This document shows positions 1 through 64,000 of a stretch of DNA of 64,000 nucleotides, piece by piece. The translations under genes were made by a program, and so were the position numbers. The DNA lies in the NCBI GenBank assembly GCA_000091205.1, contig AP006501.2; one strand, written 5' to 3'. The DNA comes from Cyanidioschyzon merolae. Its lineage: Eukaryota. Within the stretch, counting starts at the first letter, position 1. The number at the start of each line of letters is the position of its first letter. A model generated the notes under the pieces. That model saw nothing but the letters and a program-made list of their open reading frames with translations, did no database searches and was not told the origin of the DNA.

Positions 1-22
1 GATCATTCGGCAAGCGAACCCT

Positions 23-751
23 ATGCACCCACGAGAGAGCAAGTCGACACCCGAAGCACCAGATGCACAGGGCGAAGCGTGCTCTCCCCGGGTACCGCAT
101 CATGCGGCTTCTGCTGCGGATGTCTCGGAAAACGCCTCAGCGTCGATGGTCACAGCGCATGTGGACGGCAGGAGCACGGAAGCAAGTGTGCTCGCGCTCG
201 TGCGTCTTCTGCGTCCGGAGCTCTTCGCGGATACGCAAGAGCGGACTGAAGCCATCGATGACGTCACAGAGGAGCTGCGTCAGTATGGATCCATCGAGGA
301 GGTGGCATTGGACGAGCGCCCCAATGAACCCGAGGCCGGCACCGTGTACGTTCGTTTCACCAAAGCTGCTGACGCGGCCGCCGCGGCCGACGCCATGCAG
401 CACAGACGCTTCGAGCAGCGTCCAGTGAATGCCGAACTTCTCAGTGTCTTCGACATGAGAGCTCGCCTCGGCGATACCAGGTCCATGCAGCAAACCGTGG
501 TCGTTCTACCGGAGGTGGTGGACCCACAAGCCTTTCTAGATGAGGAGGAACGTGCGGATATCGCCATGGATATCAGAGAGGAAATGCTTCAGTTCGCTGA
601 AAAGGTGGAGGTAGAGATTCCGCTTCCACCGCATCCCGAGGCCGGCGCAGCGTTCATTCGTTTTCCTGACCGAGTCAGTGCTGAGAAGGCTCTGTCGTCG
701 TTACAGGGTCGCTTTTTCGACGGAAGACCGGTGCGGCCCTACCTGCGGTAA
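23..751 (+). CDS. C-terminal part of a UHM/RRM-domain splicing factor (PUF60/SPF45/RBM39-like); the frame is open upstream to the window edge, so probably 5'-partial
   Basis: The C-terminus VVVLPEVVDP...AAFIRFPDRVSAEKALSSLQGRFFDGRPV matches U2AF-homology-motif ends (compare PUF60 VMVLRNMVDP...ALNGRWFAGRKV). A second RRM-like block (VYVRF...) lies upstream. No stop occurs between position 2 and the ATG at 23. Confidence 0.55.
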   Translation: MHPRESKSTPEAPDAQGEACSPRVPHHAASAADVSENASASMVTAHVDGRSTEASVLALVRLLRPELFADTQERTEAIDDVTEELRQYGSIEEVALDERPNEPEAGTVYVRFTKAADAAAAADAMQHRRFEQRPVNAELLSVFDMRARLGDTRSMQQTVVVLPEVVDPQAFLDEEERADIAMDIREEMLQFAEKVEVEIPLPPHPEAGAAFIRFPDRVSAEKALSSLQGRFFDGRPVRPYLR

Positions 752-3700
752 CTGTTGACTAGCTGGCTTCGGTTTCGGTAAACCAGGTCCGGATGCATTG
801 CGACTGACACAGAACATGACGCAAGCGATCCGCGATGACTTTTTTGTTCATGAAGCAGATTTCATTTCATGACTGCGTTCCGGGACGCAAAATACTTCTG
901 GCGAGCTTTGCAAGGTTGAGCAACCAGGCTCCGTGTCGTGACTGCAATTGAATCACTGCTGGGTCTCGCATACTTTGCATGAGCGCCTGTACCTACATCA
1001 GCGCCGTGCTTCAATGGAGTGCTTCTCGATGCTCTACGGGGAAAGAGTCAGGGTCGACGCGCTTGCAACAACCGCAACTCGAGGCACCTGAACGATGCGA
1101 GATTGCATCTTGGAGAACGACGTATGTTCTCTTGTCCGCGTTGCAACACTTGGTGCCGCTTCAGGGCGGATGTTTCGGTGCAACCTCGAATCACGCGAGG
1201 CGTCGTTCGCGTCGATAAACCCGCGGTATGTACTGGACGAGCAAAGCTGCCCAGATCATCGCATTGGTTTCAGAGTCGTCTCTAGGCTGGCGCGGTCGGA
1301 GCGCCACCAATACGCGCCGCTGAAGTTTCAAAGTGAAACCCCCGAGCTTGCAGTGCTCGTCGGGCTCTCTCAAGGTCCGCTTGCAGACTACGAGCGGCCT
1401 CTGGCCGGTCAGGAAAACTGCTCAAGAGCTTCCATAGTTTCAGTGAAAAAGCAATCACCACCACTAGTATAACAGTTGACGGTACAAGCAGGGGCAGCAG
1501 CCACCACCAGTGTTCGGAGAGCGCTCGGCAAGTTTCGCTCGGAACGCCAACGGCACGCAGTCCCGCGAACACCTGAGGCGCACGTACCCAACAGAGTGCC
1601 GTCAGGAGAGCGGTGGTACAGAAAAGAAGCAACAAGTAGCGCATTTTGCGACTAGGTACAGCCGCCTTGCAGCTTCGGTCTAGAGATGACTGCATAGAGG
1701 AGGTGTGTACAGCAGAAACTGAAGTGCGAAGACCTCGCTTGAGATCTGCACGACAAATCTTGGTTCGTACCCAAGAAGCAGCTTGTGAAAGCGATTCAAC
1801 GATGGTGTACGCTTATGTCGCCCGGGTAGCACTCGGAGAGCTTTCCCCTGGTCCAGGAACGCTTTACAAGGTAAAACTTCCCCCATTTGTTCGACTGCGC
1901 ATTCGATGGCGCCACAAACGAGTCGCATCGCTGACGCCATTATCCCAGATGAAGTATAGGTAATGTAACATAGGAGTAGGGGGTTGATGGATACCTCACC
2001 GCGCACTGAAAAAAATACCCAAAAAGAAAAGTAAAATGCGCATAATCGGAGAACGCTGGCCCATGGAAACGTTTTCTCAAGGGAAAAATCGCTGATGCCA
2101 TAGCGTTCAACCCCGAGCGTTGAATTCTGGGATGCCTGTACGAACGAAAGCTTTTTATTTTTGCTCGTCTTTATCCGGGGCAGTCAGCAGAAGAAGTGTA
2201 TGTTGTAGAGGGGTCGCAGAAAGACTTGGTGCTGTTGCTGGTAGCTTGCGAGCAACAGCTTTTGATGTACAAGTCGGTTATGCCGTGGTCAGCAGCGTCA
2301 TGAGCCCCGCAGCACGTCGTCCGTACCCTGTACGCCGTACACCGAAAACAGAATGTATCAAACTCTATCGCCACAGCTGTGTCCTCTTGACTCCATTCAA
2401 CTTGATGCATTCTGTGAGAAATACCATCAAAGCAGGTACAGGATGTGAAGTGTCTCTCCTGATGATGTCATGGATTTCGCGGAGATATAGATGGAGACGG
2501 AAAAAAAAGCAAGCGCTTACGTTCACCAGTCATGCGTTGAGCGATACACGATCGAGTTCGCACCGAAACGCGATCGCTGTGTTCAGGACGGACAGGTATT
2601 CGTCGCGCCCAACGAGCATGTACTCTGGAGATGGTATGCATTTGTACAGGTTCTGGAACAGGGGCGAACCGCTGTTCTCCAAGAAGAAACAAGCAAGTAT
2701 CACGACAAGGTCAGCTTTGACTGCGATTCAGTCATGGAGTCAACTGCGAGTCGCCAAACGTTCGGGATCGTTCAAGACTTCATCTTTCGTCGGAACACTC
2801 ATCGTGGCTCCTCTTTGCCATATTTTCTGGCTGCTCGTAGCGAACGTCGCTTTCGATGACTCCAAAGCGTTCAGTGAGCACGCAGCTGAGACTCGCGTTT
2901 AGCTTACCTTCGTGCCAGCCTATTGCCCCAGGTTCATTGGATTCGAAGGCGTCTTCTCTATTGCCGAAGCTCCATTTCGGCGATCACCGATCAATAGACG
3001 AGTCGTGCGCTTCTGCGGCACCGTCCGTCGCCAAGGGGATTTCCATCTTCACCAGCTCCAATCGGCTGCGTTGTTTCTCTGGTCGTAGGCTGGGGATGGA
3101 TGCATAGAGGTGCGCTTCGGTCCGTGGGCGTGCTCGTGGCGGAGCAAGAGGTGAAAAGCTACTACAGGAATCGTAGAGACATGCACAGAAAAGACGAGAA
3201 TCGGTGATCTAGGTCTCCAAGTGCATCTGAATCCCCAGGGAGACCAGGTATGGAAGAGAACAACCTCATCGATGCCACTCCGCCACGTAACGGGGAAACG
3301 AAGATATTGCTTTACAAGAAAAGCATGGATCCTTCCCTAAAGAGAACGAGGAGTGACGGGAACGGAAAATTATGGTAGTAGGATGATCCGTCTGCAACCG
3401 TTGTCAAGAACTACCTGCTCAGAAACGTCAACCGGGAGAATCCTCCAGAACGTGAGATGCCGGAGGTCATGACGGATCGCGTAGCGTTTTCGTCGAGGCA
3501 GTTTCGCCTCGGTTCTCTCAACTTGACGCACCTCGTCATGCAAATGTCTGGACGAGTGCCCGACACGGGGCTGTAAGGCACCCACATTCCTCGAAAGCTT
3601 TCCGATGGACCATTCATCAAACAACTGATGCTCGACACTGAAGAAACATTGCTTTCTGATGGATCCACGCATCGATATTATCGGGAGTCGGGCATGATTG

Positions 3701-4682
3701 ATACCATGAGTAATGCCAGGAAATGGAATGAAGGTGCCGGGCCCCATTTCGAGCAACTCGCATATTTTGGACGCCGCATTTCAGAATGTACTAGAGTCTG
3801 CAAATAGCTCATGCGAATGGTGGCTGGCAGGAGTTCATGAGACGGCGCTGGCGTCACCGACGGTATCCGTTGTCCAGAGGCAACAAGTGTGCATCCGCGG
3901 TGCTCTCCAATTCGTTGTAGAAGGAATTGACGGACAAGTGGCGTCCTCCGGGGGTGTCTTATGGCTCTGGACGGGCTATGGTGCGCTGGAGCTGCACGCG
4001 TGCACTCGCCACGAGAGCATACACCGAGTGCAGGAATCGAATCTGTGCGATACCCATGGAGGCGTTCAGGACGACATACACGCCTCAGGAGCACAGGTGC
4101 ACGCAGAGACTTGTAGAGAAGAAGAGCAGGAAACACAGACGCATGCATGAGATGGTGTCCAGGGTGCGCTGAGCGAACCTCAGACAGCGCAACCGTCGCT
4201 CGTGATTCGCGTGCTCTGGTGCGATTCCACCAGCATCAACAACATGCGCGAGCACTTTCTGCACTGAGATTTGAACGCCTGAACCAACATTTTAAAACAT
4301 GTCGTGCTTCCAGAGCATCGAGCAGCTTGGTACCGAACGGACATTCACGTGGATTGTTGGGTGCGTATTGTAGATTTCTGCGCTGGAATGCGCAGGGCTT
4401 GTGATGGAAAATCAGTGCTCAGAAGAGAGGGCGTTGGATTCTCGCCTGTAACACGCCATTGACGTGGTACTGGCTCAGTAGTCAGCCCAGAAACGCTAGA
4501 GCAGCGCATATTTACAAAGAAGCAATGTCCCTCGGCGATCTTTGAACGGGCATGGTGTTTTATGATTCCACAAGACCGAGTCTATAAACGAGCATGCACG
4601 CCCAGCGTCGGTGCGCTTCAGTGTTCGCTTAGCAGCAGTGTTTCCTAGCTGGGCGCATTTCATGGGCATGCGCTGTAGCCAG

Positions 4683-4710
4683 CAGGCTCGGCTCGGCTCG
4701 GCTCGGCTCA
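4683..4710. repeat. (GCTCG)5 pentanucleotide microsatellite
   Basis: gctcggctcggctcggctcggctcag. Confidence 0.85.
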
Positions 4711-5927
4711 GGATGCTGGGGGCTTGTGTCGAACCTCTTGAGTCGCACACCGGCAATATTCCCTGGATACGTGGATCCAGAGCGCTCGGGAGACTCGAAA
4801 GGGCGTCGATAAGTTTACGACTTGATTTTGCGGTATGCGCAACGTTCGACGCCCGACGCAGTACGGCCATGGTGCTCAGGGGGCATTCTGGTTTCCTCGC
4901 ATTTCTCAGCTGTCGTTACCTGTAATCGTTTAGCGCAACGTTCTTGCATAGTGGATACCGATAGAGTGGCTCGCGCCTTGCACAGCGACGACGGGGCCGC
5001 GCTGCCCCGACTCCCTGGTGCACCAGTTCGGACTGATTGTGCTCGGAGAGCGAGCGTAGCATGCTGGATCGATCGACCCTGGGTAGTCCGATTTCTGCTC
5101 TGTCGGTCATCGGAGCTCGATGCGAGCATTCCCGCGCTCGAGACGGATCACTAGCAACGTCTGACAGGAGGCCCGGGGCGACAACCACCGTAACCGGCGC
5201 GCATGATCCGCGGTATGCGCTTCACGCGTTACGTCTGTCCCCGGAAGATGCACGTCGGAGTTCGACGCTCGGCGCTGGCTCAGGGCGCTGCCTTGTGTTG
5301 CGGCTGCATCCGCTGGGAAGGGATTCACCAACGCGCTCCCAAAGGCAAGCCCCGACTTTGCATGAAAAGCATCCACGCCCCTACATCTGCCTGCAAGTGA
5401 TCGCTTGTAGTGCCGAGTTGGAGAAACCGAGCTCCTGCGTCCGGGCCCTTGCTGGTTAATCGCTGCACGCAGGCCGAAGTGCAGTTTGCAGCGAGACAGC
5501 CTCATCGCGGGACTCGATTCTGCTCTTGATGTGCGCCCTGCTCCTACCAACGATTTGCAATACACTATATTTCATGCGCAACCTTGTCATGTACGTCTCA
5601 CGGGCTACCGTGCTTCTGCGCAGCACCAGCATGAACAACGATATTACGCTGGCATGCAGAGAAGCGCCGATGCTGATGGCTCGCTGCCGTTCGCTGAGAT
5701 CGAATCGACGTATGAGACATTTATTGACAAAGAGGGTAAATGGAAAGGGTGCGACGGCCAGCGGATCACTCGAGTCACACGCCGCTGCATGGCTGCTGAG
5801 CACCTGCAGATGATCGCGTGCGCGCGCTCGCCTCCGGATTGATCGCATGTGCAGGGCGTCGGACGCCATCCGCGCACGACGTCCTGTTTCACGTGTTCAG
5901 GCTGCTTCATAACCGAACCCGCTACGC

Positions 5928-6794
5928 ATGAACGTCTCAAGAAAGCCTCGCTTCGGTGCCCCAGGCACACTCTTTTTTCTTAACTCTGCTCACTCTGCAC
6001 TTTGGACGCCGGTTGCTTCAGGAAACTGGAGTCAAGTGCAGTCCACTACGTCGTTTCACAGTGCAGTGCCGGGTTGTGGGCGTAGCACGCGCTCGCTCGT
6101 GCACCGCGCCGGTGCACGTTGGGGTCTGCGAGCGCTGCGCTGCAGCTCTGCCAACGCCCCCATGACCATAGAGGGGGCTCGGATCGGGCCGCCGCCTGAT
6201 CTGCCGTCTCTTTTGCTGCACAACCGCATCGTCTATATTGGGATGCCGCTCACAGCGCCAGTTTGTGAACTCATCATAGCCGAGCTTCTTTACCTGAACT
6301 ACAACGATCCCGACAAGCCGGTCTACGTTTACATCAACTCGACGGGGACCATGGGTCTCGACGGCAGCACTGCTGGTTTCGAGACCGACGCGTTTGCGAT
6401 CATCGACACCATGAACTACATCAAGCCGCCGGTTTACACTATCTGCGTTGGATCTGCTTTTGGTCTAGCAGCAGTGATCTTGGCATGTGGCGACAAGGGC
6501 AACCGTGCTGCCCTACCGAACGCGTCGATCATGCTGCATCAACCGCGGGGCACAGCCCGAGGCCAAGCGGCAGACATCGCTATCAAGGCGCGGGAGATTA
6601 TGTACAATCGGAAAGTTGCCATGGAGATTCTGGCGGAGCACACCGGGCGCACCGCTGAGGAATGTTTGAAAGCGAGCGAGCGGACCAAGTATATGACTCC
6701 ACAGGAGGCAAAGGAATTCGGAATTATCGATAAGATTTTACGAAGTGAGAAGGATTTGCCGAAGGACATGCCTGCCTTCCTCAAGCAGCTCTGA
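5928..6794 (+). CDS. ClpP-family protein with a substituted catalytic serine (ClpR-like non-catalytic ClpP paralog) and a ~100-aa N-terminal extension (putative organellar targeting)
   Basis: There is strong ClpP similarity (YINSTG, MLHQP, GQAADI, EFGIIDKIL). TICVGSAFGLAAVIL aligns with E. coli ClpP TICMGQAASMGAFLL, so the catalytic Ser position is Gly; the His (MLHQP) and Asp (GIID) positions are retained. Confidence 0.8.
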   Translation: MNVSRKPRFGAPGTLFFLNSAHSALWTPVASGNWSQVQSTTSFHSAVPGCGRSTRSLVHRAGARWGLRALRCSSANAPMTIEGARIGPPPDLPSLLLHNRIVYIGMPLTAPVCELIIAELLYLNYNDPDKPVYVYINSTGTMGLDGSTAGFETDAFAIIDTMNYIKPPVYTICVGSAFGLAAVILACGDKGNRAALPNASIMLHQPRGTARGQAADIAIKAREIMYNRKVAMEILAEHTGRTAEECLKASERTKYMTPQEAKEFGIIDKILRSEKDLPKDMPAFLKQL

Positions 6795-6829
6795 GCGGGA
6801 GCAAGACTCGCCTTGGTACGCTTTGTCGG

Positions 6830-6830
<1 letters not shown>

Positions 6831-6869
<39 letters not shown>
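6831..6869. repeat. (GAT)13 microsatellite about 35 bp downstream of the ClpR-like stop codon
   Basis: gatgatgat... was read directly. Confidence 0.95.
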
Positions 6870-8347
6870 CAAGCTTGGGCACCTTCATGGATGACATAGA
6901 GCCGTTTCCTCGGAAAATCGGATCCAGGCATCAGGAACATGTCGAGCATCGTTGAGTCCCGCTCCAGCATTTCATCAACCTGTTCCACAAACGAGACGTT
7001 TCGTCCGCCAGTTAGTCTTGAAAGCTAACTGCTACGGATCACACATGAGCGCATCCAGTCAGAGAACCCGGCTATGCAGCGCCGGATCTCGAGCGTGTCG
7101 ACCTACGACGCGATCGCTCGTTCCATTTTCCAGCATCACCCTGTTCGTAGCGCTTCACGCCCAGCACGGCTCACCGGGAAGTCATATGTTTGCCATAAAG
7201 GTCATGCTCATACAGCGCTACAACAAGTGGCGAACGCACACGCGCTTTACGACCGTGTACCCACTGCTGAATGATTTTTACCGAACGCTTCGCTCTGCAG
7301 CTGCGCTGCCAGCGACTGCCGTCATATCCTGCCCCTCGATCGCCGATGGGTGAACGAGCGCTACTAGCGTCACGTCGTCTCATTCAACGCTGCCTTGCGG
7401 GCATCCTCGCCCAACACAGGCTGCCACTGGCACAAGAACACCTATTCATGATGATCACGATCACCTGCGGTGCTGGCATTGACGTGTCCATAGCCAGCTA
7501 CGATGCGGGAAGCACCGGCATCCACGACCAGCACGGACCCCGTCTAGGAGAAGCGAACGCATGCCACAGGTGCCGTTGACACCCAAACCGGCACCCGCCA
7601 ATACCGAAGAGTGCCTCAACTTGAAAGCGAGTAACGAATGACGGCAACTGGGGCTGTCTCGGGTCGTGCGAGATACCTGGGCGGACGCATACTTGAACGG
7701 ATGCTGCTGCGCTGTGCAGAAGCAAGTACAGCGACTCGCGCGGGGAGAGCGTCCGCTCGTATGCGATCGCAGCGGACATGGCCAGCTTGAAACAGCTTCC
7801 CCAGCATTGATATGTCTAGATACCTATGGAAAGCAGTGTTCCTTGAAATGCACTCGCGCGGATTACCCAAGATAGCGAGTCCGTTTCCGGGGCATAGGAG
7901 CAACCGCTCGTTCCATGAGGCGCATGTGCGCTAATGCACACCGGTCTAGCGCCCCGTCGCACTGTTCTCGAAGCCACGACAACACCACGCATCAACCAGA
8001 ACAAAATTTTGTCTGCATCATGGACACCCTTTCTTTCCTTCTCCAGAGATTTTTTCACGCAATCCCGGAAATTTCGTGAAAAGCGCACGGCGTACATCGC
8101 ACCCGCACCGGATCGTTTCGCTGGTTCGGAATCGCGCTGCGGAGGCAATACGGTACGCGGACTGAACCTCAGTGTTTCCTTGACACGACTTGGCTGGAAC
8201 ACTGGAACCTATTCTATCTGATACGGTACCTGTTGCGGTTCCTGTTCTAGTCGAGGGTTTACTTGTGGTGTGCTTTAGCCGAAGCAGCAGCGGTCTGTCT
8301 CAGGGCGGCGCCGTCGGGCGCTGGCGCTTCCGGGGGAACACAACGGG

Positions 8348-9172
8348 TTGTACGACGGGCACCGCCCCCGCTTTGCCCGAGTTGCCTCCGTTTCTGACGC
8401 TCAGTACTGCATGCTGACGTCGCACGGGGTTTATCAGGGCCCCAGCAGTGTCCCGGTCGCCGTACGCTCACTGGACGAGGTGCACCGCGAAGCTCGCAAG
8501 GTGCTAGTCGAGCTCCAAAGCGCTCTCCAGCAAGCGGAGCAACAGCAGCACCACGCGCAGCTCGCGACGAAAGGAGCTTTGAAAGACCTCGGAGTCGCCA
8601 CTTTAACAGCAGAGGCACTAGAGGCGCCACGGCTGAAGCTGCAACAGCTCGAACTTGTGACTGCTGAGCTTTCGCAGCTGGCTGAGCGCGCGCCCGCTGC
8701 ACAGCGAGCTCTGTGGCAACGTCGTGCGCTGCAGCTTGAGACGCAGCACAGGGAGCTGAGCAGTCTCTGGAGGCAGGTCTATGCGGCGGAAAGGCAACGT
8801 CAATGGCACTTACGGGAGCGTGAATCGCTTCTCGAGGGCGCTGAACAGCATCGCTCCAAGTCGAAGGCTGATGCCACGATAGTCGACTTGGAACAGCTCG
8901 CAACCCAGTCTCTAGAGCACGCGTCCCATTCCGCTGATGGTATTCTCGGAAGCGGGCGCGATGTCCTCAATGCGTTGCGGCAGCAACACCAGACGCTCAA
9001 AGCGGTGCGGCGCAAGACTCTTGATATGGCCCATCGGTTGGGTCTCAGCCAAAGCCTCATTCGGCGTGTCCAGCAACGAGCCCGAAACGACATGAGAATC
9101 GTATGTGGTGGCCTCGCTGCCATTCTGGCCCTTGTCTGCTTGTTGTTCTACGTAAAACATTACCTGATGTGA
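8348..9172 (+). CDS. Golgi SNARE (Qb), GS28/Gos1-like, tail-anchored
   Basis: The C-terminal SNARE motif plus TM anchor LSQSLIRRVQQRARNDMRIVCGGLAAILALVCLLFYV resembles the GS28 NSLIQRINLRKRRDSLILGGVIGICTILLL. The upstream region is coiled-coil. The true start may be an internal Met. Confidence 0.6.
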   Translation: MYDGHRPRFARVASVSDAQYCMLTSHGVYQGPSSVPVAVRSLDEVHREARKVLVELQSALQQAEQQQHHAQLATKGALKDLGVATLTAEALEAPRLKLQQLELVTAELSQLAERAPAAQRALWQRRALQLETQHRELSSLWRQVYAAERQRQWHLRERESLLEGAEQHRSKSKADATIVDLEQLATQSLEHASHSADGILGSGRDVLNALRQQHQTLKAVRRKTLDMAHRLGLSQSLIRRVQQRARNDMRIVCGGLAAILALVCLLFYVKHYLM

Positions 9173-9411
9173 GCGGGCATGCAGTGCTTTAAAGTTTCCT
9201 TTGAGGCAGCAGGGCCTCGATGAAAAAAATGGACCACGTTCTGGTATGGAACGACACCCATGTCGGAATAAAGCAGAACAGGTCCACTAACTCGGGAGCA
9301 CATTCTTAGGTTCTGGAGGCCGTCTCAGTGCCAGCGGGGAAACCAGCCTTTGCGGGCGTATGATGCGTCTGCTTCCTTGTTCGCTCTCGCATCTCCGTAG
9401 TTAGAGACGCC

Positions 9412-10001
9412 GGTCTCTCCTGCTCTCCATAACGATTGTCAGCAGCCGATGGATGTTGCTGGCAGCGTTCAGGTACCGATTTCGCTGCCCCGGGTCGCTT
9501 TCGATGCATGATATGTACCGACGATAGTTGCGGTCTGCGCTTCGCTTGCCAGTTGCATCTTCTTCGTATACGGCCGCGGTGTACTCGTCGCTGCGATGAA
9601 ACTTGGCTCTGATTAGGTGTTTCCACACGTATCGATCGCGCGTCCTCTTCCCAGCGTCGTCCTGTCGTACGTGATTTCTTGCCTCATCGCTCGGTAGATG
9701 CCCTTGACGTGTACAGAGGGTTCCGCACGATGCACTCGTCTGTTTCCGCACCCGGTGAGGTACACAACGATCCCGGACTTGTTCTGGACGGATCCATCGG
9801 CGAGCGTGCTGCCCGCTCCACATGCACAAGTGCGTGCTGCTCCATTCGATAGAGGATATGCGGTACAAGATGTTGTCCGCGATGAAACAAGTACCAGAGG
9901 AAAGCTCCAGGCTCGAGAAAAAGTCGAGCCATTTCGATCTGTCTACGTGCCTTTTGTACAACGCTATGACGCTAGCTCCATCGAAAGCGATCACCGCGAT
10001 G
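9412..10001. repeat. Copy 1 of a ~590-bp near-identical (about 98-99%) duplicated segment; it contains the 5' part of dispersed-family element F1 and a stop-free 211-aa minus-strand ORF
   Basis: It is identical base-for-base to 39590-40179 apart from a few substitutions and indels (e.g. tgatttcttgcc vs tgatctcttgcc). The flanks are unrelated. Confidence 0.9.
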
Positions 10002-10150
10002 ACTCGAGTCCGCGACCAGGTCCCTCTTCCGTCCAAACAGAAGAAAAGGAGCGTTTCGAAGCATATCCCCTGAAAGGCATCATGCTGCTGTCAAATACCG
10101 TTTCGTTGACGACCACATAGACAGAAGGAGTCATCTTTCGAACATTCTTG
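9858..10150 (+). repeat. Dispersed ~300-bp repeat family, copy F1
   Basis: It shares 5' ...GATAGAGGATATGCGGTACAAGATGTTGTCCGCGATGAAACAAGTACCAGAGGA and 3' ...GCGATCACCGCGATGACTCGAGTCCGCGACCAGG...TCATCTTTCGAACA with F2-F5 (about 65-75% identity). Conservation is seen in two reading frames, which is nucleotide-level not protein-level. Confidence 0.7.
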
Positions 10151-10622
10151 ATTAGTTGACTGGCAAAATTTTTTTGAATGTCCGGCATGAGCTTGACAAC
10201 GAGTCGTCAAGAGGCGACGTTGCGTATTTTTCATCACCAACTTAGCGGCACGAATTGTTGCGCTTACGAGTTGATCTAGAATTGAAAGATCGAAAACTTG
10301 GAAGAATACGTGATTCGGGCGTGCCGATCGCCAGGAAAGGAGAAGAATGAGGTCTCCGATGTATGAATCGGATCATGATATCGCTCCGTTTAGGAGTCCG
10401 AGGGCGAAGTCGTCACGAATCGTTTTGCTTTCGATGGTGCAACGAATTCCAGCTGCAAGGCGTCAACCGAGCAACCCTGCAAGAACAACCGAGAATCCGA
10501 ACACCACGTATGAACCCTCAAGCCCTCATTCCTGAAATTCGAATGCCATGGCTTTACATCTATAACAAGTTCAGAGCAGAAATCGCAAGGCAGGAGCAGA
10601 TCGACTCGGTCAGTATTCCGTT

Positions 10623-11461
10623 TTAACCTAGTACCGGTCTCCGTAGAAGAACCAGGCCCAAATAGAAGGCACTGCAGCCAGTTCGCTCGGCTTCGTCATC
10701 TGGTACCTTTCGCTCGTACGCGCTGCTGTGATAACTCGGTGTGTTCGTTGCTGGAGGCGAGCTCGCGTCCTCCTCTGGTGTCGTCCTCAGCACAAGTCCG
10801 TTCTGCGTGAACGAGAAGTTTTCGCAAGGTCCCCGGGTGTAGGTCGTAGCCTTCCAAAGGCCACGGTTCACGCACCGTACCGATGGCGGCTGCAGTGGCC
10901 CTTCGAACTTGCGTGAGGAGGTCCAGGAATCGCTCCGTGCAGCCGTTGATACCCGCCTCGTCAGGCGGCAAAACTGCAAGCACGTTAACTGTATCGCAGG
11001 TCACCTGTTGCAGCTGCAGCAGCGCTTCTTCAGATTCATCCAATTGTTCCAGAGCCGCCGCTTCTGCAGTGTCTCGGAGCAAAACGTCGTAGAGCGCCTT
11101 GGTCGATGCTCGTTGCTCCATTGCCGAGCTTCGTTCCCTCGAAAACGACGTTTCGCAGTGACTGCGTTACGCGCACCGGCCAGGCTGGTGTTCCAGACGC
11201 CCCAAACCGCGGCTCGGAGACTTCTTTTTCTGGTTTCGATTCCGTGAAACTGACCAGCGTTCTCGGACTGCGCGGTTGCTTTCGACAACCAGCCAAGCGA
11301 GCACTATCCGTCTCGTACGAACGTAACGGGGCTCCACTGGTGTCAGAGGCTCGCTCCTCGTCAAGCGTGGCTCGTTGGAATATGCTCTTTGCAGCAGCAG
11401 CAGCAGCAGCAGCAGGAGCGCCTTGAGCGCGATCGACACTGTCGGGCTTACAGTCCTTCAA
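10623..11461 (-). CDS. Possible small gene split across two or three frames (hypothetical; a frameshift or a short intron would be needed)
   Basis: Adjacent same-strand ORFs 11036-11461, 10696-11121 and 10623-10979 lie in different frames and have protein-like sequence (e.g. MEQRASTKALYDVLLRDTAEAAALEQLDESEEALLQLQQV). Call is speculative. Confidence 0.2.
11392..11418. repeat. (GCA)9 microsatellite
   Basis: gcagcagcagcagcagcagcagcagca. Confidence 0.9.
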
Positions 11462-13864
11462 CTCAGTCCTGTTTCATCGCCGCTGAAAGTATTCGAATGC
11501 TTTTTCGCAGTTTGAAGCAGGAAGTCGAAAACACGATGCCATGCGCCGTTTAAATCCTGGACGAGTTGTCTGTAAGATATATGATTTACCGGACAGTTCA
11601 AGGAGTACTGCATTCCTCATTCAGGTCAGTCATACGTCAGATAGTTGAGGAACACTGAATAAAACAAGTACATGCGCTCCGAGCCAAAAATCGATATTCT
11701 TAAAACGTGCGTTCTGTCAATGATAGGAAACGGCCAGTTGATCACCTTACGGAAAGGAAAAGCGATGATAGTAGAAACCAGTGGCGTCTCTGTTCCTCAA
11801 TAGTTTGTTCGTGTGGTCCTGAAAACTTTGGGATACATTGCGAAAACAAGTCCGATTTCATGCACTGCCATCTCGAACCGAAATCACATTTACAGAATTC
11901 CTGAAACGTTGCGGTCGTAGTGAAGCACAAGGAATTTGGTTTGTTTTCCCAGTCGATGGGATTTGCCTCGAACGAAACGGTCGAGGCGTCTGTCGGTATT
12001 CGAGGGAGCCGGGAGCCTCTCGTTTGTACGATCGAAATCGATGAGAACGACGAAATCATCATCTGGTCTACGTGCAGTGGGTTCCAGTGACGACCTCAGT
12101 TTCTCTCGTAGGGAACGGTCACACTGCAGCAACGAATGTACCGAATCATTCAAGACATTTCACCCTGACGTTTGGCGACGTTCTTTTGTTAGACAACGTG
12201 GAATTTCACCGTTCCCGTGCGCTGGAGCTTCTGCCGATTCTATCGGGGAATAAACCCGCTTTTCATTCCTTGGTACTCTCCGTGGCTGAATCCCATCCAA
12301 AGATTGTTTTATAGTGTGAAACGTAATGATCGCTTCACTGGACGAATCGCAAGATCGTCCAGCACACGATGACACACCGCGCCAGATTACGTCTTTCTTC
12401 GGCGAAGGTCCTCACCTGAGGGCATAACGAAATGCGTTCATTTCCAAGAACAAAAGATCTAATGGATGAGCTGGGGCGTGCACCTCAGGAGGTCTACATG
12501 GAAAGAAGGCAACGGGGCGTTTCGGCGACAGAAAAGTACCGAAGGCTGACAGAGCAGCCAATGCAACGGAGGGCACGACCCCGAGGATTCCTTGCATGAA
12601 CGAGTACCACCAAGGGCAATAAACGCATGGAATTCGTGAACCGACACATCACTGCTGCCATCAGTATGAGGAGATGTGCGTTGCTGAAAACGAGATCCGC
12701 GGACCTGAAGCGATCGAACCTTGTGGGGTAGACGCTCAGGCTCGAAGTCTACAGGGAAAACTCTGAAGCCGATAGCAGGCGGCCTGGTCAAAAGAGACTG
12801 GCTGGCGTTAGCGCATGTGTAGATATATCCACTTTATGGTCGTTGGACACTGTTTTGTGTTTCGCTGATCACATATAGAGTTTTGTGCGGCAGCGTCAGC
12901 CAGGCGGCGGCAACGCGTCTCATGGAAAGAATCCTATCGTTCAGCATCACAGAGTGAACCGGAGCAACACGGAATGACTGCACAGCGTCTGCAACGATCT
13001 GGTCTGAGCTTCTCCGTATCACAAAAATGCTATCGGAACGGCGTGGTGATCGCTTCCCCGGATGCCGATGACAACCGAGCATCCGTGCGATGTCTGGTTC
13101 GTCTCATCCATTGCATATCATGATAGAATCCGCCGCCCTACCTTTCGCGAAAACAGACAGCGCCATCAACCTTCCGGGACGCGTAGTAGCGTCCTGTGCT
13201 GATCTACCAATCTAGCGTTCAGTATTGAGCGTTGCATTCTGGGTATGTCGCGCACAGAATCAGTAGCGAGCTGCGCGCTCGCCATATCACGGGCAGAGGT
13301 GTTCCTTGCAGTTGCGTGCTTGATGATGTCAAATATGTGCATCGTGTTTATCAAAAATGTGTCGCTGTGCGCGTAACCGCAGGTTCCCAGCACGAGAATG
13401 TCGAAGCGACCTCATGGAACGATTGCTTTCAGCTAGTGTCTTGTGAAGACAGCGCCAAGCCGACTAGCTTCCGACCGGAAATCGCTGCCGCGTATCGAGC
13501 GTCCCAGCTTGCACCTGTGTTAGGCTGCACTGCCCACAGCATCGCTGCGTGCAACCGTAGCGCCCAAAAACAAGGCCAGTCTAGGTCTTGTACAACATAA
13601 AAACGTCTGGATCAGAACTGAAACCTCTTTCTCGATGACTGGCTCCTAACACGCCCGCATCCAAACGATTGAGGCTTGTATCATCTGCATGACAAGGGCG
13701 AAAACCTGGACCAGAGGACACCGAAGTTTCTCGTGTCCATAATATACAGATATATGCAGTTACTCCCTCGCACCCAGGGTCGCCGCGCCCCTCCGTGTAC
13801 TCCTCGCTGCTACCAGCTGGTAACGTGCGACCTCCTGAGCGTCGGGTTCCAGTACGCGTCTGAA

Positions 13865-14698
13865 ATGCCAAGCTGCTACCTCTTTCTGGTAGCGATTCTG
13901 GTGTTCACAGTGAAATTATGTGAGGCGATCGCTTTGGAAGACGACTTTTGTACGACATGGCCTTCGGTTTCGGGCCTGAGGTACTGGTTGCGAACCAGAG
14001 ACGCGCGTTGTCTGCGCCAGCAACTTGCTCGCGTGCTCGGCTATGGTGTTGTGGCCGGTGCAGCGCTCGTGAAACTTCCGCAGTTGTTGCGCATCCTACA
14101 GAACCGGTCCGCCGCTGGAATTTCCGTGGCGACCTACTTGGTCGAGTCTTTTGGTTACGCGTACAACCTGGCCTATCACTATCGAGCGGGCTATCCGTTC
14201 TCAACATATGGTGACTTTGTGCTGCTTGGCGTGCAGAACTGCCTCATCATGGCGCTCATCTTTTACTTCAACAACCAATGGTTCCCTCTGGGCCTCCTGA
14301 CGCTGTCTTCGTATATCACGGCAACAGTAGTTGCTAGCTGGTCCCAGCGCGCTGTGCCGCTCGCGGTTCTCGAACGGTTGTGTAGCTTGAACCTTGCGAT
14401 CGTCATCGGTAGTCGTTTACCGCAAATCCTGGCGAATGCGCGAAGAAAACATACTGGATCTCTGAGTTTGGCGACGTGTCTGGGGCTTTTCGGAGGAGCA
14501 ACTGCCCGAGTATTCACGACGATGCAGCAGGTGCAGAACCATACGATTCTCGTCGGATACCTTGCGAGCGCATTTCTTAACGGTATCCTGGTGGCTCAGA
14601 TTCTCATGTATCGGAAGCAGACTAGAACAACACCCGAGGTTAGCGGTGCTACCATGCAGGAGACGCGAGCACGCCCACGCAAATCGAAGACGTCGTAG
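13865..14698 (+). CDS. Mannose-P-dolichol utilization defect 1 (MPDU1/Lec35) homolog, PQ-loop protein
   Basis: GYGVVAGAALVKLPQLLRILQNRSAAGIS and HTGSLSLATCLGLFGGATARVFTTMQQ match the two MPDU1 PQ-loop signatures (LVKLPQ..KIL..SA.GLS; HTGQLS..FGG.LARIFTS.QE). The ORF track starts at 13676; the Met at 13865 aligns with the MPDU1 N-terminus. Confidence 0.75.
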   Translation: MPSCYLFLVAILVFTVKLCEAIALEDDFCTTWPSVSGLRYWLRTRDARCLRQQLARVLGYGVVAGAALVKLPQLLRILQNRSAAGISVATYLVESFGYAYNLAYHYRAGYPFSTYGDFVLLGVQNCLIMALIFYFNNQWFPLGLLTLSSYITATVVASWSQRAVPLAVLERLCSLNLAIVIGSRLPQILANARRKHTGSLSLATCLGLFGGATARVFTTMQQVQNHTILVGYLASAFLNGILVAQILMYRKQTRTTPEVSGATMQETRARPRKSKTS

Positions 14699-15944
14699 CG
14701 GTCCTGGTAGCAGGCGAGCACGTAAAGGCGCAACACGAGAGTCGCCCAAAGAGAGCGATATCGTTCGTCGCGCTGGGCTTGCAATGTTACGAGCTGCTTC
14801 CTTTTGCTCGATATTCAGCGACCAACATTCGTGGGTGCTCAAGATGTAAACCATGTTCAAACGGGCGCTTGTTTCTTGCGAGCTGCCCTACTATGCCGTT
14901 TTCATTGTGAACCGCTGTTCGCTGCCTGAGGGTCGATGGACTCTGCCACGAGTCTGTGTTGTGAGCTCGAGTCACTGGTATCTGGCTCAGCATCAAATGT
15001 AGACGGAAACAGTATACCAACAAAAGGTTCCCCAGCAAAGCTCGCCTGCAGCATCTCGTTGCGTTGGTATGCCGGTCGGCGTCGCGAAATAGGGACTGTA
15101 GTTCGAATCATACAGGTACAGTGACGTGATCCCTGATCGCTTCCCGTGAAAAACCACCTCGAAATCTGTTGCTCCGCGGAACAATACACAGTGAGTGCCA
15201 GCGCACTCACTTCCGGTCAAAGCCACGGCGCTTGCCTTTCGCACCGCGTCCGCTGGGCAGGAGGTCGAGTTTCGGTGGCCGCCTCTAGCTGGTCGCACTG
15301 CCCGCTGGTTACTCAGTGCGCATCAAGGAGCACTGTCAATTCTTACTGATGTAGTCTGCTCGCACTCCATCGCTGTTGCTATTGTCGTCGTTCCACAGTA
15401 ACGGGACACCCAGCTGAGCAGTGCGTTCACTAGGGGCTGCGAGTCCGTTACCAGCCCGGTGCAGGTCTCTGCTGCGATCGTGCGACAACGCGTCCTCGAA
15501 CCGGCGTACACGAGTCTATCGCGAACCTGCTGATCGTCAGATGTTGCGAGTGTCGCTCGTGGACGCAGTTCGAGCTGCGTTTCGCAGTCGATTCCGAGCA
15601 AGCGACTACGTGCAGCGCAGCACCCGCTGGGCCATTAGGTCCAGCATCACTTCGTACGCAAAACGCAGAGCGTAGGGCCGCAGTACCCCAGCGACATTCG
15701 ACGCGACACAAGTGCCGACATCCGTGGCAGCACAAGAGCAGGCACAGCCAACTAGTACCCAAAGTGACACATAGCGCCCTTCACTGCAGTTTTTTTTACC
15801 GTACTCCATAAACACGTAAAGCATAACCGCGTCAAATCGTTGCCTCGCAAGGATGCATGCACAGGACTGTACTTCAAATCCCCTAGCCCTGCTCGTACCA
15901 GCCACCACCTTCCAGTGCAGCGATCTGTGGTGATGCCCGACTGC

Positions 15945-15986
15945 GGCATTGCTGATGGCGGCATTGCTGATGGCGGCATTGCTGAT
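15945..15986. repeat. 15-bp tandem repeat x3 (GGCATTGCTGATGGC) upstream of IspE
   Basis: gcggcattgctgatggcggcattgctgatggcggcattgctgat. Confidence 0.85.
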
Positions 15987-16130
15987 CGAGGCTGCGGGTG
16001 ACGTGGAGGTGCTGGCCCCCAGGGCGCCCTGCACAGCACAGCTGCCACCGCGGCGGCAGCAGTCGCTCCGGGCGTCGGGTATACCGGACGTGCCGCTCCG
16101 TGGCCTTGGACGTTTTGGGCGCTGCGTGTT

Positions 16131-17516
16131 GTGGGCTTGACGCAAGCCACCCCTGGCGTAGACTGTTGCTCTGGAGCGTCGGATCTCAGGCATATGGCCT
16201 TTTGCTTCCTGAACGCGCTGTCCCGGTCTCGTCCCAGGTCTCTGAGGCGTCAGGATCCGGGGCGAGCTCCGTGGACGCCCCGGCGGGAAGATGTTGTCGC
16301 CTACGCACTGCGACGGCGGCGAAGCGCTTACCTCGAAGACTGCAGTGAGCACAGGTCTGTGTCGTCCGAAAAAAGTGTGCAAGCGCACCCAGAGGCGGGA
16401 GGTCACCACAGGGAGGCGTTCAACGGGCCGGTCTGGAGCGGGGAGCCACACCCAGCCACCAACCTAGCCGACTTTGATGTTGTACTGTATTCTCCCTCGA
16501 AGATCAACGTTTTTCTGCGAGTTATAAGGCGAAGACCGGATGGATTTCACGAGCTGGCAACTGTGATGCAGGCAATATCGCTGGTGGACCGGATTGGCTT
16601 TCAGGAGCTGCCGGCGGGTGCGTCTGCTGACGTGCTCGAGTGCAACAACGCAAAGGTGCCGCTCGACAAAACGAACCTGATCATCAGGGCTTTGGACACT
16701 TTTCGCACACATTCGGGCTCTAGGAAACACTATCGGGTGCATCTGGATAAACAGATCCCCACGGAAGCAGGTTTGGGCGGTGGCTCGGGTAATGCGGCTA
16801 CCGCCCTCTTTGCAGCAAATAGGTTGTGCGGTGAGCCTGCCTCCAACGCCGACTTAATCCGCTGGGCCAGTGAGATTGGCTCGGATACGGCTTTTTTCTT
16901 TTCCAGTGGCTCGGCGTTCTGCACGGGCCGCGGGGAGCAGCTCCATCCGATTCGACCGCTAGCTCCAACAACGGTCTACATTGTGAAGCCCAGAGGCGTT
17001 GGGCTGAGCACTGCCTCCGTGTACAGAGCGTTGAGCTTGCACCAACTTAATCGCGAGGACCATCTAGACCCACATGTGCTCTGTGAACAGATGGAACGAA
17101 TTGGTCCGCTCTGTGCTCCGCTCGTGAACGATCTGGAGGGGCCGGCGTTTGCGCTAATGCCTCCGTTACGGCATTTGAAGACGTTTCTTGAGTCGTTCGG
17201 CTTCCAGCGAGTGCTCATGAGCGGTAGTGGCACCTCGTTTTTCGCATTAGGCTGCCCCGACAGCGTCCACAGCGAATCGTTTAGGAACCTCGTTTCAAAT
17301 ATGGGCTTGCAGCATGCAGGACCCCTACAGCATCTCTTCCCCGAAGGTGTCGACGTGTTCAAATGCGGTTTTATTCACCGCGATGCGGAGCATTTCTGGT
17401 ACATGGAGAATCCGGCGAGCACGAAAGACGACTCGCGGTTTACAGGCCAACCACCACCGTCACCGCCGCATACCGCATCCAGGCCGGACTGCTTAGGCGA
17501 CTCGCCGAGCACCTGA
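16131..17516 (+). CDS. ispE: 4-diphosphocytidyl-2-C-methyl-D-erythritol kinase (IspE/CMK, MEP pathway) with an N-terminal Ser/Arg-rich presequence
   Basis: The GHMP-kinase signatures are KINVFLRVIRRRPDGFHEL (N-terminal IspE motif), KQIPTEAGLGGGSGNAATALFAANRL (ATP-binding glycine-rich loop) and MSGSGTSFFALG. An alternative start is the Met at 16194 (MAFCFLNALSRSRPRSLRR...). Confidence 0.85.
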   Translation: MGLTQATPGVDCCSGASDLRHMAFCFLNALSRSRPRSLRRQDPGRAPWTPRREDVVAYALRRRRSAYLEDCSEHRSVSSEKSVQAHPEAGGHHREAFNGPVWSGEPHPATNLADFDVVLYSPSKINVFLRVIRRRPDGFHELATVMQAISLVDRIGFQELPAGASADVLECNNAKVPLDKTNLIIRALDTFRTHSGSRKHYRVHLDKQIPTEAGLGGGSGNAATALFAANRLCGEPASNADLIRWASEIGSDTAFFFSSGSAFCTGRGEQLHPIRPLAPTTVYIVKPRGVGLSTASVYRALSLHQLNREDHLDPHVLCEQMERIGPLCAPLVNDLEGPAFALMPPLRHLKTFLESFGFQRVLMSGSGTSFFALGCPDSVHSESFRNLVSNMGLQHAGPLQHLFPEGVDVFKCGFIHRDAEHFWYMENPASTKDDSRFTGQPPPSPPHTASRPDCLGDSPST

Positions 17517-18605
17517 GAAGGGTCTACGCGCCTCAGCGCTCGACGAAAGGGACGCACCACGCTGTTGCATCGTAAGGAAATTCGACACCTTTGCTGGATA
17601 TGTTGGTAGTACTGCACCCTTGGTCTATTATGGAAACGGAGATGCCGCATGAATAGCGAGCGTTCCGTTCAAGGTCGCGCGACAGCATCAGCGTCCGCCG
17701 CAAGATTCAACTTTTCGTTCCGGATGCCGACACGGTGCGGTGTCACCATATATACGCGATCTTCTTCATTGAGTAATGATCGGCTAGCTTTGTATTTTCC
17801 GATCTAGTTTTGGTAGGATACTGGAGCGCCTGGTGGCCTCTTCTAAAACCCGGAAAATCGCACAGAATCACGCAAACATGCTCCTTCACACTGGGGCTTT
17901 CAAGATGCCAGCTCCGTACCCATGCGGTATGTCGCGAACGTGCCCCTTGCACTGCTTGAGTGCATTCCACGAACATCGCCATGCCTAGAATCCTTCATAC
18001 GAAATGCCTCAATCCATGGTCGTGGATGCTTTCTAGGAAGCCTGCTCGGATGTGTGACGTCATGAGGGCGGTTCACTACGGTTCCGCACAGCGCCTCACG
18101 TAATCACCGCAGTGTGTCTGGATCGGACGCCAGCGAACGGAATCGATTCCAGCTGGCATACAGGCATCATCGCCGAATTTGCTTTCGTAGACGGTTTGCA
18201 TCAGCGGTATTCCTGTAGAGTCGCGCTCAACGGATCTCGCTCGAGTGCTTGCACAGAACGCGTCGGAAAGCACGAACATGCATCATGCACGGCAGTGATG
18301 GAAGAGTGCCTTTCACTCCTACAGAGCAGAGACAAAAACAGGAGATTCTAGATCATTGAGAGCTATGGTAGCCCGCGAGAACACCCCAATTCATCCCGTT
18401 TCTGGAGCCATCCATCGATTTCAAGGCATACGCGCTGGACAACACACCGAGCCGCACACGCCAAACTGCGCTTCCCGTTGTCACGCTCGGATGGATGCTG
18501 GACTAGTCGGCATGTGGGGGGATTCTCCGCCTTGCTCGCCTTCAGGGCCGTCTCGTCGCTTGCATCTCCATAAGAAGCGTATCTTCCAGTTCCACAGCAG
18601 TAAAC

Positions 18606-19415
18606 CTAGACAATGAACTGCTCTCCAGAGGCCGATTTCACGCGGATCTCCGGTACCAACGTGCTATCCGGTACATGCAAAGTACTGCGGGCGTAACGCA
18701 GCGCCCATGCTACCGTGGGGAATGCAAGCATGTCCCATGGTATTTCGTCCCATCCATAGAGGCGTGCCTCAAGTGTCTCTGCATTCTGACGATAATCCGC
18801 TGGCGTCCAGTCCCGTTCCAGGGTGGCTCGATACACAAGTTGGATCTGTGCAGCCTGCAAGAGCTCATATACCGCAAGCAGGGGTCCGACAAGCACCGCT
18901 GCGTTCGTCTCTTCGAGTGCTTCACGTCGAGCAGCGTCTCGCGAGGTTTCACCGATCTCCAGATAGCCTGCGGGAAGCGTCCAGCGCCCACTAGCTGGCC
19001 GCAGCGCACGCCGACACAGCAACACCTTGCGCCGGTCTCGGCTGGTCGCCACACATGCGCTGATGACCTTCGGATTTTCATAGTGAACCAGAGCACAACG
19101 CTCACATACAGCTCTTTCCCGATAATCTCCAATTGGGGTCTGAATTGTCAGCTGCGCACCACAACGCGTGCAAAAACGCTGCGGTCGAGCATTGTCGGTT
19201 CGTGCCGGAGCGCTCGCCGAGTCATCCATCCGAGATGCCGCTCGACTCGAGTGCGTGGTAGCAAGAACGCAAACTCTGGTGCGTCTCGACCTCAAGCGTC
19301 CACTATCGAGTCGCTCGAGGCGCAAGCTCGCCGGGACTGGTACAAAGCGTCGGTGCACAGAGTGCAGCGGCACTGATAGAAACGTCAGCCGCAGTACGAA
19401 GCAGCTCACTTGCAT
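18606..19415 (-). CDS. Nudix hydrolase with an N-terminal Cys4 zinc ribbon (NudC/NUDT-like) and a possible presequence
   Basis: The Nudix box is GRWTLPAGYLEIGETSRDAARREALEETNA. It is preceded by CTRCG...CERC. The N-terminal ~60 aa are Arg/Ser-rich. Confidence 0.6.
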   Translation of the reverse strand: MQVSCFVLRLTFLSVPLHSVHRRFVPVPASLRLERLDSGRLRSRRTRVCVLATTHSSRAASRMDDSASAPARTDNARPQRFCTRCGAQLTIQTPIGDYRERAVCERCALVHYENPKVISACVATSRDRRKVLLCRRALRPASGRWTLPAGYLEIGETSRDAARREALEETNAAVLVGPLLAVYELLQAAQIQLVYRATLERDWTPADYRQNAETLEARLYGWDEIPWDMLAFPTVAWALRYARSTLHVPDSTLVPEIRVKSASGEQFIV

Positions 19416-20399
19416 CAGGACCGGTCAACTTGCACCTAGGCGCCTGCTACGTTTCTCGTAGGACTCGCTCGTGAAGACTCCTCGACACGCCAGCGGTATC
19501 GACTGGCGATTGGCGCAACGTCCAGTGGACGCCAGTACGCATCCCACTTCTCCGACGCCTCATGCTTGATGGTATTTTATTCGAGTCCGCCTCGGTTTTG
19601 GTGCACGAGGCAGGCATTCAGCGTATAAACCAGCACTGGTCATCAGATCGTTGCGTTGAAACAGCGTGGATATCGCAGGATACACAGAAAAATGGTCCGA
19701 ACCGCTACTTCCTTTTACGTTACCGATGGACCTGGAAACGCACCCAAGTCATCCGACTCGCGAGCAGAGTCGGTATCGCCACCATACGGCTACGCTTGCG
19801 TCCATGGCGGTGTAGGATGCTAGGGATGCACGAATACGGACGAACATACTGGATTACAGATCTTTCACGATGCTTACAAACTTCAGCCTTTTCGGGCGTT
19901 TTCACGACTGCCTCCTTTTTGTCTCGTTCATCTGCGCCTTGATATACGTCGGCCTCTACTTTCACTCGAGCTCCGTTATCAGCAGTGAAAGGATATTGGT
20001 GGCGGTGTTCAATGCATGAATTTGCTGGTTTCGGTTATTGTTGACGCGTTTCGTGCACAGGCGGAGGTTGCGATCGAAGCATCGCGTGCCATGTTCGTTT
20101 TTCTTGAGTAGGGCGTCGGTGCGCCCTTCACAGCGGTGACACTTGACAGTGGTCAGAACTTTTCATAAGCGTCAACCGCAACTCCTTCTCCTCTTCTTTC
20201 TCGTCGACGTGTCTCGCTGTGACGCCTGGACGCTCGTTTCATAGTTCGCTGCACCCCGCTGCTGACGGCTACAGAAGGTTGCCATCTGAGCGCTTCTCCA
20301 TTTCCGCGCCCGGTGCCGTTCTCTGCGATCACGGGCCTCCTCTGGCCGGTTCTCTCGGCGAGTACGCTACTTGACGCACACCCAAAAGCGCACGCTGTT

Positions 20400-20712
20400 C
20401 CAATAGGCAGAGGATTTGCGGAACGCGATCCTGTCCATGGCGAAAAAAGTACCAGAAGAATTACCCCGGCTGGAGATCAATTCGAGAAACGCCGATGCGC
20501 CTTCGCCCTCATCGTGCAAAGCAGTGACGTACGCTCCACTGAAAGCGATCGTTGCGATGACTCAAGTCCGAGTCCAAGACCAGTTGTCATTCAGAAAACG
20601 ACTAGACGGGAGCCTCTGGAAGCATTTTCCATGGGAAGTATCGTGTTGCTGTGGAATCCCGTTCCCTGGAAAGGCTGCGAAGCGACGAGGATTCATCTTT
20701 TGAACGAAATCG
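20400..20712 (+). repeat. Dispersed ~300-bp repeat family, copy F2
   Basis: AATAGGCAGAGGATTTGCGGAACGCGATCCTGTCCATGGCGAAAAAAGTACCAGAAGA ... GCGATCGTTGCGATGACTCAAGTCCGAGTCCAAGACCAG ... TCATCTTTTGAACGAAATCGACGATTTCG. Confidence 0.7.
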
Positions 20713-21430
20713 ACGATTTCGTGTGACATGTTCATTGAATTTTGGGTGTGGGCTTTTGATCAAGGCATCCAAGAACGACGTCGAGTTTTCACTCGTCATC
20801 ACTCCAGCGGCGCGCATGAGTTGCCTCGAAACACTAAGCTCGAAAACTTGAAGCATGCTAGATTTTAGCGTGTGACACGTAACGAAATTCGAGGAGCAAC
20901 GACTTGTACATGTGCACGGAATAACTACATTGATGGTGTTACGAGCGCTTTGTCCGTGGTCGTTGCGCATGATCTCGACTAGGGTGACGCAACGGATTCC
21001 AGCGGCAAAGAATCGAACGAGCTTTCGTCCGAAAATGCTTTCAAGAGTCCTCCACCTACAGATGAATCCGGAAGCCTTTATCGCTCCACTTCCAGCGTTG
21101 AATCTGTTGATCTAAGCTCAGAAGAGAAATCGCACGAAATGAACAGTTCTAATAGTCCACTGGTCCAGTTTAAGCAGCGAAGCGTCTAGCCGCTGCTAGT
21201 GCGGCCGCTTGCCTCCCTGGGCGCCTAGTCTGCGCATCGTACGCGAGACGCTGGAGCAGCTGGCGCGTTCCCAAGGAAACAAGCGCCCTCGTCAAGCACG
21301 AGTTCCCCGTGGCCGATGACCACATCTTCAGGAAGGCGAGACCAGTCGGGTCCTCGCTGCTGGAATCGTCGCCAACGCAGCGACAACGAAACTCAACAAA
21401 ACAAACACCACTGGGAAGTATGTCATCAAT

Positions 21431-21786
21431 TTAGAGACCTCTGAGCCGGAAAAACGCATCCTCGTGCGGTTCTCGTCCCAAAAAGTCGTGCAAAATTTCA
21501 TTTGCACCACGAGAACCTCCCGGAGCGAGAACCAGCTGGCGATAGCGGTAGCCAGCCTTGGGATCCAGTGGTTGATCCGCAAACGCCTGTGCGTACATAT
21601 CGCAGGCATACACCTCACTCCATAGGTAGCCATAGTATTGCGCATCGTAACCGGACATGAGGTGGCCGAAGCTCGCCCCCATATGGGTTCCTGGAGTCAT
21701 GGGGACCAGTCCGATTCGCCGCTGGAGCAGCGCCAACAGTTCCGCAGTATCGATGCCGTCCACAAGCATCTCCGAAGACGACGACA

Positions 21787-21827
<41 letters not shown>

Positions 21828-24505
21828 CTATTGCGGTGCCCAGAAGCGCGGCTCCGACTCCGATTGCGACTGTTCCGGCGATCGGCACCGTATTCCCGCT
21901 CGAGCTTTTCACGTGTGGGCGCATGATGCAACGCCTGATCGAAGAGCGCAAGCACAATCTGTCGACGCGTTTGTAGCGCGATGAGACAACGCCGCGTCTG
22001 CTGGAGTCGCTCAATGAGCGTTGAAGGAAGCGGCTCCGGTACGAGAGCTCCTCCAGTACCAGCACCAGCACCAGCACTTTCGCTCTGTCCATCGTCCCTG
22101 GGTGTACGTGGTGCCAGGCGCTCGTAATGCCCCGAAAGCCGCTCCAGCGCTTGACGATCCCAGCACCAGTTCTCGAGCATTTGACTTGGTGCCTCAACAA
22201 AATCACGCTCCACTCTGGTACCGGAAAATCGTGCGAATCGCGGTTTTGAGCACAAATGATGCATGACATGTCCAAACTCATGGAAAAGCGTCACCACCTC
22301 TTCATGCCGTAGAAGCGAGGGGCGGCCTCCCGAAGACTTGCTCAAATTCGCTACCATTGCTGCTACAGGGACTTGACGCTCTCCATCGGCCGAATGCATC
22401 GCATTGAGCTGGAGCGCATTTGTCGCTGTTTCCGATGCACGATGCACGTGGCTAGTGCCAGTGCTGGGTGTTCCGACCTTGCCGCGAGGCGCAGTCGTCT
22501 CCTGGACTTTGCTGGGCCGCACACAGCTCGGCTGCAAAGGCCAGACAGCGGCATGACCATACTTGCCTTCACGCGGATGCAGATCCAGGTAAAAATAGCC
22601 CAAGAGTGCGGCGTTTTGCGCATCGCGCACTTCGAACAGGCGCACGTCCTCGTGCCAGCGTTGGCCCTGGGTCAGATGAACAAAACGCAAACCAAGTAGC
22701 TCTTGGTAAATATCGAGCATGTTCGAAAGCACACGCTCTAGCGGGAAATACTCGGCGATTTTCGTATGATCAATCTGCAGCTGCTGCTCCTCGTATTTCG
22801 TCATGTAGTAGCGGAGGTCCCACATACGAATCTCATTGTCGGGTTCAAGGCCCAAGAGCACACCGTAACGCTCAAGGTTATCCTTGCGCTTGAGGCGACG
22901 AAGTTCCGACAGCTCCGCATGCGCAGCCTTATCCAATCGCTTGCTCAGACGGTGCAGAAATGCTTCGACATTTTCCGGTGAATTTGCCATGCGCATCTCA
23001 AGAACGAACGCGGCATGAGAGGGATACCCTAAGAGCTTGGCTGCTTCATCGCGAAGCCGCACCGTCTCTTCGAGCAAGAACACGTTCTCTGGGACGCAGC
23101 GGGAGTGGAAGAGTTTCTCGAGGATGCGCCGGGTCTCTTCAACTGAACAATGTTTCATAATGGGAAAGTAATGCGGATATTTGAGGGTAACTTCAAATTC
23201 CAGCTCTTCAGGCTTCGCTGGATTCGGTCGGCTACGCAGGCCCTCGAGAAAAGTCGGAGACATGCCGGCCAGCTCCTCTGCCGAGAACCACAGACGAGTG
23301 TTCTCCTCATTCAAGTTTCGCTGGTATTCTATGCATAAATCAGCAATACGCGTGCGAAGATCAACGAGCCGCTCCCGAAGTTGATCGTCCAAATGTGCGC
23401 CGTGCCGTTCCAGATCTCGAACGGTGAAGCGCATGTAGCGCACATGCTCCAGCGTTAGGCCCAAGGCGGCGGCGGCCTGTGCACCCAGGGGCGTCTGCCG
23501 ACCGAAATCATCATAATCCTGATCGTGAGCAGCTTGCTCGAGGATACTCTCTCGCTTGTGGCGAAGTTGCTCGCGTCGGGACTCGCGGGATGCGACTGGG
23601 GCATGCAACGAGCTCCGCTGCCGCCGCAGTGCGTCGCGAAGTTGTATTTCATACTCGTCAGCGATCGGTCTCAGCACTCGGTAAACATCGGCTCGTGAAC
23701 TGAGTTCGACATCCAGCTTTGCGAGCTCCCTCTGTGCTTCGACACTCGCTGCGCGGATATCGGAATGCGGTGACACGAAGCTCGGAAACGTCACGCTCGA
23801 TCGACGTGCGGCGTGCTTGGCTTCCATGTCCGCCCAGAGTTGGAAAGTGTGGTCAAAATCCAAGGGAGGTTTCAGCAGAGGAGCGCCACCGCGCACCAGT
23901 TCGTAGAGCGAGCTGATATGATCGGCGAGCGCGCGTTCCTCCGCAATGATCCGTTGCGTTTCGGCTTTGATATCAGCGACTGACATATCCACCCGAAATG
24001 CAATATGTTTCGGGCAGGTATGACCGACACTGAGGCGCTTTTCCGACCGTTCAGTCCGTGCGTGTTGCGAAATCGAACGCTCCACCTCTGAGTCCTGCCC
24101 GAATTCGCTTAACCTCTCCGCGTCCGGTGCTCGTGTGCGGTACGCTGCCCTACGTGTTCGCTGCGCAGCTGCTGGGTCGGTTCCGGCGCTGGCATTGATA
24201 CCCACGCGTCCCTTTTGTACGTCTTGCCGCCTGCGATAGGCGCGCACCACGACGACTGTGCCGAGGAGCGCCACCACTATCGCCGATCCTGAGAGCGCAG
24301 GCACAAACCACGGCGTCGAGCCGTTCATCTGTAAATACTCTGTGCGTAACGCCAACCAAGGCGAACGTGCCCAGTCTAGGACGGCGCTCCAGCGACTCTT
24401 TCGAGCGTTCACAGCGTCACGTGAATCCGGAACTCCATCCGAGGCCGCCGCTGAAACAACTGCAGAAGCCCCGTTCCCTCCAGCGTCAGACGCTTCGATT
24501 GTCAT
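21431..24505 (-). CDS. M3A zinc metallopeptidase (thimet oligopeptidase/neurolysin-like) with an N-terminal TM-containing extension and an internal poly-Gln/low-complexity insert
   Basis: LFHEFGHVMHHLCS...FSGTRVERDFVEAPSQMLENWCWD matches the thimet-oligopeptidase HEXXH...E zinc site almost residue for residue. A (CTG)12 run encodes Q12 in frame. A hydrophobic segment AIVVALLGTVVVV lies near the N-terminus. Confidence 0.85.
21789..21826. repeat. (CTG)12 / (CAG)12 microsatellite inside the M3 peptidase CDS (encodes Q12 on the minus strand)
   Basis: ctgctgctg... is in frame in the peptidase ORF. Confidence 0.95.
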
Positions 24506-25699
24506 GTTCGATCACCGAAAACCCTTTGAACTATAAGGTACCCCCTCCCTGTTCAGCTCTGGGTTCTACGGAGTCGCTGAGACGAGGCCGTACCAGCCTA
24601 GAGCAGGACACGTTTTCGGCGATTATCCCAAGCACAGCGTGTGTGTTGATGATCTCGGAATGCGCTGCGTTGCGCAGTGCGCGGCGGCGCAAGGCACCAC
24701 AGCGAACGTGGCATCGCCGGGGCGGGCGCCACTGCCGCCATTTGAAATCGCAACCGCAAGCAGTCGTCATCGGTAGCGGGCGGAAGGCTTCGCGCGCGCA
24801 TCTAGGCTGCGGGTCCGGCGAAGAGGCTTCAAGCCTCAAGTCCATAAAAAGGATGTTTTGTCTCTTTATGAAAAGCCATATGGCCTGACGTGGCTGCTGA
24901 TGCCATTCCGACGGCCTGGCGGGCCTCCTGCTTGCCTGGGTACCGATAGAGATCCCGCACGGTGGAATCCCTCGTTTGGTACTGCGATCCTGCACCACGG
25001 AAATACGCTGATCGCTGATACAGGCTGGTATTTGACGCGGTGTTGCCCAGCGACCAGTAGTGGCTGTTTGCGCATCGCCCCGGTTCCCAGGTGCGATTTC
25101 GGGGTGCACGACGGCCCATATAAGCATGACATGGGACGGGTCCACGTCCGGAGCTCGGGCGCGTACGTCAAAGTTTCTTTCTGCTTCCATTGTGATCAAC
25201 GCAAGCGCTTTGGGGTTTTTTCTTAGCCTGCTTCCTATTCTTCTCCCTTACCTACAGCTTCAACGATGTTAGTCGCTCCTGCTTCGTTCTCAGCAGCTGA
25301 AGGATATGGATGGCAGGGTCAAGTGCAGATCTCGGCGCTTCCGGCCGTTGTCGACGCTCTGCATGCAGAGGCAAAAGTAGCGGCCAACGCTTCGTTTGCC
25401 ATTTTCATCATCTTTCCAGACAGTCTCAATGGCCTTTCGCAGCAGTAGCACCTGACCGTGGACAGGTGTTCCCATATGACGAAGGTAGCTCCTCCGCCGA
25501 GGCCGCTCTGTTTCACCCGAACACCAGCCATATTGCTCGGTACGTGACTTTGGCGGGGCACGTAGTGCTCCCCTGGATGCCATTCTCCGATTCCGCGATT
25601 GGTGGTGTACCCAAACGAACCTGCTTCTTCTGGGTGATGCGCTCGGTGCGTTCCCTGTCCGACGCATACGGAAGCGCATGTCTTTCCATTTGAATGAGG

Positions 25700-25995
25700 A
25701 TTTGTGAAACACGATACTGTTCATGATGGTAGAGATACCGGAGGCCAAATCCAGGCTGCTGATCATGTCGAGCAAAGCCGATATGTCTACGCCACCCTTG
25801 TGCATAGCGGTGACGCAATCTCCATCGCCAGCGGTCGCTGCGATGATGCAAGCAGGAGTCCGAGACCTTGCCGACGCAATCAGCAGCGAGCGGAGCTTCT
25901 AGCAGCACAGACCGTAAGACAATTCATGCTGTTGTTGAATGCGGTATCGCCGATAACCTCAAACACAGGAGAGTTTCCCTCTGAACGAAATCGAT
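25700..25995 (+). repeat. Dispersed ~300-bp repeat family, copy F5 (more diverged)
   Basis: CGATACTGTTCATGATGG...ACCGGAGG at the 5' end; GCGATGATGCAAGCAGGAGTCCGAGACCTTG internally; CTGAACGAAATCGATTTCATCG at the 3' end. Confidence 0.55.
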
Positions 25996-26927
25996 TTCAT
26001 CGCTTGACAAGTTTAGTGAAAGTCCGGCCTCAGAATGGGAAGAAGTCGTCCATGGAAGACTGCCTGTCGTTTTCCTCGAAAACCAGCAGTGCCAATCGCT
26101 ACGCCCACGAGTATCCTCGAGTCAGAAAGATCGAAAAACTCAAGCATGCGTGATTTGAGCATGTTAAACGTAATCAGAAGAGACGTGTGGTTGCTTGTAC
26201 GAGTGAATTGGATAGTTATATCGGTAGTTTTACGAACGTTTGTTCGAGGTCATTGCGATTCTTCATGTCAACGATCACGGAAAGAATGCCACCAGCATCG
26301 CGTCCAAGGAGCTAACGGGAAACAAGGATCCAGGATCTTCAAACTACACATGAGTCTTTGAACTCAAGGTTCTCCCACTTCCAGTGCCAAACGTGTGCGT
26401 CTAAAATAGTTCGGGGAAAAAAATCGTAAGACTGGATCAGCGTTGGCGATTCCGAGTTCCCTTTTACGATTTTTGACACCGACCAGGGTGTCTCGTTCGT
26501 CTGCGGGCGTTCGAAACAACACCAACGGATTCTGTTGCTGGTGAGTCTGCTCTGGACGCAGCGGTCTGCGTCTTAATTAAACGTTACCAGAGGACGCTCC
26601 GGAAACGTGTTTGCGCTGGAACCCTTCCGCGCAGAACCACTGACGCTGGGGTCAAGCGAACAGGAACCCACTGAAACCTGGTGGAACCTGTTGAAAGCTG
26701 CGGAATCCTGAACCGGCTACATTTTCGGACAAGACTCGGACAAACGCTGAACGAATCAGAGTCGTTTTCTGAGGCACTCGTGGACTCGAACGAGCGCAGC
26801 GCTGCTAAAGCACTGGAGCAACGAAACGTCGAGGGCGCTGCGCTTCAAACTCGCCAGCACCTGACGCACAAGACGCACCGCAAACTCGGGTACTAGTGGC
26901 TGCTAGGTTCTTACGGTTTGGGTCTCC

Positions 26928-29027
26928 GTGCGTCCGCCTCGTTTACAACGGAATACGATGCGCCTCATTGCGCTTCTGAGCGGCGGCAAGGACTCGCTCT
27001 ATGCAGCGATCTACGCTCAGTACGTACTCGGTCATGAAATCGTCGCTGCAGTCAACCTGTACCCAACTGGTCCTGAGCGACCTCCTGAGGCGGTTGCAGG
27101 TACAGACCTTGTCGCGTGGACAGACGAAGTCGACTCGGCCATGTTCCAGAGCGTCGGTGCGCACGTCGTGGGAGCAGCGTACGCAGACTGTTTGCCGTCC
27201 AGTATCCGGTGGTATCGCGCAGCTTTCGAGGCGCTCGAATTTCACACCGACCATGGCCTGCGTTATCGTCTGGCGCCACATGCTTCTGCTTTAGAGACAC
27301 CTGCAGACGAAGTTGCGACGCTGCATCGAGTCGTGGGCGCGCTTCTGGACAACTTTGAAGTACAGGGCCTGGCGCGACCCGAAGGCCTCCTCTCGGGGGC
27401 GATTCTCTCCGACTACCAACGCCTGCGCATAGAGCACGTGGCTAGTCAGCATCAGCTGGTGTCGGTGGCTCCGTTGTGGCGTCGTGACGCCCGCGAACTC
27501 TTCGATTCTATCTGTGCACTGGGTATCGAGGCCATCATTGTCAAAGTGGCGTCCCTGGGTCTCGACATGGCTCATCTAGGGAAATCCCTGTACCAAGTAC
27601 GCGAGCACCTGATGCAACTTGAGACGCGGTACGGGGTGCACTGCCTGGGTGAAGGCGGCGAATACGAGACGCTGGTGCTTGACAGCCCCTGGTTCCGTCA
27701 GCGTCTTGTCATTGATGCCTCCAGTCCGGTAGATCATGGTTCTGGAAGCGCCTACCTTCGCATCGAGCGCTTCCACTGCGAAGAAAAACCAGCCGCGATG
27801 CGCGCTGACCAGCAGGCTCAGTTTTCAGACTGGATGCAACGGGAACGAGCGCGGCCTCTCTGGGTATTTCCTCTTCCATTGAACGGAATATCTTTCCGAA
27901 AGTCGATACCCACCGTGCTTGCACCGGCTGGAGACGCGAACGCTTCCGCCGCCGAGCGTACTCCTCGCTCGCCGATGTTTCAGGTGCGCTATCGAGAGAG
28001 GCTCTGGCATCTTTCAGATGATCATAGGTTTTATGTCGCGGTTTGTTGGGTGGAGTCTTCCGCCGATGTCGCGACGCATCCGACTGATCCCCGGTGTGCT
28101 GTACTTGCACCTCCTGGCGAGGCTGCGCGCCAAACTGAGCTGCTCCTGCTGCACCTGCGCCAGCGCTGGCCCGATGCAGCTTGTCGACCGTTCCAGTGCC
28201 TCCTTTTCCTTGCGAATATGCAGGACTTTGCCGCAGTGAATGCAGTCTACGCTCATTATTTTGCTGCAGAGGATGCACCTCCGGTTCGGTGCTGTGTGCA
28301 GGTCGCGTCGTTACCGCACCCGACCAGCCTCGTGCAGCTGGAGGTTTTTGCCGAGTCCGTGGACTTGCATGGCAAAGGCATTCACGTCCAGAGTCTGTCG
28401 CTGTGGGCCCCGGCGTGTATTGGACCGTACAGTCAGGCTCGCATCCAGCATCAGGGGACGACCCTGTACTTGTCAGGCATGCTGGCGCTTTTCCCTGGTA
28501 CAGGCGAGATTCCCGAAGGCCTCTCGCTGCCTGCTCAGATAGAAGCCTGTCTATGGAATGCAAATCGCGTCGTAGAAGCACTCGATGATCGCGGCATGAA
28601 GAGGCCCTGGCAGTGTCGTCTCTGTATCGCGTGGTACAAGGCAGGCTCGCGCGACAGCGCTGAGACGCACGGCCGCCTCATCCACGAGATGCTGCACAAG
28701 CGTCTGCCACGAGCGCAGCGCTTTGTTCTTGGGGTTCCGCAGCTGCCCCGGAACGCGCTCGTTGAACTGCAGTTCGTTTACGAACGGCGTGAAGCGGAAT
28801 TCCATGGGACGCACTGCCCTGTAATACCCCAGATTGCGCACGACTTCCTGAGCTGGGACACGGAAGACTTCGAGGGCGCTCCCCAGAAGCTGGATGCTTC
28901 ACCAGGGTCATCGTTTCATGTTTGCATCCCCGTGCTGATTCCGCATTCAGTGTACGGCAGTGCCTGTACCCGACTCCGTTGCTACCTGCCACCGGGAAAG
29001 GCTCCCGATAAACCCAGTGCTCTCTGA
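26928..29027 (+). CDS. DPH6: Diphthine-ammonia ligase (DPH6/ATPBD4): N-terminal PP-loop ATP pyrophosphatase domain plus two C-terminal YjgF/RidA-like domains
   Basis: MRLIALLSGGKDSLYA carries the PP-loop SGGKDS as at the DPH6 N-terminus. The length (~690 aa) and the C-terminal RidA-like segment (IGPYSQARIQHQGTTLYLSGMLAL) also fit. The likely true start is the Met at ~26958. Confidence 0.8.
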   Translation: MRPPRLQRNTMRLIALLSGGKDSLYAAIYAQYVLGHEIVAAVNLYPTGPERPPEAVAGTDLVAWTDEVDSAMFQSVGAHVVGAAYADCLPSSIRWYRAAFEALEFHTDHGLRYRLAPHASALETPADEVATLHRVVGALLDNFEVQGLARPEGLLSGAILSDYQRLRIEHVASQHQLVSVAPLWRRDARELFDSICALGIEAIIVKVASLGLDMAHLGKSLYQVREHLMQLETRYGVHCLGEGGEYETLVLDSPWFRQRLVIDASSPVDHGSGSAYLRIERFHCEEKPAAMRADQQAQFSDWMQRERARPLWVFPLPLNGISFRKSIPTVLAPAGDANASAAERTPRSPMFQVRYRERLWHLSDDHRFYVAVCWVESSADVATHPTDPRCAVLAPPGEAARQTELLLLHLRQRWPDAACRPFQCLLFLANMQDFAAVNAVYAHYFAAEDAPPVRCCVQVASLPHPTSLVQLEVFAESVDLHGKGIHVQSLSLWAPACIGPYSQARIQHQGTTLYLSGMLALFPGTGEIPEGLSLPAQIEACLWNANRVVEALDDRGMKRPWQCRLCIAWYKAGSRDSAETHGRLIHEMLHKRLPRAQRFVLGVPQLPRNALVELQFVYERREAEFHGTHCPVIPQIAHDFLSWDTEDFEGAPQKLDASPGSSFHVCIPVLIPHSVYGSACTRLRCYLPPGKAPDKPSAL

Positions 29028-29727
29028 GGCGCGCTTTCCTTGAACTCGGTGCAGCGCGTACGATCCCCGTAGCGTACGCGTCCGCGAACCGAAACATTGC
29101 CATAGACGTAAACGAGAGCGGGTTTCTCTCGTTGGGCATCGACGCTACCACAAGCGTAGTTGCAGACGCAACAGTACCTCTACCGGTGAAACACATTATC
29201 CCCAGAGGCCGTTGCAGCACCAATAATATCAGCTGCTGCAGCAATAGCGTTAACTTGCTCTATCCGTGTGTGTTGGCTACCACTGCTTGCGTAGCTGGCG
29301 ATTACCGAGCAAGCGCATCCTTTAACGAGCTTGCGATGCAAAGCAAACGCACGGTCTTTTGGGTCGGCTTCTGGCCGCACGGCATCCATTCAATGTTTTC
29401 AACGCCGACGTTACACGTATCGGGTTGTCGCTGGCAACGTCAGGAACCGAACCTTGCAAGCTTGGGTTGCAAAGCGCACGCGCTACTCCCTATGCAATCG
29501 TTATTCATGGAGCGTTATCGCAGGCGGGACGAGTATCAGCGCACGCTCCGTGTGCCCCGTGATCCTCTCCAGGCATTGCAGCGCTCACCAGTGCAGCACA
29601 GCAGAACCCCGTCAGCGTGTCTAAGACGCTAGGCGAAGATGCTCGTCTCCAATGCACGTGCGCTCCCGAGGCCGTGTGCTGCTGCGGCATTCGTTCGCAT
29701 CCTCGACGCCTTCGCATTCGAAGATCC

Positions 29728-30957
29728 TCAGGGTAAAGCCAGCGACTCTGGAAGCGCTGTGGAACCTGAAGTCGATGCCGCATCCGGTGCGCGTTCCCAT
29801 CGCAACGATCCATCCGTTCGTCGAAGTTGTTTGGCTGCTTCTCGGAGCGCACGAGCAGTTCGAGCACCTTCGACGTCTTCACGTTTGCCTGCCGACATGA
29901 ACTGATTCGTTGCAGCAGTTTCCAATGAAGATGAATGCCGATAGACCTCACCAAAGCTGGTCAGGTGGCTTTTCGGAATCATCGGTTCGCGGTCTCGAAG
30001 TTCTTTCTCGTGTCGCGGCCCATAGAGTGCATTCTTTGCGTCCGAAAGCATATCGCGAATGTCGACAAGCTCTCCAAAGTTGCGTAGCACCGCTCGTGAG
30101 GGATCCGGTGCATAGTCCTCAAAGTCCCGCCACGAAAATACGAAATGATGAACGATGGCTGCCACGAACATTTCCAAGCAGATCAACAGATCCTGAATGC
30201 CGGTTGCCACACTATCGGAGGTAAAGTCACCAACATCGGTGAGCCAGTGCCACTGCACGAGCAAGCCGAGCACCACACCCTGCCACCAACTGAAGAATAT
30301 GACTGCCTTCACGCAGAGGAACTTGGGAAGCGGGCGGAAAGCCTGCAACAAGTCCTCCGTTGCCAAATACAACATAACCATCCAGTATAGCGCCCACGAA
30401 ACGCTGAGGTTCACCACAATCCAAATGTACGGATAACCATAGCACCAGAAAGGCGAAGCAGTTGGCGTCTTGGGCTGTACATACCAACCGTGCCGGTTCA
30501 GGAGCACTGCTACGGCGGCAGTGAGCGGTTTCAACAACACGAACTGCAACACCGCGAGGCGCACTTTCTGCAGGAATCGAGCGCCCAGTACCTCCGGTTG
30601 GAAACACCAGTTCATGGGCCAAGGGTGTGGTAAGGGGGGTTTCAACTCCAGCAGATACGCCAGAGAGCGTTCCCCGCCCGCTACGTTGATAAGCAGCGCC
30701 ACGAACGAGTACAGGGTGTAGGCCTCGTACGAGTCGCGCCCCAGATCAAAGTACAGCGCCATTTCCGGTATCAAGAGAGAAAGCCAAGAAGACAACGAGT
30801 ATACCGGAACCATACCTAGGATTCGACAAATGTAAAGCTGGTACTCTGGACGAACATAGTGTCGCAAGTGCAGCCAGATGTTCTGGAGCGACAGTGTCAG
30901 CGCGAGGAGGCTGAGGACCCCACCGCCCAGTCGTGCAAGTAGCAGCGCCTGAAACAT
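29728..30957 (-). CDS. TMEM184 / organic solute transporter alpha-like (DUF300) multi-pass membrane protein
   Basis: Seven predicted TM helices are present. The N-terminal block YICRILGMVPVYSLSSWLSLL and the overall hydropathy resemble TMEM184/Ost-alpha family proteins. Confidence 0.65.
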   Translation of the reverse strand: MFQALLLARLGGGVLSLLALTLSLQNIWLHLRHYVRPEYQLYICRILGMVPVYSLSSWLSLLIPEMALYFDLGRDSYEAYTLYSFVALLINVAGGERSLAYLLELKPPLPHPWPMNWCFQPEVLGARFLQKVRLAVLQFVLLKPLTAAVAVLLNRHGWYVQPKTPTASPFWCYGYPYIWIVVNLSVSWALYWMVMLYLATEDLLQAFRPLPKFLCVKAVIFFSWWQGVVLGLLVQWHWLTDVGDFTSDSVATGIQDLLICLEMFVAAIVHHFVFSWRDFEDYAPDPSRAVLRNFGELVDIRDMLSDAKNALYGPRHEKELRDREPMIPKSHLTSFGEVYRHSSSLETAATNQFMSAGKREDVEGARTARALREAAKQLRRTDGSLRWERAPDAASTSGSTALPESLALP

Positions 30958-31205
30958 ATAGAACTTGTCAACAGTAGACGCACCACAGCCATCAACTGTC
31001 CCTGGTTTTGGAGTCCCAGTAAATTGCTTCAGATGGACACGGGCTACACTCTCCTCGTGACCTGAAAGCGTCGCAGCGTAACGAATAGAGTCGATGCGCT
31101 GAGCGAGCCAGCACCAGCAGGGCTACCAGGCCGCTCCGACGTACGACTTGCTTATCTGCGGACGCTGTTTCAGCCAGTGTTACGACTTGGAAAGCTTTTC
31201 CCGGT

Positions 31206-31823
31206 TTGCATATGTTTACGCTGCACGCTGCAGTCATCACAGTTTCTGACTCGTGTGCTGCTGGTCAGGCGTGCGACAAGTCGGGACCGCTGGTGAGGCA
31301 GTTGCTGGAAGAGTCATCCGCCGCTGCGCTTGGTGCGACGGTACCTCGTTTTCAGGTCACATGGTCGGAGGTTATACCTGATGAGCGCCAAGTCATTGTA
31401 AAGCGAATCAGAGTCTTAGCCGGACAAGATTCTAGAGAAGACGACGGCGCCAGTAGCGTTTCTGGTCCGCCGCAGCCGGTCGACCTCATTGTCACCACGG
31501 GGGGAACAGGGATCTCCGCTCGAGACGTTACACCGGAGTCGACGCTGGAGGCTTGTGAAGGCAGGAGCGTCTGGGGTCTGTCGTACCTCATGCTTCAAGT
31601 TTCGCTTCAGTACACACCTATGGCAGCGTTATCGCGGTACGGAGCCGGTGTCTGTGGCTCCGCGCTGGTTATAAACTTGCCTGGTAAGCCAAGCGCGGTG
31701 CAAGAGGTTTTGCCAGCGATAAAGCCAGTTATCGTTCACGGGTGCATGCTGCTTCACGGGCACACACGACACGGAGGAGAGTCCGATGTACCTGCGCAAG
31801 AAGCGACTCCAAATGTGCAGTAG
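31206..31823 (+). CDS. Molybdopterin adenylyltransferase (MogA / MoaB / Cnx1-G / gephyrin G-domain homolog)
   Basis: AAVITVSDSC ... DLIVTTGGTGISARDVTPESTLEA ... ALVINLPGKPSAVQEVLPAIKP aligns with the gephyrin G-domain (GVLTVSDSC...[20 protein letters not shown]...[23 protein letters not shown]). Confidence 0.8.
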   Translation: MHMFTLHAAVITVSDSCAAGQACDKSGPLVRQLLEESSAAALGATVPRFQVTWSEVIPDERQVIVKRIRVLAGQDSREDDGASSVSGPPQPVDLIVTTGGTGISARDVTPESTLEACEGRSVWGLSYLMLQVSLQYTPMAALSRYGAGVCGSALVINLPGKPSAVQEVLPAIKPVIVHGCMLLHGHTRHGGESDVPAQEATPNVQ

Positions 31824-33964
31824 AACGTTTACCGCAAGAGTCTACGGCATCGACGGGTGAATAGTGCGTCGCAGGATAACTCGTTATGAAGACGGATTAG
31901 CGACGGATTCGACTCCAGCTCTGTTCTAGAGGGCTTATCCTAGGAATCCAAGGCACCGCTGGGTTTACGCTGCGTCGCCGGTACACACAGGATGGAGGAG
32001 CGTGATTGCTGCACGTACCTGCGCTAGATTCGAATTCAGCTGGATGCACTGGGACGTTCACCTCAGGGTTTCAATGCGGGAGTCGGAACCCTTTCCGTCT
32101 AGGGATGCATCTACCTATGTGTTCAGAGCCCGCCTGGATCCAAGGAGTCGTCCACTGTACGCCATAGGATTGGCGATAGTGAGGTAGGCTCTAGTACGGG
32201 CTATGTGTTCTTCGTCATCGACAACAGAGTTCCGGTGCTTGTGCATCGTATTGTAATGCAAAGTTGACGAGCGCGCAGGTTCACTTGCGCGTTGTCCAAA
32301 CCAAGCCTCGTGATTATGGTGCCATTTCACATGAAATGTCTCGTTGGGTCGAAGAAACGCACATTTTCCAACAGAGATGGCATTCTGCGAATCAGTTTCT
32401 GATGTACATAAAAGTCACGTTACCCTGCTGTTACGAATACGCTCACTTTTCCCGATAGAAACGACAGGATGCGAATCAGTGTCCGATGCATAAAGCAGGC
32501 GTCACACTGCAATCCCCCGAGTTGTTGTCGTTATGCCTAGTGTGGTGAATGCCGGAACATCTGTACCAGTACGCCACTTTTATTCTTGTTGTTCGTTTTT
32601 CTCGCAGGTATCCAGCAAATGGATTGCATTCCATAGACTGCAGAAAGGCCCTCGACAGGCTCTACGCTTACACTGGTAGCTTGCGAAATGCAGCTTACCT
32701 GTCCACTTCAGTTATCCTACCTTGAGTAGGCAGATAAACCAGCCTTTTCCTAGGCCCTGTTCCTGAGGCCGTGCACCTGAGACAGAGACAATCAGACGCT
32801 GCCAAGACGACAGTCGCCTTGTCAATACTCTGTACGCCGTAGGTTCTGTAAACAATACTACTGAACAAGCCACAGGATGTCAGGTTTTCATATCTTTGAT
32901 ACGAACGGTGATATAGAGACACCGATGGGCAAAGAAAAAAGCTTGCATCTATGCGAGACCTTCGTGCGATGAATAACGCACTACTGATTTCCTAATGAAA
33001 TGCGAATGCCTCTTCATGGAGTAACGGGCGTTCGTCTCAATCGATGAGGATTCATTCCCGAGAAAACTGGCAGACCTGTATGTCGATACTCGAAATAGGG
33101 CGTACCGCTGTTCGTGAAGAAGAATCAAGCGAGCATTTCAACAACCTCAACCCGAGCGGTGATTCGACGGTATGGTAACGTACGCATTGCCAAATGTACA
33201 GACTCATTCACCACATCATCCTTCGTGGAAGCGCCCTTTGCACCTTCTCCTTCTGACATTCTTCTGTTCTGCTTGTAGACAACGGCATTTTCCATCACTT
33301 AAAAGCGTTCAAGGAGGAACCAGCTGCGTCTGGGGCTGAAGTGCGCTTCACGCGCGGCCATTTTCCATCGTTCAGTCCAGTCCAAGGCGTCTTCTCTGAT
33401 GTCAAAGACCATGCGTATACGCATGAACCAATGGACAAGCCTTTGGTATTTGTGACAGCGTCCGTCGATATGTCGTCCACTGGTACCCCGCACACCAGCT
33501 CCGAACGATTTTGTTGCTCCTCTTGTCGTGCGTAAGTGGGAGCGAAGGGGTTCTTTTCAGTTCACTGGCATGCTCGCGACCGAAAAGTTGACGAGAAGCT
33601 ACCTGAAGAACAGCAGATACATGTATAGAACAGACGAGTTTCGGATGCACCGTTCACCCCCAGCGTCTAGGTCCCGCGGAAAAACACACGGATGTAGAGC
33701 GCAGCGGCTATACCCATGCAATCCTGCCGCGTAAGGGAGTAACGGGAAAAACCACCAGACGAAGGAGTGGGGCGCCCTTCGGAACAGAGCACCAGGAAAA
33801 TAAGGAAGGGGAAACTGTCCAAGCGGAAAACAGCAGCATAGAATCGTTATCAAGACTTCGCTTGCAAACAAATCGACAGTGAGACTGTGCCCAAACGTGA
33901 GACGCAGGCCACCAAAATGAGTCCCGTGGCTTCTTAGACGAGGGCGGCTCGCCTGGTTTCCCTC

Positions 33965-34165
33965 GAGTTGACACACCTCGTTAACAGGCCGCTCACAGGA
34001 GTTCCAGATGCAGTGCTGCCATCAATCCACAGTACTCTGTCATTTTTCACGATCAATCCTTTTCGAGTTGACACACCTCGTTAACAGGCCGCTCACAGGA
34101 GTTCCAGATGCGGTGCTGCCATCAATCCACAGTACTCTGTCCTTTTTCACGATCAATCCTTTGCA
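33965..34165. repeat. 100-bp direct tandem duplication (x2), ~330 bp upstream of the TnpB-like fragment A
   Basis: GAGTTGACACACCTCGTTAACAGGCCGCTCACAGGAGTTCCAGATGC(A/G)GTGCTGCCATCAATCCACAGTACTCTGTC(A/C)TTTTTCACGATCAATCCTTT occurs twice. Confidence 0.9.
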
Positions 34166-34496
34166 CAGCATCGAATGCTCGGCACGGAGGATGCCACACA
34201 ACCTGCTTTCTCCAGAGATCGGTATAATCGATATTCGGGCGTAACAGACACCCGGAGGCATGCCAACAAATGGTGCAAGGGTGTCAGGTCCCATGTCGAC
34301 GCCCTGAGCAGCGTACCGAGTAAAGAAGGGTATTTCGTGCGCTCCATTCGCAGAGTTCAAGAGCGTCCGAATTGCATGCGATGATGACCCTTGACACGAG
34401 TTCACGAGGCGCCGCCGAGGCTGCCAACGAGAACGCTTCTCGTACGACGAAGAGAAGCGTTCATTCGCAGATATGTTCTATGCGCTGGGATAAGAA

Positions 34497-35060
34497 ATGA
34501 CCGACAACTCGCGTCGGATGGTGCTAGCCTGTGGTGACCAAGGACCTGGTGTCGCGCGCCGTGACTTCACTCCTGCTCTCTCGACGAGAGCGCAAAACGA
34601 ATGCAGGCATCCATTGTTTTCGATGCCCATCGACGCGTCCAGGACGGCAAAAACACATAACGAGCACGAATGTGCGCCGAATCACTTGCAAAATAAGTCG
34701 ATGAAACAAAGATGGATACACGGGATTGTGTTTGGTGCCCAGAGCAAATGCCAGATGGCGAGGAATTCGAACACGAGCGGCTTGCTATCGAGTGATTCTA
34801 TTCGAAATCATGCGTACAAGCACGGTTTGCATCGAGATCTGGACGCATCGATCAACATCTGGAAATGTCGCGTGCTTCGGGAACGTCCATCGGCTTCGTG
34901 TCTAGCGGACTTGCCTTTGGAATCAATCAGTACCCAGACTGGGCGTTGTGCTCAAGCGCTGTGGTCTCATGATGAGAAGCAAAACATTGATCAGGAGAGA
35001 AGTGAGTAGTTTTTTCTGAGTCCAAAGCACTGGTATGGTACTATTTTAGCTCTCCAGCAA
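34497..35060 (+). pseudogene. Fragment resembling the C-terminal OrfB_Zn_ribbon / RuvC-III region of a TnpB/Fanzor-type (OMEGA) nuclease (copy A). The homologous region continues out of frame after the stop.
   Basis: ...KCQMARNSNTSG...HAYKHGLHRDLDASINIWK compares with TnpB C(x2)CG...H-[AR]-D-V-N-A-A-x-N-I. It is a paralog of copy B: NIxKxxVLxxRxSxxCLAxxPxE is shared. The next block HWYGTIL (35037-35052 gcactggtatggtact) matches copy B's in-frame HWYDTRL but is frameshifted here. No intact RuvC-I/II was found upstream, and stop codons lie at 34245, 34308 and 34491 in frame. Confidence 0.4.
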
Positions 35061-35359
35061 GGCCACCGTGGTGTTTGTAAGCGCGGAAACCAATTTCCTT
35101 GGTAATCGGTGAAAGATAATGGTGATCCACTCTTCGATCTTCCTGAATCCAAATCGTCTAACACCAGTGAAACGGCTACTGATTTCGCTGAGCACCAGCG
35201 GACTGCGTCCAAGCGCAGACCCTGCACCTGGCTCGTCCGAGTCTCCAGTTCGAATACCATAGCGATTGCCCATAGCACCTCTGTCATCAGTGCTTGGCAG
35301 TTCACGAGTCCCGATACGACTCGCCAGACAGGGACGCGGTCCTCAAAGCTGCGACCTAC

Positions 35360-36640
35360 TCATTTCTCTGGGTGTTCAGCAGCATCCAGACGTGCATCAC
35401 ACACGATGCACGCAGCCTGGGGCGTGCTGTATACACTTAGACATCGCGAGCAGACGTACCCCATGTGAACGAGTTTCCCACTTTGAAAACAGGTTGCTCG
35501 CAAATCCACGGACTCGACAACACCACAACGCTCCGTTCCGGACGCATAGGACCCCAACTCAGGAATGCGGCGCGTGAGGTAACGCCGCTCCAGCCTATTC
35601 GGTACAATGTATGTTGCCAGATGCGTGAACAGCTTCGCACAAGCGCAACGACACTCGAGATAGATGCCTTGGGTAGCGTAAGCAAGTTGCTGGAGAGCAG
35701 CACGTGCCTGAGGCTTCGTGCCTGGTTCAGAGGTGGCTTCGATGCGTACGACGTCGACCAGCAGCTGGTGCTGCTGTGCGCAAAATGCTGCGTTCCACAG
35801 CGGGACAGACTCCGCAACATCAAAGGGACCCGGAGCCGAGATCACCACCAGTCGGGCCCGAGGTGACAACTGCTCGGGATCCTGACTCGATTCGGAGCGT
35901 AATGGATCTCCAACTGCGTATCCGAAGGAAGGTTTTCGTTCCGGAAACCAGCCTCTAGCATGAAGGCTGCAAATTGTCTCCAGCAGCGCAACGGAAACAT
36001 TGGATGGATAGACGAGAACGTCAGCGGAGCTAGCAGCCACCTGTTGGCTGTCTAGCTGATCCGCCTCTACAGCGACAACTTGCGCTGGTTGTTCCGTGTT
36101 TGCGGCAGACGACTGCTTCGTCTGCAGCAGCGGTTCACCGGGAGCAGCGTCCTCCGCAGCTGCGCCTTCCACCGAAACTGCTTCGCTCAGCTTCATGCAT
36201 GCAAACTCGCGCAAGGCTTTACCCAACTGCGGGAGCGCATACAAACCCTGTAGACTCGTCTCTTCATCCGTAACCTCTTGCAGGCTGTGGAGGTATGCAA
36301 AGTCGTCCGTGGCCAGCGGTTGCACGGGCTTCAGCCAACGCGTGTGGGCTCGTTCGCGGAAGCCCAGCCAAGCAACCTGAAGCAGAGGTCGCGCCACCGC
36401 GAGAAGACGCACCAGCGCAAAACACGCCTTCACTGCACCAGGGAAGGCAGCGGACCCGGCGCGCGCCCAGGCAGCCAAGTTACAGTCGAGGAGCACCACC
36501 AAGAGCTCAGGTTCGCCTGCTGCGTCTAGGAAAACGTCGTCTCCCGTGCGCTGCGTCATAGGTGCAGGCCTTGGGCACGGGTATAGCGCAGTGAACAGCG
36601 TAAATACCTGTCTTGCCTTGGTGCCTCTGATTGCCGTCAC
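35360..36640 (-). CDS. General transcription factor IIH subunit p34 (GTF2H3/Tfb4)
   Basis: The N-terminal ELLVVLLDCNLAAW matches the p34 LLVIVVDANPIWW. The C-terminal zinc finger CFQSGKLVHMGYVCSRCLSVYSTPQAACIVCDARL matches [22 protein letters not shown]....C..C. The likely real start is an internal Met near 36559. Confidence 0.75.
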   Translation of the reverse strand: MTAIRGTKARQVFTLFTALYPCPRPAPMTQRTGDDVFLDAAGEPELLVVLLDCNLAAWARAGSAAFPGAVKACFALVRLLAVARPLLQVAWLGFRERAHTRWLKPVQPLATDDFAYLHSLQEVTDEETSLQGLYALPQLGKALREFACMKLSEAVSVEGAAAEDAAPGEPLLQTKQSSAANTEQPAQVVAVEADQLDSQQVAASSADVLVYPSNVSVALLETICSLHARGWFPERKPSFGYAVGDPLRSESSQDPEQLSPRARLVVISAPGPFDVAESVPLWNAAFCAQQHQLLVDVVRIEATSEPGTKPQARAALQQLAYATQGIYLECRCACAKLFTHLATYIVPNRLERRYLTRRIPELGSYASGTERCGVVESVDLRATCFQSGKLVHMGYVCSRCLSVYSTPQAACIVCDARLDAAEHPEK

Positions 36641-37256
36641 ACTTCGACGTGTTGTTCACTGCTTGGCACTAGAGCCGAGAGTCGCAAGTGACAGCGGGCT
36701 GGCGCTGCTGTCTACAGCGGGGAAACGTTTGATCGAACCAGAACCCTCTCTACTGCGAACGTACGGTTCGCGGGCAGGCGCCAAGTGACCGTTCCACTCC
36801 AAATCAGTCAACTTTAGACAACTCGTCGACCAAACCTCCACTTGGGACAGGGCTTCGATCCATTCAGTGACCCTTGTGGTACGAGGATGAAGTCCAGTAC
36901 CGAGTTCCTGGTACCAGTTTCTCCGCAGCGTTCTACGACGCTGCGCTTCAAGCCGATGCGCTGCTGCGATGCGTCGTGCGGCACTGAACGCATCCGCAGG
37001 CTCATGTTGTTTTGATACTGGGCTTTGTTGTGGAACTTGCTAGGGAAGCATCTAGGTCAGCGCTGAACCAAGGCCAGAACGGATGGGGCCACTCACTCGA
37101 ACGCCTCTTCTTCCAACTTTGAGGCGGCCGGAACACTGCGAAACAACTGCACGCAGTTACCCGTGCCGTACTCGAATGAAGCTGTATTCCGAACGAGGCC
37201 GGAATCCTGACTCCACTTTTGGATTCACGTCTGATCGGTGCTCATTCAGGAAAATC

Positions 37257-38396
37257 ATGGCGCGTACATCCGAGTATGATGATTTTATGAACGAGGATGA
37301 CGTCATAGCAGTTTGCGCGGCCTTGATAACCGCGACATCTCCAGGTACCGGGGGCGTGTACCACGGAGCGCCCGAAGCGAAACTCTCCGGACTCGTGGCG
37401 TTCGAGCGACTCGGCTCAACGCTATGGACGAATCGCGTTTCCCTGGCAGCATCGGCGGTGGCACGAGCTGCGTCCACAGTAGTCATGTTCCCGCTGGATA
37501 CGCTTAAAACACGTCTGCAGAGTGCAGACACTGCAGCGCTGGGTCCGCGCGAGGCCCTGCGCAAGGTCCTGACCCAGGGCCACTTCTATCGGGGACTAGG
37601 TTCAACACTGTTCGGTCAGGTGCCGTATGGTGCTCTGACGTTTGGTACATACGAGTGCTATAAGCAGGCACTCGAGGAATGGGGTCTAGCGTCTCGGCGG
37701 CTTCGGTGGATGCTTGCTGCGGTGCTCGGTGACCTCACCGGCTCGCTGTGGCTGACCCCCAGCGAGCTCATTAAGCAGCAGCTACAAAATATGCATAACA
37801 CTGGGACCAGGGCGGCACAAGCGGCTACCGTTTGGCAGGTCATTGGCCAGAACTGGCGACAATATGGTATCGCTGGTTTTTATCGAGGCTACAGTGGTCA
37901 GGTCGCTCGCGATGTTCCGTTTCGGGCGATTCAGCTGCTTCTTTTCGAGGACGCACGAGAGCGCCTCGAACGCTATCGACGGCGAGCACTGACACCTTTG
38001 GAGAATCTTGCAGTTGGAGCGTATGCAGGCTGTTTAACTGCAGCGGTAACGACTCCACTAGATGTGATTAAAACACGCTTGATGACGGATCGAACGTATC
38101 GTCACGCTGGAGACGCGCTCTGGCAGCTGTTGCGAACGCAACCGCGGGCTCTTTTCCGGGGAATCGTTCCACGCGTGCTCTATATTGCTCCCTCAAGTGC
38201 GATTTTCTTCATCGTTTACACTTTTCTACAGAGACGCTGGGATGCCAAAGCAGCAGCTTGGGAGAAACGGGGACGGGATGCTTCGTGTACGCCAACAAAG
38301 CGAAACCGGGGTGGCTCGCGCTTTTGTGCGATCGATTCGAAGTTTTCGGGGAGAAAACCCTTCTCGCTCGCTCGGTCAATGGGTTTGTGCGCATAG
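37257..38396 (+). CDS. Mitochondrial carrier family protein, S-adenosylmethionine-carrier-like
   Basis: Three Mito_carr repeats show the signatures PLDTLKTRLQ, PSELIKQQLQ and PLDVIKTRLM (compare SAMC PLDTIKTRLQ / PLDVAKTRIM). The ORF track starts at 37083; the Met at 37257 (MARTSEYDD) fits carrier N-termini better. Confidence 0.8.
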   Translation: MARTSEYDDFMNEDDVIAVCAALITATSPGTGGVYHGAPEAKLSGLVAFERLGSTLWTNRVSLAASAVARAASTVVMFPLDTLKTRLQSADTAALGPREALRKVLTQGHFYRGLGSTLFGQVPYGALTFGTYECYKQALEEWGLASRRLRWMLAAVLGDLTGSLWLTPSELIKQQLQNMHNTGTRAAQAATVWQVIGQNWRQYGIAGFYRGYSGQVARDVPFRAIQLLLFEDARERLERYRRRALTPLENLAVGAYAGCLTAAVTTPLDVIKTRLMTDRTYRHAGDALWQLLRTQPRALFRGIVPRVLYIAPSSAIFFIVYTFLQRRWDAKAAAWEKRGRDASCTPTKRNRGGSRFCAIDSKFSGRKPFSLARSMGLCA

Positions 38397-39589
38397 CCCC
38401 TGCAGAGTTCATGCAGCGAGCTCGTGCATGGAAGGTCTCCTGTTCTGAATGTCGCGTTGGAACGCTCGAGGTCGTTACCTGGGATTCGCTCCACGCTCAA
38501 TGCGCACCAAATGCGATGTGGCATTCTCAGCGGCATCATTCCATTAACATTTGAGACTGGTTATCGCGCATTTTCGCATCCGGTCAAACTGTTTTCGTGG
38601 TAATGCGCGACATGCCCTGAAGACTGCGAAACATGCCGCTGGACGTTCCTTGGACGGCTGCATTCGCAATGCCGATGGTGCGGTCGTTCTTGATAATGAA
38701 GACATCGGACATATTGTGCCAAACTTTGTGATTCCGCTGGTCGCGTGCCCGCTACCCCAGAATATCCAAATAACGAGCTGTGGACGCGCCCCAGCGAGTG
38801 ACGCTGGACACAAGACGACGCTGTTTCTGCCACGAACGATTGACTCGGTTATCCATGATGTATTTCATTGCGGTGACTTGTAGTTGTTCTCGTTGCATTT
38901 GATGCTCGAGCTGGAGCGCTCCCCCACCGTTGACTGCAGATGAAATGGAGACGACATCCGATGCTGTTTTCGTCGAAGCATTTACTCATTTGGATCATAG
39001 GACGAGAGAGCACGCCAGGCTGTGTGCGAATTTCTCGGATGCCGGAATGATGCGGAAGGCCGCATCACTGACTGAATCGTTTTTCGCGTCAGCACATGGC
39101 GATGCCCACGGGAGAAATCGTTGCTTGCCTAACTGAATGCTTGCAGTGACAGGCTGCAAGTGCATTTACGGCAACATGTTCTAGCATTATCAATGAAATA
39201 AATGCACCCTAAACGTTTGCCCAGCTCGTGCCAGAAACCCGAAATACCGATGCAAGAGCGGAATCCTGCAGAGAGACAGCTTCCGCCAAAGCCACCCGAA
39301 CAGCGCCTAGCGTTAGCAACGTCAGTCGACCTGGGCGCAAGACGCCCGGTTGCATGGTATTCGCTGCCTTTTTCGTCGCATCTATATGCTTGGTGTTCAC
39401 GAGGGTAGCTGTAGCGCCACGAACAGTGATGAATCCTCGTCAGCATAGAATGGAATAGGTCTTCTCATGTGACATGGGCATACATGCGAAAGTTTGGGGC
39501 TCTCCCCATCGTTAGAAGCACCAGCTTTTGCGGGATTTTTCTTCAACTGCTTCCTTTTTCTTTGGCATATCGCTGGCTTTCCATAGGTT

Positions 39590-40179
39590 GGTCTCTCCCT
39601 TCTCTCCATAACGATTGTCAGCAGCCGATGGATGTTGCTGGCAGCGTTCAGGTACCGATTTCGCTGCCCCGGGTCGCTTTCGATGCATGATATGTACCGA
39701 CGATAGTTGCGGTCTGCGCTTCGCTTGCCAGTTGCATCTTCTTCGTATACGGCCGCGGTGTACTCGTCGCTGCGATGAAACTTGGCTCTGATTAGGTGTT
39801 TCCACACGTATCGATCGCGCGTCCTCTTCCCAGCGTCGTCCTGTCGTACGTGATCTCTTGCCTCATCGCTCGGTAGATGCCCTTGACGTGTACAGAGGGT
39901 TCCGCACGATGCACTCGTCTGTTTCCGCACCCGGTGAGGTACACAACGATCCCGGACTTGTTCTGGACGGATCCATCGGCGAGCGTGCTGCCCGCTCCAC
40001 ATGCACAAGTGCGTGCTGCTCCATTCGATAGAGGATATGCGGTACAAGATGTTGTCCGCGATGAAACAAGTACCAGAGGAAAGCTCCAGGCTCGAGAAAA
40101 AGTCGAGCCATTTCGATCTGTCTACGTGCCTTTTGTACAACGCTATGACGCTAGCTCCGTTGGAAGCGATCACCGCGAC
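39590..40179. repeat. Copy 2 of the ~590-bp near-identical duplicated segment. It is truncated relative to copy 1: similarity to the dispersed family ends at 40179, whereas copy 1 continues to ~10150.
   Basis: The alignment to 9412-10001 was read directly. The minus-strand ORF 39397-40266 shares the same 190 aa. Confidence 0.9.
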
Positions 40180-40847
40180 ATCCAAAAACAGAAGCGAACT
40201 ATGTATGAGCAACGAAATACCAATTGCTTTCTCTCCACGGCAGACGTCGAAACGTTGAACAGCCATCAGTATTCTCGAAAGTTTGCCTTTTCATTAGGAA
40301 GGTCCCGTGACCCACACGAGTCTACGAAGCCCGTGCTTCATGATCTCGCCAGTGCCGAGTGCTATGGCGCGATCTGAGCAACTCTTACGGAACGCAGTTT
40401 GTTCTGGGACTAGGGGCGGGGCGGCTGCATCAAGATATGTCCCTGGTCGCAATGGTCTCCCAGCATATCGCTTCGTGCTATCACAGGCCGTTGGTCTGTC
40501 TGCACAGCCTGCAGGCTCCCAGAATAATGAAGGATCCCGATTCTGTGACCAGTGAAGCACGCCTGGAGCCGAATACCTTAATGGTATCGCATAGCCGTTC
40601 TGTCTCCGTACTGCATATGCACCAGCGGTGTAAGCGCACCTTCAGGTGCATCACAAAAGGTTAGGTGCACGACAGAGCATACGACATAACCAGTACATCC
40701 GAGAGAAGGTCTGAAAAATGGAACTTCAAGCTAGGGTGTACTATCATGGACGCTTTCCCAAAAGCCAATATCCATCTCACAATCTAGCACCCATGGTCCA
40801 TGGAAACGGCCTGTCAAACGAAAAAAGGTCCAGCGATCTCCGCGATG

Positions 40848-41458
40848 TATATGAGCGCGCGCTCACAGAAACGCATCGCCGCCTATGCGATCATCAGAAG
40901 AACAGATTTTTTTACTAGGGAAAGCCTGGAAAAGCGCGAGCGCGCGCTCACAGAAAAGCATCGCCGCCTATGCGATCATCAGAAGAACAGATTTTTTTAC
41001 TGGAAAGAGCCTGGAAAGGCGCGAGCGCGCGCTCACAGAAACGCATCGCCGCCTATGCGATCATCAGAAGAACAGATTTTTTTTACTAGGGAGATCCTGG
41101 AAAGGCGCGAGCGCGCACTCACACAAACGCATCGCCGCATATGCGATCATCAGAAGAACAGATTTTTTTACTAGGGAGAGCCTGGAAAGGCGCGAGCGCG
41201 CGCTCACAGAAACGCATCGCCGCATATGCGATCATCAGAAGAACAGATTTTTTTTTACTAGGGAGAGCCTGGAAAGGCGCGAGCGCGCGCTCACAGAAAC
41301 GCATCGCCGCATATGCGATCATCAGAAGAACAGATTTTTTACTAGGGAGAGCCTGGAAAGGCGCGAGCGCGCGCTCACAGAAACGCATCGCCGCATATGC
41401 GATCATCAGAAGAACAGATTTTTTACTAGAGCCTGGAAAGGCGCGAGCGCGCGCGCTC
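40848..41458. repeat. Tandem array of ~7 units of 79-88 bp (minisatellite). Each unit has a perfect 12-bp palindrome GAGCGCGCGCTC, a 10-bp palindrome CGCATATGCG and a T6-T9 run.
   Basis: The unit AGCCTGGAAAGGCGCGAGCGCGCGCTCACAGAAACGCATCGCCGCATATGCGATCATCAGAAGAACAGATTTTTTTACTAGGGAG recurs at 40923, 41008, 41094, 41179, 41267, 41350 and 41429. ORFs spanning it are artefacts. Confidence 0.9.
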
Positions 41459-41709
41459 CCCAGGCGGCCGGAAACGCCGCCGTCGCGTCGTCGACCTCGA
41501 TCGCCGGCGCTCGCAGCGTTCGGAACAGGCCAACGGCCGGGAGGCGTTTCCCTGTTTGTTCCTTCGCTCGCTTGAGCGCTTGAGCGCCAGCTCGTGTTCA
41601 AGCAAGTGTACGAGCTCTGGTTTGCGTAAGTTTTCAGCATCTTCAGATCAGTATCGTGTATCGTTAGGATCGTTGAACAGCTCGATCTTGCGACCTGGAG
41701 AACTGCGTT

Positions 41710-42798
41710 GTGCGCATCACGAAACAAACAGACGCAAGACGAATTGTGTGTGTGCGTGCGTGCGGATCGGTGCGCGACCTCCGTCTTGTGTTTGTTTTCT
41801 CGCTTATGCAGACACCTTGTCGCTCCACAGAGCTGTTGAGTATGAGTGGTGTGAGTGCTGTCGGATCGCTTCGGTCAGCGTCGAGAACTTCGTCAGCTGC
41901 GTCGTTAGCGGCAACGAGGCGTTCGCGCTCGCCTTCGCCGATCAGCCAGTACGGCCTGCGGCAGAGCGCGCCACCAGCGGTGCGCTCGGTAACACCTGGA
42001 GTGGTTCCCTCGCCGACTAATAATGCCCCGTGTTTTGGGGGCGCTTCGGCGAGTGCTATATCGTCACCAGCGGGCCCCGAGTTGCAGTGTCCGAGACCGC
42101 GGTGGCCTGTGGCGTTTTCCGCAGCCGCATGGTGCAACAGCGGTTCATGGCAGACGTCAAGCACTGGCGGTAACGCGTTCGGCGTGAGCGGACTTTATAT
42201 CAACGGGGTTGAGGAGGCAAACGCTTTGGAAAGCGAAGCAGTGACGGCTCAGGCTGCTGTGCGACCTGGGGGTCGCTGGAGTGCCGGCGTCACGCGGGGG
42301 TCGGTCGTATCCGGGCGACCGAGCGGTTTTGGTGGTGGTAGTGGTGGTGGTGGCGGCGGCAGCAGCAGCAGCTCCAGTGCAGCGTTGATTCTGCAACGCT
42401 CGTCCTCATCACAGTCAGTGCATTCACTGACACCGCCGCCGCCACCCTTGGGCTCGACGTGCTCGTCGCCGCTCTCTTCATCGCCGACCATTGGAGCCGG
42501 CATGCAAACCGAGTGGCGGGCATGGCATCCTACGTTTCGTATCGATGAGACAGTAGAATGTGCAGCGGAGCCACTTTGCGTGCGTCCTGTTGCTATCAGG
42601 CGCGCAAACTCGTATACTGCTCCGTCGCCGGGTCATCACGGGGTCGCGATTCCATCACCGCTCGCTGGAGCACATGGCATGGCACCCTTTTTAAGCAGTG
42701 GCTATGCGACCCCAAACAAGGTTGGTGAGTGTGGCGTTTCGCCGCCTGTGCGTGCAACGAATCCGCAGTGTCGTGATGCGCGCTTCTGTGTTCCCTGA
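41710..42798 (+). CDS. Possible Ser/Gly/Ala/Pro-rich low-complexity protein (hypothetical)
   Basis: This is a 362-aa ORF with GGGSGGGGGGSSSSSS and SP-rich stretches. It includes a (GGTGGT)n microsatellite. It could equally be non-coding low-complexity DNA. Confidence 0.25.
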   Translation: MRITKQTDARRIVCVRACGSVRDLRLVFVFSLMQTPCRSTELLSMSGVSAVGSLRSASRTSSAASLAATRRSRSPSPISQYGLRQSAPPAVRSVTPGVVPSPTNNAPCFGGASASAISSPAGPELQCPRPRWPVAFSAAAWCNSGSWQTSSTGGNAFGVSGLYINGVEEANALESEAVTAQAAVRPGGRWSAGVTRGSVVSGRPSGFGGGSGGGGGGSSSSSSAALILQRSSSSQSVHSLTPPPPPLGSTCSSPLSSSPTIGAGMQTEWRAWHPTFRIDETVECAAEPLCVRPVAIRRANSYTAPSPGHHGVAIPSPLAGAHGMAPFLSSGYATPNKVGECGVSPPVRATNPQCRDARFCVP

Positions 42799-44454
42799 CG
42801 GGCATGTACGCATGGAGAAACAGTGTGATTCGCTTTCCGCGCGTTTTTGCTCAAGTAGTGCCTTGACTTGTTAGGCCTTGGATACACTGCTCGTTGCAGA
42901 ATACACATACTGTACTAGTCTGGACTTGTCTGACTCGGCTAATAACGGATGTCTGACTTTCAAGTGCGGTCTCGAGAGGCAAGTTGCCGGCGACTCTATT
43001 TGGCACTATCGTTGCAGACTCTGAAGCACCGGTAACGACCTTCTCGTGTACATTTTATCCGCTTTTTTTTTGGCAAAGCCCGCGCTTCACATACCGCCCA
43101 GACCACTGAAAGCTTCGGCCGCTGAACGCTTGTTCAATGCCGTACAGCTGTTCACGGATATCGTGGAAAAGGACACACCGCATCGTCGTCGGATGGACGC
43201 CATGGTAAATTGGTGGTGGTGGTGGCGTGTACATTACCCAGTATCTCGTGCTTTATGATGGCGATGGTGATGGTGATGATGGAAGCTACACTGATCCTTT
43301 TTACATATTGGAGCAAATAACATTTGAGTCTATTTCAGGGGGAAACGTATATTTACGAAAAAGAAGCGGTTTGTCATGCGACGACACTCGCAATAAATGT
43401 CGGTTGTCGCCAGTACAGCGCCTCGAGCCTGGTTCCCGTAAACCATCTGCACTGTAAATCGTATCTGAGACCTGTGTGCATCTTGTCTCATGTGGAGATG
43501 CAAGCGAGTGCCTTGGCGTGTGGAGTGCTAACGCACGAGCCCCAACTGACTCCGCGTGGCACGGTATCCTCTGACGCTACAACCGACGCGGATACATCAT
43601 ACACATCGGATCAATGCAGAGGGCGCATGTGCGATGCCCTTTCGCACTGCACCATCCGGGATGATCCTGCTGCATTCGACTTGTGATGCACGTTGCGCTT
43701 GATCGTAGTGCGACCAATGCAGAATTACCCGCGTCGCATGCGTATATGGTGCGAGAATGCAGGGCGTCATAGGTGCTTCTCGAGGCGCACGCTTTCACTA
43801 GACGATGTGTCATGCAGGGCGACGGGGAATCACACCGCTCTGGAAGAGCGGCTGGATATCCCCCAGCGCTATTTATTGTATCCATTTAAGCGTAGAATAG
43901 TATGGGGTCGTTTCTCGAACACGAACCCAGTAGATGAAGTCTGGGTCTGTTTGAGGTTTGATCAACACCCGCCTTTGTGGACTTTTTATGCGACTGCTTC
44001 CTTTTCCTCTCCCTGACATCCTAACTTGAGTAAACCGGTCACTCCTTTTGCCTCCAGCTCCTTTATCAGCACTCTAAGGATGCTGATGATGGCGTTGATG
44101 TGCCGATTGCGCTGCTTCCGGCAGGTGCCGACTTATTTCATGTATCGGCAGACGTTACGATCTACGCTTGACTTTTCAGTTGCATCTTCGTGGGACAACT
44201 CCTCGGTGTAGCCGTCACTGCGGTGAAATTGCGCTATGGTGAGGTGTTTCCGTCTATCGACAACTAATTCTCCATTTTAGCGCGCACGATGGTGCGTCAA
44301 GACTTTTTCATAGCGCGGCACATGACCTTGATGGGAACAGAGGGCTCCGCTTGATACCCGATTCCTTTTTCGCGCTAGGTGCTATGCCCTACAATCACGG
44401 ACTTTATCGAGGTGATACACACGACAAGTGCTCTGTCCGCTGAACGTGCAGGCG

Positions 44455-44775
44455 ATTCCATGGTATAGAGGATCTGCAGAATGCGATACTGTCCATGTTG
44501 AAGCAGACACCGGACGGAAGGCAGATGCAGGATGGAGAACAAGTTCAGAAACCTTGCATCTGTCTTCGCTTCATATGCGCAAAGCGATCATGCATGCTCC
44601 AACGAGAGCGGTCGCTGTACTGATTAGAGTCCAATTCCAGGATCCGTTTCCACATAGGCGGGAGAGCATGGCGCTGGAAGACCCAAAAAGGAACTACACC
44701 AGCTCCAACGACAAGATCGTACAAGGAGTGTGCACGGCGTTTTGTTACGATACCGATAGATGAGTTTCGAACGTC
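44455..44775 (+). repeat. Dispersed ~300-bp repeat family, copy F3
   Basis: GGATCTGCAGAATGCGATACTGTCCATGTTGAAGCAGACACCGGA at the 5' end; GAGTCCAATTCCAGGAT internally; GAGTTTCGAACG at the 3' end. Confidence 0.55.
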
Positions 44776-45236
44776 CTGTACACACCATGAACTGGGGTGC
44801 AAACTTCAGAAAGTCGAGGTGGAAAAGTGCCAGCGGAGCCCTGAGGATATAAAAAAGTATGGACCGCTGATGGAAGAGCAAATGGAAAGGAGAGCGAAAG
44901 TGCGAGGATTGCTTGCGTCATTAAGTACAACCAGTGATGGCAAGAAACGTATGGAGTTTTTGAACCGAGACCTGAACGCCGCTACCAGTATACGGAGATG
45001 TGCGGTGCTGGAGAACAGACCTCCAGAGTAGACAAGAGAGAACTTTATTGGACAACCTCTCAAAGTCGAACTATATGAGAAAAAGTTGGAAGCAGTAGTA
45101 GGTGGCCGGTCCAAAAAGACAGAGGCGTCTGCACGTTAGTTGGAGATGTTTTGTCTAGCGCGGGTTTCTCGCCACTACTGTACCACTGGCAGCAACGTTT
45201 TTCTTTTGAAAGACGTTTGTTTCCAGGGGCCTCTCT

Positions 45237-45917
45237 ATGGCATCAGCACCGAAGAGGCTGCGGGGCCGTCAGGGGCCGCTGCCAGCGCGCTCACCACAAG
45301 CACTCGACGATCACGCCCGCAAACTGCTGGTCAGCAAGTTAAAAGAGGTTATTCGGACGGATGACTCGGAGCATGCGGTTGCGAGTCCTTCTCCGCGACC
45401 GCCAGCACATGCCGCGAAGGACGCGCTCTCCCTAGACGCACAGACGGAGGCGCTCCAGGCGCGTTGGAAACGGACTCGAAGGCTCGCACGACAGCAGCTT
45501 GGGTACCGCCGCTTGCCTGATCCATCAGAGGACGTTGAGCTGGAACTGAGTTTACTGCGCACTGCTACTCGAGGCACTGTCCAGCTTTTTAACCTGATAC
45601 AAGAGCGAAGAGCCGCTCAGGCCAAAGCATCGGATGTTCGAGCACGCGCAGAACGCTCTCGTCTCCTCGAGGCCCGGTCACGCAGCTTCCAGGCTTCACT
45701 GAGCATCCCGTCGTTGTCGTTGTCGTCGTCGTCGAACCTTGGTCAACCTGATACTTCATACGGCTGGCAGGCCTTCTCCGAGCACTTTTTACTGCCTGAG
45801 ACGACCGACGATAGACGAGACAGCGAAGCGAGTTCTCTTTCGACAACTGCGGCAGCGCAAGAGACGCCTTTTGATGCAGCTTCCGCCTCGGAGGGAGATA
45901 TGTCGGCTTCCGAATGA
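45237..45917 (+). CDS. RRP15-like pre-rRNA processing protein
   Basis: LRTATRGTVQLFNLIQERR matches the RRP15 LQRIATRGVVQLFNAVQKHQ. The C-terminal GWQAFSEHFLLP matches GWTILRDDFMMG. The tail is acidic and Ser-rich. Confidence 0.7.
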   Translation: MASAPKRLRGRQGPLPARSPQALDDHARKLLVSKLKEVIRTDDSEHAVASPSPRPPAHAAKDALSLDAQTEALQARWKRTRRLARQQLGYRRLPDPSEDVELELSLLRTATRGTVQLFNLIQERRAAQAKASDVRARAERSRLLEARSRSFQASLSIPSLSLSSSSNLGQPDTSYGWQAFSEHFLLPETTDDRRDSEASSLSTTAAAQETPFDAASASEGDMSASE

Positions 45918-47884
45918 GGTTCGGGTAGCGACCAGAGTCTTTGCAAGGCCTCGGATGCGAGATAGGATTCTGGGACGCACCGCATACCATCGAAAGCTGC
46001 TCTTTGCTCAGAGCGAGGTTTGGAGGCATGTTGCGGCCTCGTGTCTTGTATGTTAGTAGGCGTGTGGGCTTGCATGTGTTTGTATGGGCACATCCGCATG
46101 TACATGTGTGGATGTGCAATGAACACGTACTTTCATGCTCGGACCGTGGACGAGAGCCACAGTAGCAAACGCTTTCACCGAGACGCGCTAAATGGTCCAT
46201 TGATCGCGAGGGTTCTCTATGACCCAAGCAGGCGACTGCGCTAAGGATCACTGGAGGCCACATCTCGGAACATTGCCAAGGTTCGGATTCTTGATGGGAG
46301 CCCGTCGTGGCGTAGCGCCAGAGATCCCCGTGTGCATACATGGAAAGCGATGTTCACCAAACAGCAAACATTCGCTCCTGTGCAGACGTTTCGGCATTCC
46401 CCCGGTTCCGGTTTCGTCAATCGGATGGGACTAGAAACTCGAGCTAGTGAGCAGAACCGCGGACGCCGAGCTCATTGCGGGTTTCGTCCGGGGATCGAAT
46501 GACGTTTCTTTCGCTGGTTAAGCGTCGAATCTAGGGATCGTGGTATCGTCTGCGGGACGATGCAGCTCAGGTTGCACAAACGATGATGCGTTTCAGAGAG
46601 CATAAACGAAAGGACCCGAAGATCAGGGAATGCTTCCGCCCTGTCGTCCGTGGTGCTGCTGGCGCTGCCACTATTCGCGCCGCACTCGGGACAACACGTG
46701 CCGAACACCAGCGATATCATTTCTCTGAACGAGCTTGCTGTGCAGAAGAAACTGCCTCCAGGCCATTTACACCATCGTCTCGTGCTAAATGCCCGTGCTA
46801 GGGCGTTCCTGCAACACCGGATAGCGAAATACCTTTTCGACTCCGGAACAAGCGGCATGCATGACGTTGTCGTGGAGCCTAGCTATTGAACTTTTGACCC
46901 TTTCTGGCATCAGATATGACTTTAGCATGCGCGAGACGTACGGTTACGACGACGGTTCCTCGCTTTGCATGGCGTGGTGATTCTCAAGAGTGCACCTGCA
47001 CAGTCTGGAAGGCCGCGGTTTCCACCAGCGCATGAGAACACCATCCATACGGGGTTGCAGAGGACGCAGCGCAGCACTGGACTGCAACTCTCAAGTCATT
47101 GATCTGGGCAGCTGACGCCACGCTTTGCCTCACGAATATGCTTGTCAATGAAGGCAGGGGCGCACCTGATTTCTAGGTTGAAAGCATCCGCTTCATAGAT
47201 GAAGGATCGTCGATGCTAGTGTGAGGCGCGTGCGCAAACCTCCCGCACCAGCTGCGAGAAGTTCATTACCATCATTATTAGCAACGAATGGAGCGCGAGA
47301 CTTGCGCTCACGAAAGCACCACGACCGCGAAACCTATTGTCAGACGGGTACCTCGCCGGGCCCTAACGCCAACGATGGACAAGAGCGGGCCGTATCGTCA
47401 AGATAGGACCAACCACAAAAATATCAGATTGAAATGGAGGCCTGAACTGATCGCTCTGTTCCTGCCTTGAGATTGTTCGGAAATTGGTTTCAGATGTACA
47501 GCTTCTCTATTGGAGCTGCAGCAGTCAATGCTTTTGGATTCATAGATCGTTTGAGGCGTCAAGGTCGTGTTTTCCTACCGGCTGCATCCCTTGTCTGCCG
47601 CTGGAATTCGTGCCATCGCCAGATTCGAAATATGTGTCACACCCTATATCAAAATTTCGAATAGTAACTGATACAAAGATCTCATTCATTCGTAAAAGCT
47701 TCCACGCTGTAACTTTTTCTCTGCGTGGCATGCTCGAATCACGCGCGCTTCATACTGTCGACATTTCTGTTTCAGCGGAAGTTGTAGACACAGTCATTCG
47801 CGCTGCTGAAATGACGAGGATGCGGGTAACTTGATGACGTCCATTGACGACCTGTTCACTTGCTCATACGGAAAGTTCACTGAA

Positions 47885-48222
47885 CTTGTCACATGAAATC
47901 ATCGATTCCGTTCAAAACACAAATCCATCACGCTTCGTGGTCATCGACGAAACGACACTGGACTCCCAGAGGGTACCTGTCAGGGCATGTGCTCGCAGGG
48001 GCTCCTGTCTCTTGGAGTCGCACGGAAAGAGGTCTTGGAGTCGGAGTTTGGTTATCAAGGTGATTGCCTCCTGTGGAGATGGCATCGCCGTTTTGGATGA
48101 AGAACGCGTAGGATGACTGAACGTTCTCAACGCGATCTCCAGTCTGGATCCTCGTTCCGGTATGTGTTCGATCATGGACAACATCACATTCCACAAATTC
48201 TGCTATTGATCCGATACCTGCA
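47885..48222 (-). repeat. Dispersed ~300-bp repeat family, copy F4 (only copy in minus orientation)
   Basis: The reverse complement reads GCAGAATTTGTGGAATGTGATGTTGTCCATGATCGAACACATACCGGAACGAGGATCCAGACTGGAG ... GCGATGCCATCTCCACAGGAGGCAATCACCTTGATAACCAAACTCCGACTCCAAGACC. Confidence 0.6.
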
Positions 48223-49241
48223 GCGAACAAATCAGGCGTCATCAGATGCACTTTATCTCATACCGCATGGTAGAACCCCACCTACAACGTCATCAGGACC
48301 GTGTGAGGTGAAGCACACTGCGGGCTACCCAGTGGACGAGCGTGCGCTCACGCCTGCAACAGAACTTGTACGCTCCGAGGCTCTCGCCCAGAGGAAGCCA
48401 GCGATCATAGGATACAGCATGCGGAGCGTTTAACGGAACTAGAAATCGACGAGAGCCAGCGATACCCGTCCCTGGCAGCTAACGAGCGATGAAGCAAATG
48501 TGCAAGCGCAAGACCAAGGCGCGCAGAGGAACCGGTACGGTAGACGAACGAGAATACCTGACCATAGCCATGTGTCACCGCTGGCGGAGACGTCCCGAGC
48601 CTCAACACAATCAGTAGGGAACTGACGAGCAACGCACTACATCGCGACGACCCCCCTGTGCATAAAATGCGTAGAAAAGAGCTGGAAGCGTCTATATCAG
48701 CACCTCAGCGCTGCCATCAACATCCATCAACTGCTGAGTACGGCACCAGAGGTAAATGAGAGACCAGCGTATTCAAACCCGGAGATAGGAGAGACGAAAA
48801 ACAAAGCAGTCGCAGAAAAAGCCAACATATGTTGGTGTTGGTAACAGAAAAGACAGACCGAACCGTATCAAGTCTACATCCGAGTCAGAAGACCCGTTCC
48901 ACTTTATGCGGAAAGAGGTGCGGCGTCATCCAGAAGTGTGCGCGGAGCTTTCAGCTTCCGTAAAGGCACGTCAGCAAACTCGACAGTTGCATACCAGCGG
49001 CGATAACCGAACCACAGAATGCAAAACATACCCAAGACGACCAGAGCAAGGAGAAACAAACGCTCTTTTGTCGCACAAACTCTCGAGTTTAACCGAACCC
49101 GCGTTCGCTCTGGAGCAGTCGGAAGCCCCGTGGTGTTCAGTCTAGTGCGCCCAGCGGAGCGGAGGCGGCTCCCTACAGACCACCGGTGCGACCGCATCGA
49201 CCAGGGTCGCCAGCGACGCTCCAAAACTGACCACGAGTCGC

Positions 49242-52200
49242 CTAACACGGGCCCGCGCTGAACCGACGAGGGTACCATACCAGACACGCACCGTCCGAAA
49301 ACGTTGCCCAGTGGGATTCAGCACCAGAAAAGACCAGGTGGCCGTTTGGGTAGCGAGAGAGCACCACACCAGCAGTCAACACTTGTGGCTGATAGAAACA
49401 GGGTACGTATCCCTGCGGCCACGGATAGCAGCAGCTGCAGCTGCAGCAAGAGGTGCAGGAGCAGTTGCTGCTGTCCCGAGCGTCAGCACCAGTGCTGAAA
49501 CGAGCTGGAATAGCGGCTTGAGGCGAACGAGCACCGCCTTCGACCTGCTCCCTTGGCGCCGGAGACGTGGTTCGGTGGTCCACCGTCACGAGACCCGAGG
49601 CACCGAAATAGACTCGCACCCGGGAACAACAACCTATCAACTGAACATGGTTGGAAGCGTTCGGTCGCCACAGTTCCACATGTTGACCCGGACGAAACGG
49701 GATCGACATCGGGGTATCCGGATACATACCCGAAAGCAGGAGTGTTCCATCGCCAGCGATCTCCGTTAACACCAGTGGACGGCTCCAGGGATCCAGACGA
49801 AACGTATCAACGCCGGAGAGTGTGCATTGTGCAACGCGTTCGGGTCGCCATTCACTCGCCCAAGTGCTGGACGCATCCCTGCGACTTGTCCATGCCTCCA
49901 GCACAAAGCTGCGCGGACGTTCGATCACGAGCAGCACCGTCCCCGGTACCAGGGAAGTGCCGAGGCGCAGACGCTGCCCAACACGGGGAAGCCGCCCGAT
50001 CGATGAAGTGGTATCCCCGCCGACCGTTTCAAGCGGATAGGCCTGTAGCCACACGTCACCCGCTTCCAAACGTGCCGTCGCGAGATAGACGCTTTCATTC
50101 GTATCCTGCAGCGCAATGAGACGGTCGCCTAAAGCGCGTAGCACCTCGCCGCGCACAGACGCCGGGAACGCCTCAGACGGTGTCACTGGAGGGATACAGA
50201 GGTCCACGAAGGCGTTCGATAGCACTCCTCGCGCGTCGTGAATAACGCGGGGTCTCAGTGAATCGGGTACCAAGGCCACAGGTCGTCCATCCAAAAGCGT
50301 CCATATGGAGTCTGTACATGCATCGTACTCGAGTGCGGTGATGGGTCGCTCCCCCGCCTTGCAGTGCGTTCGTAAACCGTTCAGTGCACACTCGACGAGA
50401 CCCCAGTGCACGATGCCGTCGGTGTCGAGCCACAACAACGACAAGCGCGCGAGATGACGCCCGCTTTGCAGGAGTGCGCTGCTGGTTGCTTCATTACCCT
50501 CTTGATGCTGCCTGCTTCCAGATGAGCCGACATCTGGGGCAGTGCTGCAAGCGCACTCGCTCCAGTGCACGTGATGATGCTCGCTGTTGCTTTCGTAATC
50601 CAGATCGTCGATGCGGTCATCCTGGGTATGCGTACAGAAACGCCAAGCGCACTCGCCTCGTTGCTCAGTGCCATCATCTGTGCTGATTCTGATGTCTATG
50701 TCGTTTCTCCGAATGCAGTCGCAGCACCTGATGCCCGTCGGGGTACGCATCACAGCCTGGCAGTCTACGAGCCGAACTGGGTGCGAATTCGGAAACAGCA
50801 CCGGCCACAGGGTCAGTGCAGATGCCTGGCCACCCAGACTACAGTGTTCGCTCGTGACGCCCAGCCAGAGCTGACCATCTACCAGCAGAAGCAAGAGCGG
50901 CGTCATCGCCTCATTTGGAGGTTCCACTGACCTGGGATCCACCATCGATATCGTTGGTGATACGGAGGCGTCGCCGTCTCCGCCAGGGGTAGTGCAAGCT
51001 GCCGTCGCGGGTGTCGCTGGGCACGGACGCAACTGGATTTCCGTGAACCCAAAAGGAAAACAGCACTCACCGTTCACTACCAACGCACCGTTTCCCAGGC
51101 CAAGCAGTTCAAGTGATAAAGTCGGGTTCAGTGTGCGTCGCAGAGCGCTTCGCACTGGCGCCGCACGGAGCAGAGCTTCGCCGGCGCCCGCTTCCTGACT
51201 CGATGCTTGGCCAGAGAACAAGTCTGCGGTAACTGGCGGTGCGACGGAGAGTTCCGAGAACCCAGCCCATTTGAGCGCAAACACCAACCATCCGTCGTGT
51301 AACCAACGGGAGACTTTCAAAAAACGAAAATCCAAGGTAATTGTCGCCACTGGTGCATCGAGCTCGACACTCAGGTAGGGATACCAGAGGGGAGCGCAGG
51401 ATCCACTGCGCATCCACAGGCAGAGTCGATGTCCCTGACCCAAAACAAAGAGACGTGCATCGTCGGTTGCGAAGGCGTCGTTCGTCAAGTCGCTCTGGTG
51501 GATGCACAGACGCGTCCATCGATTCTTCTGCCACTGCAAGAGCACAAACTGCTTGGTGCACACCTGGATTGCCTCTCCCCAGGAAAGCCACTGATGAAGC
51601 GCCACGGTGCTATCCGTGCTGCAGAAGGCAGCACTCCAGTCTGGCTCGCTACCGGACGAGCCAGCTTCCCATCGGTGATGCAGCACCAGCACGCGGGTCC
51701 ACCGATTTGGCCATTCGCTCGACAAGAGCGCAACCAGTAGCGCTTCGTTTTCGAGGGCAAAGAGGCGCGTTGGTCGCCCTTGTTGCTCCAGCGCTTCGGT
51801 TGAGAGCGCGTGATGCATTACAAACCCGTATTGGAGACGTTCTAGAAAAGCGCCACGCTCAACAGACCAGCGCGCTCGGACGTATGCTGCCGATGCCGCA
51901 GTCAGCGGACTCGGACTCGACGCTGGGTGACGTTCAGCAGCGACGCTTGTAACCACTGCTGCCGTAATCGTTTCGGATGCTTCATCCCATTGCGTCTCTG
52001 CGGCCACAACCGCTGGGTCGTGTGTTAGGGGGTACGTCCGCGGTGTCAGAGCCGACACGCGCCCGTCGGACTCTGTTGCGGCCCGCAGAAGCCGTCCGAA
52101 AGTTGTCCACACGAGTTGCTCATTGATGAATCCGAGCGGCTCCTCCAGCGGACGGAGCTGTTTCAGCCAGCTGGTCGCCAGCAGGTACCAGGAGGCTTCG

Positions 52201-53774
52201 GTCGACGTCGCCGCTGGGAATGAAGCCCATGAAGCGGGATGACCGTCCGATTGAGCGGCTAGTCGCAGCAATCGACCATCCGCATACAGTACGCAAAGTC
52301 GCGTGTTCTCTTGTTGTTGTTTTTGCTGTGGATCTCGATAACGGAGGGAATCCACGCAACCATCGAGCGGCACCAGCGAAAGCTCTTGAGGTGCACCAGC
52401 TTTGCGCTGAAACCAACGGAGCGTCACCAGCGCACTGCTTTCAGCGTCGTTTTCAAGGCGAGTTGGCATCTCGAGTCGACAGTCGCCGAGACTCCAGTAC
52501 AAGCGCCCCGCACAATGCAACACATCGTCCATGGAGAGGTCTGGGCAGTGCCCCTGGTACGGTCGACGCTCGTAGCGAGAGAGCACCAACCAGGGGAGGT
52601 CCTCGGGTAGCCTCAGATCCGCGAAAGTCGACTGCAGCGCTACCCATGTGGGTAACGACCGAAGAAACTGCACCCGCACGTCCAGTGCTCTGCGCAAGTC
52701 GCTCGCTGCTCCTGCTGCAGCTTCTGGTTTCCGCAGCCGCCAACAGAGTATGCCGACAACGCGATCGTAGATCACTAGTCCCGTCTTTAGGCGGCACGAC
52801 TTGCGCTCCTCATGTCGACATCCGGAACAGGGGCATTGCAACACCAGACAAGCACGAGGCAAGGGCCAGTTTAGTTGACTGGCCCACGGCCAAGCCTGGA
52901 CCAATTCCTCATTCTGCTCTAGCGTAGCATCTTCGAAAGCAAAGGGCGCCGATGCGGCTCTACTGCGGAGCGACAGCACTGCAGGCGGCTGTCCAGACAC
53001 TGCGACGAGCACCTGATGAACGTAGACAACACCGCAAGGACCTGGGCGTGGGTCCGCCGCGCGATTGCAGTCGCTCAATTCTGGGCGCGTGGTCGTCGTA
53101 TCCGAATAGGTCACCGTAGACACCACGCTCTCGTCTGAAAGCAGAGGCATGAAAGCCGCCCCAAGTTGCTTGCTCAAGTCAACGGGATTGTGGTCGGCAC
53201 TGCCAGTCTCAGTTGATGTGAGCGTCAGCGTGCGAGCGTGGAGCGTCAGTGGACTGGTCGGTGCGGTCTGCGTCCAGTAGAGTTCCACAGCTTTGAGCGC
53301 ATGTGCTGCGCAAGGTCCGTGATCACCGGCGCACACCAGCACCAGGGCATCATGAGTGCGGCCACGAGCACGAAACGCCCCGCGAATGCACTCGCAACGC
53401 TCAAATCCAAGCGCTTTCTTCACATGAAGCCGCTGCAAAAGTTCCCCATCAGCGACGCGGAACACTGCGAGCTCTCTCGCTCGGTACGCAATCGCAACGG
53501 GTACGCTCGTACTGGACGCCGCAGCTTCCGCTAAACCGGGTTCAGCGGCAATGTTTGAAACGCGAACCAGGTTACCCCGGACAACGCCAAGCCAGCGCTT
53601 TGAGCGTTCCGTCCAGTGCCAGCCGAGCGTATCAGGTGGCATCCTCGACACGCACCTGCAGCATCCGCGGGTGCGCTGCAGGAGGCGCTGTCCACGCACC
53701 TGGGCAGCAGGCTCCCGTGAATGCGCCGGCCGCAGCGACACGAAAATGAACGTTGCGAGGACAAGGCTCCACAC
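49242..53774 (-). CDS. Large (1510 aa) conserved-looking hypothetical protein, possibly a beta-propeller/alpha-solenoid scaffold; family not recognised
   Basis: A single uninterrupted 4.5-kb ORF in a GC-rich genome is far too long to be spurious. It is Trp/Gly/Asp-rich with repeated motif-like blocks. No catalytic motifs were recognised by eye. Confidence 0.6.
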   Translation of the reverse strand: MWSLVLATFIFVSLRPAHSREPAAQVRGQRLLQRTRGCCRCVSRMPPDTLGWHWTERSKRWLGVVRGNLVRVSNIAAEPGLAEAAASSTSVPVAIAYRARELAVFRVADGELLQRLHVKKALGFERCECIRGAFRARGRTHDALVLVCAGDHGPCAAHALKAVELYWTQTAPTSPLTLHARTLTLTSTETGSADHNPVDLSKQLGAAFMPLLSDESVVSTVTYSDTTTTRPELSDCNRAADPRPGPCGVVYVHQVLVAVSGQPPAVLSLRSRAASAPFAFEDATLEQNEELVQAWPWASQLNWPLPRACLVLQCPCSGCRHEERKSCRLKTGLVIYDRVVGILCWRLRKPEAAAGAASDLRRALDVRVQFLRSLPTWVALQSTFADLRLPEDLPWLVLSRYERRPYQGHCPDLSMDDVLHCAGRLYWSLGDCRLEMPTRLENDAESSALVTLRWFQRKAGAPQELSLVPLDGCVDSLRYRDPQQKQQQENTRLCVLYADGRLLRLAAQSDGHPASWASFPAATSTEASWYLLATSWLKQLRPLEEPLGFINEQLVWTTFGRLLRAATESDGRVSALTPRTYPLTHDPAVVAAETQWDEASETITAAVVTSVAAERHPASSPSPLTAASAAYVRARWSVERGAFLERLQYGFVMHHALSTEALEQQGRPTRLFALENEALLVALLSSEWPNRWTRVLVLHHRWEAGSSGSEPDWSAAFCSTDSTVALHQWLSWGEAIQVCTKQFVLLQWQKNRWTRLCIHQSDLTNDAFATDDARLFVLGQGHRLCLWMRSGSCAPLWYPYLSVELDAPVATITLDFRFLKVSRWLHDGWLVFALKWAGFSELSVAPPVTADLFSGQASSQEAGAGEALLRAAPVRSALRRTLNPTLSLELLGLGNGALVVNGECCFPFGFTEIQLRPCPATPATAACTTPGGDGDASVSPTISMVDPRSVEPPNEAMTPLLLLLVDGQLWLGVTSEHCSLGGQASALTLWPVLFPNSHPVRLVDCQAVMRTPTGIRCCDCIRRNDIDIRISTDDGTEQRGECAWRFCTHTQDDRIDDLDYESNSEHHHVHWSECACSTAPDVGSSGSRQHQEGNEATSSALLQSGRHLARLSLLWLDTDGIVHWGLVECALNGLRTHCKAGERPITALEYDACTDSIWTLLDGRPVALVPDSLRPRVIHDARGVLSNAFVDLCIPPVTPSEAFPASVRGEVLRALGDRLIALQDTNESVYLATARLEAGDVWLQAYPLETVGGDTTSSIGRLPRVGQRLRLGTSLVPGTVLLVIERPRSFVLEAWTSRRDASSTWASEWRPERVAQCTLSGVDTFRLDPWSRPLVLTEIAGDGTLLLSGMYPDTPMSIPFRPGQHVELWRPNASNHVQLIGCCSRVRVYFGASGLVTVDHRTTSPAPREQVEGGARSPQAAIPARFSTGADARDSSNCSCTSCCSCSCCYPWPQGYVPCFYQPQVLTAGVVLSRYPNGHLVFSGAESHWATFSDGACLVWYPRRFSAGPC

Positions 53775-54133
53775 ACACGCTACAGTGCTACCGCGAATGC
53801 ACTCGGTACTTCGCGCGAAATAGCGGCTTTGGCGTGTGTCGTACCTGCGAGGCAGGTTTCCGCTCTCTGGAAAGCGTCAGGAAGCGCAGGATACCGGGCA
53901 TCGATCTGCCGAGGAAAGCGTGCCAAGCCGTGGCAACTGTGATGTTCATATATAGCTCACGATGTCAATTTTCGTTCCTAAATGGGTTCCTGTCATCGAG
54001 CACTGCTCAATGGCACGACTGGGCTGTCGGCAGCCGCGCTTCCTGCGCGATCAGGTCGAGTCGTGTGAGGCATTATGATCTTGTACAAGTTGTACAGGGA
54101 ACCGTTACATGTGTCTCTATAGTCGGCCCGCTA

Positions 54134-54346
54134 GTCTGCCTGAACTGGTAAACGAGTATCATACCAGTGCACTGCTCCAACCCGGATATTTCTTTTCATC
54201 CAAAGTCTGCCTGAACTGGTAAACTAGTATCATACCAGTGCACTGCTCCAACCCGGATATTTCTTTTCATCCAAAGTCTGCCTGAACTGGTAAACGAGTA
54301 TCATACCAGTGCACTGCTCCAACCCGTATATTTCTTTTCATCCAAA
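54134..54346. repeat. 71-bp tandem repeat x3 overlapping the 3' end of TnpB-like fragment B. Each unit contains the inverted repeat CTGGTA-N11-TACCAG.
   Basis: GTCTGCCTGAACTGGTAAAC(G/T)AGTATCATACCAGTGCACTGCTCCAACCCGGATATTTCTTTTCATCCAAA occurs three times. Confidence 0.9.
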
Positions 54347-54833
54347 GTCTGCCGCCATCCATGAAAATACCCACACTGCGCACGAAATGATTCTCAGGAA
54401 ACTTTGCTAGGCATACAACCGATAGGCGGTTCGGGAGCACAAAAGATTTCGGGATATTAATCGAGGTGTTCACGTCTTGGTGCAGAGCGTGCTTGCACGA
54501 CTGATTGCTGGTGGATCCATGCCAGAAGACGCCGCACACACATTCCATTGCCTCGCCATCTGACGCTCGATCAGCGTGCCGTCTACAACGTCCAGCGACG
54601 GGCTCTGTTTTCCGCTCTTCTTCTCTGTCTGTTTCATCGTGCATTCGCGCTTGTGATGCGTTTATGTCGTCCTGAGCGCTTCGGTGGGAATCGATCAGTA
54701 CGGATCCCTGCATTTGTTGTGTGCTCTCGTCGAAGGAGTAGAAGTGCAGCCTTTGCACGCGCGATCGCAATTCCAGTGCCATAGACTGACATGAAACGAC
54801 GCGACCTGTAGGTCGTTTAAGTCTACAACGCAT
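54267..54833 (-). pseudogene. Fragment resembling the TnpB/Fanzor-type nuclease C-terminus (zinc ribbon plus RuvC-III-like motif), copy B; probably a truncated relic
   Basis: RRHADRASDGEAMECVCGVFWHGSTSNQSCKHALHQDVNTSINIPKSF compares with ISDra2-type TnpB ...TCSECG...W.CACGAHHDRDVNAAKNI. An in-frame stop lies 42 codons upstream of the Met (no stop between it and the ATG), so at most ~230 aa versus >=400 for TnpB. The C-terminal codons are part of a 71-bp x3 tandem duplication. Confidence 0.4.
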
Positions 54834-56951
54834 TGAATGAAGTGGCGAATGCAGGCGTCCTGCCTGGGTACAGCCGAATGAGTGTATGAGTAGAGCGCGC
54901 GCGCTCGTACGTCTGCCAACGACCGAATCGCATGAATCCGATAGATGTTCATATACGCTCTATATGAAGTGTCAAATAGCATCCACTTCTCTGCACTATG
55001 GCGCTCAGCGTTTCGGCGTAGGTCCCGCTGCCGTCATGCCACTCCATCGTATACCTCTGGACGCGTATCATGCCCGACTTGTGGCGTAGCGAGCACTGGG
55101 GAAATTCAGAAGCTTCATCTGCTTCCCATTCAGGTCCTTGCTTCAGAACACTTCAATTATCGGTGCGTAGACGAGCACGATATCCTTGGATATAGGGTAC
55201 ACGTGCGCCATCAATATTCGCTCTTCATCTACCTAGAGTGGTTGGTAGCGACTCTCGTTGCTGGGGTCGGGGTGAGGTTTCACGAGCTTCACGAAGTGCG
55301 TCCATAATGATATTCTGTCGTTCTTCACTGTCTTGGTCGTTTTCATTCCATTTCGTATCGGTAAACGAGAAGCCTTTGACAAGCTCCATCAGTTCTGCTC
55401 GCAAAGTTGCTCGAATGCCTCATAATTCCTCGTAGAGACATGCCGTAGCGCACTTTGCAAACTATTCACAACTCAAGCATCCACCGTGAAAGCATGCACC
55501 ATGATATAATACACGGAGAGCAACTCGAGCGGAAGTTTCTGGAAACCAGGGCGCCTGGATTCAGGGAGCGTGTCTTCTCTGCTCTTGACGCTTCAGTTCA
55601 GGAACATGTCACAGCGCAAAAATTCATGCGAGGCAGTTATCACGCTTCAACTGTGCTTTGAACAAGTCCTCCGCCTGGCCGCGGTCGTCGAGAGCAGAAA
55701 CATGACCTTGGACGAGGTCTAGCGACACTCGCTCTGTTTGCAATACTTCGTGCGAGCTCGGTTTCGCCTCGAGCACTGCCGCCACCAGTTCGTGATCCAC
55801 CTCCAATGACATGCCGAAAAACCGCTTTATGGATGTGAACGAGTCGTCTATTGGTTCGTGCTCGTAAACATAGGTCTCAAAGCAGAGAAGACTCCATGGA
55901 CAGGATAGAACCAGGGAGACTACGCTGGCACGAAGCACAGCTCATCGCTAGTCTGTGCTGTGCAGTCTGTGACCGCTTTTGCGTGATTGAAAGCAACGTC
56001 GTCTAAAAGCAGAACAGACTAGTTTGCAAAGACGCAGTTAAGAAGGGAGCCTCGACCAAGATTGAGGTCATGCATTATCATGCCCGCTTCACAATTGTTC
56101 ACTGATCATATCATGGCATTGCGTCTTGGGCCATTGTTGTCTTTATATGCTCCTGTCTCTTCTTTACGAACAGCGCTTTGCCCTTGGTTGTTGCGTGCCT
56201 AGTTACAGGTCTTCGCTTTATCCGGAATATACTCTCAATGAGCGAGACGAGCACCCGTCCCTCCTCTCAAACGTGTTCCGGCTTCCGTAAAACTGCGATG
56301 AAGGACTGTCCTACGAACGGCGATTTCCCATCGAGGCGCCCGTCTTCTGTCCCCATGTGTATCCCTTCAATACCAATCGTGTGAACTGTGCGGAAGCTGT
56401 ATACCGTGCGGTATCTCTTATGGTTTTTCTTAGAAAAAAAAGCGATGGACTAGAACAGATTGATCAGATAATTGTCATGTGGATCCTCTTTGACACATCC
56501 GGTTTTAGATACGCAACGTACAGGATAAGGACTAGAAGCCGAATGCTTCACCCGCCTGCTGACCATGGAATAATTTACTTGCAGAAGCAAGGCCCTTTCT
56601 CGCAAGGTAGCAGTCAGATTATCAAGTCATTCCTTGACCTTTCTCCAACTTACCGGATACGTTCCTTTTTGTTGAATACCCGTGAGAAAAACGAAGAAAA
56701 GCAAAAAACTGGCTGTCGCAGATTCTCTATGAATCACCGCTCTGAGGATAACGTTTCGGGATCGATGTGTCGAGCGAGGCATCCACCAGACGCGCGGAGC
56801 CCGGGACCCCGCAGTCGGAGGAGCGGCAACAATTCTGACCCGGGATCGTTAGATACAACGCACCGCATATCATACCTGACTTTAGGAGAATGCTCCATTC
56901 GAGAGATCTTCGGGGTGCTGAACCTGCCCCAGAAACTAGCCATAGTGCCGC

Positions 56952-57083
56952 AAGCTCCCCATTGGGCGCTTTATGGAGACAGAGTGTCATTGCCCTGGTC
57001 ATGGAGGTCACGACGCAAGCTCCCCATTGGGCGCTGTATGTAGACAGAGTGTCATTGCCCTGGTCATGGAGGTCACGACACGA
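56952..57083. repeat. 66-bp tandem duplication x2
   Basis: AGCTCCCCATTGGGCGCT(T/G)TATG(G/T)AGACAGAGTGTCATTGCCCTGGTCATGGAGGTCACGAC occurs twice. Confidence 0.9.
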
Positions 57084-58617
57084 GACACGTTGACGCTCTG
57101 AACGCCATGCATTGACGCGAATTCGGCGCTGAACGAATTAGATGGTATCCCAATCGAGCAGTAGGCAGCTTGTCTGCATAATGTCAGTACTATAGAGAAT
57201 GAGTATCTCGGAAATGAATTCCGGAGTATTTTGACGAATACAAATACGCTGGTCGAAGAGGAGTCTCCATTGCGCGTAGCATTTCTTTTCGGAAGCTGCA
57301 CCCTTGTCGGCTACTGATAGAACGATGGACGACGTACAATATTCCTGAGATTCACATGATATCTGAACTTTATGTAGGTGACGAACCTCGACATTCGACG
57401 TGTAGCAGTAAGGGCCTTGGGAGTTATTCTTCGTTTTCGGCCTCTCGATAGTTTTGTTTTTCAGAGGGGCTCTTTCGACATTGTACCGCTGGGGTTCTTC
57501 GTGCGATTGTCTTCAAAATGATTCGTGACGTCCCTGAACAAGCGTTCATACAATTACCCATTGCATTGACCATTGCGTGCCCGCGGGCCCGCACTTGGAT
57601 CCGTTCCTCACAAGTCATCTGCTCAATTCACGCTGTTTTTTTGCGCTTCATTGTTTCAGCTTTTAGGCAACTAGTGGACACAGCGATTCACGCCGCTGGA
57701 TTCATGACGAACAGAGAAATCTCCGTCGTGCCTTGGCAACATCGTCACAAGTTTATGCGGAAAGTTCGACGAACTCTTCAAGTCATGGATAAAATCTGAA
57801 AGACAAATCCACGTGTCTTTGTACTCGTCACCGGTACGGCATACGACATAGGCATGATACCTCTCAGGAGGTATACCCACGAAAGGCTTTTTCTCCTCTG
57901 GGTACTTAAAAAAGGATGTTGGTCACGGACTTTCGTCATCGCAGAGATCCGTACCAGTAGAGATTTCGTCTCCGTTTTGCACGAAGGAAGCATCCATAGA
58001 TCGACATCCCTCGACTTGTGCTCCGGTCCGGATTCTGCTTCCTGTACTCATTTCATCATATATAGCATTTCGTTCACCAGACCCTCTATCGAATGGAACA
58101 GCTTGCGCCTGCCTATGTAGCGCACAGCATATTCACCAGGCGCGTCGCATAGAAGATGCTCTTGGTCGTAGTGCACGATATCGGGTGTGGAAACTGACGA
58201 TTTGTGCATCGGCGGGAGCATGCTGGACATGTCAAGTGCATGTACCGAGCGTTGAAGCAACCATTGACGCACCGCAGGGCAGCGCTCTAGTGATGAGGAT
58301 GTTCGATGGACACTTGGAAACACCTGACCACAGCTACGTGCCAACGCTATGAATAGCGCACCAAAATTGCATAAGAAGATGATGCTGAAAATTGCAGGAG
58401 ATGCGTAGATCCCAACCTCCTGTTGAACACGAAATGCATGGACAACAGCCAGCAACTGCGAAATCGAGCCTTGAATGCTGCCATGCACACCGTTCACAGC
58501 TTGTGAACGGTGCTGGATCGACATTAGCGCCAAGCGTCTTAAAGGCCGCGAGTAAGTGTGAGGAATAGGAAGCAGTTCCAAAAAAAGCATGCTCGCGAAC
58601 GCTGGCGTTCATGACTC

Positions 58618-58828
58618 GGGTCGAAAGAGACCCGAACATTAGCGCATATGCACGTGTTCATAGCTTCGTTCCACGCTATGCTGATATGGGTCTGAAAAGA
58701 CCCGAACTTTAGCGTACATGCCCGTGTTCATAGCTTCGTTCCACTCTGTGCTGGTATGGGTCTGAAAAGACCCGAACTTTAGCGTACATGCCCGTGTTCA
58801 TAGCTTCGTTCCACGCTATGCTGATACG
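58618..58828. repeat. 70-bp tandem repeat x3. Each unit begins with a GGGTC-GAAA(GA)-GACCC stem-loop (6-bp stem, GAAA-type loop).
   Basis: GGGTCTGAAAAGACCCGAACTTTAGCGTACATGCCCGTGTTCATAGCTTCGTTCCAC(G/T)CT(A/G)TGCTG(A/G)TAT occurs three times. Confidence 0.9.
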
Positions 58829-59423
58829 GATCTAGAGAGTTTCCCAAGACGAGCCGATGTGCATACCCGTAGCACATGTGGCATTCCGCACCCTCGATAG
58901 AATCATGTTCGATTCATCGATCCAAAAGTCAAAAAAGTTGCTGGTTAACCTGTATCCCGCATCTTTTGAGAGCAGCGCTCTAGATTCACAGGTCTACCTC
59001 ATAATAACCCGTACTCTTGATGCATTTGCGGATGCTATCCAAAAAAGACCTATCCATTGCGCTAGTTCATGGCTTGGATCACGTTCCACGCTACATAGCG
59101 ATGATTCGCGAATATCCACAGCTCTTGAAGCAGGCTCTCTCACGTGGTATCACGCAACCCTGCAAATAATCTTGACCACGAGAAAGCAAGTGTTCTTAAA
59201 CTGATCTGCTGCGGTTGTTGTGCGTTGCTGCGCGGTACAGAACCAAGTTCGGTGCACGTTACCCCGGTGGTGTTCTCGAAAGAGCGTCGCGTTTGGCGGT
59301 TCCAGTTGCAAAGGCCCAAGTCGTGCGTTTGCGGAAAGACAGGTAGCACTACAACACTTTGGCCTGGCTTCATTGCTCTCCATGATCCACTTGCTCGTTC
59401 CCTGATCAAACTAGTAGAGGCAC

Positions 59424-61796
59424 GTGAGGCGGGACTCGTCAAGCGCCATGGTCGTTCGTAGCCGAACGGAACAACTTCGTCGGATGGCGGCTGCACAATG
59501 GGAGGCTTCCTGGGGCGCAGCGGCTTCCCTGCAAGACCATCGTACAGAGGGCCTGGTCGAGTATCTTGAGAGCACCCGCAACGCAGGCACAGGAAAGACA
59601 CCTCCGCGGAGCGGCGCAAGTGCTGCGCCAGACGCACCCCAGTTTGCGAGCAACGAGAAGCGAGCGCCTCAGCAAGAGCCCCTACGACCATTGAACGAGG
59701 CGCTGGTGCGTTTAACGCCTACGACAGACTTTTTTGAGAACGTGCAAAGTACGGGCGTGGTGTCGGTTTCGACAGCTCTGGAAAGTGGCGGCGACAGGTG
59801 GACAACAGGTCAACGTTTAGCTCCGAAAACGTTCGCGTCGGGAAGCGCTCCAGGTTCTGCAGACCAAGCAGCAAAGCCAGAAATCGTACTCATTCAGGCT
59901 CAACAAAAGAGCTTGACACCTTCGATATCGAAAAGGACGAGAGAGAATGGCTCAGGGCGATCCAGAGTACATGCGAAGCCAGTACCCGAGTCCTCGTTTG
60001 GCGATGTTGAGGCACGAACCTGTGCGTTTATAGAGCAATGGCTCTGGGTGGCACTTACTGCTAACAAGACCAGCATTGGAACGTCCCAGAGTCAGGTAGA
60101 TGGCCTCATCATGGACGGGTGGTGGAGGTGGAACACGCCCAGCAACGCATGCCCATGGACAAAGGAGTGCGTCTCACTTGCCCGCGTTCTCGAGAAACTC
60201 GAATGTGAGCGACTTGCTGCATCGGAGCAAGCCCTGGATCGTCTCCAACAGCGACTATGTGAAGTGCGGGCCGTTTCAACCACAGCAGGAGCAGCAGCGG
60301 CAGCAGCTACTTTAGGTTCCGCGGGACATGTCACAAAGTCGCCCTCTGGAGTGCGAGGCGCCTCTGTACCAGGGGAAACCTTTCCCTCGCTGGATGCAAT
60401 ACATTCTCCATGTGGCGATCCGCAAGCACCAGCAATAACAAAAACAACAACAGCAACAACGATGAAACTTACTGGGAGCGCTAGCGCACATTCTGGTGCC
60501 ACTGAAAGCGCCTCATCTAGGTATGCACAAGGCGCAAAACTTCCATCTTCTCTCCCGGTAAGTGGTAGCGTTTCGAGTCCGGATGCGTCAGCCTTGACAC
60601 TCGAACGGGAGCCGCACACCAATGCCCACACCCGGGCATACTCCAAACCGGAAACGAAACCGATTCAGACTAGTCGAGCTGGAGTCACGTCGAAGGACGC
60701 GTCACCGTCACCGTCACCGTCACCAAGACCACATACATCGCTGCTGACACCGACTCCTGCAAGCACACTCGCACCAGACACGAGAAGAGATGCATCCGTG
60801 GACGCTTCAACCCGTGCAACATCGGCTATCGACGGCACTGCAGCGAGCGACGCGCCGACGACGCAGGTATCCCGTGCCTCTCCGGAAACAGCGCTTCCCG
60901 CAGATGTGCAACAGGTGTTGGATCACTATACGCAAATCTGCAACCTGGCGGACAAGTTCCAGCAAGATCCAGCGTCACAGTCTCTGCGTTTCCAGTTGCG
61001 AAAACGCATTAACTTGGCAGTCAACCAGATTGGGCTATCGTTACCCTCGGTCCTGCACAAGTCCAGTGTCCTCGCGGCGCTGCTGCACGAGTCACTCACG
61101 ACTGAGACTGCGGTCGAGTCATCAGAATCCGTCTCCTTGCTGGACGCTTGGTTACAGTTGCAGGTTGTTCGACGAATCGTTCGTGAAGGCGCGGAGCAGG
61201 TGGTTGTCTCCCTGCCGTCCAGTTTTGCCCTGGGTGCGGTGCTCGTGCTCTTGACCCAGCAACATCCACGTCTGAAACCAGTGGTGCTGGGCACCTTTTA
61301 TCAATTGTGTCCGTACACGATCCCGCACTGGTATCGACGTCGACCTGGAGAGTCGCTGGAAGCGTACCTGGTTCGGCTGGGCTACAGCAAACCTAACGAG
61401 TCCTTCGAGAGCTACTACGAGCGCATGGGCGGATACCTCTCGCTCTTTGCAGCTATGCTACAGACCGCTTTACCGAATATGCACCCGAACCCGTACGGCA
61501 CTGGCATGCTTTGGACTTGGAGCGCCCGCGTTGTGAACGCTAAACCGCGGCGCATGACATGCCTGCTTCTAGGCAACGTGTTCGAAGTCGCTGGATATGC
61601 GCTGAGCCAACAGTACGGCAACCAGTTCCGGAAACTGCTACGTCTTGTGGAGGCAGAAGTGCTCCCACGACTGCCCAAAGACGCACCACCGGGTCCGACA
61701 GCTCGCCTGAAACACTGGATAGAGGAGGCGCTGCGCAGTGGACCGCAGCCATGTCCAGGGCATATCCTGCCTATGCGGGACTCGCAAAACACCTAA
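59424..61796 (+). CDS. GLE1: Nucleoporin / mRNA export factor GLE1
   Basis: The C-terminal ~250 aa match the GLE1 domain: QLCPYTIPHWY vs human CPYTVPFY; AGYALSQQYGNQFRKLLRLVEAEVLPRL vs [28 protein letters not shown]. The N-terminal half is disordered/low complexity, as in GLE1. Confidence 0.75.
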   Translation: MRRDSSSAMVVRSRTEQLRRMAAAQWEASWGAAASLQDHRTEGLVEYLESTRNAGTGKTPPRSGASAAPDAPQFASNEKRAPQQEPLRPLNEALVRLTPTTDFFENVQSTGVVSVSTALESGGDRWTTGQRLAPKTFASGSAPGSADQAAKPEIVLIQAQQKSLTPSISKRTRENGSGRSRVHAKPVPESSFGDVEARTCAFIEQWLWVALTANKTSIGTSQSQVDGLIMDGWWRWNTPSNACPWTKECVSLARVLEKLECERLAASEQALDRLQQRLCEVRAVSTTAGAAAAAATLGSAGHVTKSPSGVRGASVPGETFPSLDAIHSPCGDPQAPAITKTTTATTMKLTGSASAHSGATESASSRYAQGAKLPSSLPVSGSVSSPDASALTLEREPHTNAHTRAYSKPETKPIQTSRAGVTSKDASPSPSPSPRPHTSLLTPTPASTLAPDTRRDASVDASTRATSAIDGTAASDAPTTQVSRASPETALPADVQQVLDHYTQICNLADKFQQDPASQSLRFQLRKRINLAVNQIGLSLPSVLHKSSVLAALLHESLTTETAVESSESVSLLDAWLQLQVVRRIVREGAEQVVVSLPSSFALGAVLVLLTQQHPRLKPVVLGTFYQLCPYTIPHWYRRRPGESLEAYLVRLGYSKPNESFESYYERMGGYLSLFAAMLQTALPNMHPNPYGTGMLWTWSARVVNAKPRRMTCLLLGNVFEVAGYALSQQYGNQFRKLLRLVEAEVLPRLPKDAPPGPTARLKHWIEEALRSGPQPCPGHILPMRDSQNT

Positions 61797-61998
61797 GTAA
61801 CCGGTTTAGGTATTGTGTGGTCGGACAGGCAGCCGATGTAGTGTATTATCGGGTAAGTCTTTAGTGAACGAGGAGTACACCGTTTTCCGACCGCTGTCTT
61901 CAGGTGCGGTTGCGCAGTGCTGGCGGTGGCGGCAGGTGTTACCGAACCGGACACCCCTTGACGGTGTCGGGTTACTAGTTTTTGCTTGAACAGGATCC

Positions 61999-63267
61999 AT
62001 GACTGCCCTCGTACGCCGTTACTTGACCTCAGTCGTCCGCTTTCGCAGATTGTTGCAGAACCCTCGAGCACCCAGTGGCCTCTTGGTGCTGTTCTTCGCG
62101 CTTGTGCTTCTCTGGTGGCTATGGTGGTGGTACAGCGGTGGACCGCACACCCCAGTCCGGTCACCGGCTTTCTTCCAGCTGCACCCGCTGAGGTTGCAGC
62201 CAGTCGGTGCCAATCGTTCGGTCTCTTTTGGACGTCTGTTAGGTGATCGCGAAACCCTTCTAGTCGGTGGTGTTGTCCCAATAGCAGCACCACGAGTGCC
62301 GCCGCCTGCCTGTCGCCTTCGAGTCGTGATACCACGAAGTGCCTCTGCTGCCTACGCGTGTCGCTTCGTCCACGAAACCTGGGAGTCAGACCATCACGAC
62401 AAGCCACTGACGAGTTTTGTCTGGTTCTTTTCGGCAAGTTCGCGAGTGCCCGCACACGCTCGTGAAGTCTGGTTAGAGCTGGCGGAGACCGAGGCGGTGG
62501 CGGTGGCGGTAGCTTTACCAGCACCGCCGCCTCCGCAGCACTTTCTCAGCGCCTGTGTGCCCGTACTTCAGAACAACGCTGACCCCGCACGGGTCCTCGA
62601 GTGGTTGCAACGGATGCGACGCAGACATGGGGTGAGCTTTGTGCGGATGTACTTGCCTGCTCGATGGCGTCCGACTCTTCTGGCGGCACTAGTCGAGGGT
62701 TATCGTGCTCATCGTCGCTCGCTGCCGCAGCTGGAGCTGCTGGAGTTACCGGACCCTCTCCCCATGCACTACTTTGGACAGTACCTGACTGTATACGATT
62801 GTTGGCTGCGCGAGGCGACGGTTGCCACTTGGACGCTATTTCTGGATCTCGACGAGGAGATTCACATCGAGTCCGAGACTAGTGTTGCTTTAACCGATTG
62901 GCTTCGTGAACAGCAACCACAACTGCTGGCAACGGCCACAGCAGGATTCACCCTGGGCTCCTGGCTCTATCACAAGGCCGGCATTGGACATGAGCCACGC
63001 AAGGCGCAACCGAGGCCTGTCTGCTTGCCACCGAAGCACGGTTGGCATCCCTGGTCCCAGGAAGACGCTGGTGGCACCCGCGTTCATCGACCGCCTCCCG
63101 AACGCTGTCTTGGCCCGCCGGGTCGTCGAAAATTGCTGCTTCAACCGGACAAGATGCGTCAGGTTCAGATTCATAAGGCTTACGCTCTGAGCGGTTATCG
63201 GATCGTGGATCTGAATACCTCGGTGATGCATATTGTGCACTATCGAGGATACGTGCGGGGCGCCTGA
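61999..63267 (+). CDS. Type II membrane glycosyltransferase, GT92 (DUF23)-like
   Basis: An N-terminal signal-anchor GLLVLFFALVLLWWLWWW is present. GQYLTVYDCWLREATVATWTLFLDLDEEIHI fits the GT92 core signature Q.....DC..R......W..F.D.DE (the DxD). The C-terminus ends ..HIVHYRG. Confidence 0.55.
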   Translation: MTALVRRYLTSVVRFRRLLQNPRAPSGLLVLFFALVLLWWLWWWYSGGPHTPVRSPAFFQLHPLRLQPVGANRSVSFGRLLGDRETLLVGGVVPIAAPRVPPPACRLRVVIPRSASAAYACRFVHETWESDHHDKPLTSFVWFFSASSRVPAHAREVWLELAETEAVAVAVALPAPPPPQHFLSACVPVLQNNADPARVLEWLQRMRRRHGVSFVRMYLPARWRPTLLAALVEGYRAHRRSLPQLELLELPDPLPMHYFGQYLTVYDCWLREATVATWTLFLDLDEEIHIESETSVALTDWLREQQPQLLATATAGFTLGSWLYHKAGIGHEPRKAQPRPVCLPPKHGWHPWSQEDAGGTRVHRPPPERCLGPPGRRKLLLQPDKMRQVQIHKAYALSGYRIVDLNTSVMHIVHYRGYVRGA

Positions 63268-63526
63268 GTGCTCGCCTCGGTATCGCCGCGGCTCGGTGGC
63301 AGTTCAGGGACGGATGGCAACGGATACATAGGTGGCATTCTGTGCCAGCATCGTTGGGAAGCGCTTGCGAGGCAGCATAGTACGCGCCGCCTTGTCCGTT
63401 GGCTTGCTGGTGATACCGGTGATGCCGGCGATGCTACGACGTATAACGATGCGTCCAGGAGAGGCAATCGCAGCAGGCGCTGTTCAGGAATTTGCTGGTG
63501 CGTTCTTCTGCTGCGCTCGGAATGCT

Positions 63527-63979
63527 TTATGGTGTGCTGTCGTTTCGGTCTAGAGCGAGCCAGAGGATATCCGCTTTGCTCTGGTGGTTCGCAAGTGCCA
63601 GAGCGACACCGGTTGTCTGGTCACCAGTTGGCAGCTTTTCCGTCAGCGCGGCTAGATCCCCCAAGATGATCAGCACCTCCTGCACGAGCTCCGCAGCGTC
63701 TGCGCTCTTCACTTGATATTCGCGCTCCTCACTGATGCCCTGCTCCGTAGCGATGCCTTTGATTGCAGACGGCTCACAGCATACAGCCTCGTAGAATGTG
63801 GCACTGGTCGTATCGCGCTCATTCATGAGCAGCGGTATGCGCTTTCCGGTGGTCGTCGGGGCACAGTCACGGCAACCGAGCGTCCACAAACGTCCCTTAT
63901 CGGTGACAAGGCCCAGCGCACAACGCTGCAAATCCCGTCCGGTTTCGCTTCGGACCAGGTACCGAACGCGCAGAGGCAT
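63527..63979 (-). CDS. Hypothetical protein (family not recognised); the N-terminus may lie beyond the window end
   Basis: This is a 150-aa ORF with non-repetitive, protein-like composition. The Met lies 21 nt from the window edge. Call is speculative. Confidence 0.3.
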   Translation of the reverse strand: MPLRVRYLVRSETGRDLQRCALGLVTDKGRLWTLGCRDCAPTTTGKRIPLLMNERDTTSATFYEAVCCEPSAIKGIATEQGISEEREYQVKSADAAELVQEVLIILGDLAALTEKLPTGDQTTGVALALANHQSKADILWLALDRNDSTP

Positions 63980-64000
63980 CGACAGCGCTACACACAGAAA

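Follow-up and report, generated by a model that had tools for sequence, protein, structure and literature searches.

The dispersed repeats that lie between the genes of a 64,000-nucleotide stretch of Cyanidioschyzon merolae 10D DNA (referred to here as the window) are very probably dead nuclear copies of a single cut-and-paste DNA transposon, about 1.38 kb long, which is non-autonomous and internally deleted. The source of the window is chromosome 19. Its ORF at 29728-30957 (minus strand) is an exact match to the C. merolae 10D protein BAM83003.1, and further ORFs correspond to BAM82996, 83000, 83006 and 83008 (CMS456C). The repeat family, named family A, is ordinary genomic debris, of which the "transposon-poor" C. 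merolae genome holds more than was reported. De novo MITE finders have reported zero MITEs in this species (PMC3964958).

A first-pass annotation of this DNA had described six intergenic copies of a unit of about 300 bp. All six intervals lie within true members of the family by blastn and nhmmer, but the description was incomplete. In the window, the nhmmer profile detects seven family members and no others (Table 1), the reverse-oriented copy c7 having been overlooked, and the full unit has defined ends about 1.38 kb apart. The pairwise identity among the copies is 64-69% (about 65%), with E-values from 1e-12 to 1e-29 in blastn. The coding sense of the family is the strand opposite to the orientation in which it was first read. 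Three blocks that had been quoted as conserved are the exact sequence of c2 only: each has one match in the window even with three mismatches allowed, and in these regions c2 and the other copies have about 65-70% similarity. The fifth interval (44455-44775) belongs to family A in its first part but enters an unrelated fragment of the published element CMe-1A from 44664. The position of all copies between genes was described correctly, as NCBI annotates none of them as a protein gene and the flanking genes are covered by consecutive BAM accessions. The truncated copies c4 and c5 each abut another element, a TE-N2_CMe/CMe-1A piece beyond c4 and a CMe-1A fragment at c5.

Table 1. Family A copies and associated elements in the window (TIR, terminal inverted repeat)
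Feature	Position	Strand	Extent	Landmarks	Fanzor1 HMM E
c1	9256-10638	-	full length, 1383 bp	5' TIR 10615-10638; transposase ATG ~10509; junction 9840-9857; Fanzor stop 9305-9307; 3' TIR 9256-9279	4e-5
c2	19800-21185	-	full length, 1386 bp	TIRs 19800-19823 and 21162-21185; junction 20398-20415; Fanzor stop 19849-19851	2e-10
c3	25114-26483	-	full length, 1370 bp	junction 25684-25701	0.03
c4	39433-40178	-	transposase side missing beyond 40178		3e-9
c5	43880-~44663	-	transposase side truncated at start of CMe-1A 3' fragment		
c6	47417-48919	+	full length plus private insertion, 1503 bp	insertion ~48198-48336	
c7	57300-58691	+	1392 bp		2e-4
Tandem array	58618-58833	.	three 70-bp units, 87-88% identical	TIR motif 58668-58684, 58738-58754, 58808-58824	
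CMe-1A piece	12466-12808		71% identical		
CMe-1A 5' part (TE-N2_CMe)	40208-40816		75.6% identical	just past c4 end	
CMe-1A piece	44664-45215	+	89% identical		

Family A is not confined to this window, because more copies were recovered from hot-spring metagenomes, 12 of them at 11 other loci and one in L007. Nearly all of the metagenome copies cover model positions ~3-25 to ~1372-1392 of 1405. A 20-copy consensus was built from the seven window copies and these 13. Of the 20 copies, 15 are complete and share one pair of ends.

The unit is bounded by TIRs of 24-26 bp with the sequence ACCCRTGTCAG...TAAAATGGAAC. When the right consensus end is reverse-complemented, it agrees with the left end in 22 of 26 nucleotides (binomial P ~1e-8), and the same end motif is obtained from separate left-only and right-only alignments. 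In one copy (L032) the two ends pair without a mismatch over their outermost 11 nt. At the Fanzor end the stop codon is followed by a spacer of about 25 nt and then by the second TIR. Elements of the IS630/Tc1-mariner class make a TA target-site duplication. No TA duplication is found at the 15 full copies, nor is any duplication of 2-8 bp when the ends are shifted by up to 4 nt.

The 5' part of the 20-copy consensus matches the DDE_3 domain (PF13358) with an E-value of 1.7e-10 and 41.3 bits, against a cut-off of 28.6. The match covers profile positions 3-97 of 146 and ends short of the third catalytic residue. Upstream of it, in the correct order, are HTH_32 (0.013), HTH_Tnp_Tc3_2 (5e-4) and HTH_33 (4e-4), matches that fall under the Pfam cut-offs. 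A real metagenome ORF from another family A copy, P0156, also matches DDE_3 (E=7e-6). These domain matches identify the 5' part as the N-terminus of an IS630/Tc1-mariner-type transposase, which comprises the DNA-binding HTH region and the catalytic domain up to two-thirds of its length. A sequence search against solved structures gave no match for this remnant. In c6 it occupies a single frame with 3 stops in 156 codons. Both protein readings rest on consensus sequences, and none of the single window copies reaches a Pfam cut-off.

The 3' part was compared with Fanzor1, the eukaryotic TnpB-like RNA-guided nuclease. The seven-copy consensus matches the intact metagenome protein P0003 with an E-value of 2.4e-31. 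This protein has 426 homologues, many of them 600-850 residues long and several exceeding the PF07282 cut-off, and the profile of these homologues matches the solved Fanzor1 structures 9cf0 (3e-16) and 8gkh (9e-11). This same profile, built without window sequences, detects each of the seven copies, in every case on the predicted strand, and scores 179 bits on the 20-copy consensus, at profile positions 541-710 of 715; PF07282 itself scores 27.2 bits (cut-off 26.3). Of the nuclease features, the glutamate of RuvC-II, the 'RNRDLNAAINIL' motif of RuvC-III and the zinc ribbon are retained; RuvC-I is absent. By its sequence the 3' part therefore corresponds to the last ~170 residues of a Fanzor1 gene. 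In c7 the remnant can be aligned in a single frame with about 9 stops.

Among intact proteins, P0003 and P0005, both from hot-spring metagenomes, come closest to the Fanzor remnant (38-39% identity, E ~1e-30), and their similarity to family A extends to the nucleotide level (nhmmer E=7e-13). Unlike family A, both are encoded by complete genes and contain RuvC-I (motif GLDPGR). Genes for an RNA ligase and a Peptidase_S74-like protein are located nearby; neither an adjacent transposase nor a matching 5' repeat is present on these contigs. In L009, a match to the family A terminal repeat (18 of 24 nt) is located 32 nt past the stop codon of P0005, in the same position after the stop as in family A, and only 0.006 such matches are expected by chance anywhere in the contig. 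This suggests that the 3' end of P0005 is homologous to that of family A.

The two remnants meet at one abrupt junction with a change of frame, common to all 20 copies, and this common junction points to a single founder. The copy starts given in the first-pass annotation (9858, 20400, 25700, 40036, 44455 and 48222) coincide with the junction; therefore, only the transposase-derived part had been seen. Copy c6 is the only one of the 20 with an insertion, of 123 bp, exactly at this point. We propose that the parent transposon carried a transposase gene and then a Fanzor1 gene between inverted repeats. A single internal deletion would have removed its middle, some 2-2.5 kb if PUl-1 (3620 bp) is taken as a guide, leaving a derivative with both ends that a transposase acting in trans could have spread to at least dozens of intergenic sites. 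Neutral decay has since brought every copy to about 28% divergence from the consensus, and the copies are presumably without function at present. A longer parent with complete transposase and complete Fanzor was not found in the metagenome searches.

It is improbable that the arrangement is native and that the element formerly coded for a short protein, either a fusion or one read in two frames. The presence of the junction in every copy agrees with such an origin, as does the Fanzor frame of the consensus, which has no stop over about 100 codons before the junction. However, this open stretch has no Fanzor similarity, the remnants are in different frames, and the two domain matches stop and start inside their profiles, the first ending before the third catalytic residue and the second lacking RuvC-I.

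The deletion derivative can be compared with PUl-1 and PUl-2 of the oomycete Pythium ultimum, which have a mariner transposase and Fanzor1 between TIRs of 24-33 bp (Bao & Jurka 2013, PMC3627910). In these elements a DDE transposase gene of the IS630/Tc1-mariner class is followed by a Fanzor1 gene in the same orientation; in family A the first gene is represented by its N-terminal part and the second by its C-terminal part, and the TIRs are 24-26 bp long. However, its host is a red alga, its length is 1.38 kb and not 3.6-3.8 kb, neither protein can be encoded, a TA duplication is not detectable, and BLAST shows no similarity between the transposase remnant and that of PUl-1. Internally deleted non-autonomous DNA transposons include Ds relative to Ac and Stowaway relative to mariner-like elements. 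Like these and MITEs, family A is intergenic and has kept its TIRs but lost the coding middle, one deletion product apparently having been amplified. The proposal of a dispersed non-autonomous element is supported by these results. Its narrower form, a MITE, agrees with the TIRs, but two recognisable gene remnants are present, and the unit is roughly twice the usual MITE limit of less than about 800 bp.

It is likewise improbable that family A is simply part of the published C. merolae Fanzor1 element CMe-1A/TE-N2_CMe, which corresponds to the WSV486-like interspersed repeat described by Nozaki et al. 2007 (253 copies, 3.2 kb; PMC1955436) and whose copies are reported to be ~80% identical to their consensus. 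Both are Fanzor1-derived, intergenic, in the same genome and of similar age (about 70-80% identity to consensus), and CMe-1A pieces adjoin c4 and c5, another being found 1.8 kb from c1. However, the published 3169-bp CMe-1A consensus shows no nucleotide similarity to that of family A (best E=0.59), and in the common C-terminus the family A remnant and the CMe-1 protein have no more than 25% identity. CMe-1A also encodes a complete 734-residue Fanzor, has no DDE_3 remnant, and is reported to be without TIRs (PMC3627910).

Stops or frameshifts are found in every window copy. The identity to the consensus is uniform, 0.67-0.73 (about 72%), over the TIRs, UTRs and both coding parts. The three codon positions are equally conserved (0.72-0.735) with no codon periodicity, the indices in this calculation being shifted by a few nucleotides since two rows were dropped before the consensus was recomputed. 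Between the 10D and Yellowstone strains, family A differs at 10-12 positions per kb, other intergenic DNA at 5-8 and genes at 4-5, so the divergence of family A is twice that of genes. The similarity in more than one reading frame noted earlier was confirmed by tblastx in all six. It does indicate evolution at the nucleotide level, but it does not mean that the DNA was never coding: the copies are what neutral decay has left of two protein genes, which lie on the strand opposite to that first read and are visible only in the consensus.

It is very unlikely that selection keeps these copies between genes as functional non-coding RNA genes or cis-regulatory modules, a small-RNA gene family having been one of the earlier suggestions. 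Such a role would agree with their intergenic position, with the six-frame similarity and with a statement, made about the WSV486-like element, that interspersed repeats of C. merolae are transcribed (Nozaki et al. 2007, PMC1955436). However, no Rfam family and no tRNA was matched, the 3' 230 nt show no conserved fold (-4.5 kcal/mol for the consensus, with a single compensatory pair in 15), the whole unit is evenly conserved, and the strain divergence exceeds that of other intergenic DNA, while the two protein remnants and the inverted repeats fully account for the sequence.

A retroposon family (SINE-like, as once suggested, or 5'-truncated LINE-like copies) can practically be dismissed, even with 26 non-LTR retrotransposon copies in C. 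merolae (PMC1955436) and one side missing in both c4 and c5, since these two were cut by other elements, three quarters of the copies are complete with one common pair of ends, which are inverted repeats of each other, neither an A-rich tail nor a tRNA or pol III head is present, and the internal remnants are of a DDE transposase and Fanzor, not reverse transcriptase.

Two local features should be mentioned. The section 39520-40178 of c4 is 95% identical to 9342-9999 of c1, which we read as a probable ectopic conversion tract. The repeat unit of the tandem array next to c7 is the terminal 70 bp of that copy, with the 3' TIR included, and two extra nhmmer matches in the array correspond to model positions 2-68.

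Family A, the repeat of about 1.38 kb present in seven window copies (c1-c7), is best explained as a dead, internally deleted family of DDE_3/Fanzor1 transposons. The first-pass annotation had described an intergenic family of six copies of about 300 bp with three characteristic motif strings. The repeat family itself is genuine, but its unit size, copy count and motifs had to be revised. The intervals listed at that stage are interrelated, with pairwise blastn identities of 64-69% over 150-680 nt and E-values down to 1e-29, and the similarity survives multiple alignment, which holds across about 1 kb. A seventh, reverse-oriented copy near 57800-58400 was added by blastn, and an nhmmer profile found seven members in the window and none beyond these. 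Each of the quoted motif strings occurs only once, always in the copy near 20400, even with three mismatches permitted. On extension of the flanks, the similarity begins and ends at identical points in all copies, and the unit is 1307-1503 bp long. The copy starts proposed earlier correspond to the junction of a transposase and a Fanzor remnant inside this larger unit. The copies are presented in the table, together with the other transposon pieces of the window.

Transposon-derived features of the window. Junction is the meeting point of the transposase and Fanzor remnants; E is the value for each copy against the profile of 40 P0003 homologues.
Feature	Position (nt)	Orientation	State or identity	Junction (nt)	E	Remarks
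Family A c1	9256-10638		full length	9840-9857	4e-5	
Family A c2	19800-21185		full length	20398-20415	2e-10	
Family A c3	25114-26483		full length	25684-25701	0.03	
Family A c4	39433-40178		cut	40019-40036	3e-9	
Family A c5	43880-~44663		cut	44456-44473	0.6	
Family A c6	47417-48919	reverse		48197-48337	4e-4	private 123-bp insertion, spanned by the junction
Family A c7	57300-58691	reverse		58081-58098	2e-4	overlooked in the first-pass annotation
CMe-1A 3' end	44664-45215	+	89%			abuts and truncates c5
CMe-1A piece	12466-12808	+	71%			more decayed
CMe-1A 5' 611 bp (TE-N2_CMe)	40208-40816	-	75.6%			30 nt past the c4 truncation point; abuts and truncates c4
Family B, first copy (~2.3 kb)	2149-4342	+	64-77%			
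Family B copy B2 (~2.3 kb)	32573-34910	+	64-77%			
Family B copy B3 (~2.3 kb)	54406-56713	-	64-77%			

Metagenome contigs were scanned with six 8-residue peptides taken from the consensus. This gave 28 loci, which collapse to 11 distinct loci with 12 copies, none of them orthologous to the window; one further copy was found in the metagenome locus L007. Nearly all of the metagenome copies extend from about position 3-25 to about position 1372-1392 of the 1405-position model, which indicates that the amplified unit is 1.3-1.4 kb. It is important to note that these exact peptides would catch none of the seven window copies. The scan is therefore insensitive, the total of 20 copies is a floor, and we infer that the true copy number is probably many dozens or more. 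At one locus (L022 and L023; Ga0080006_1230007 and Ga0078972_1006771) two oppositely oriented copies are separated by about 2 kb, so the clustering of family A copies is not peculiar to the window.

The protein remnants are visible in consensus sequences only. Single-copy ORFs gave no match to Pfam, and tblastx between copies gave about equal scores across the six frames. Opposite to the orientation first assigned, the majority consensus of the seven copies has a long open reading frame. It ends with ...KCHRCDG...RNRHLNAAINILRLL...KRKQSQKKPAKAG and a stop codon, resembles the zinc-ribbon/RuvC-III end of TnpB or Fanzor, and matches Pfam PF07282 with E=0.004; all seven copies align to this frame only via stops and frameshifts. 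The intact metagenome protein P0003 was found with the same consensus (E=2.4e-31, 38% identity) and contains the RuvC-I motif GLDPGR and ...RNRDFNAAINIL. It has 426 homologues in a library of 1.8 billion proteins, many of which are 600-850 aa long and match in the C-terminal half; the PF07282 cut-off is exceeded by four of the ten tested. A profile of 40 homologues matches the solved Fanzor1 structures from Parasitella (9cf0, 3e-16) and Spizellomyces (8gkh, 9e-11), and also the mimivirus TnpB-like protein L79. PDB sequence searches with the seven-copy consensus, with P0003 alone or with a five-row alignment gave no meaningful match, and the AlphaFold2 model of P0003 made without an alignment was unusable (pLDDT 34).

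The 40-homologue profile is free of window sequence, and it recovers all seven window copies, each on the strand that was predicted, at about positions 556-710 of the profile. The consensus of the 20 copies scores 27.2 bits against PF07282 (cut-off 26.3) and 179 bits against the Fanzor1 profile, over positions 541-710 of 715. The C-terminal module of RuvC-II Glu, zinc ribbon (TNB) and RuvC-III 'RDxNAAxNI' is present in the consensus as ...VDIWEHLTTVKCHRCEG...CLCMKCVDN...RNRDLNAAINIL. A complete Fanzor1 with WED/REC domains and the RuvC-I aspartate was not found, and nothing upstream of profile position 541 matches. The Fanzor part of family A is a remnant rather than a gene.

A second remnant precedes the Fanzor piece in a different frame of the consensus, with the sequence ...FVVVDETAFDS...GKGSWTRT.VIA.IA..GA.V.AL...FIMDSI.F.KSS, in which the D...D pattern of IS630/Tc1-type transposases is recognized. 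The 20-copy consensus matches PF13358 DDE_3 (E=1.7e-10, 41.3 bits, cut-off 28.6) over profile positions 3-97 of 146, the last catalytic residue being absent, and the metagenome protein P0156 matches DDE_3 with E=7e-6. Helix-turn-helix matches of the 20-copy consensus, HTH_32 (0.013), HTH_Tnp_Tc3_2 (5e-4) and HTH_33 (4e-4), occur in the correct order, each under its Pfam cut-off. In c6 the transposase remnant is a single frame of 156 codons with three stops. The two remnants lie in different frames and share one meeting point, which is common to all 20 copies. The 123-bp insertion found there in c6 was considered as an intron or as a remnant of the parental element, and both were ruled out since it is private to that copy. 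A Mariner-type transposase followed by Fanzor1, with terminal inverted repeats of 24-33 bp, is known from the Pythium ultimum transposons PUl-1 and PUl-2 (PMC3627910), and this is the architecture from which family A probably derives. The transposase consensus had no similarity to the PUl-1 transposase by BLAST, and the transposase profile had no match in the PDB.

The ends of the unit are inverted repeats. The left end of the consensus, ACCCATGTCAGCATAAAATGGAAC, and the reverse-complemented right end, ACCCGTGTCAGATTAAAATGGAAC, agree at 22 of 26 positions (P ~1e-8), and left-only and right-only alignments, made separately, yield the same terminal motif. In the metagenome locus L032 a repeat finder placed the arms at the exact termini, with 11 of 11 outer bases perfect. 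A search of 15 full copies for target-site duplications of 2-8 bp, allowing for end shifts of up to 4 nt, gave none above chance. TA flanks were not seen in these copies; the divergence of about 28% could erode a 2-bp duplication.

The closest complete relative of the Fanzor remnant is P0005, an intact Fanzor1 of 551 aa located at 5569-7280 of L009, a 7.7-kb contig of 56% G+C from metagenome 3300035702. Its neighbours are RNA ligase, 2H-phosphoesterase-like and Peptidase_S74 genes. A match to the terminal repeat (18/24) is located 32 nt past the P0005 stop codon, the same position as in family A, and the chance expectation of such matches across the contig is 0.006. The corresponding 5' repeat was searched for upstream of P0005 in L009 and none was found, and P0005 has no relatives among the viral contigs of IMG/VR.

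The identity of the copies to their consensus is about 0.72 throughout: 0.71 in the inverted repeats, 0.67-0.70 in the UTRs, 0.73 in the Fanzor part and 0.72 in the transposase part, with equal identity at the three codon positions, the indices being off by a few nucleotides due to two dropped rows. When strain 10D is compared with the Yellowstone strains, the differences amount to 10-12 per kb in family A and 4-5 in genes, while the values are 5-8 for other intergenic DNA and 7-12 for family B, the second dispersed family of the window. The last 230 nt, where a guide (omega) RNA would lie, have no conserved fold (-4.5 kcal/mol) and no extra conservation in these decayed copies. The uniform identity, the strain divergence and the missing fold together indicate that the copies evolve without constraint; under such neutral decay a guide RNA fold would not be retained.

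One pair of copies is exceptional. Copies c1 (positions 9342-9999) and c4 (39520-40178) are separated by 30 kb, yet share a 660-bp tract of 95% identity, with 99% over 300 bp; in all other pairs the identity is about 65%. This tract begins 88 nt into the element and extends to the c4 truncation point. Its appearance is that of ectopic gene conversion between dispersed copies, not of segmental duplication.

It is important to compare family A with the published Fanzor1 element of C. merolae. The counts of Nozaki et al. (2007) comprise 26 retrotransposons, 8 class II elements and 253 copies of a 3.2-kb interspersed element with an ORF weakly like WSV486 of WSSV (PMC1955436). Bao and Jurka (2013) identified the WSV486-like element as CMe-1A, a Fanzor1 element of 3169 bp that lacks TIRs and has about 150 copies, with an identity to the consensus of about 80%; its 5' 635 bp also make up TE-N2_CMe. 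One Fanzor1 family each is listed in that study for C. merolae and WSSV (PMC3627910). The published supplementary consensus and protein were used for the comparison (PMC3627910). The family A consensus has no nucleotide similarity to the 3169-bp CMe-1A consensus (best blastn E=0.59), and the CMe-1 protein is only 25% identical to the Fanzor C-terminus of family A. Family A is therefore a different element. It may already be curated in Repbase, where names like TE-N2_CMe imply further unclassified entries.

The 3' part of family B contains a decayed Fanzor1 C-terminus, ...FDESTQ.MQG...H..HRDLNASINI..., which is 24-39% identical to the CMe-1 protein. At the nucleotide level family B matches neither CMe-1A nor family A and is therefore probably an older Fanzor1 element. 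Families A and B as parts of one composite element were also considered. This was rejected since family B has a separate Fanzor C-terminus, encoded on its own strand, and since the pieces beside c1 and c5 belong to CMe-1A.

Three tandem arrays occur in the window, each exactly at a transposon terminus. The array at 58618-58833 has three 70-bp units holding the c7 terminal repeat, and that at 54133-54353 consists of a 71-bp unit repeated three times at 98-99% identity, derived from the 3' tail of B3. The third, at 40822-41504 with 85/171-bp units, begins 6 nt past the 5' end of the TE-N2-like piece. In addition, a direct duplication of 100 bp (98% identical) lies inside B2 at 33963-34162. It is present in two copies in 10D and in the metagenome loci L001, L003 and L004, while for L002, L005 and L006 a single copy is implied by their alignment to the window, so it is apparently a copy-number polymorphism among strains.

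The earlier interpretation as a non-autonomous transposable element is retained, but not the proposed size, the SINE and small-RNA alternatives or the label 'non-coding'. The consensus uncovers DDE_3 and Fanzor1 remnants. MITEs are short elements (below ~800 bp) flanked by TIRs, without coding remnants and with a target-site duplication. Family A has the TIRs of a MITE, but its units of 1307-1503 bp hold remnants of two genes and no such duplication was found. It is also conceivable, though we consider it very improbable, that family A was once a satellite carrying only the guide and using Fanzor1 nuclease and transposase in trans, for homing or retention. In TnpB/Fanzor systems the module that gives rise to the guide (omega) RNA comprises the nuclease gene's 3' end together with the end of the element. 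It is exactly this module that the amplified deletion product retains, so that this product may not be an arbitrary one; the 70-bp triplication in c7 and the similar array at 54133-54353, in an unrelated Fanzor element, could be scars of such activity. However, the module region has neither a conserved fold nor extra conservation, although dead copies are not expected to keep either. Such a satellite would be a eukaryotic counterpart of the non-autonomous IS200/605 derivatives. A small-RNA gene family is contradicted by the lack of any Rfam match or conserved fold and by a strain divergence above that of genes, and a SINE by the lack of tRNA-like sequence (ARAGORN) or Rfam match and by inverted repeats at both ends.

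Family A documents a second Fanzor1 lineage in C. merolae. This lineage is associated with inverted repeats and a DDE_3 transposase, both of which CMe-1A lacks, and this bears on how Fanzor genes travel. The C. merolae genome is often called the simplest of any free-living eukaryote. Transposon debris occupies about 17 kb, or about 27%, of the 64 kb: about 8.7 kb of family A, 1.5 kb of CMe-1A pieces and 6.8 kb of family B. The published content is about 0.7% transposons plus one interspersed repeat of 5% (PMC1955436), de novo MITE searches found zero in C. merolae (PMC3964958), and alignment-free masking flags about 28% genome-wide (PMC11050394). The share in the window is far over the first of these estimates and close to the last. 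These figures suggest that ancient Fanzor-associated transposon debris makes up a large share of the intergenic DNA in this 'minimal' genome. For annotation, these regions should be masked as transposon remnants rather than searched for small RNAs or novel genes.

The window has a G+C content of about 55%. Both of its strands contain long ORFs without introns, and the domains found in them are eukaryotic: GLE1, Tfb4, mitochondrial carrier, diphthamide synthase and peptidase M3. One ORF, at 29728-30957(-), has the same sequence as BAM83003.1/XP_005539039.1 of C. merolae 10D, and four others are BAM82996, 83000, 83006 and 83008, the last with locus tag CMS456C, which places the window on chromosome 19. 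The same region is found in Yellowstone-type hot-spring metagenome contigs at 99.3-99.4% identity. An ORF of 219 aa at 24531-25190 (-) is predicted in many metagenome assemblies (a 9-member cluster) and, judging from consecutive accession numbers, is absent from the 10D proteins at NCBI. The ORF overlaps the end region of c3 by its first ~77 nt, so either its start may come from the transposon or the ORF itself may be spurious.

Follow-up and report, generated by a model that had tools for sequence, protein, structure and literature searches.

The tandem array that precedes the hypothetical gene CMS455C of Cyanidioschyzon merolae is most probably a non-coding minisatellite (VNTR) present at a single locus, in the 5′ flank of this gene and about 110-715 bp upstream of its transcript starts. 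It lies in a window of 64 kb, the whole stretch of DNA analysed here, which is eukaryotic and intron-poor, has about 55% G+C and carries genes for Tfb4, a mitochondrial carrier, an M3 peptidase, diphthamide synthase and GLE1. The number and order of the units vary between haplotypes that are about 99% identical, in agreement with a reading that the original prediction had kept as a fallback, namely a simple minisatellite with slippage in its T-runs.

Structure of the array

Tandem Repeats Finder, applied to the 64-kb window, reported a repeat at 40853-41454 with a period of 85, 7.1 copies, 94% matches and a score of 1051, and thereby bears out the predicted tandem array of about seven 85-bp units. 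This tandem structure far exceeds chance. Unit boundaries were set by splitting the array at its GC palindrome, with which the array both starts and stops. The resulting features are the following.

40853-41458: 85-bp array, seven units (80-87 bp) followed by a terminal 14-nt GC palindrome, 94% matches
40853-41444, no strand assigned: seven head-to-tail minisatellite units (Tandem Repeats Finder, unit list, alignment with the units of other haplotypes)
Unit starts: 40853 (85 bp), 40938 (85 bp), 41023 (86 bp), 41109 (85 bp), 41194 (87 bp), 41281 (84 bp) and 41365 (80 bp)
41445-41458, no strand assigned: terminal partial eighth copy, consisting of the GC palindrome GAGCGCGCGCGCTC

The 14-mer GAGCGCGCGCGCTC recurs in another intergenic region of the window, at 54893-54906, and one metagenome locus (L003) ends exactly there.

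Several details of the unit had been described as constant, and some of them turn out to vary. The perfect 12-bp palindrome GAGCGCGCGCTC is intact in six of the seven window units, the exception being unit 4, which carries GAGCGCGCACTC. The second palindrome, also thought to be present in each unit, is less general: CGCATATGCG is limited to units 4-7, while units 1-3 have the non-palindromic CGCCTATGCG. Across haplotypes the latter is the majority form (15 of 22 units), so that CGCATATGCG is a polymorphic, minority variant. A run of T6-T9 does occur in every unit, as anticipated, with lengths of 7, 7, 8, 7, 9, 6 and 6 in units 1-7; ACTAGGGAG, said to follow this run throughout, stands directly 3′ of it in four units, and in the remaining three it does not. 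The view that units differ mainly in T-run length is upheld, the T-run being the most variable feature among the aligned units.

The array is not AT-rich. Open reading frames that cross it are artefacts, since 85 is not a multiple of three and indels in the T-runs shift the frame. One of these artefacts, the frame at 40885-41583, served as a proxy for contigs with an array identical to that of strain 10D, and no exact-protein record was found for it. A full-text literature search found no papers on the unit sequence, on SRR6207159 or on CMS455C.

A single locus with several haplotypes

An exact 22-mer common to all seven units was found in four metagenome contigs, all of which correspond to the array locus, with 98-99% identity. 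The same 22-mer had no match among 185,579 prokaryotic genomes, nor had a second 22-mer of the unit any among viral contigs, and no further copy of the unit was found elsewhere in the 64-kb window. The single-locus claim thus covers the metagenomes, by exact 22-mer search, and the window. Thus, rather than the genome-wide satellite distribution that the original prediction had envisaged as the sign of a repeat with no gene function, we find a VNTR at one locus.

One metagenome contig, L001, spans the whole array and has five units, compared with seven in the window, with flanks about 99% identical. Two others, L004 and L019, start inside the array and hold at least six units each; L019 has two of the 80-nt deletion units, versus one in 10D. 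Complete counts come from L001 and from the finished 10D sequence alone. As short-read contigs break inside the array (L002, L003, L004, L010, L019 and L034), the incomplete counts are lower bounds, and all metagenome copy numbers derive from short-read assemblies in which partial collapse is possible. The seven-unit structure of 10D, which comes from a finished genome, should for that reason be reliable.

Alignment of 22 units from the window and the other haplotypes distinguishes 16 different units. Variation concerns the length of the T-run, the purine stretch after ACT, and the positions CGC[C/A]TATGCG and ATCATC[A/G]GAAG. The GC palindrome is the least variable part, intact in 20 of the 22 units, and this near-invariance could reflect selection rather than recent homogenisation. 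Runs of units also recur in a shifted register, the pattern left by unequal exchange: window units 2-4 correspond to units 3-5 of L004, barring T-run length (T7 in window unit 2, T6 in L004 unit 3).

Neighbouring genes and their transcripts

The array is situated between the carrier gene and CMS455C, the gene directly downstream.

37083-38396: mitochondrial carrier open reading frame, 100% identical to C. merolae 10D BAM83006.1
41806-42798, plus strand: CMS455C (CYME_CMS455C), hypothetical protein of 330 aa, 100% identical to BAM83007.1 / XP_005539043.1
41568-41593, plus strand: cluster of CMS455C transcript 5′ ends (19 of 22 contigs), the inferred transcription start region
41459-41567, plus strand: spacer of about 110 bp separating the array from the transcript starts, with the GCC-rich run GCCGCCGTCGCGTCGTCG (MAFFT alignment)
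39520-40178, plus strand: copy of the 5′ module of a dispersed element (the ‘590-bp duplicate’), 95% identical to 9342-9999 over 661 aligned bp; it neighbours the array and is not part of it

BAM83006.1 and BAM83007.1 are numbered consecutively, and the interval between them that holds the array measures 3.4 kb (carrier stop at 38396, CMS455C ATG at 41806), instead of the gene-free 2.8 kb first given. The CMS455C protein has no Pfam domain. The duplicate described as lying beside the array is indeed a neighbour; its alignment extends over 661 bp rather than 590 bp and ends 675 bp to the left of the array.

Evidence on transcription comes from assembled, polyadenylated environmental JGI contigs that are about 99% identical to the flanking genes. 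They represent transcripts, as indicated by their non-templated poly(A) tails: three CMS455C contigs end in 10-14 non-templated A after window position 44052, and two carrier contigs end in such A runs, after 39237 and 39217. At the other extremity, 19 of the 22 CMS455C contigs begin, or switch to unrelated chimeric sequence, at 41568-41593, while the remaining three begin slightly upstream, at 41550, 41535 and 41445. None of the 22 extends into full array units, the one that starts at 41445 doing so at the terminal palindrome. We infer from these observed ends a transcription start cluster of CMS455C near 41570. Relative to this cluster the array spans about -110 to -715 and is oriented like the gene. 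The array is therefore outside both neighbouring polyadenylated mRNAs and upstream of the transcript 5′ ends (41458 versus 41568-41593), in a collection of polyadenylated, assembled transcripts that would miss short non-polyadenylated RNAs made from it.

The region of the transcript starts has a small repeat of its own. The 8-nt sequence CGCTTGAG is present 2.4 times at 41569-41587 (Tandem Repeats Finder), exactly at the 5′-end cluster, and it is polymorphic, with one copy fewer in the environmental transcripts L012, L027 and L033.

Other observations concern the ends of these mRNAs. The CMS455C 3′ UTR, about 1.25 kb long, extends as far as one of the diverged copies of the dispersed element (43963-44632), the poly(A) site at 44052, seen in three contigs, being inside this copy; other contigs stop near 43400 and 43660, where alternative 3′ ends are possible. 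In the carrier mRNA, which is polyadenylated at 39217 or 39237, the 3′ UTR is about 820-840 nt long (38397-39237), and one carrier contig reads through to 39704, inside a dispersed-element copy. Many environmental transcript contigs are chimeric (L011, L013, L014, L016, L017, L020, L021, L023 and L029-L032). In these, the CMS455C transcript is joined, precisely at its 5′ or 3′ end, to unrelated sequence, an assembly artefact that calls for caution where the contigs serve as genomic context.

Comparison with other Cyanidiophyceae and probable origin of the array

The gene order Tfb4 (minus strand), carrier, CMS455C orthologue and Rrp15 (all three on the plus strand) is kept in three other Cyanidiophyceae: the L005 lineage (L005-L007), Cyanidiococcus yangmingshanensis (L008) and Cyanidium caldarium (L009). 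In the L005 lineage the carrier gene has 74% amino-acid identity. CMS455C orthologues occupy the syntenic position in L005 and L008, with 54% identity, that of Cyanidiococcus being recovered by protein search as well. At the syntenic site of L005, L008 and L009 the 85-bp unit is absent.

Upstream DNA of the relatives cannot be aligned save for one short block, in which a GCC-rich run comes after a (GC)4-6 motif. The terminal palindrome of the array, together with the adjoining downstream sequence, aligns to this conserved block, and in the MAFFT alignment of upstream regions GCCGCCGTCGCGTCGTCG falls together with the GCC runs of the relatives. Within 21 kb each, the only GCGCGCGC sites are those at 12369 and 12447 in L005 and those at 11904-11915 and 11950 in L008; in both, these sites are roughly 300-400 bp upstream of the CMS455C orthologue. 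In L005, and also in L006 and L007, an independent tandem duplication (37 bp, 2.3 copies, L005 positions 12373-12456) has units bounded by GCGCGC and lies about 250-330 bp upstream of where the CMS455C homology starts.

A palindrome at both ends of an array is the footprint expected from duplication between two copies of the motif. Taken together, the GC motifs of the relatives, the L005 duplication and the palindromic array ends fit an origin by mispairing of GC motifs followed by expansion. The ancestral promoter region would have contained at least two alternating-GC palindromes tens of bp apart, as relatives still do. If two of these motifs mispaired, through slippage during replication or unequal exchange between sister chromatids, one motif and its 73-bp spacer would have been duplicated. 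From two units onward, further unequal exchange and gene conversion could have expanded and reshuffled the array, and polymerase slippage would alter T-run length. This duplication mechanism is deduced from the array end points and from the relatives.

Such a scenario would require no effect of the array on CMS455C. Any effect would act at the DNA level on the promoter of this gene, since each added unit brings one more GC motif and one more poly(dT). It may then be asked whether the GC palindrome, by itself or together with the poly(dT), is a promoter element of CMS455C (one that binds a transcription factor, for example, or that excludes nucleosomes or is prone to form Z-DNA), whose eight-fold repetition would raise or tune expression. 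The place of the array, 110-715 bp upstream of the transcript starts and oriented like CMS455C, would suit this proposal, as would the fact that the (GC)n motif is the sole part kept at the array position in two other species, where it is also the sole such motif in 21 kb each. The high conservation of the palindrome among units (20 of 22 intact) points the same way, and most other (GC)4 sites precede a start codon by 100-300 bp (window 5820 and 24792; L009 7113 and 9841). The counts of these other sites are tiny, however, and the motif is about as frequent outside the array as chance predicts (6 matches at 5 places, versus 5.95 expected). Moreover, recent unequal exchange accounts equally well for the similarity of the units, and (GC)n, as a mutable microsatellite, can persist without function. 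On balance we regard this promoter-element proposal as unlikely; a DNA-level effect of the array on CMS455C expression, suggested by position, is plausible at about that low level.

A more elaborate form, to which we accord slightly less credence, would make the GC palindrome a candidate CMS455C promoter element common to Cyanidioschyzon and Cyanidiococcus. Amplified eight-fold together with poly(dT), it might act as a ‘volume knob’, with 5 to 7 or more units giving differing expression, and might in addition be a recurrent duplication breakpoint, as suggested by the independent 37-bp duplication in L005.

Searches for RNA genes

The original prediction had preferred a different reading, in which the units would be tandem small-RNA genes (pol III-transcribed, SL- or snRNA-like, or snoRNA), each terminated at its T-run. 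Every unit does contain a T6-T9 run on the plus strand and short inverted repeats, and most units have UGAUGA on the minus strand. A C/D snoRNA family of Rfam even gave a weak match (E 0.37, 20.9 bits), which is to be compared with a gathering score of 40. At gathering score the comparison with Rfam models that had been proposed for the unit yields nothing, nor is there any match in the whole 64 kb, and lowering the threshold to E values up to 10 for region 40000-42200 returned matches at chance level only. ARAGORN found no tRNA-like gene.

Structure does not favour RNA genes either. The unit folds like its shuffled controls (z of 0.17, 0.38, 0.16 and -0.08 for both strands in two phases). The sole plus-strand hairpin, an ATCGC/GCGAT stem, is separated from the T-run by 15 nt, and no plus-strand site in the units resembles an intrinsic-type terminator with a G+C-rich stem and a T-run within 0-2 nt. 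The scan of the minus strand gave the same weak 5-bp stem with a mixed tail, counted once per unit. The minus-strand UGAUGA has no box D partner, and an A/G polymorphism changes it to CGAUGA in 4 of 22 units; the palindromic CGCATATGCG is, as noted, a minority variant. Finally, the unit is missing from the syntenic site in Cyanidiococcus, the L005 lineage and Cyanidium, and red algae are not known to employ SL trans-splicing. With no Rfam match, folding like that of shuffled sequence and a unit that relatives do not conserve, small-RNA genes are a very improbable explanation.

Readings of the unit as an E2F-type site, a C/D box or an Sm site were checked by eye and did not fit the consensus sequences.

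Dispersed element and other repeats in the window

The proximity of a mobile-element relic raises the question of whether the array might be an internal or flanking repeat of that element. C. merolae contains an element of about 3.2 kb, related to WSV486/Fanzor1 (CMe-1A), in 150-250 copies, with a 635-bp derivative, TE-N2_CMe (PMC1955436, PMC3627910). The dispersed copies of the window fit this reported CMe-1A / TE-N2_CMe element. In addition to the module copy at 39520-40178 they comprise the following.

9342-12798: element copy
43963-44632 with 44787-45120: element copy
57798-58416, minus strand: element copy
48696-48845, minus strand: element copy

Apart from the 95% pair (9342-9999 and 39520-40178), the copies are 64-72% identical. 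The window holds four further intergenic minisatellites.

33963-34162: 100 bp, 2 copies, also in metagenome haplotypes
54133-54353: 71 bp, 3.1 copies, also in metagenome haplotypes
56949-57079: 65 bp, 2 copies
58618-58833: 70 bp, 3.1 copies

The haplotypes in which the 100-bp and 71-bp arrays are present are L001 and L003.

In favour of a link with the element, copies of its module of about 660 bp stand on both sides of the array, at 39520-40178, where the relic ends 675 bp to the left, and at 43963-44632. Other minisatellites of the window are also near dispersed-repeat copies, for instance that at 58618-58833, which adjoins the copy at 57798-58416. Yet neither the longest copy (9342 to about 12798) nor the others have any similarity to the unit or to 40179-40852. 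In addition, the unit 22-mer is restricted to the array locus in metagenomes that contain contigs of C. merolae longer than 100 kb, whereas a genome contains 150-250 copies of the element (PMC3627910, PMC1955436). We reject an origin from the transposable element, hardly credible on this evidence, since no element copy in the window is similar to the unit or to its left flank.

In the open reading frames at 39397-40266 (minus strand) and 34497-35009 (plus strand) we suspect RuvC-III-like motifs of the TnpB/Fanzor type, a lead for which the support comes from the literature on the C. merolae element; in the second, HRDLDASINIW resembles the RuvC-III motif of TnpB/Fanzor proteins. Neither frame had a match in Pfam (E up to 10) or in a PDB sequence search.

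Discussion

Our analysis leads to a simple picture: the array is an ordinary promoter-region minisatellite seeded on a conserved alternating-GC motif, and neither a small-RNA array nor a satellite. It matters little beyond its own locus. It illustrates nevertheless that the very compact, repeat-poor genome of C. merolae still holds fast-evolving, promoter-proximal minisatellites, and it could serve as a strain-typing marker in natural Cyanidioschyzon populations. As C. merolae permits homologous gene replacement, the array is also an easy test case for the effects of repeat number on a promoter. The (GC)n-bounded duplications in two lineages provide, besides, a small natural example of alternating-GC duplication breakpoints.

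Among known systems, SL RNA, snRNA and 5S arrays share with our array short tandem units, each with a T-run. This likeness is superficial: the array has no Rfam match, no stable fold and no conservation beyond C. merolae-like strains, and it counts only seven copies, at one locus adjoining an mRNA promoter. Satellite DNA resembles it by tandem repetition, but forms long blocks at many sites, whereas the array covers 0.6 kb at a single interstitial locus flanked by two expressed genes. A centromeric or satellite nature was ruled out by size, composition and single-locus distribution.

Unstable tandem repeats with variable copy number and poly(dA:dT) tracts are found in promoters of Saccharomyces cerevisiae, where they tune expression. 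The C. merolae array resembles them in being located just upstream of a transcription start, in its poly(dA:dT) tracts and in a copy number that varies between strains, a likeness of position and sequence; most promoter repeats of yeast have far shorter units. The closest correspondence is with minisatellites, or VNTRs. The array consists of 85-bp units, within the 10-100 bp range of this class, arranged head to tail over about 0.6 kb; it is locus-specific and non-coding, and the number, order and interspersion of its variants differ between close haplotypes. Human minisatellites of the classical type often have a G-rich strand and a link to recombination hotspots, while the units described here are bounded instead by an alternating-GC palindrome.

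Follow-up and report, generated by a model that had tools for sequence, protein, structure and literature searches.

Copy B, a minus-strand locus at 54149-56032, is very probably a dead copy of a Fanzor1 transposon whose last 71 bases later became an ordinary, strain-variable minisatellite. In eukaryotes, Fanzor1 is the homologue of TnpB, an RNA-guided nuclease. The locus lies in a 64-kb stretch of DNA, which is referred to at its full length as the window. Two ORFs of the window are identical to the C. merolae 10D proteins BAM83003 and BAM83006, and eukaryotic domains (GLE1, Tfb4, mitochondrial carrier and peptidase M3) occur in further long ORFs. This identifies the window as nuclear, not prokaryotic, DNA of the intron-poor red alga Cyanidioschyzon merolae 10D.

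We compared the window with the 734-aa Fanzor1 protein CMe-1 and with the 3169-bp consensus of the CMe-1A family, both taken from the supplements of PMC3627910 (protein: supplement 3). CMe-1A has ~150 copies, each ~80% identical to the consensus. It is the sole Fanzor family listed for C. merolae, lacks TIRs and has the classification 'unknown' (PMC3627910). In a tblastn search of the window, CMe-1 matched copy B at 55080-54539 (CMe-1 aa 472-649) with E = 1.6e-14, a single sum statistic shared by two segments. When a 2.5-kb stretch of locus B was searched alone, the E-value was 1e-18. One of the segments, at 54772-55080 (minus strand), aligns in a third reading frame with CMe-1 aa 472-572 (24% identity) and contains several stops. 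The other, at 54539-54754 (minus strand), lies in the ancestral frame and aligns with aa 578-649 (36% identity over 72 aa, two stops). It reads TPAPTTRTYKEC...IPVDEFRTSYTHHE..., and the second-frame reading over aa 578-649 is KGCTSTPSTRAHNKCRDPY*SIPTEALRTT*THHKRECT...GTLIERQMARQWNV, with asterisks for stops. The search of the 2.5-kb locus also returned the RuvC-III remnant LHQDVNTSINIPKSFVLPNR at 54426-54485 (minus strand), which corresponds to CMe-1 aa 669-688 (VNRDFNAAINIRRCAVLEKR) and sits in the frame of a 188-aa ORF. In all, the homology of copy B to CMe-1 is spread over three frames with at least five stops. On its sequence, copy B is a TnpB/Fanzor-type relic, a long-dead pseudogene with stops and frameshifts. 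Its homology to Fanzor goes through one intermediate family, CMe-1, whose own relation to TnpB is as given by Bao & Jurka 2013 (PMC3627910). The matches bear out the original prediction of a TnpB/Fanzor-like fragment with a RuvC-III-like HQDVNTSINI, the latter being aligned to NRDFNAAINI of CMe-1.

Self-comparison of the window with blastn and tblastn revealed that copy B is one of three diverged, collinear copies. Paralogue A1, with DDE and Fanzor remnants, is located at 33098-35057 (plus strand; CMe-1 aa 464-730, E = 9e-24), and paralogue A2 at 2662-4342 (plus strand; CMe-1 aa 465-621, E = 6e-15). The three copies are 65-77% identical in DNA, and their gene neighbourhoods are unrelated. In A2, a region corresponding to CMe-1 aa 54-140 directly precedes aa 465 and onward, and A2 therefore has an internal deletion. 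The window also contains pieces of the CMe-1A family itself. A fragment at 44564-45121 (extending to 45215) covers CMe-1 537-722 with 74% amino acid identity and is 89% identical in DNA to consensus bases 2614-3169; a further fragment at 12447-12770 (extending to 12808) covers CMe-1 605-713 with 51% amino acid identity. A TE-N2_CMe-like piece at 40816-40208 (minus strand) matches bases 4-611 of the CMe-1A consensus in blastn (76% DNA identity), and BLASTP of the 289-aa ORF at 39397-40266 against CMe-1 gave no significant match. The spacing of A2 and A1 and that of a 300-bp pair with 99% identity are both ~30.2-30.6 kb, which suggested a segmental duplication of ~30 kb within the window. We rejected this idea, as the intervening genes are unrelated and the transposon pieces alone match.

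B, A1 and A2 look like an older, long-dead sister family of CMe-1. They occur in the same genome as CMe-1A, share with it the homologous C-terminal half of Fanzor1 (aa 464-690), and have recognisable counterparts of the motifs TPAPTTR...IPVDEFRTS and NRDFNAAINI. The CMe-1A ORF closes at a TAG that is followed by a short 3' tail, as that of copy B probably did, and in both families most copies are dead. In contrast to CMe-1A copies, locus B has only 24-36% amino acid identity to CMe-1 and no detectable DNA similarity to the consensus. The B-type family further differs in having an internal deletion and, in its 5' part, a DDE_3-like remnant where CMe-1A has 635 bp that are TE-N2_CMe-like. Judged from the three copies in the window and their orthologues, the B-type family appears to be low-copy. 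An ancestral-frame protein search that included CMe-1 returned 317 matches; the 120 listed were all of CMe-1 type, sharing 53% or more identity with CMe-1, and no B-type paralogue was among these 120 of the 317.

Fanzor1 proteins are described by the motif D-X(125,275)-[TS][TS]-X-X-[C4 Zn finger]-X(5,50)-RD (PMC3627910). The [TS][TS] element, which follows the RuvC-II strand (..DE.RTS..), is present in the ancestral frame of B (IPTEALRTT*THH, corresponding to IPVDEFRTSYTHH in CMe-1), with a stop directly after the motif. From the TS motif to RD, B lacks the C4 zinc finger and, in the ancestral frame, contains a single Cys; the CMe-1 consensus itself has only two Cys and no CxxC pairs. In the RuvC-III motif, B has kept the Asp and the N..NI residues, with Arg replaced by Gln, and A1 reads HRDLDASINI. 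The RuvC-I part of B is not recognisable: upstream of aa 464 there is just a 20%-identity alignment with stops, and no RuvC-I aspartate was found within an intact ORF.

Profile-profile comparison backed the Fanzor assignment independently. Alignment of a B/A1/A2 profile with the C-termini of Fanzor1 proteins from Chlamydomonas, Chlorella and Pythium in hhalign (P = 0.001) paired the ..E..RT[ST] and RD-N-A-A-N motifs, the B motif being set against W-RD-V-N-A-A. Pfam searches with stop-masked sense-frame translations of B, A1 and A2, and with a 170-aa ORF of A1, yielded no TnpB-type match. Formally, the proposed HMM check is thus negative, with no match in Pfam or NCBIfam. However, intact CMe-1 itself reaches only E = 0.52 (11 bits) against PF07282, and the missing match at B is therefore uninformative. 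With a first three-copy alignment that was mostly outside the ancestral frame, a PDB profile search returned nothing and a protein-database search returned only the orthologues of the three window copies. An AlphaFold2 model of a 429-aa protein from the CMe-1 family, built with 33 homologues, had a mean pLDDT of 41 and a pTM of 0.24, too low for a fold search.

At the 3' end of copy B, Tandem Repeats Finder identified a single array at 54133-54353 (minus strand) with a period of 71, 3.1 copies, 98% matches and zero indels, and a second, separate repeat search confirmed it. Here the original prediction, a 71-bp unit present three times over the 3' coding end, holds. Read from the sense (minus) strand, the array consists of three full units (54353-54283, 54282-54212 and 54211-54141), which are 97-99% identical to each other, and the first 8 nt of a fourth, GGCAGACT (54140-54133). 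A tandem repeat of this kind is far beyond chance. The GGCAGACT sequence opens every unit, and its fourth occurrence runs into AG, creating the stop TAG at 54133-54131 (CAG GCA GAC TAG in the frame of the last unit). This TAG, located directly past the array (...PVQAD*), is the putative ancestral stop of the Fanzor1 ORF and the likely counterpart of the CMe-1 C-terminus, ...HVSWRRFV-TAG. Past the RuvC-III motif, the frame of the 188-aa ORF runs to ...MDGGRLWMKRNIRVGAVHWYDTRLPVQAD, which resembles ...VVGGRSKKTGRRLHVSWRRFV* of CMe-1 in its length and in some residues. From the likeness of these tails, the 71-bp unit probably represents the final 23.7 codons of the ancestral ORF, with the former TAG at the end of the array. 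Both borders of the unit carry the 8-nt GGCAGACT microhomology. An 8-nt direct repeat is the type of substrate used by replication slippage or unequal exchange, and its presence at the borders is a signature of microhomology-mediated duplication.

The array overlaps the 188-aa ORF (54267-54833, minus strand) at its 3' end. This ORF appears in the ORF list, runs across the pseudogene, includes ECVCGVFWHGSTSNQSCKHALHQDVNTSINI and ends within the array at ...HWYDTRLPVQADFG*. As 71 is not divisible by three, the ending ...ADFG* arises at the first repeat junction, so that the final two residues and the stop of the ORF are made by the junction. In tblastn with CMe-1, only residues ~99-186 follow the ancestral Fanzor frame. 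Upstream of these, the CMe-1 alignment lies in other frames with stops, so residues 1 to ~98 are an out-of-frame reading; the ancestral frame has two stops there. Searches of the ORF against Pfam and NCBIfam with E-values up to 10 gave no match. The ORF is accidental, and taking it as the Fanzor reading frame, as had been done, misassigned about the first 98 residues. The same error accounts for the two zinc knuckles that had been described: the CVCG of the 'intact first CxCG' straddles the frameshift, and CMe-1 has KVRGLLALVS at this position, while the 'degenerate second knuckle', SCKHALHQD, corresponds to KKRMEFVNRD in CMe-1, a lineage that has no C4 finger there.

We compared the array with orthologous loci from hot-spring metagenomes, whose flanks are 99% identical to the window. 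The number of units is four in L001 (4.1 copies) and three in L013 and L014 (3.1 copies each), as in the window (3.1); in L016, at least 2.5 units precede the end of the contig. Three polymorphic positions within the unit are arranged differently among the units of each strain. Head-to-tail 71-bp units, within the 10-100 bp typical of such repeats, with a copy number that is polymorphic across strains constitute a minisatellite, or VNTR. The array resembles an ordinary VNTR in its 71-bp head-to-tail organization, its 8-nt junction microhomology, its 97-99% identity, its three or four copies and the reshuffling of unit variants among near-identical strains; nothing notable sets it apart, the array merely occupying the former coding end of a transposon. 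'Plain local duplication', which had been offered as a fallback reading, fits the repeat as found. In A1 and A2 the unit sequence occurs just once, in a diverged form (at ~35020-35050 in A1), and neither the CMe-1A consensus nor any of seven aligned CMe-1A 3' ends contains the array. When 241 million metagenome records were scanned with a pattern that fitted both the B and the A1 versions of the unit, the orthologues of B and A1 alone matched. Neighbouring arrays of the window were also compared between strains. Two of three vary, namely a 65-bp array (two copies here and one in L016) and an 85-bp array (7.1 copies here and 5.1 in L012), and a 100-bp array is constant. The window also holds an array with a 70-bp period.

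We propose that a DNA transposon once carrying a Fanzor1 gene gave rise to the fossil copy B. The gene would have died long ago, leaving a C-terminal third that is now distributed over three frames with stops. The duplication would have come much later, via the flanking 8-nt GGCAGACT sequences and most likely by slippage or unequal exchange, and would have involved the final 71 bases of the dead ORF, up to just before the TAG. The resulting minisatellite would keep gaining and losing units between strains, with the hairpin in each unit as a passive passenger. The duplication probably took place long after the gene had died, because the units are 97-99% identical and the element copies only 65-77%.

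The hairpin of each unit consists of ACTGGTA-N11-TACCAGT, a 7-bp stem that encloses the predicted inverted repeat CTGGTA-N11-TACCAG and is present in all three units (54286-54310, 54215-54239 and 54144-54168, minus strand). It is not beyond chance: perfectly paired stems of 7 bp or more that enclose a 3-15-nt loop number 100 in the 64-kb window, corresponding to ~0.11 per 71 nt, or about one per 640 nt. Folding of a single unit gave a z-score of -1.2, and that of a 321-nt sense RNA spanning the whole 3' region a z-score of -0.7, so the RNA folds like shuffled sequence and the expectation of a structured RNA is not upheld. The equivalent regions of A1 and CMe-1A fold equally ordinarily. The minimum-free-energy fold of one unit includes the ACTGGTA/TACCAGT stem on the plus strand; on the minus (sense) strand it has a shorter stem and loop at the same place, and the centroid retains part of the stem. 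In an alignment of the three family copies, the hairpin arms are not conserved in A1 and A2, and the 3' arm is gone. A search of Rfam with E-values up to 1 over 53500-56500 returned no match. By z-scores, arms and Rfam alike, B, A1 and A2 do not share a conserved, thermodynamically favoured structure. A conserved terminal hairpin that we considered from the seven aligned CMe-1A 3' ends was also rejected, as its consensus GCCGCCA/TGGCGGC decays without compensation; dead CMe-1A copies are unable to report selection on structure.

The hairpins had raised the question of whether the triplicated units are present or recent functional omega-RNA scaffold modules that have been amplified. Fanzor and TnpB guide RNAs arise at the 3' end of the transposon and may overlap the last codons (PMC10432273, PMC10530073); in GtFz1 the overlap is 17 aa (PMC10432273). 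The unit, with its 7-bp hairpin in every copy, spans exactly the final 23.7 codons of the ancestral ORF, and the CMe-1A consensus continues for just 59 nt past the stop. Given this short tail and the 3'-end origin of omega-RNAs, the duplicated stretch may coincide with what was once part of the guide-RNA scaffold sequence of the ancestral element. However, the likeness to the omega-RNAs of TnpB (ISDra2) and Fanzor (SpuFz1, GtFz1) is one of location at the element 3' end only, and the array lacks conserved structure, covariation and an intact nuclease. We know of no omega-RNA organized as a tandem array, the known ones being single-copy scaffolds. The gene for the partner protein is wrecked by frameshifts and stops, and the units (98% identical) are far younger than the pseudogene (65-77%). 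The number of units is unstable between strains, comparable hairpins occur about once per 640 nt in the window, the arms are gone in A1 and A2, and neither the folding (z-scores of -0.7 and -1.2) nor Rfam (no match at E up to 1) singles out the region. A functional guide-RNA module is therefore a highly improbable explanation. The predicted structured and duplicated guide RNA fails on each of these points and on the much younger age of the duplication: the 3' structured segment is absent from A1 and A2, and the repeat is, among the copies compared and the metagenome records scanned, unique to this locus, which refutes the omega-RNA part of the prediction. A guide-RNA role for the array is unsupported, because the array is young and variable, the hairpin is lost in the paralogues, the folding is ordinary and Rfam is empty; the array probably has no role in Fanzor or omega-RNA biology.

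Two other explanations would give the array or the ORF a present function. The array could have been co-opted as a promoter or 5'-UTR element of the downstream gene on the same strand, a 1510-aa ORF (listed start 53774, minus strand) ~360 nt beyond the array, with the copy number tuning expression. At five of six independent metagenome loci, the CMe-1A 3' end lies 18-129 nt upstream of the called start of a same-strand host gene, and with the window copies included nine of the 11 genes downstream share the strand of the copy (one-sided binomial p = 0.033), a pattern that copy B fits. This sample is small and the p-value marginal, though, and gene-call starts in metagenomes are unreliable. In a compact genome with short intergenic spacers any insertion adjoins a gene, and nothing ties regulation to the repeat itself as opposed to the element. 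We consider this co-option unlikely. Less likely still is that the 188-aa ORF is a real, possibly young, transposon-derived protein gene. The frame is uninterrupted both in 10D and in a related strain (188-aa product, two substitutions), and JGI gene callers predicted the gene. However, it is unannotated in the 10D proteome, its exact sequence was not found in the protein collection, and it has no family match in Pfam or NCBIfam. About half of it is an out-of-frame Fanzor remnant, its stop codon was made by the repeat junction, and both differences from the orthologue are non-synonymous (R82C and R180S). A dead Fanzor1 copy with a later minisatellite at its former coding end is the reading that we retain.

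Upstream of this Fanzor remnant, copy B contains a sub-threshold Pfam match to a DDE_3 transposase at 55872-56021 (minus strand; VLLLDDVAFNH...FVPAxSPWFYPVHGVFS). Searches with stop-masked translations gave DDE_3 E-values of 0.0037 for B, 0.027 for A1 and 0.17 for A2, all under the gathering score of 28.6 bits. The signals fall on a common region of the profile and at collinear positions, ~1.1-1.3 kb upstream of the Fanzor C-terminal remnant in all three copies. A stitched three-copy profile aligned in hhalign with the mariner transposases of PUl-1 and PUl-2 (P = 4.7e-4, 99 columns), pairing the DN..H and PPYSP.LNP.E motifs, and an HMM score against PUl-1 was above that of all 1000 shuffles. 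A tblastn search of the window with the PUl-1 transposase matched the expected places with weak E-values (1.6-3.6). A PDB profile search with the DDE alignment returned chance matches alone and no transposase, and a search for TIRs or a TA duplication found no inverted repeats paired at corresponding places of the three copies, which are possibly too decayed. By these profile comparisons, the DDE remnant is probably a transposase of the Tc1/mariner/IS630 type, and the carrier of mariner type.

The arrangement resembles that of PUl-1 and PUl-2 from Pythium ultimum, in which a Tc1/mariner-type DDE transposase is followed by Fanzor1 on the same strand (PMC3627910, Fig. 3). It differs in that B, A1 and A2 have no detectable TIRs or TA duplications, and in that the B-type transposase is below the gathering score, truncated and full of stops. 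We tentatively suggest that B, A1 and A2 form a hitherto undescribed sister family, older than CMe-1, with a Tc1/mariner DDE_3 gene directly upstream of Fanzor1, a proposal that we hold to be finely balanced and slightly on the doubtful side. If true, the sister family would provide the C. merolae Fanzor1 lineage, 'unknown' in Bao & Jurka, with a transposon superfamily, and would extend the association of mariner and Fanzor1 to the red algae. In a bolder version, based on analogy with CMe-1-type elements that have ~60 nt after the stop, the 71-bp unit would correspond to the 5' portion of the scaffold of the ancestral omega-RNA. Intact CMe-1A copies, some of which exist according to PMC3627910, might in that case lead to the guide RNA of a red-algal Fanzor.

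The weight of these findings for biology at large is small. A motif-level guess, here from RD-N-A-A-N-I to a TnpB-like protein, can hold even though every curated profile misses, and features such as zinc knuckles, when taken from the ORF of a pseudogene, can be artefacts of frameshifts. The annotation of C. merolae gains an old, diverged repeat family derived from Fanzor1 and a probable remnant of a mariner-type transposase. Minisatellites of 65-100 bp in transposon-derived spacers are strain-variable markers, as the 71-, 65- and 85-bp arrays differ between strains, and could serve for strain typing of Cyanidioschyzon populations.

The window contains genuine pieces of CMe-1A, the published Fanzor1 element family of C. 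merolae. A 3' fragment at 44564-45215 (plus strand) is 89% identical to consensus positions 2614-3169, and an older 3' fragment at 12447-12808 (plus strand) retains 71% identity in DNA and 51% in amino acids. The 5' end is represented at 40208-40816 (minus strand) by a TE-N2_CMe-like module, the 5' module type of the consensus, with 76% identity to consensus positions 4-611. The CMe-1-like fragment at 12447 is preceded, at a distance of about 150 nt, by the plus-strand peptide FIPWYSPWLNPIQRLF (12262-12309), which is similar to the PPYSPxLNPxE motif of Tc1/mariner transposases. The site would be a further case of a DDE-like remnant adjoining a Fanzor remnant, the fourth when counted with the dead paralogous copies B, A1 and A2. 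In precomputed annotation, PF26935 (DUF8286) covers the middle part of several products of the CMe-1 type (P0031, P0035 and others; L021 901-1485 and L023 652-1305 in the metagenome loci); it was not reproduced by direct hmmscan of P0031 and CMe-1, the 734-aa Fanzor1 protein, at E-values up to 1.

A second dispersed repeat family is present in the window in five copies of related DNA (9342-10139, 39520-40178, 43967-44632, 48696-48814 and 57798-58416), with 99% identity in one 300-bp pair (9419-9718 and 39598-39897). On the opposite strand at this family lies a 289-aa ORF (39397-40266, minus strand), probably the 'copy A' of the original prediction, whose C-terminal end (...SDEYTAAV...QRNRYLNAASNIHRLL) carries a RuvC-III-like motif. 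The ORF has no Pfam match, and its BLASTP similarity to CMe-1 is not significant. The family may be a further Fanzor-like one.

Besides the 71-bp array, four minisatellites with periods of 65-100 bp (33963-34162, 40853-41454, 56949-57079 and 58618-58833) sit in spacers that are rich in repeats and apparently non-coding. The 85-bp x 7 array at 40853-41454 adjoins the TE-N2_CMe-like module. Compared with near-identical Cyanidioschyzon loci, copy numbers are 7.1 versus 5.1 (L012) for this array and 2 versus 1 (L016) for the 65-bp array, and 2 in both the window and the compared strain for the 100-bp array.

In five of seven copies (L019, L021, L023, L024 and window 45216-45219), TTTG comes directly after the last bases of the CMe-1A consensus (...GAAAGGCG). 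This points either to a consensus that stops 4 nt early or to a flank that is TAM-like or preferred as a target. In 5/6 independent loci (L018, L019/L020, L021, L023, L024 and also L022), a same-strand host gene has its called start 18-129 nt downstream of the 3' end of the CMe-1A copy, metagenome gene starts being unreliable. These genes encode a PI3/PI4 kinase, a hydrolase, TACC, MCM and an LRR protein. Across all 11 copies, which take in window copies B, A2 and 12447-12808, the downstream gene is on the same strand for 9 (binomial p 0.033). Possible explanations of this arrangement are insertion preference, survivorship and promoter donation.
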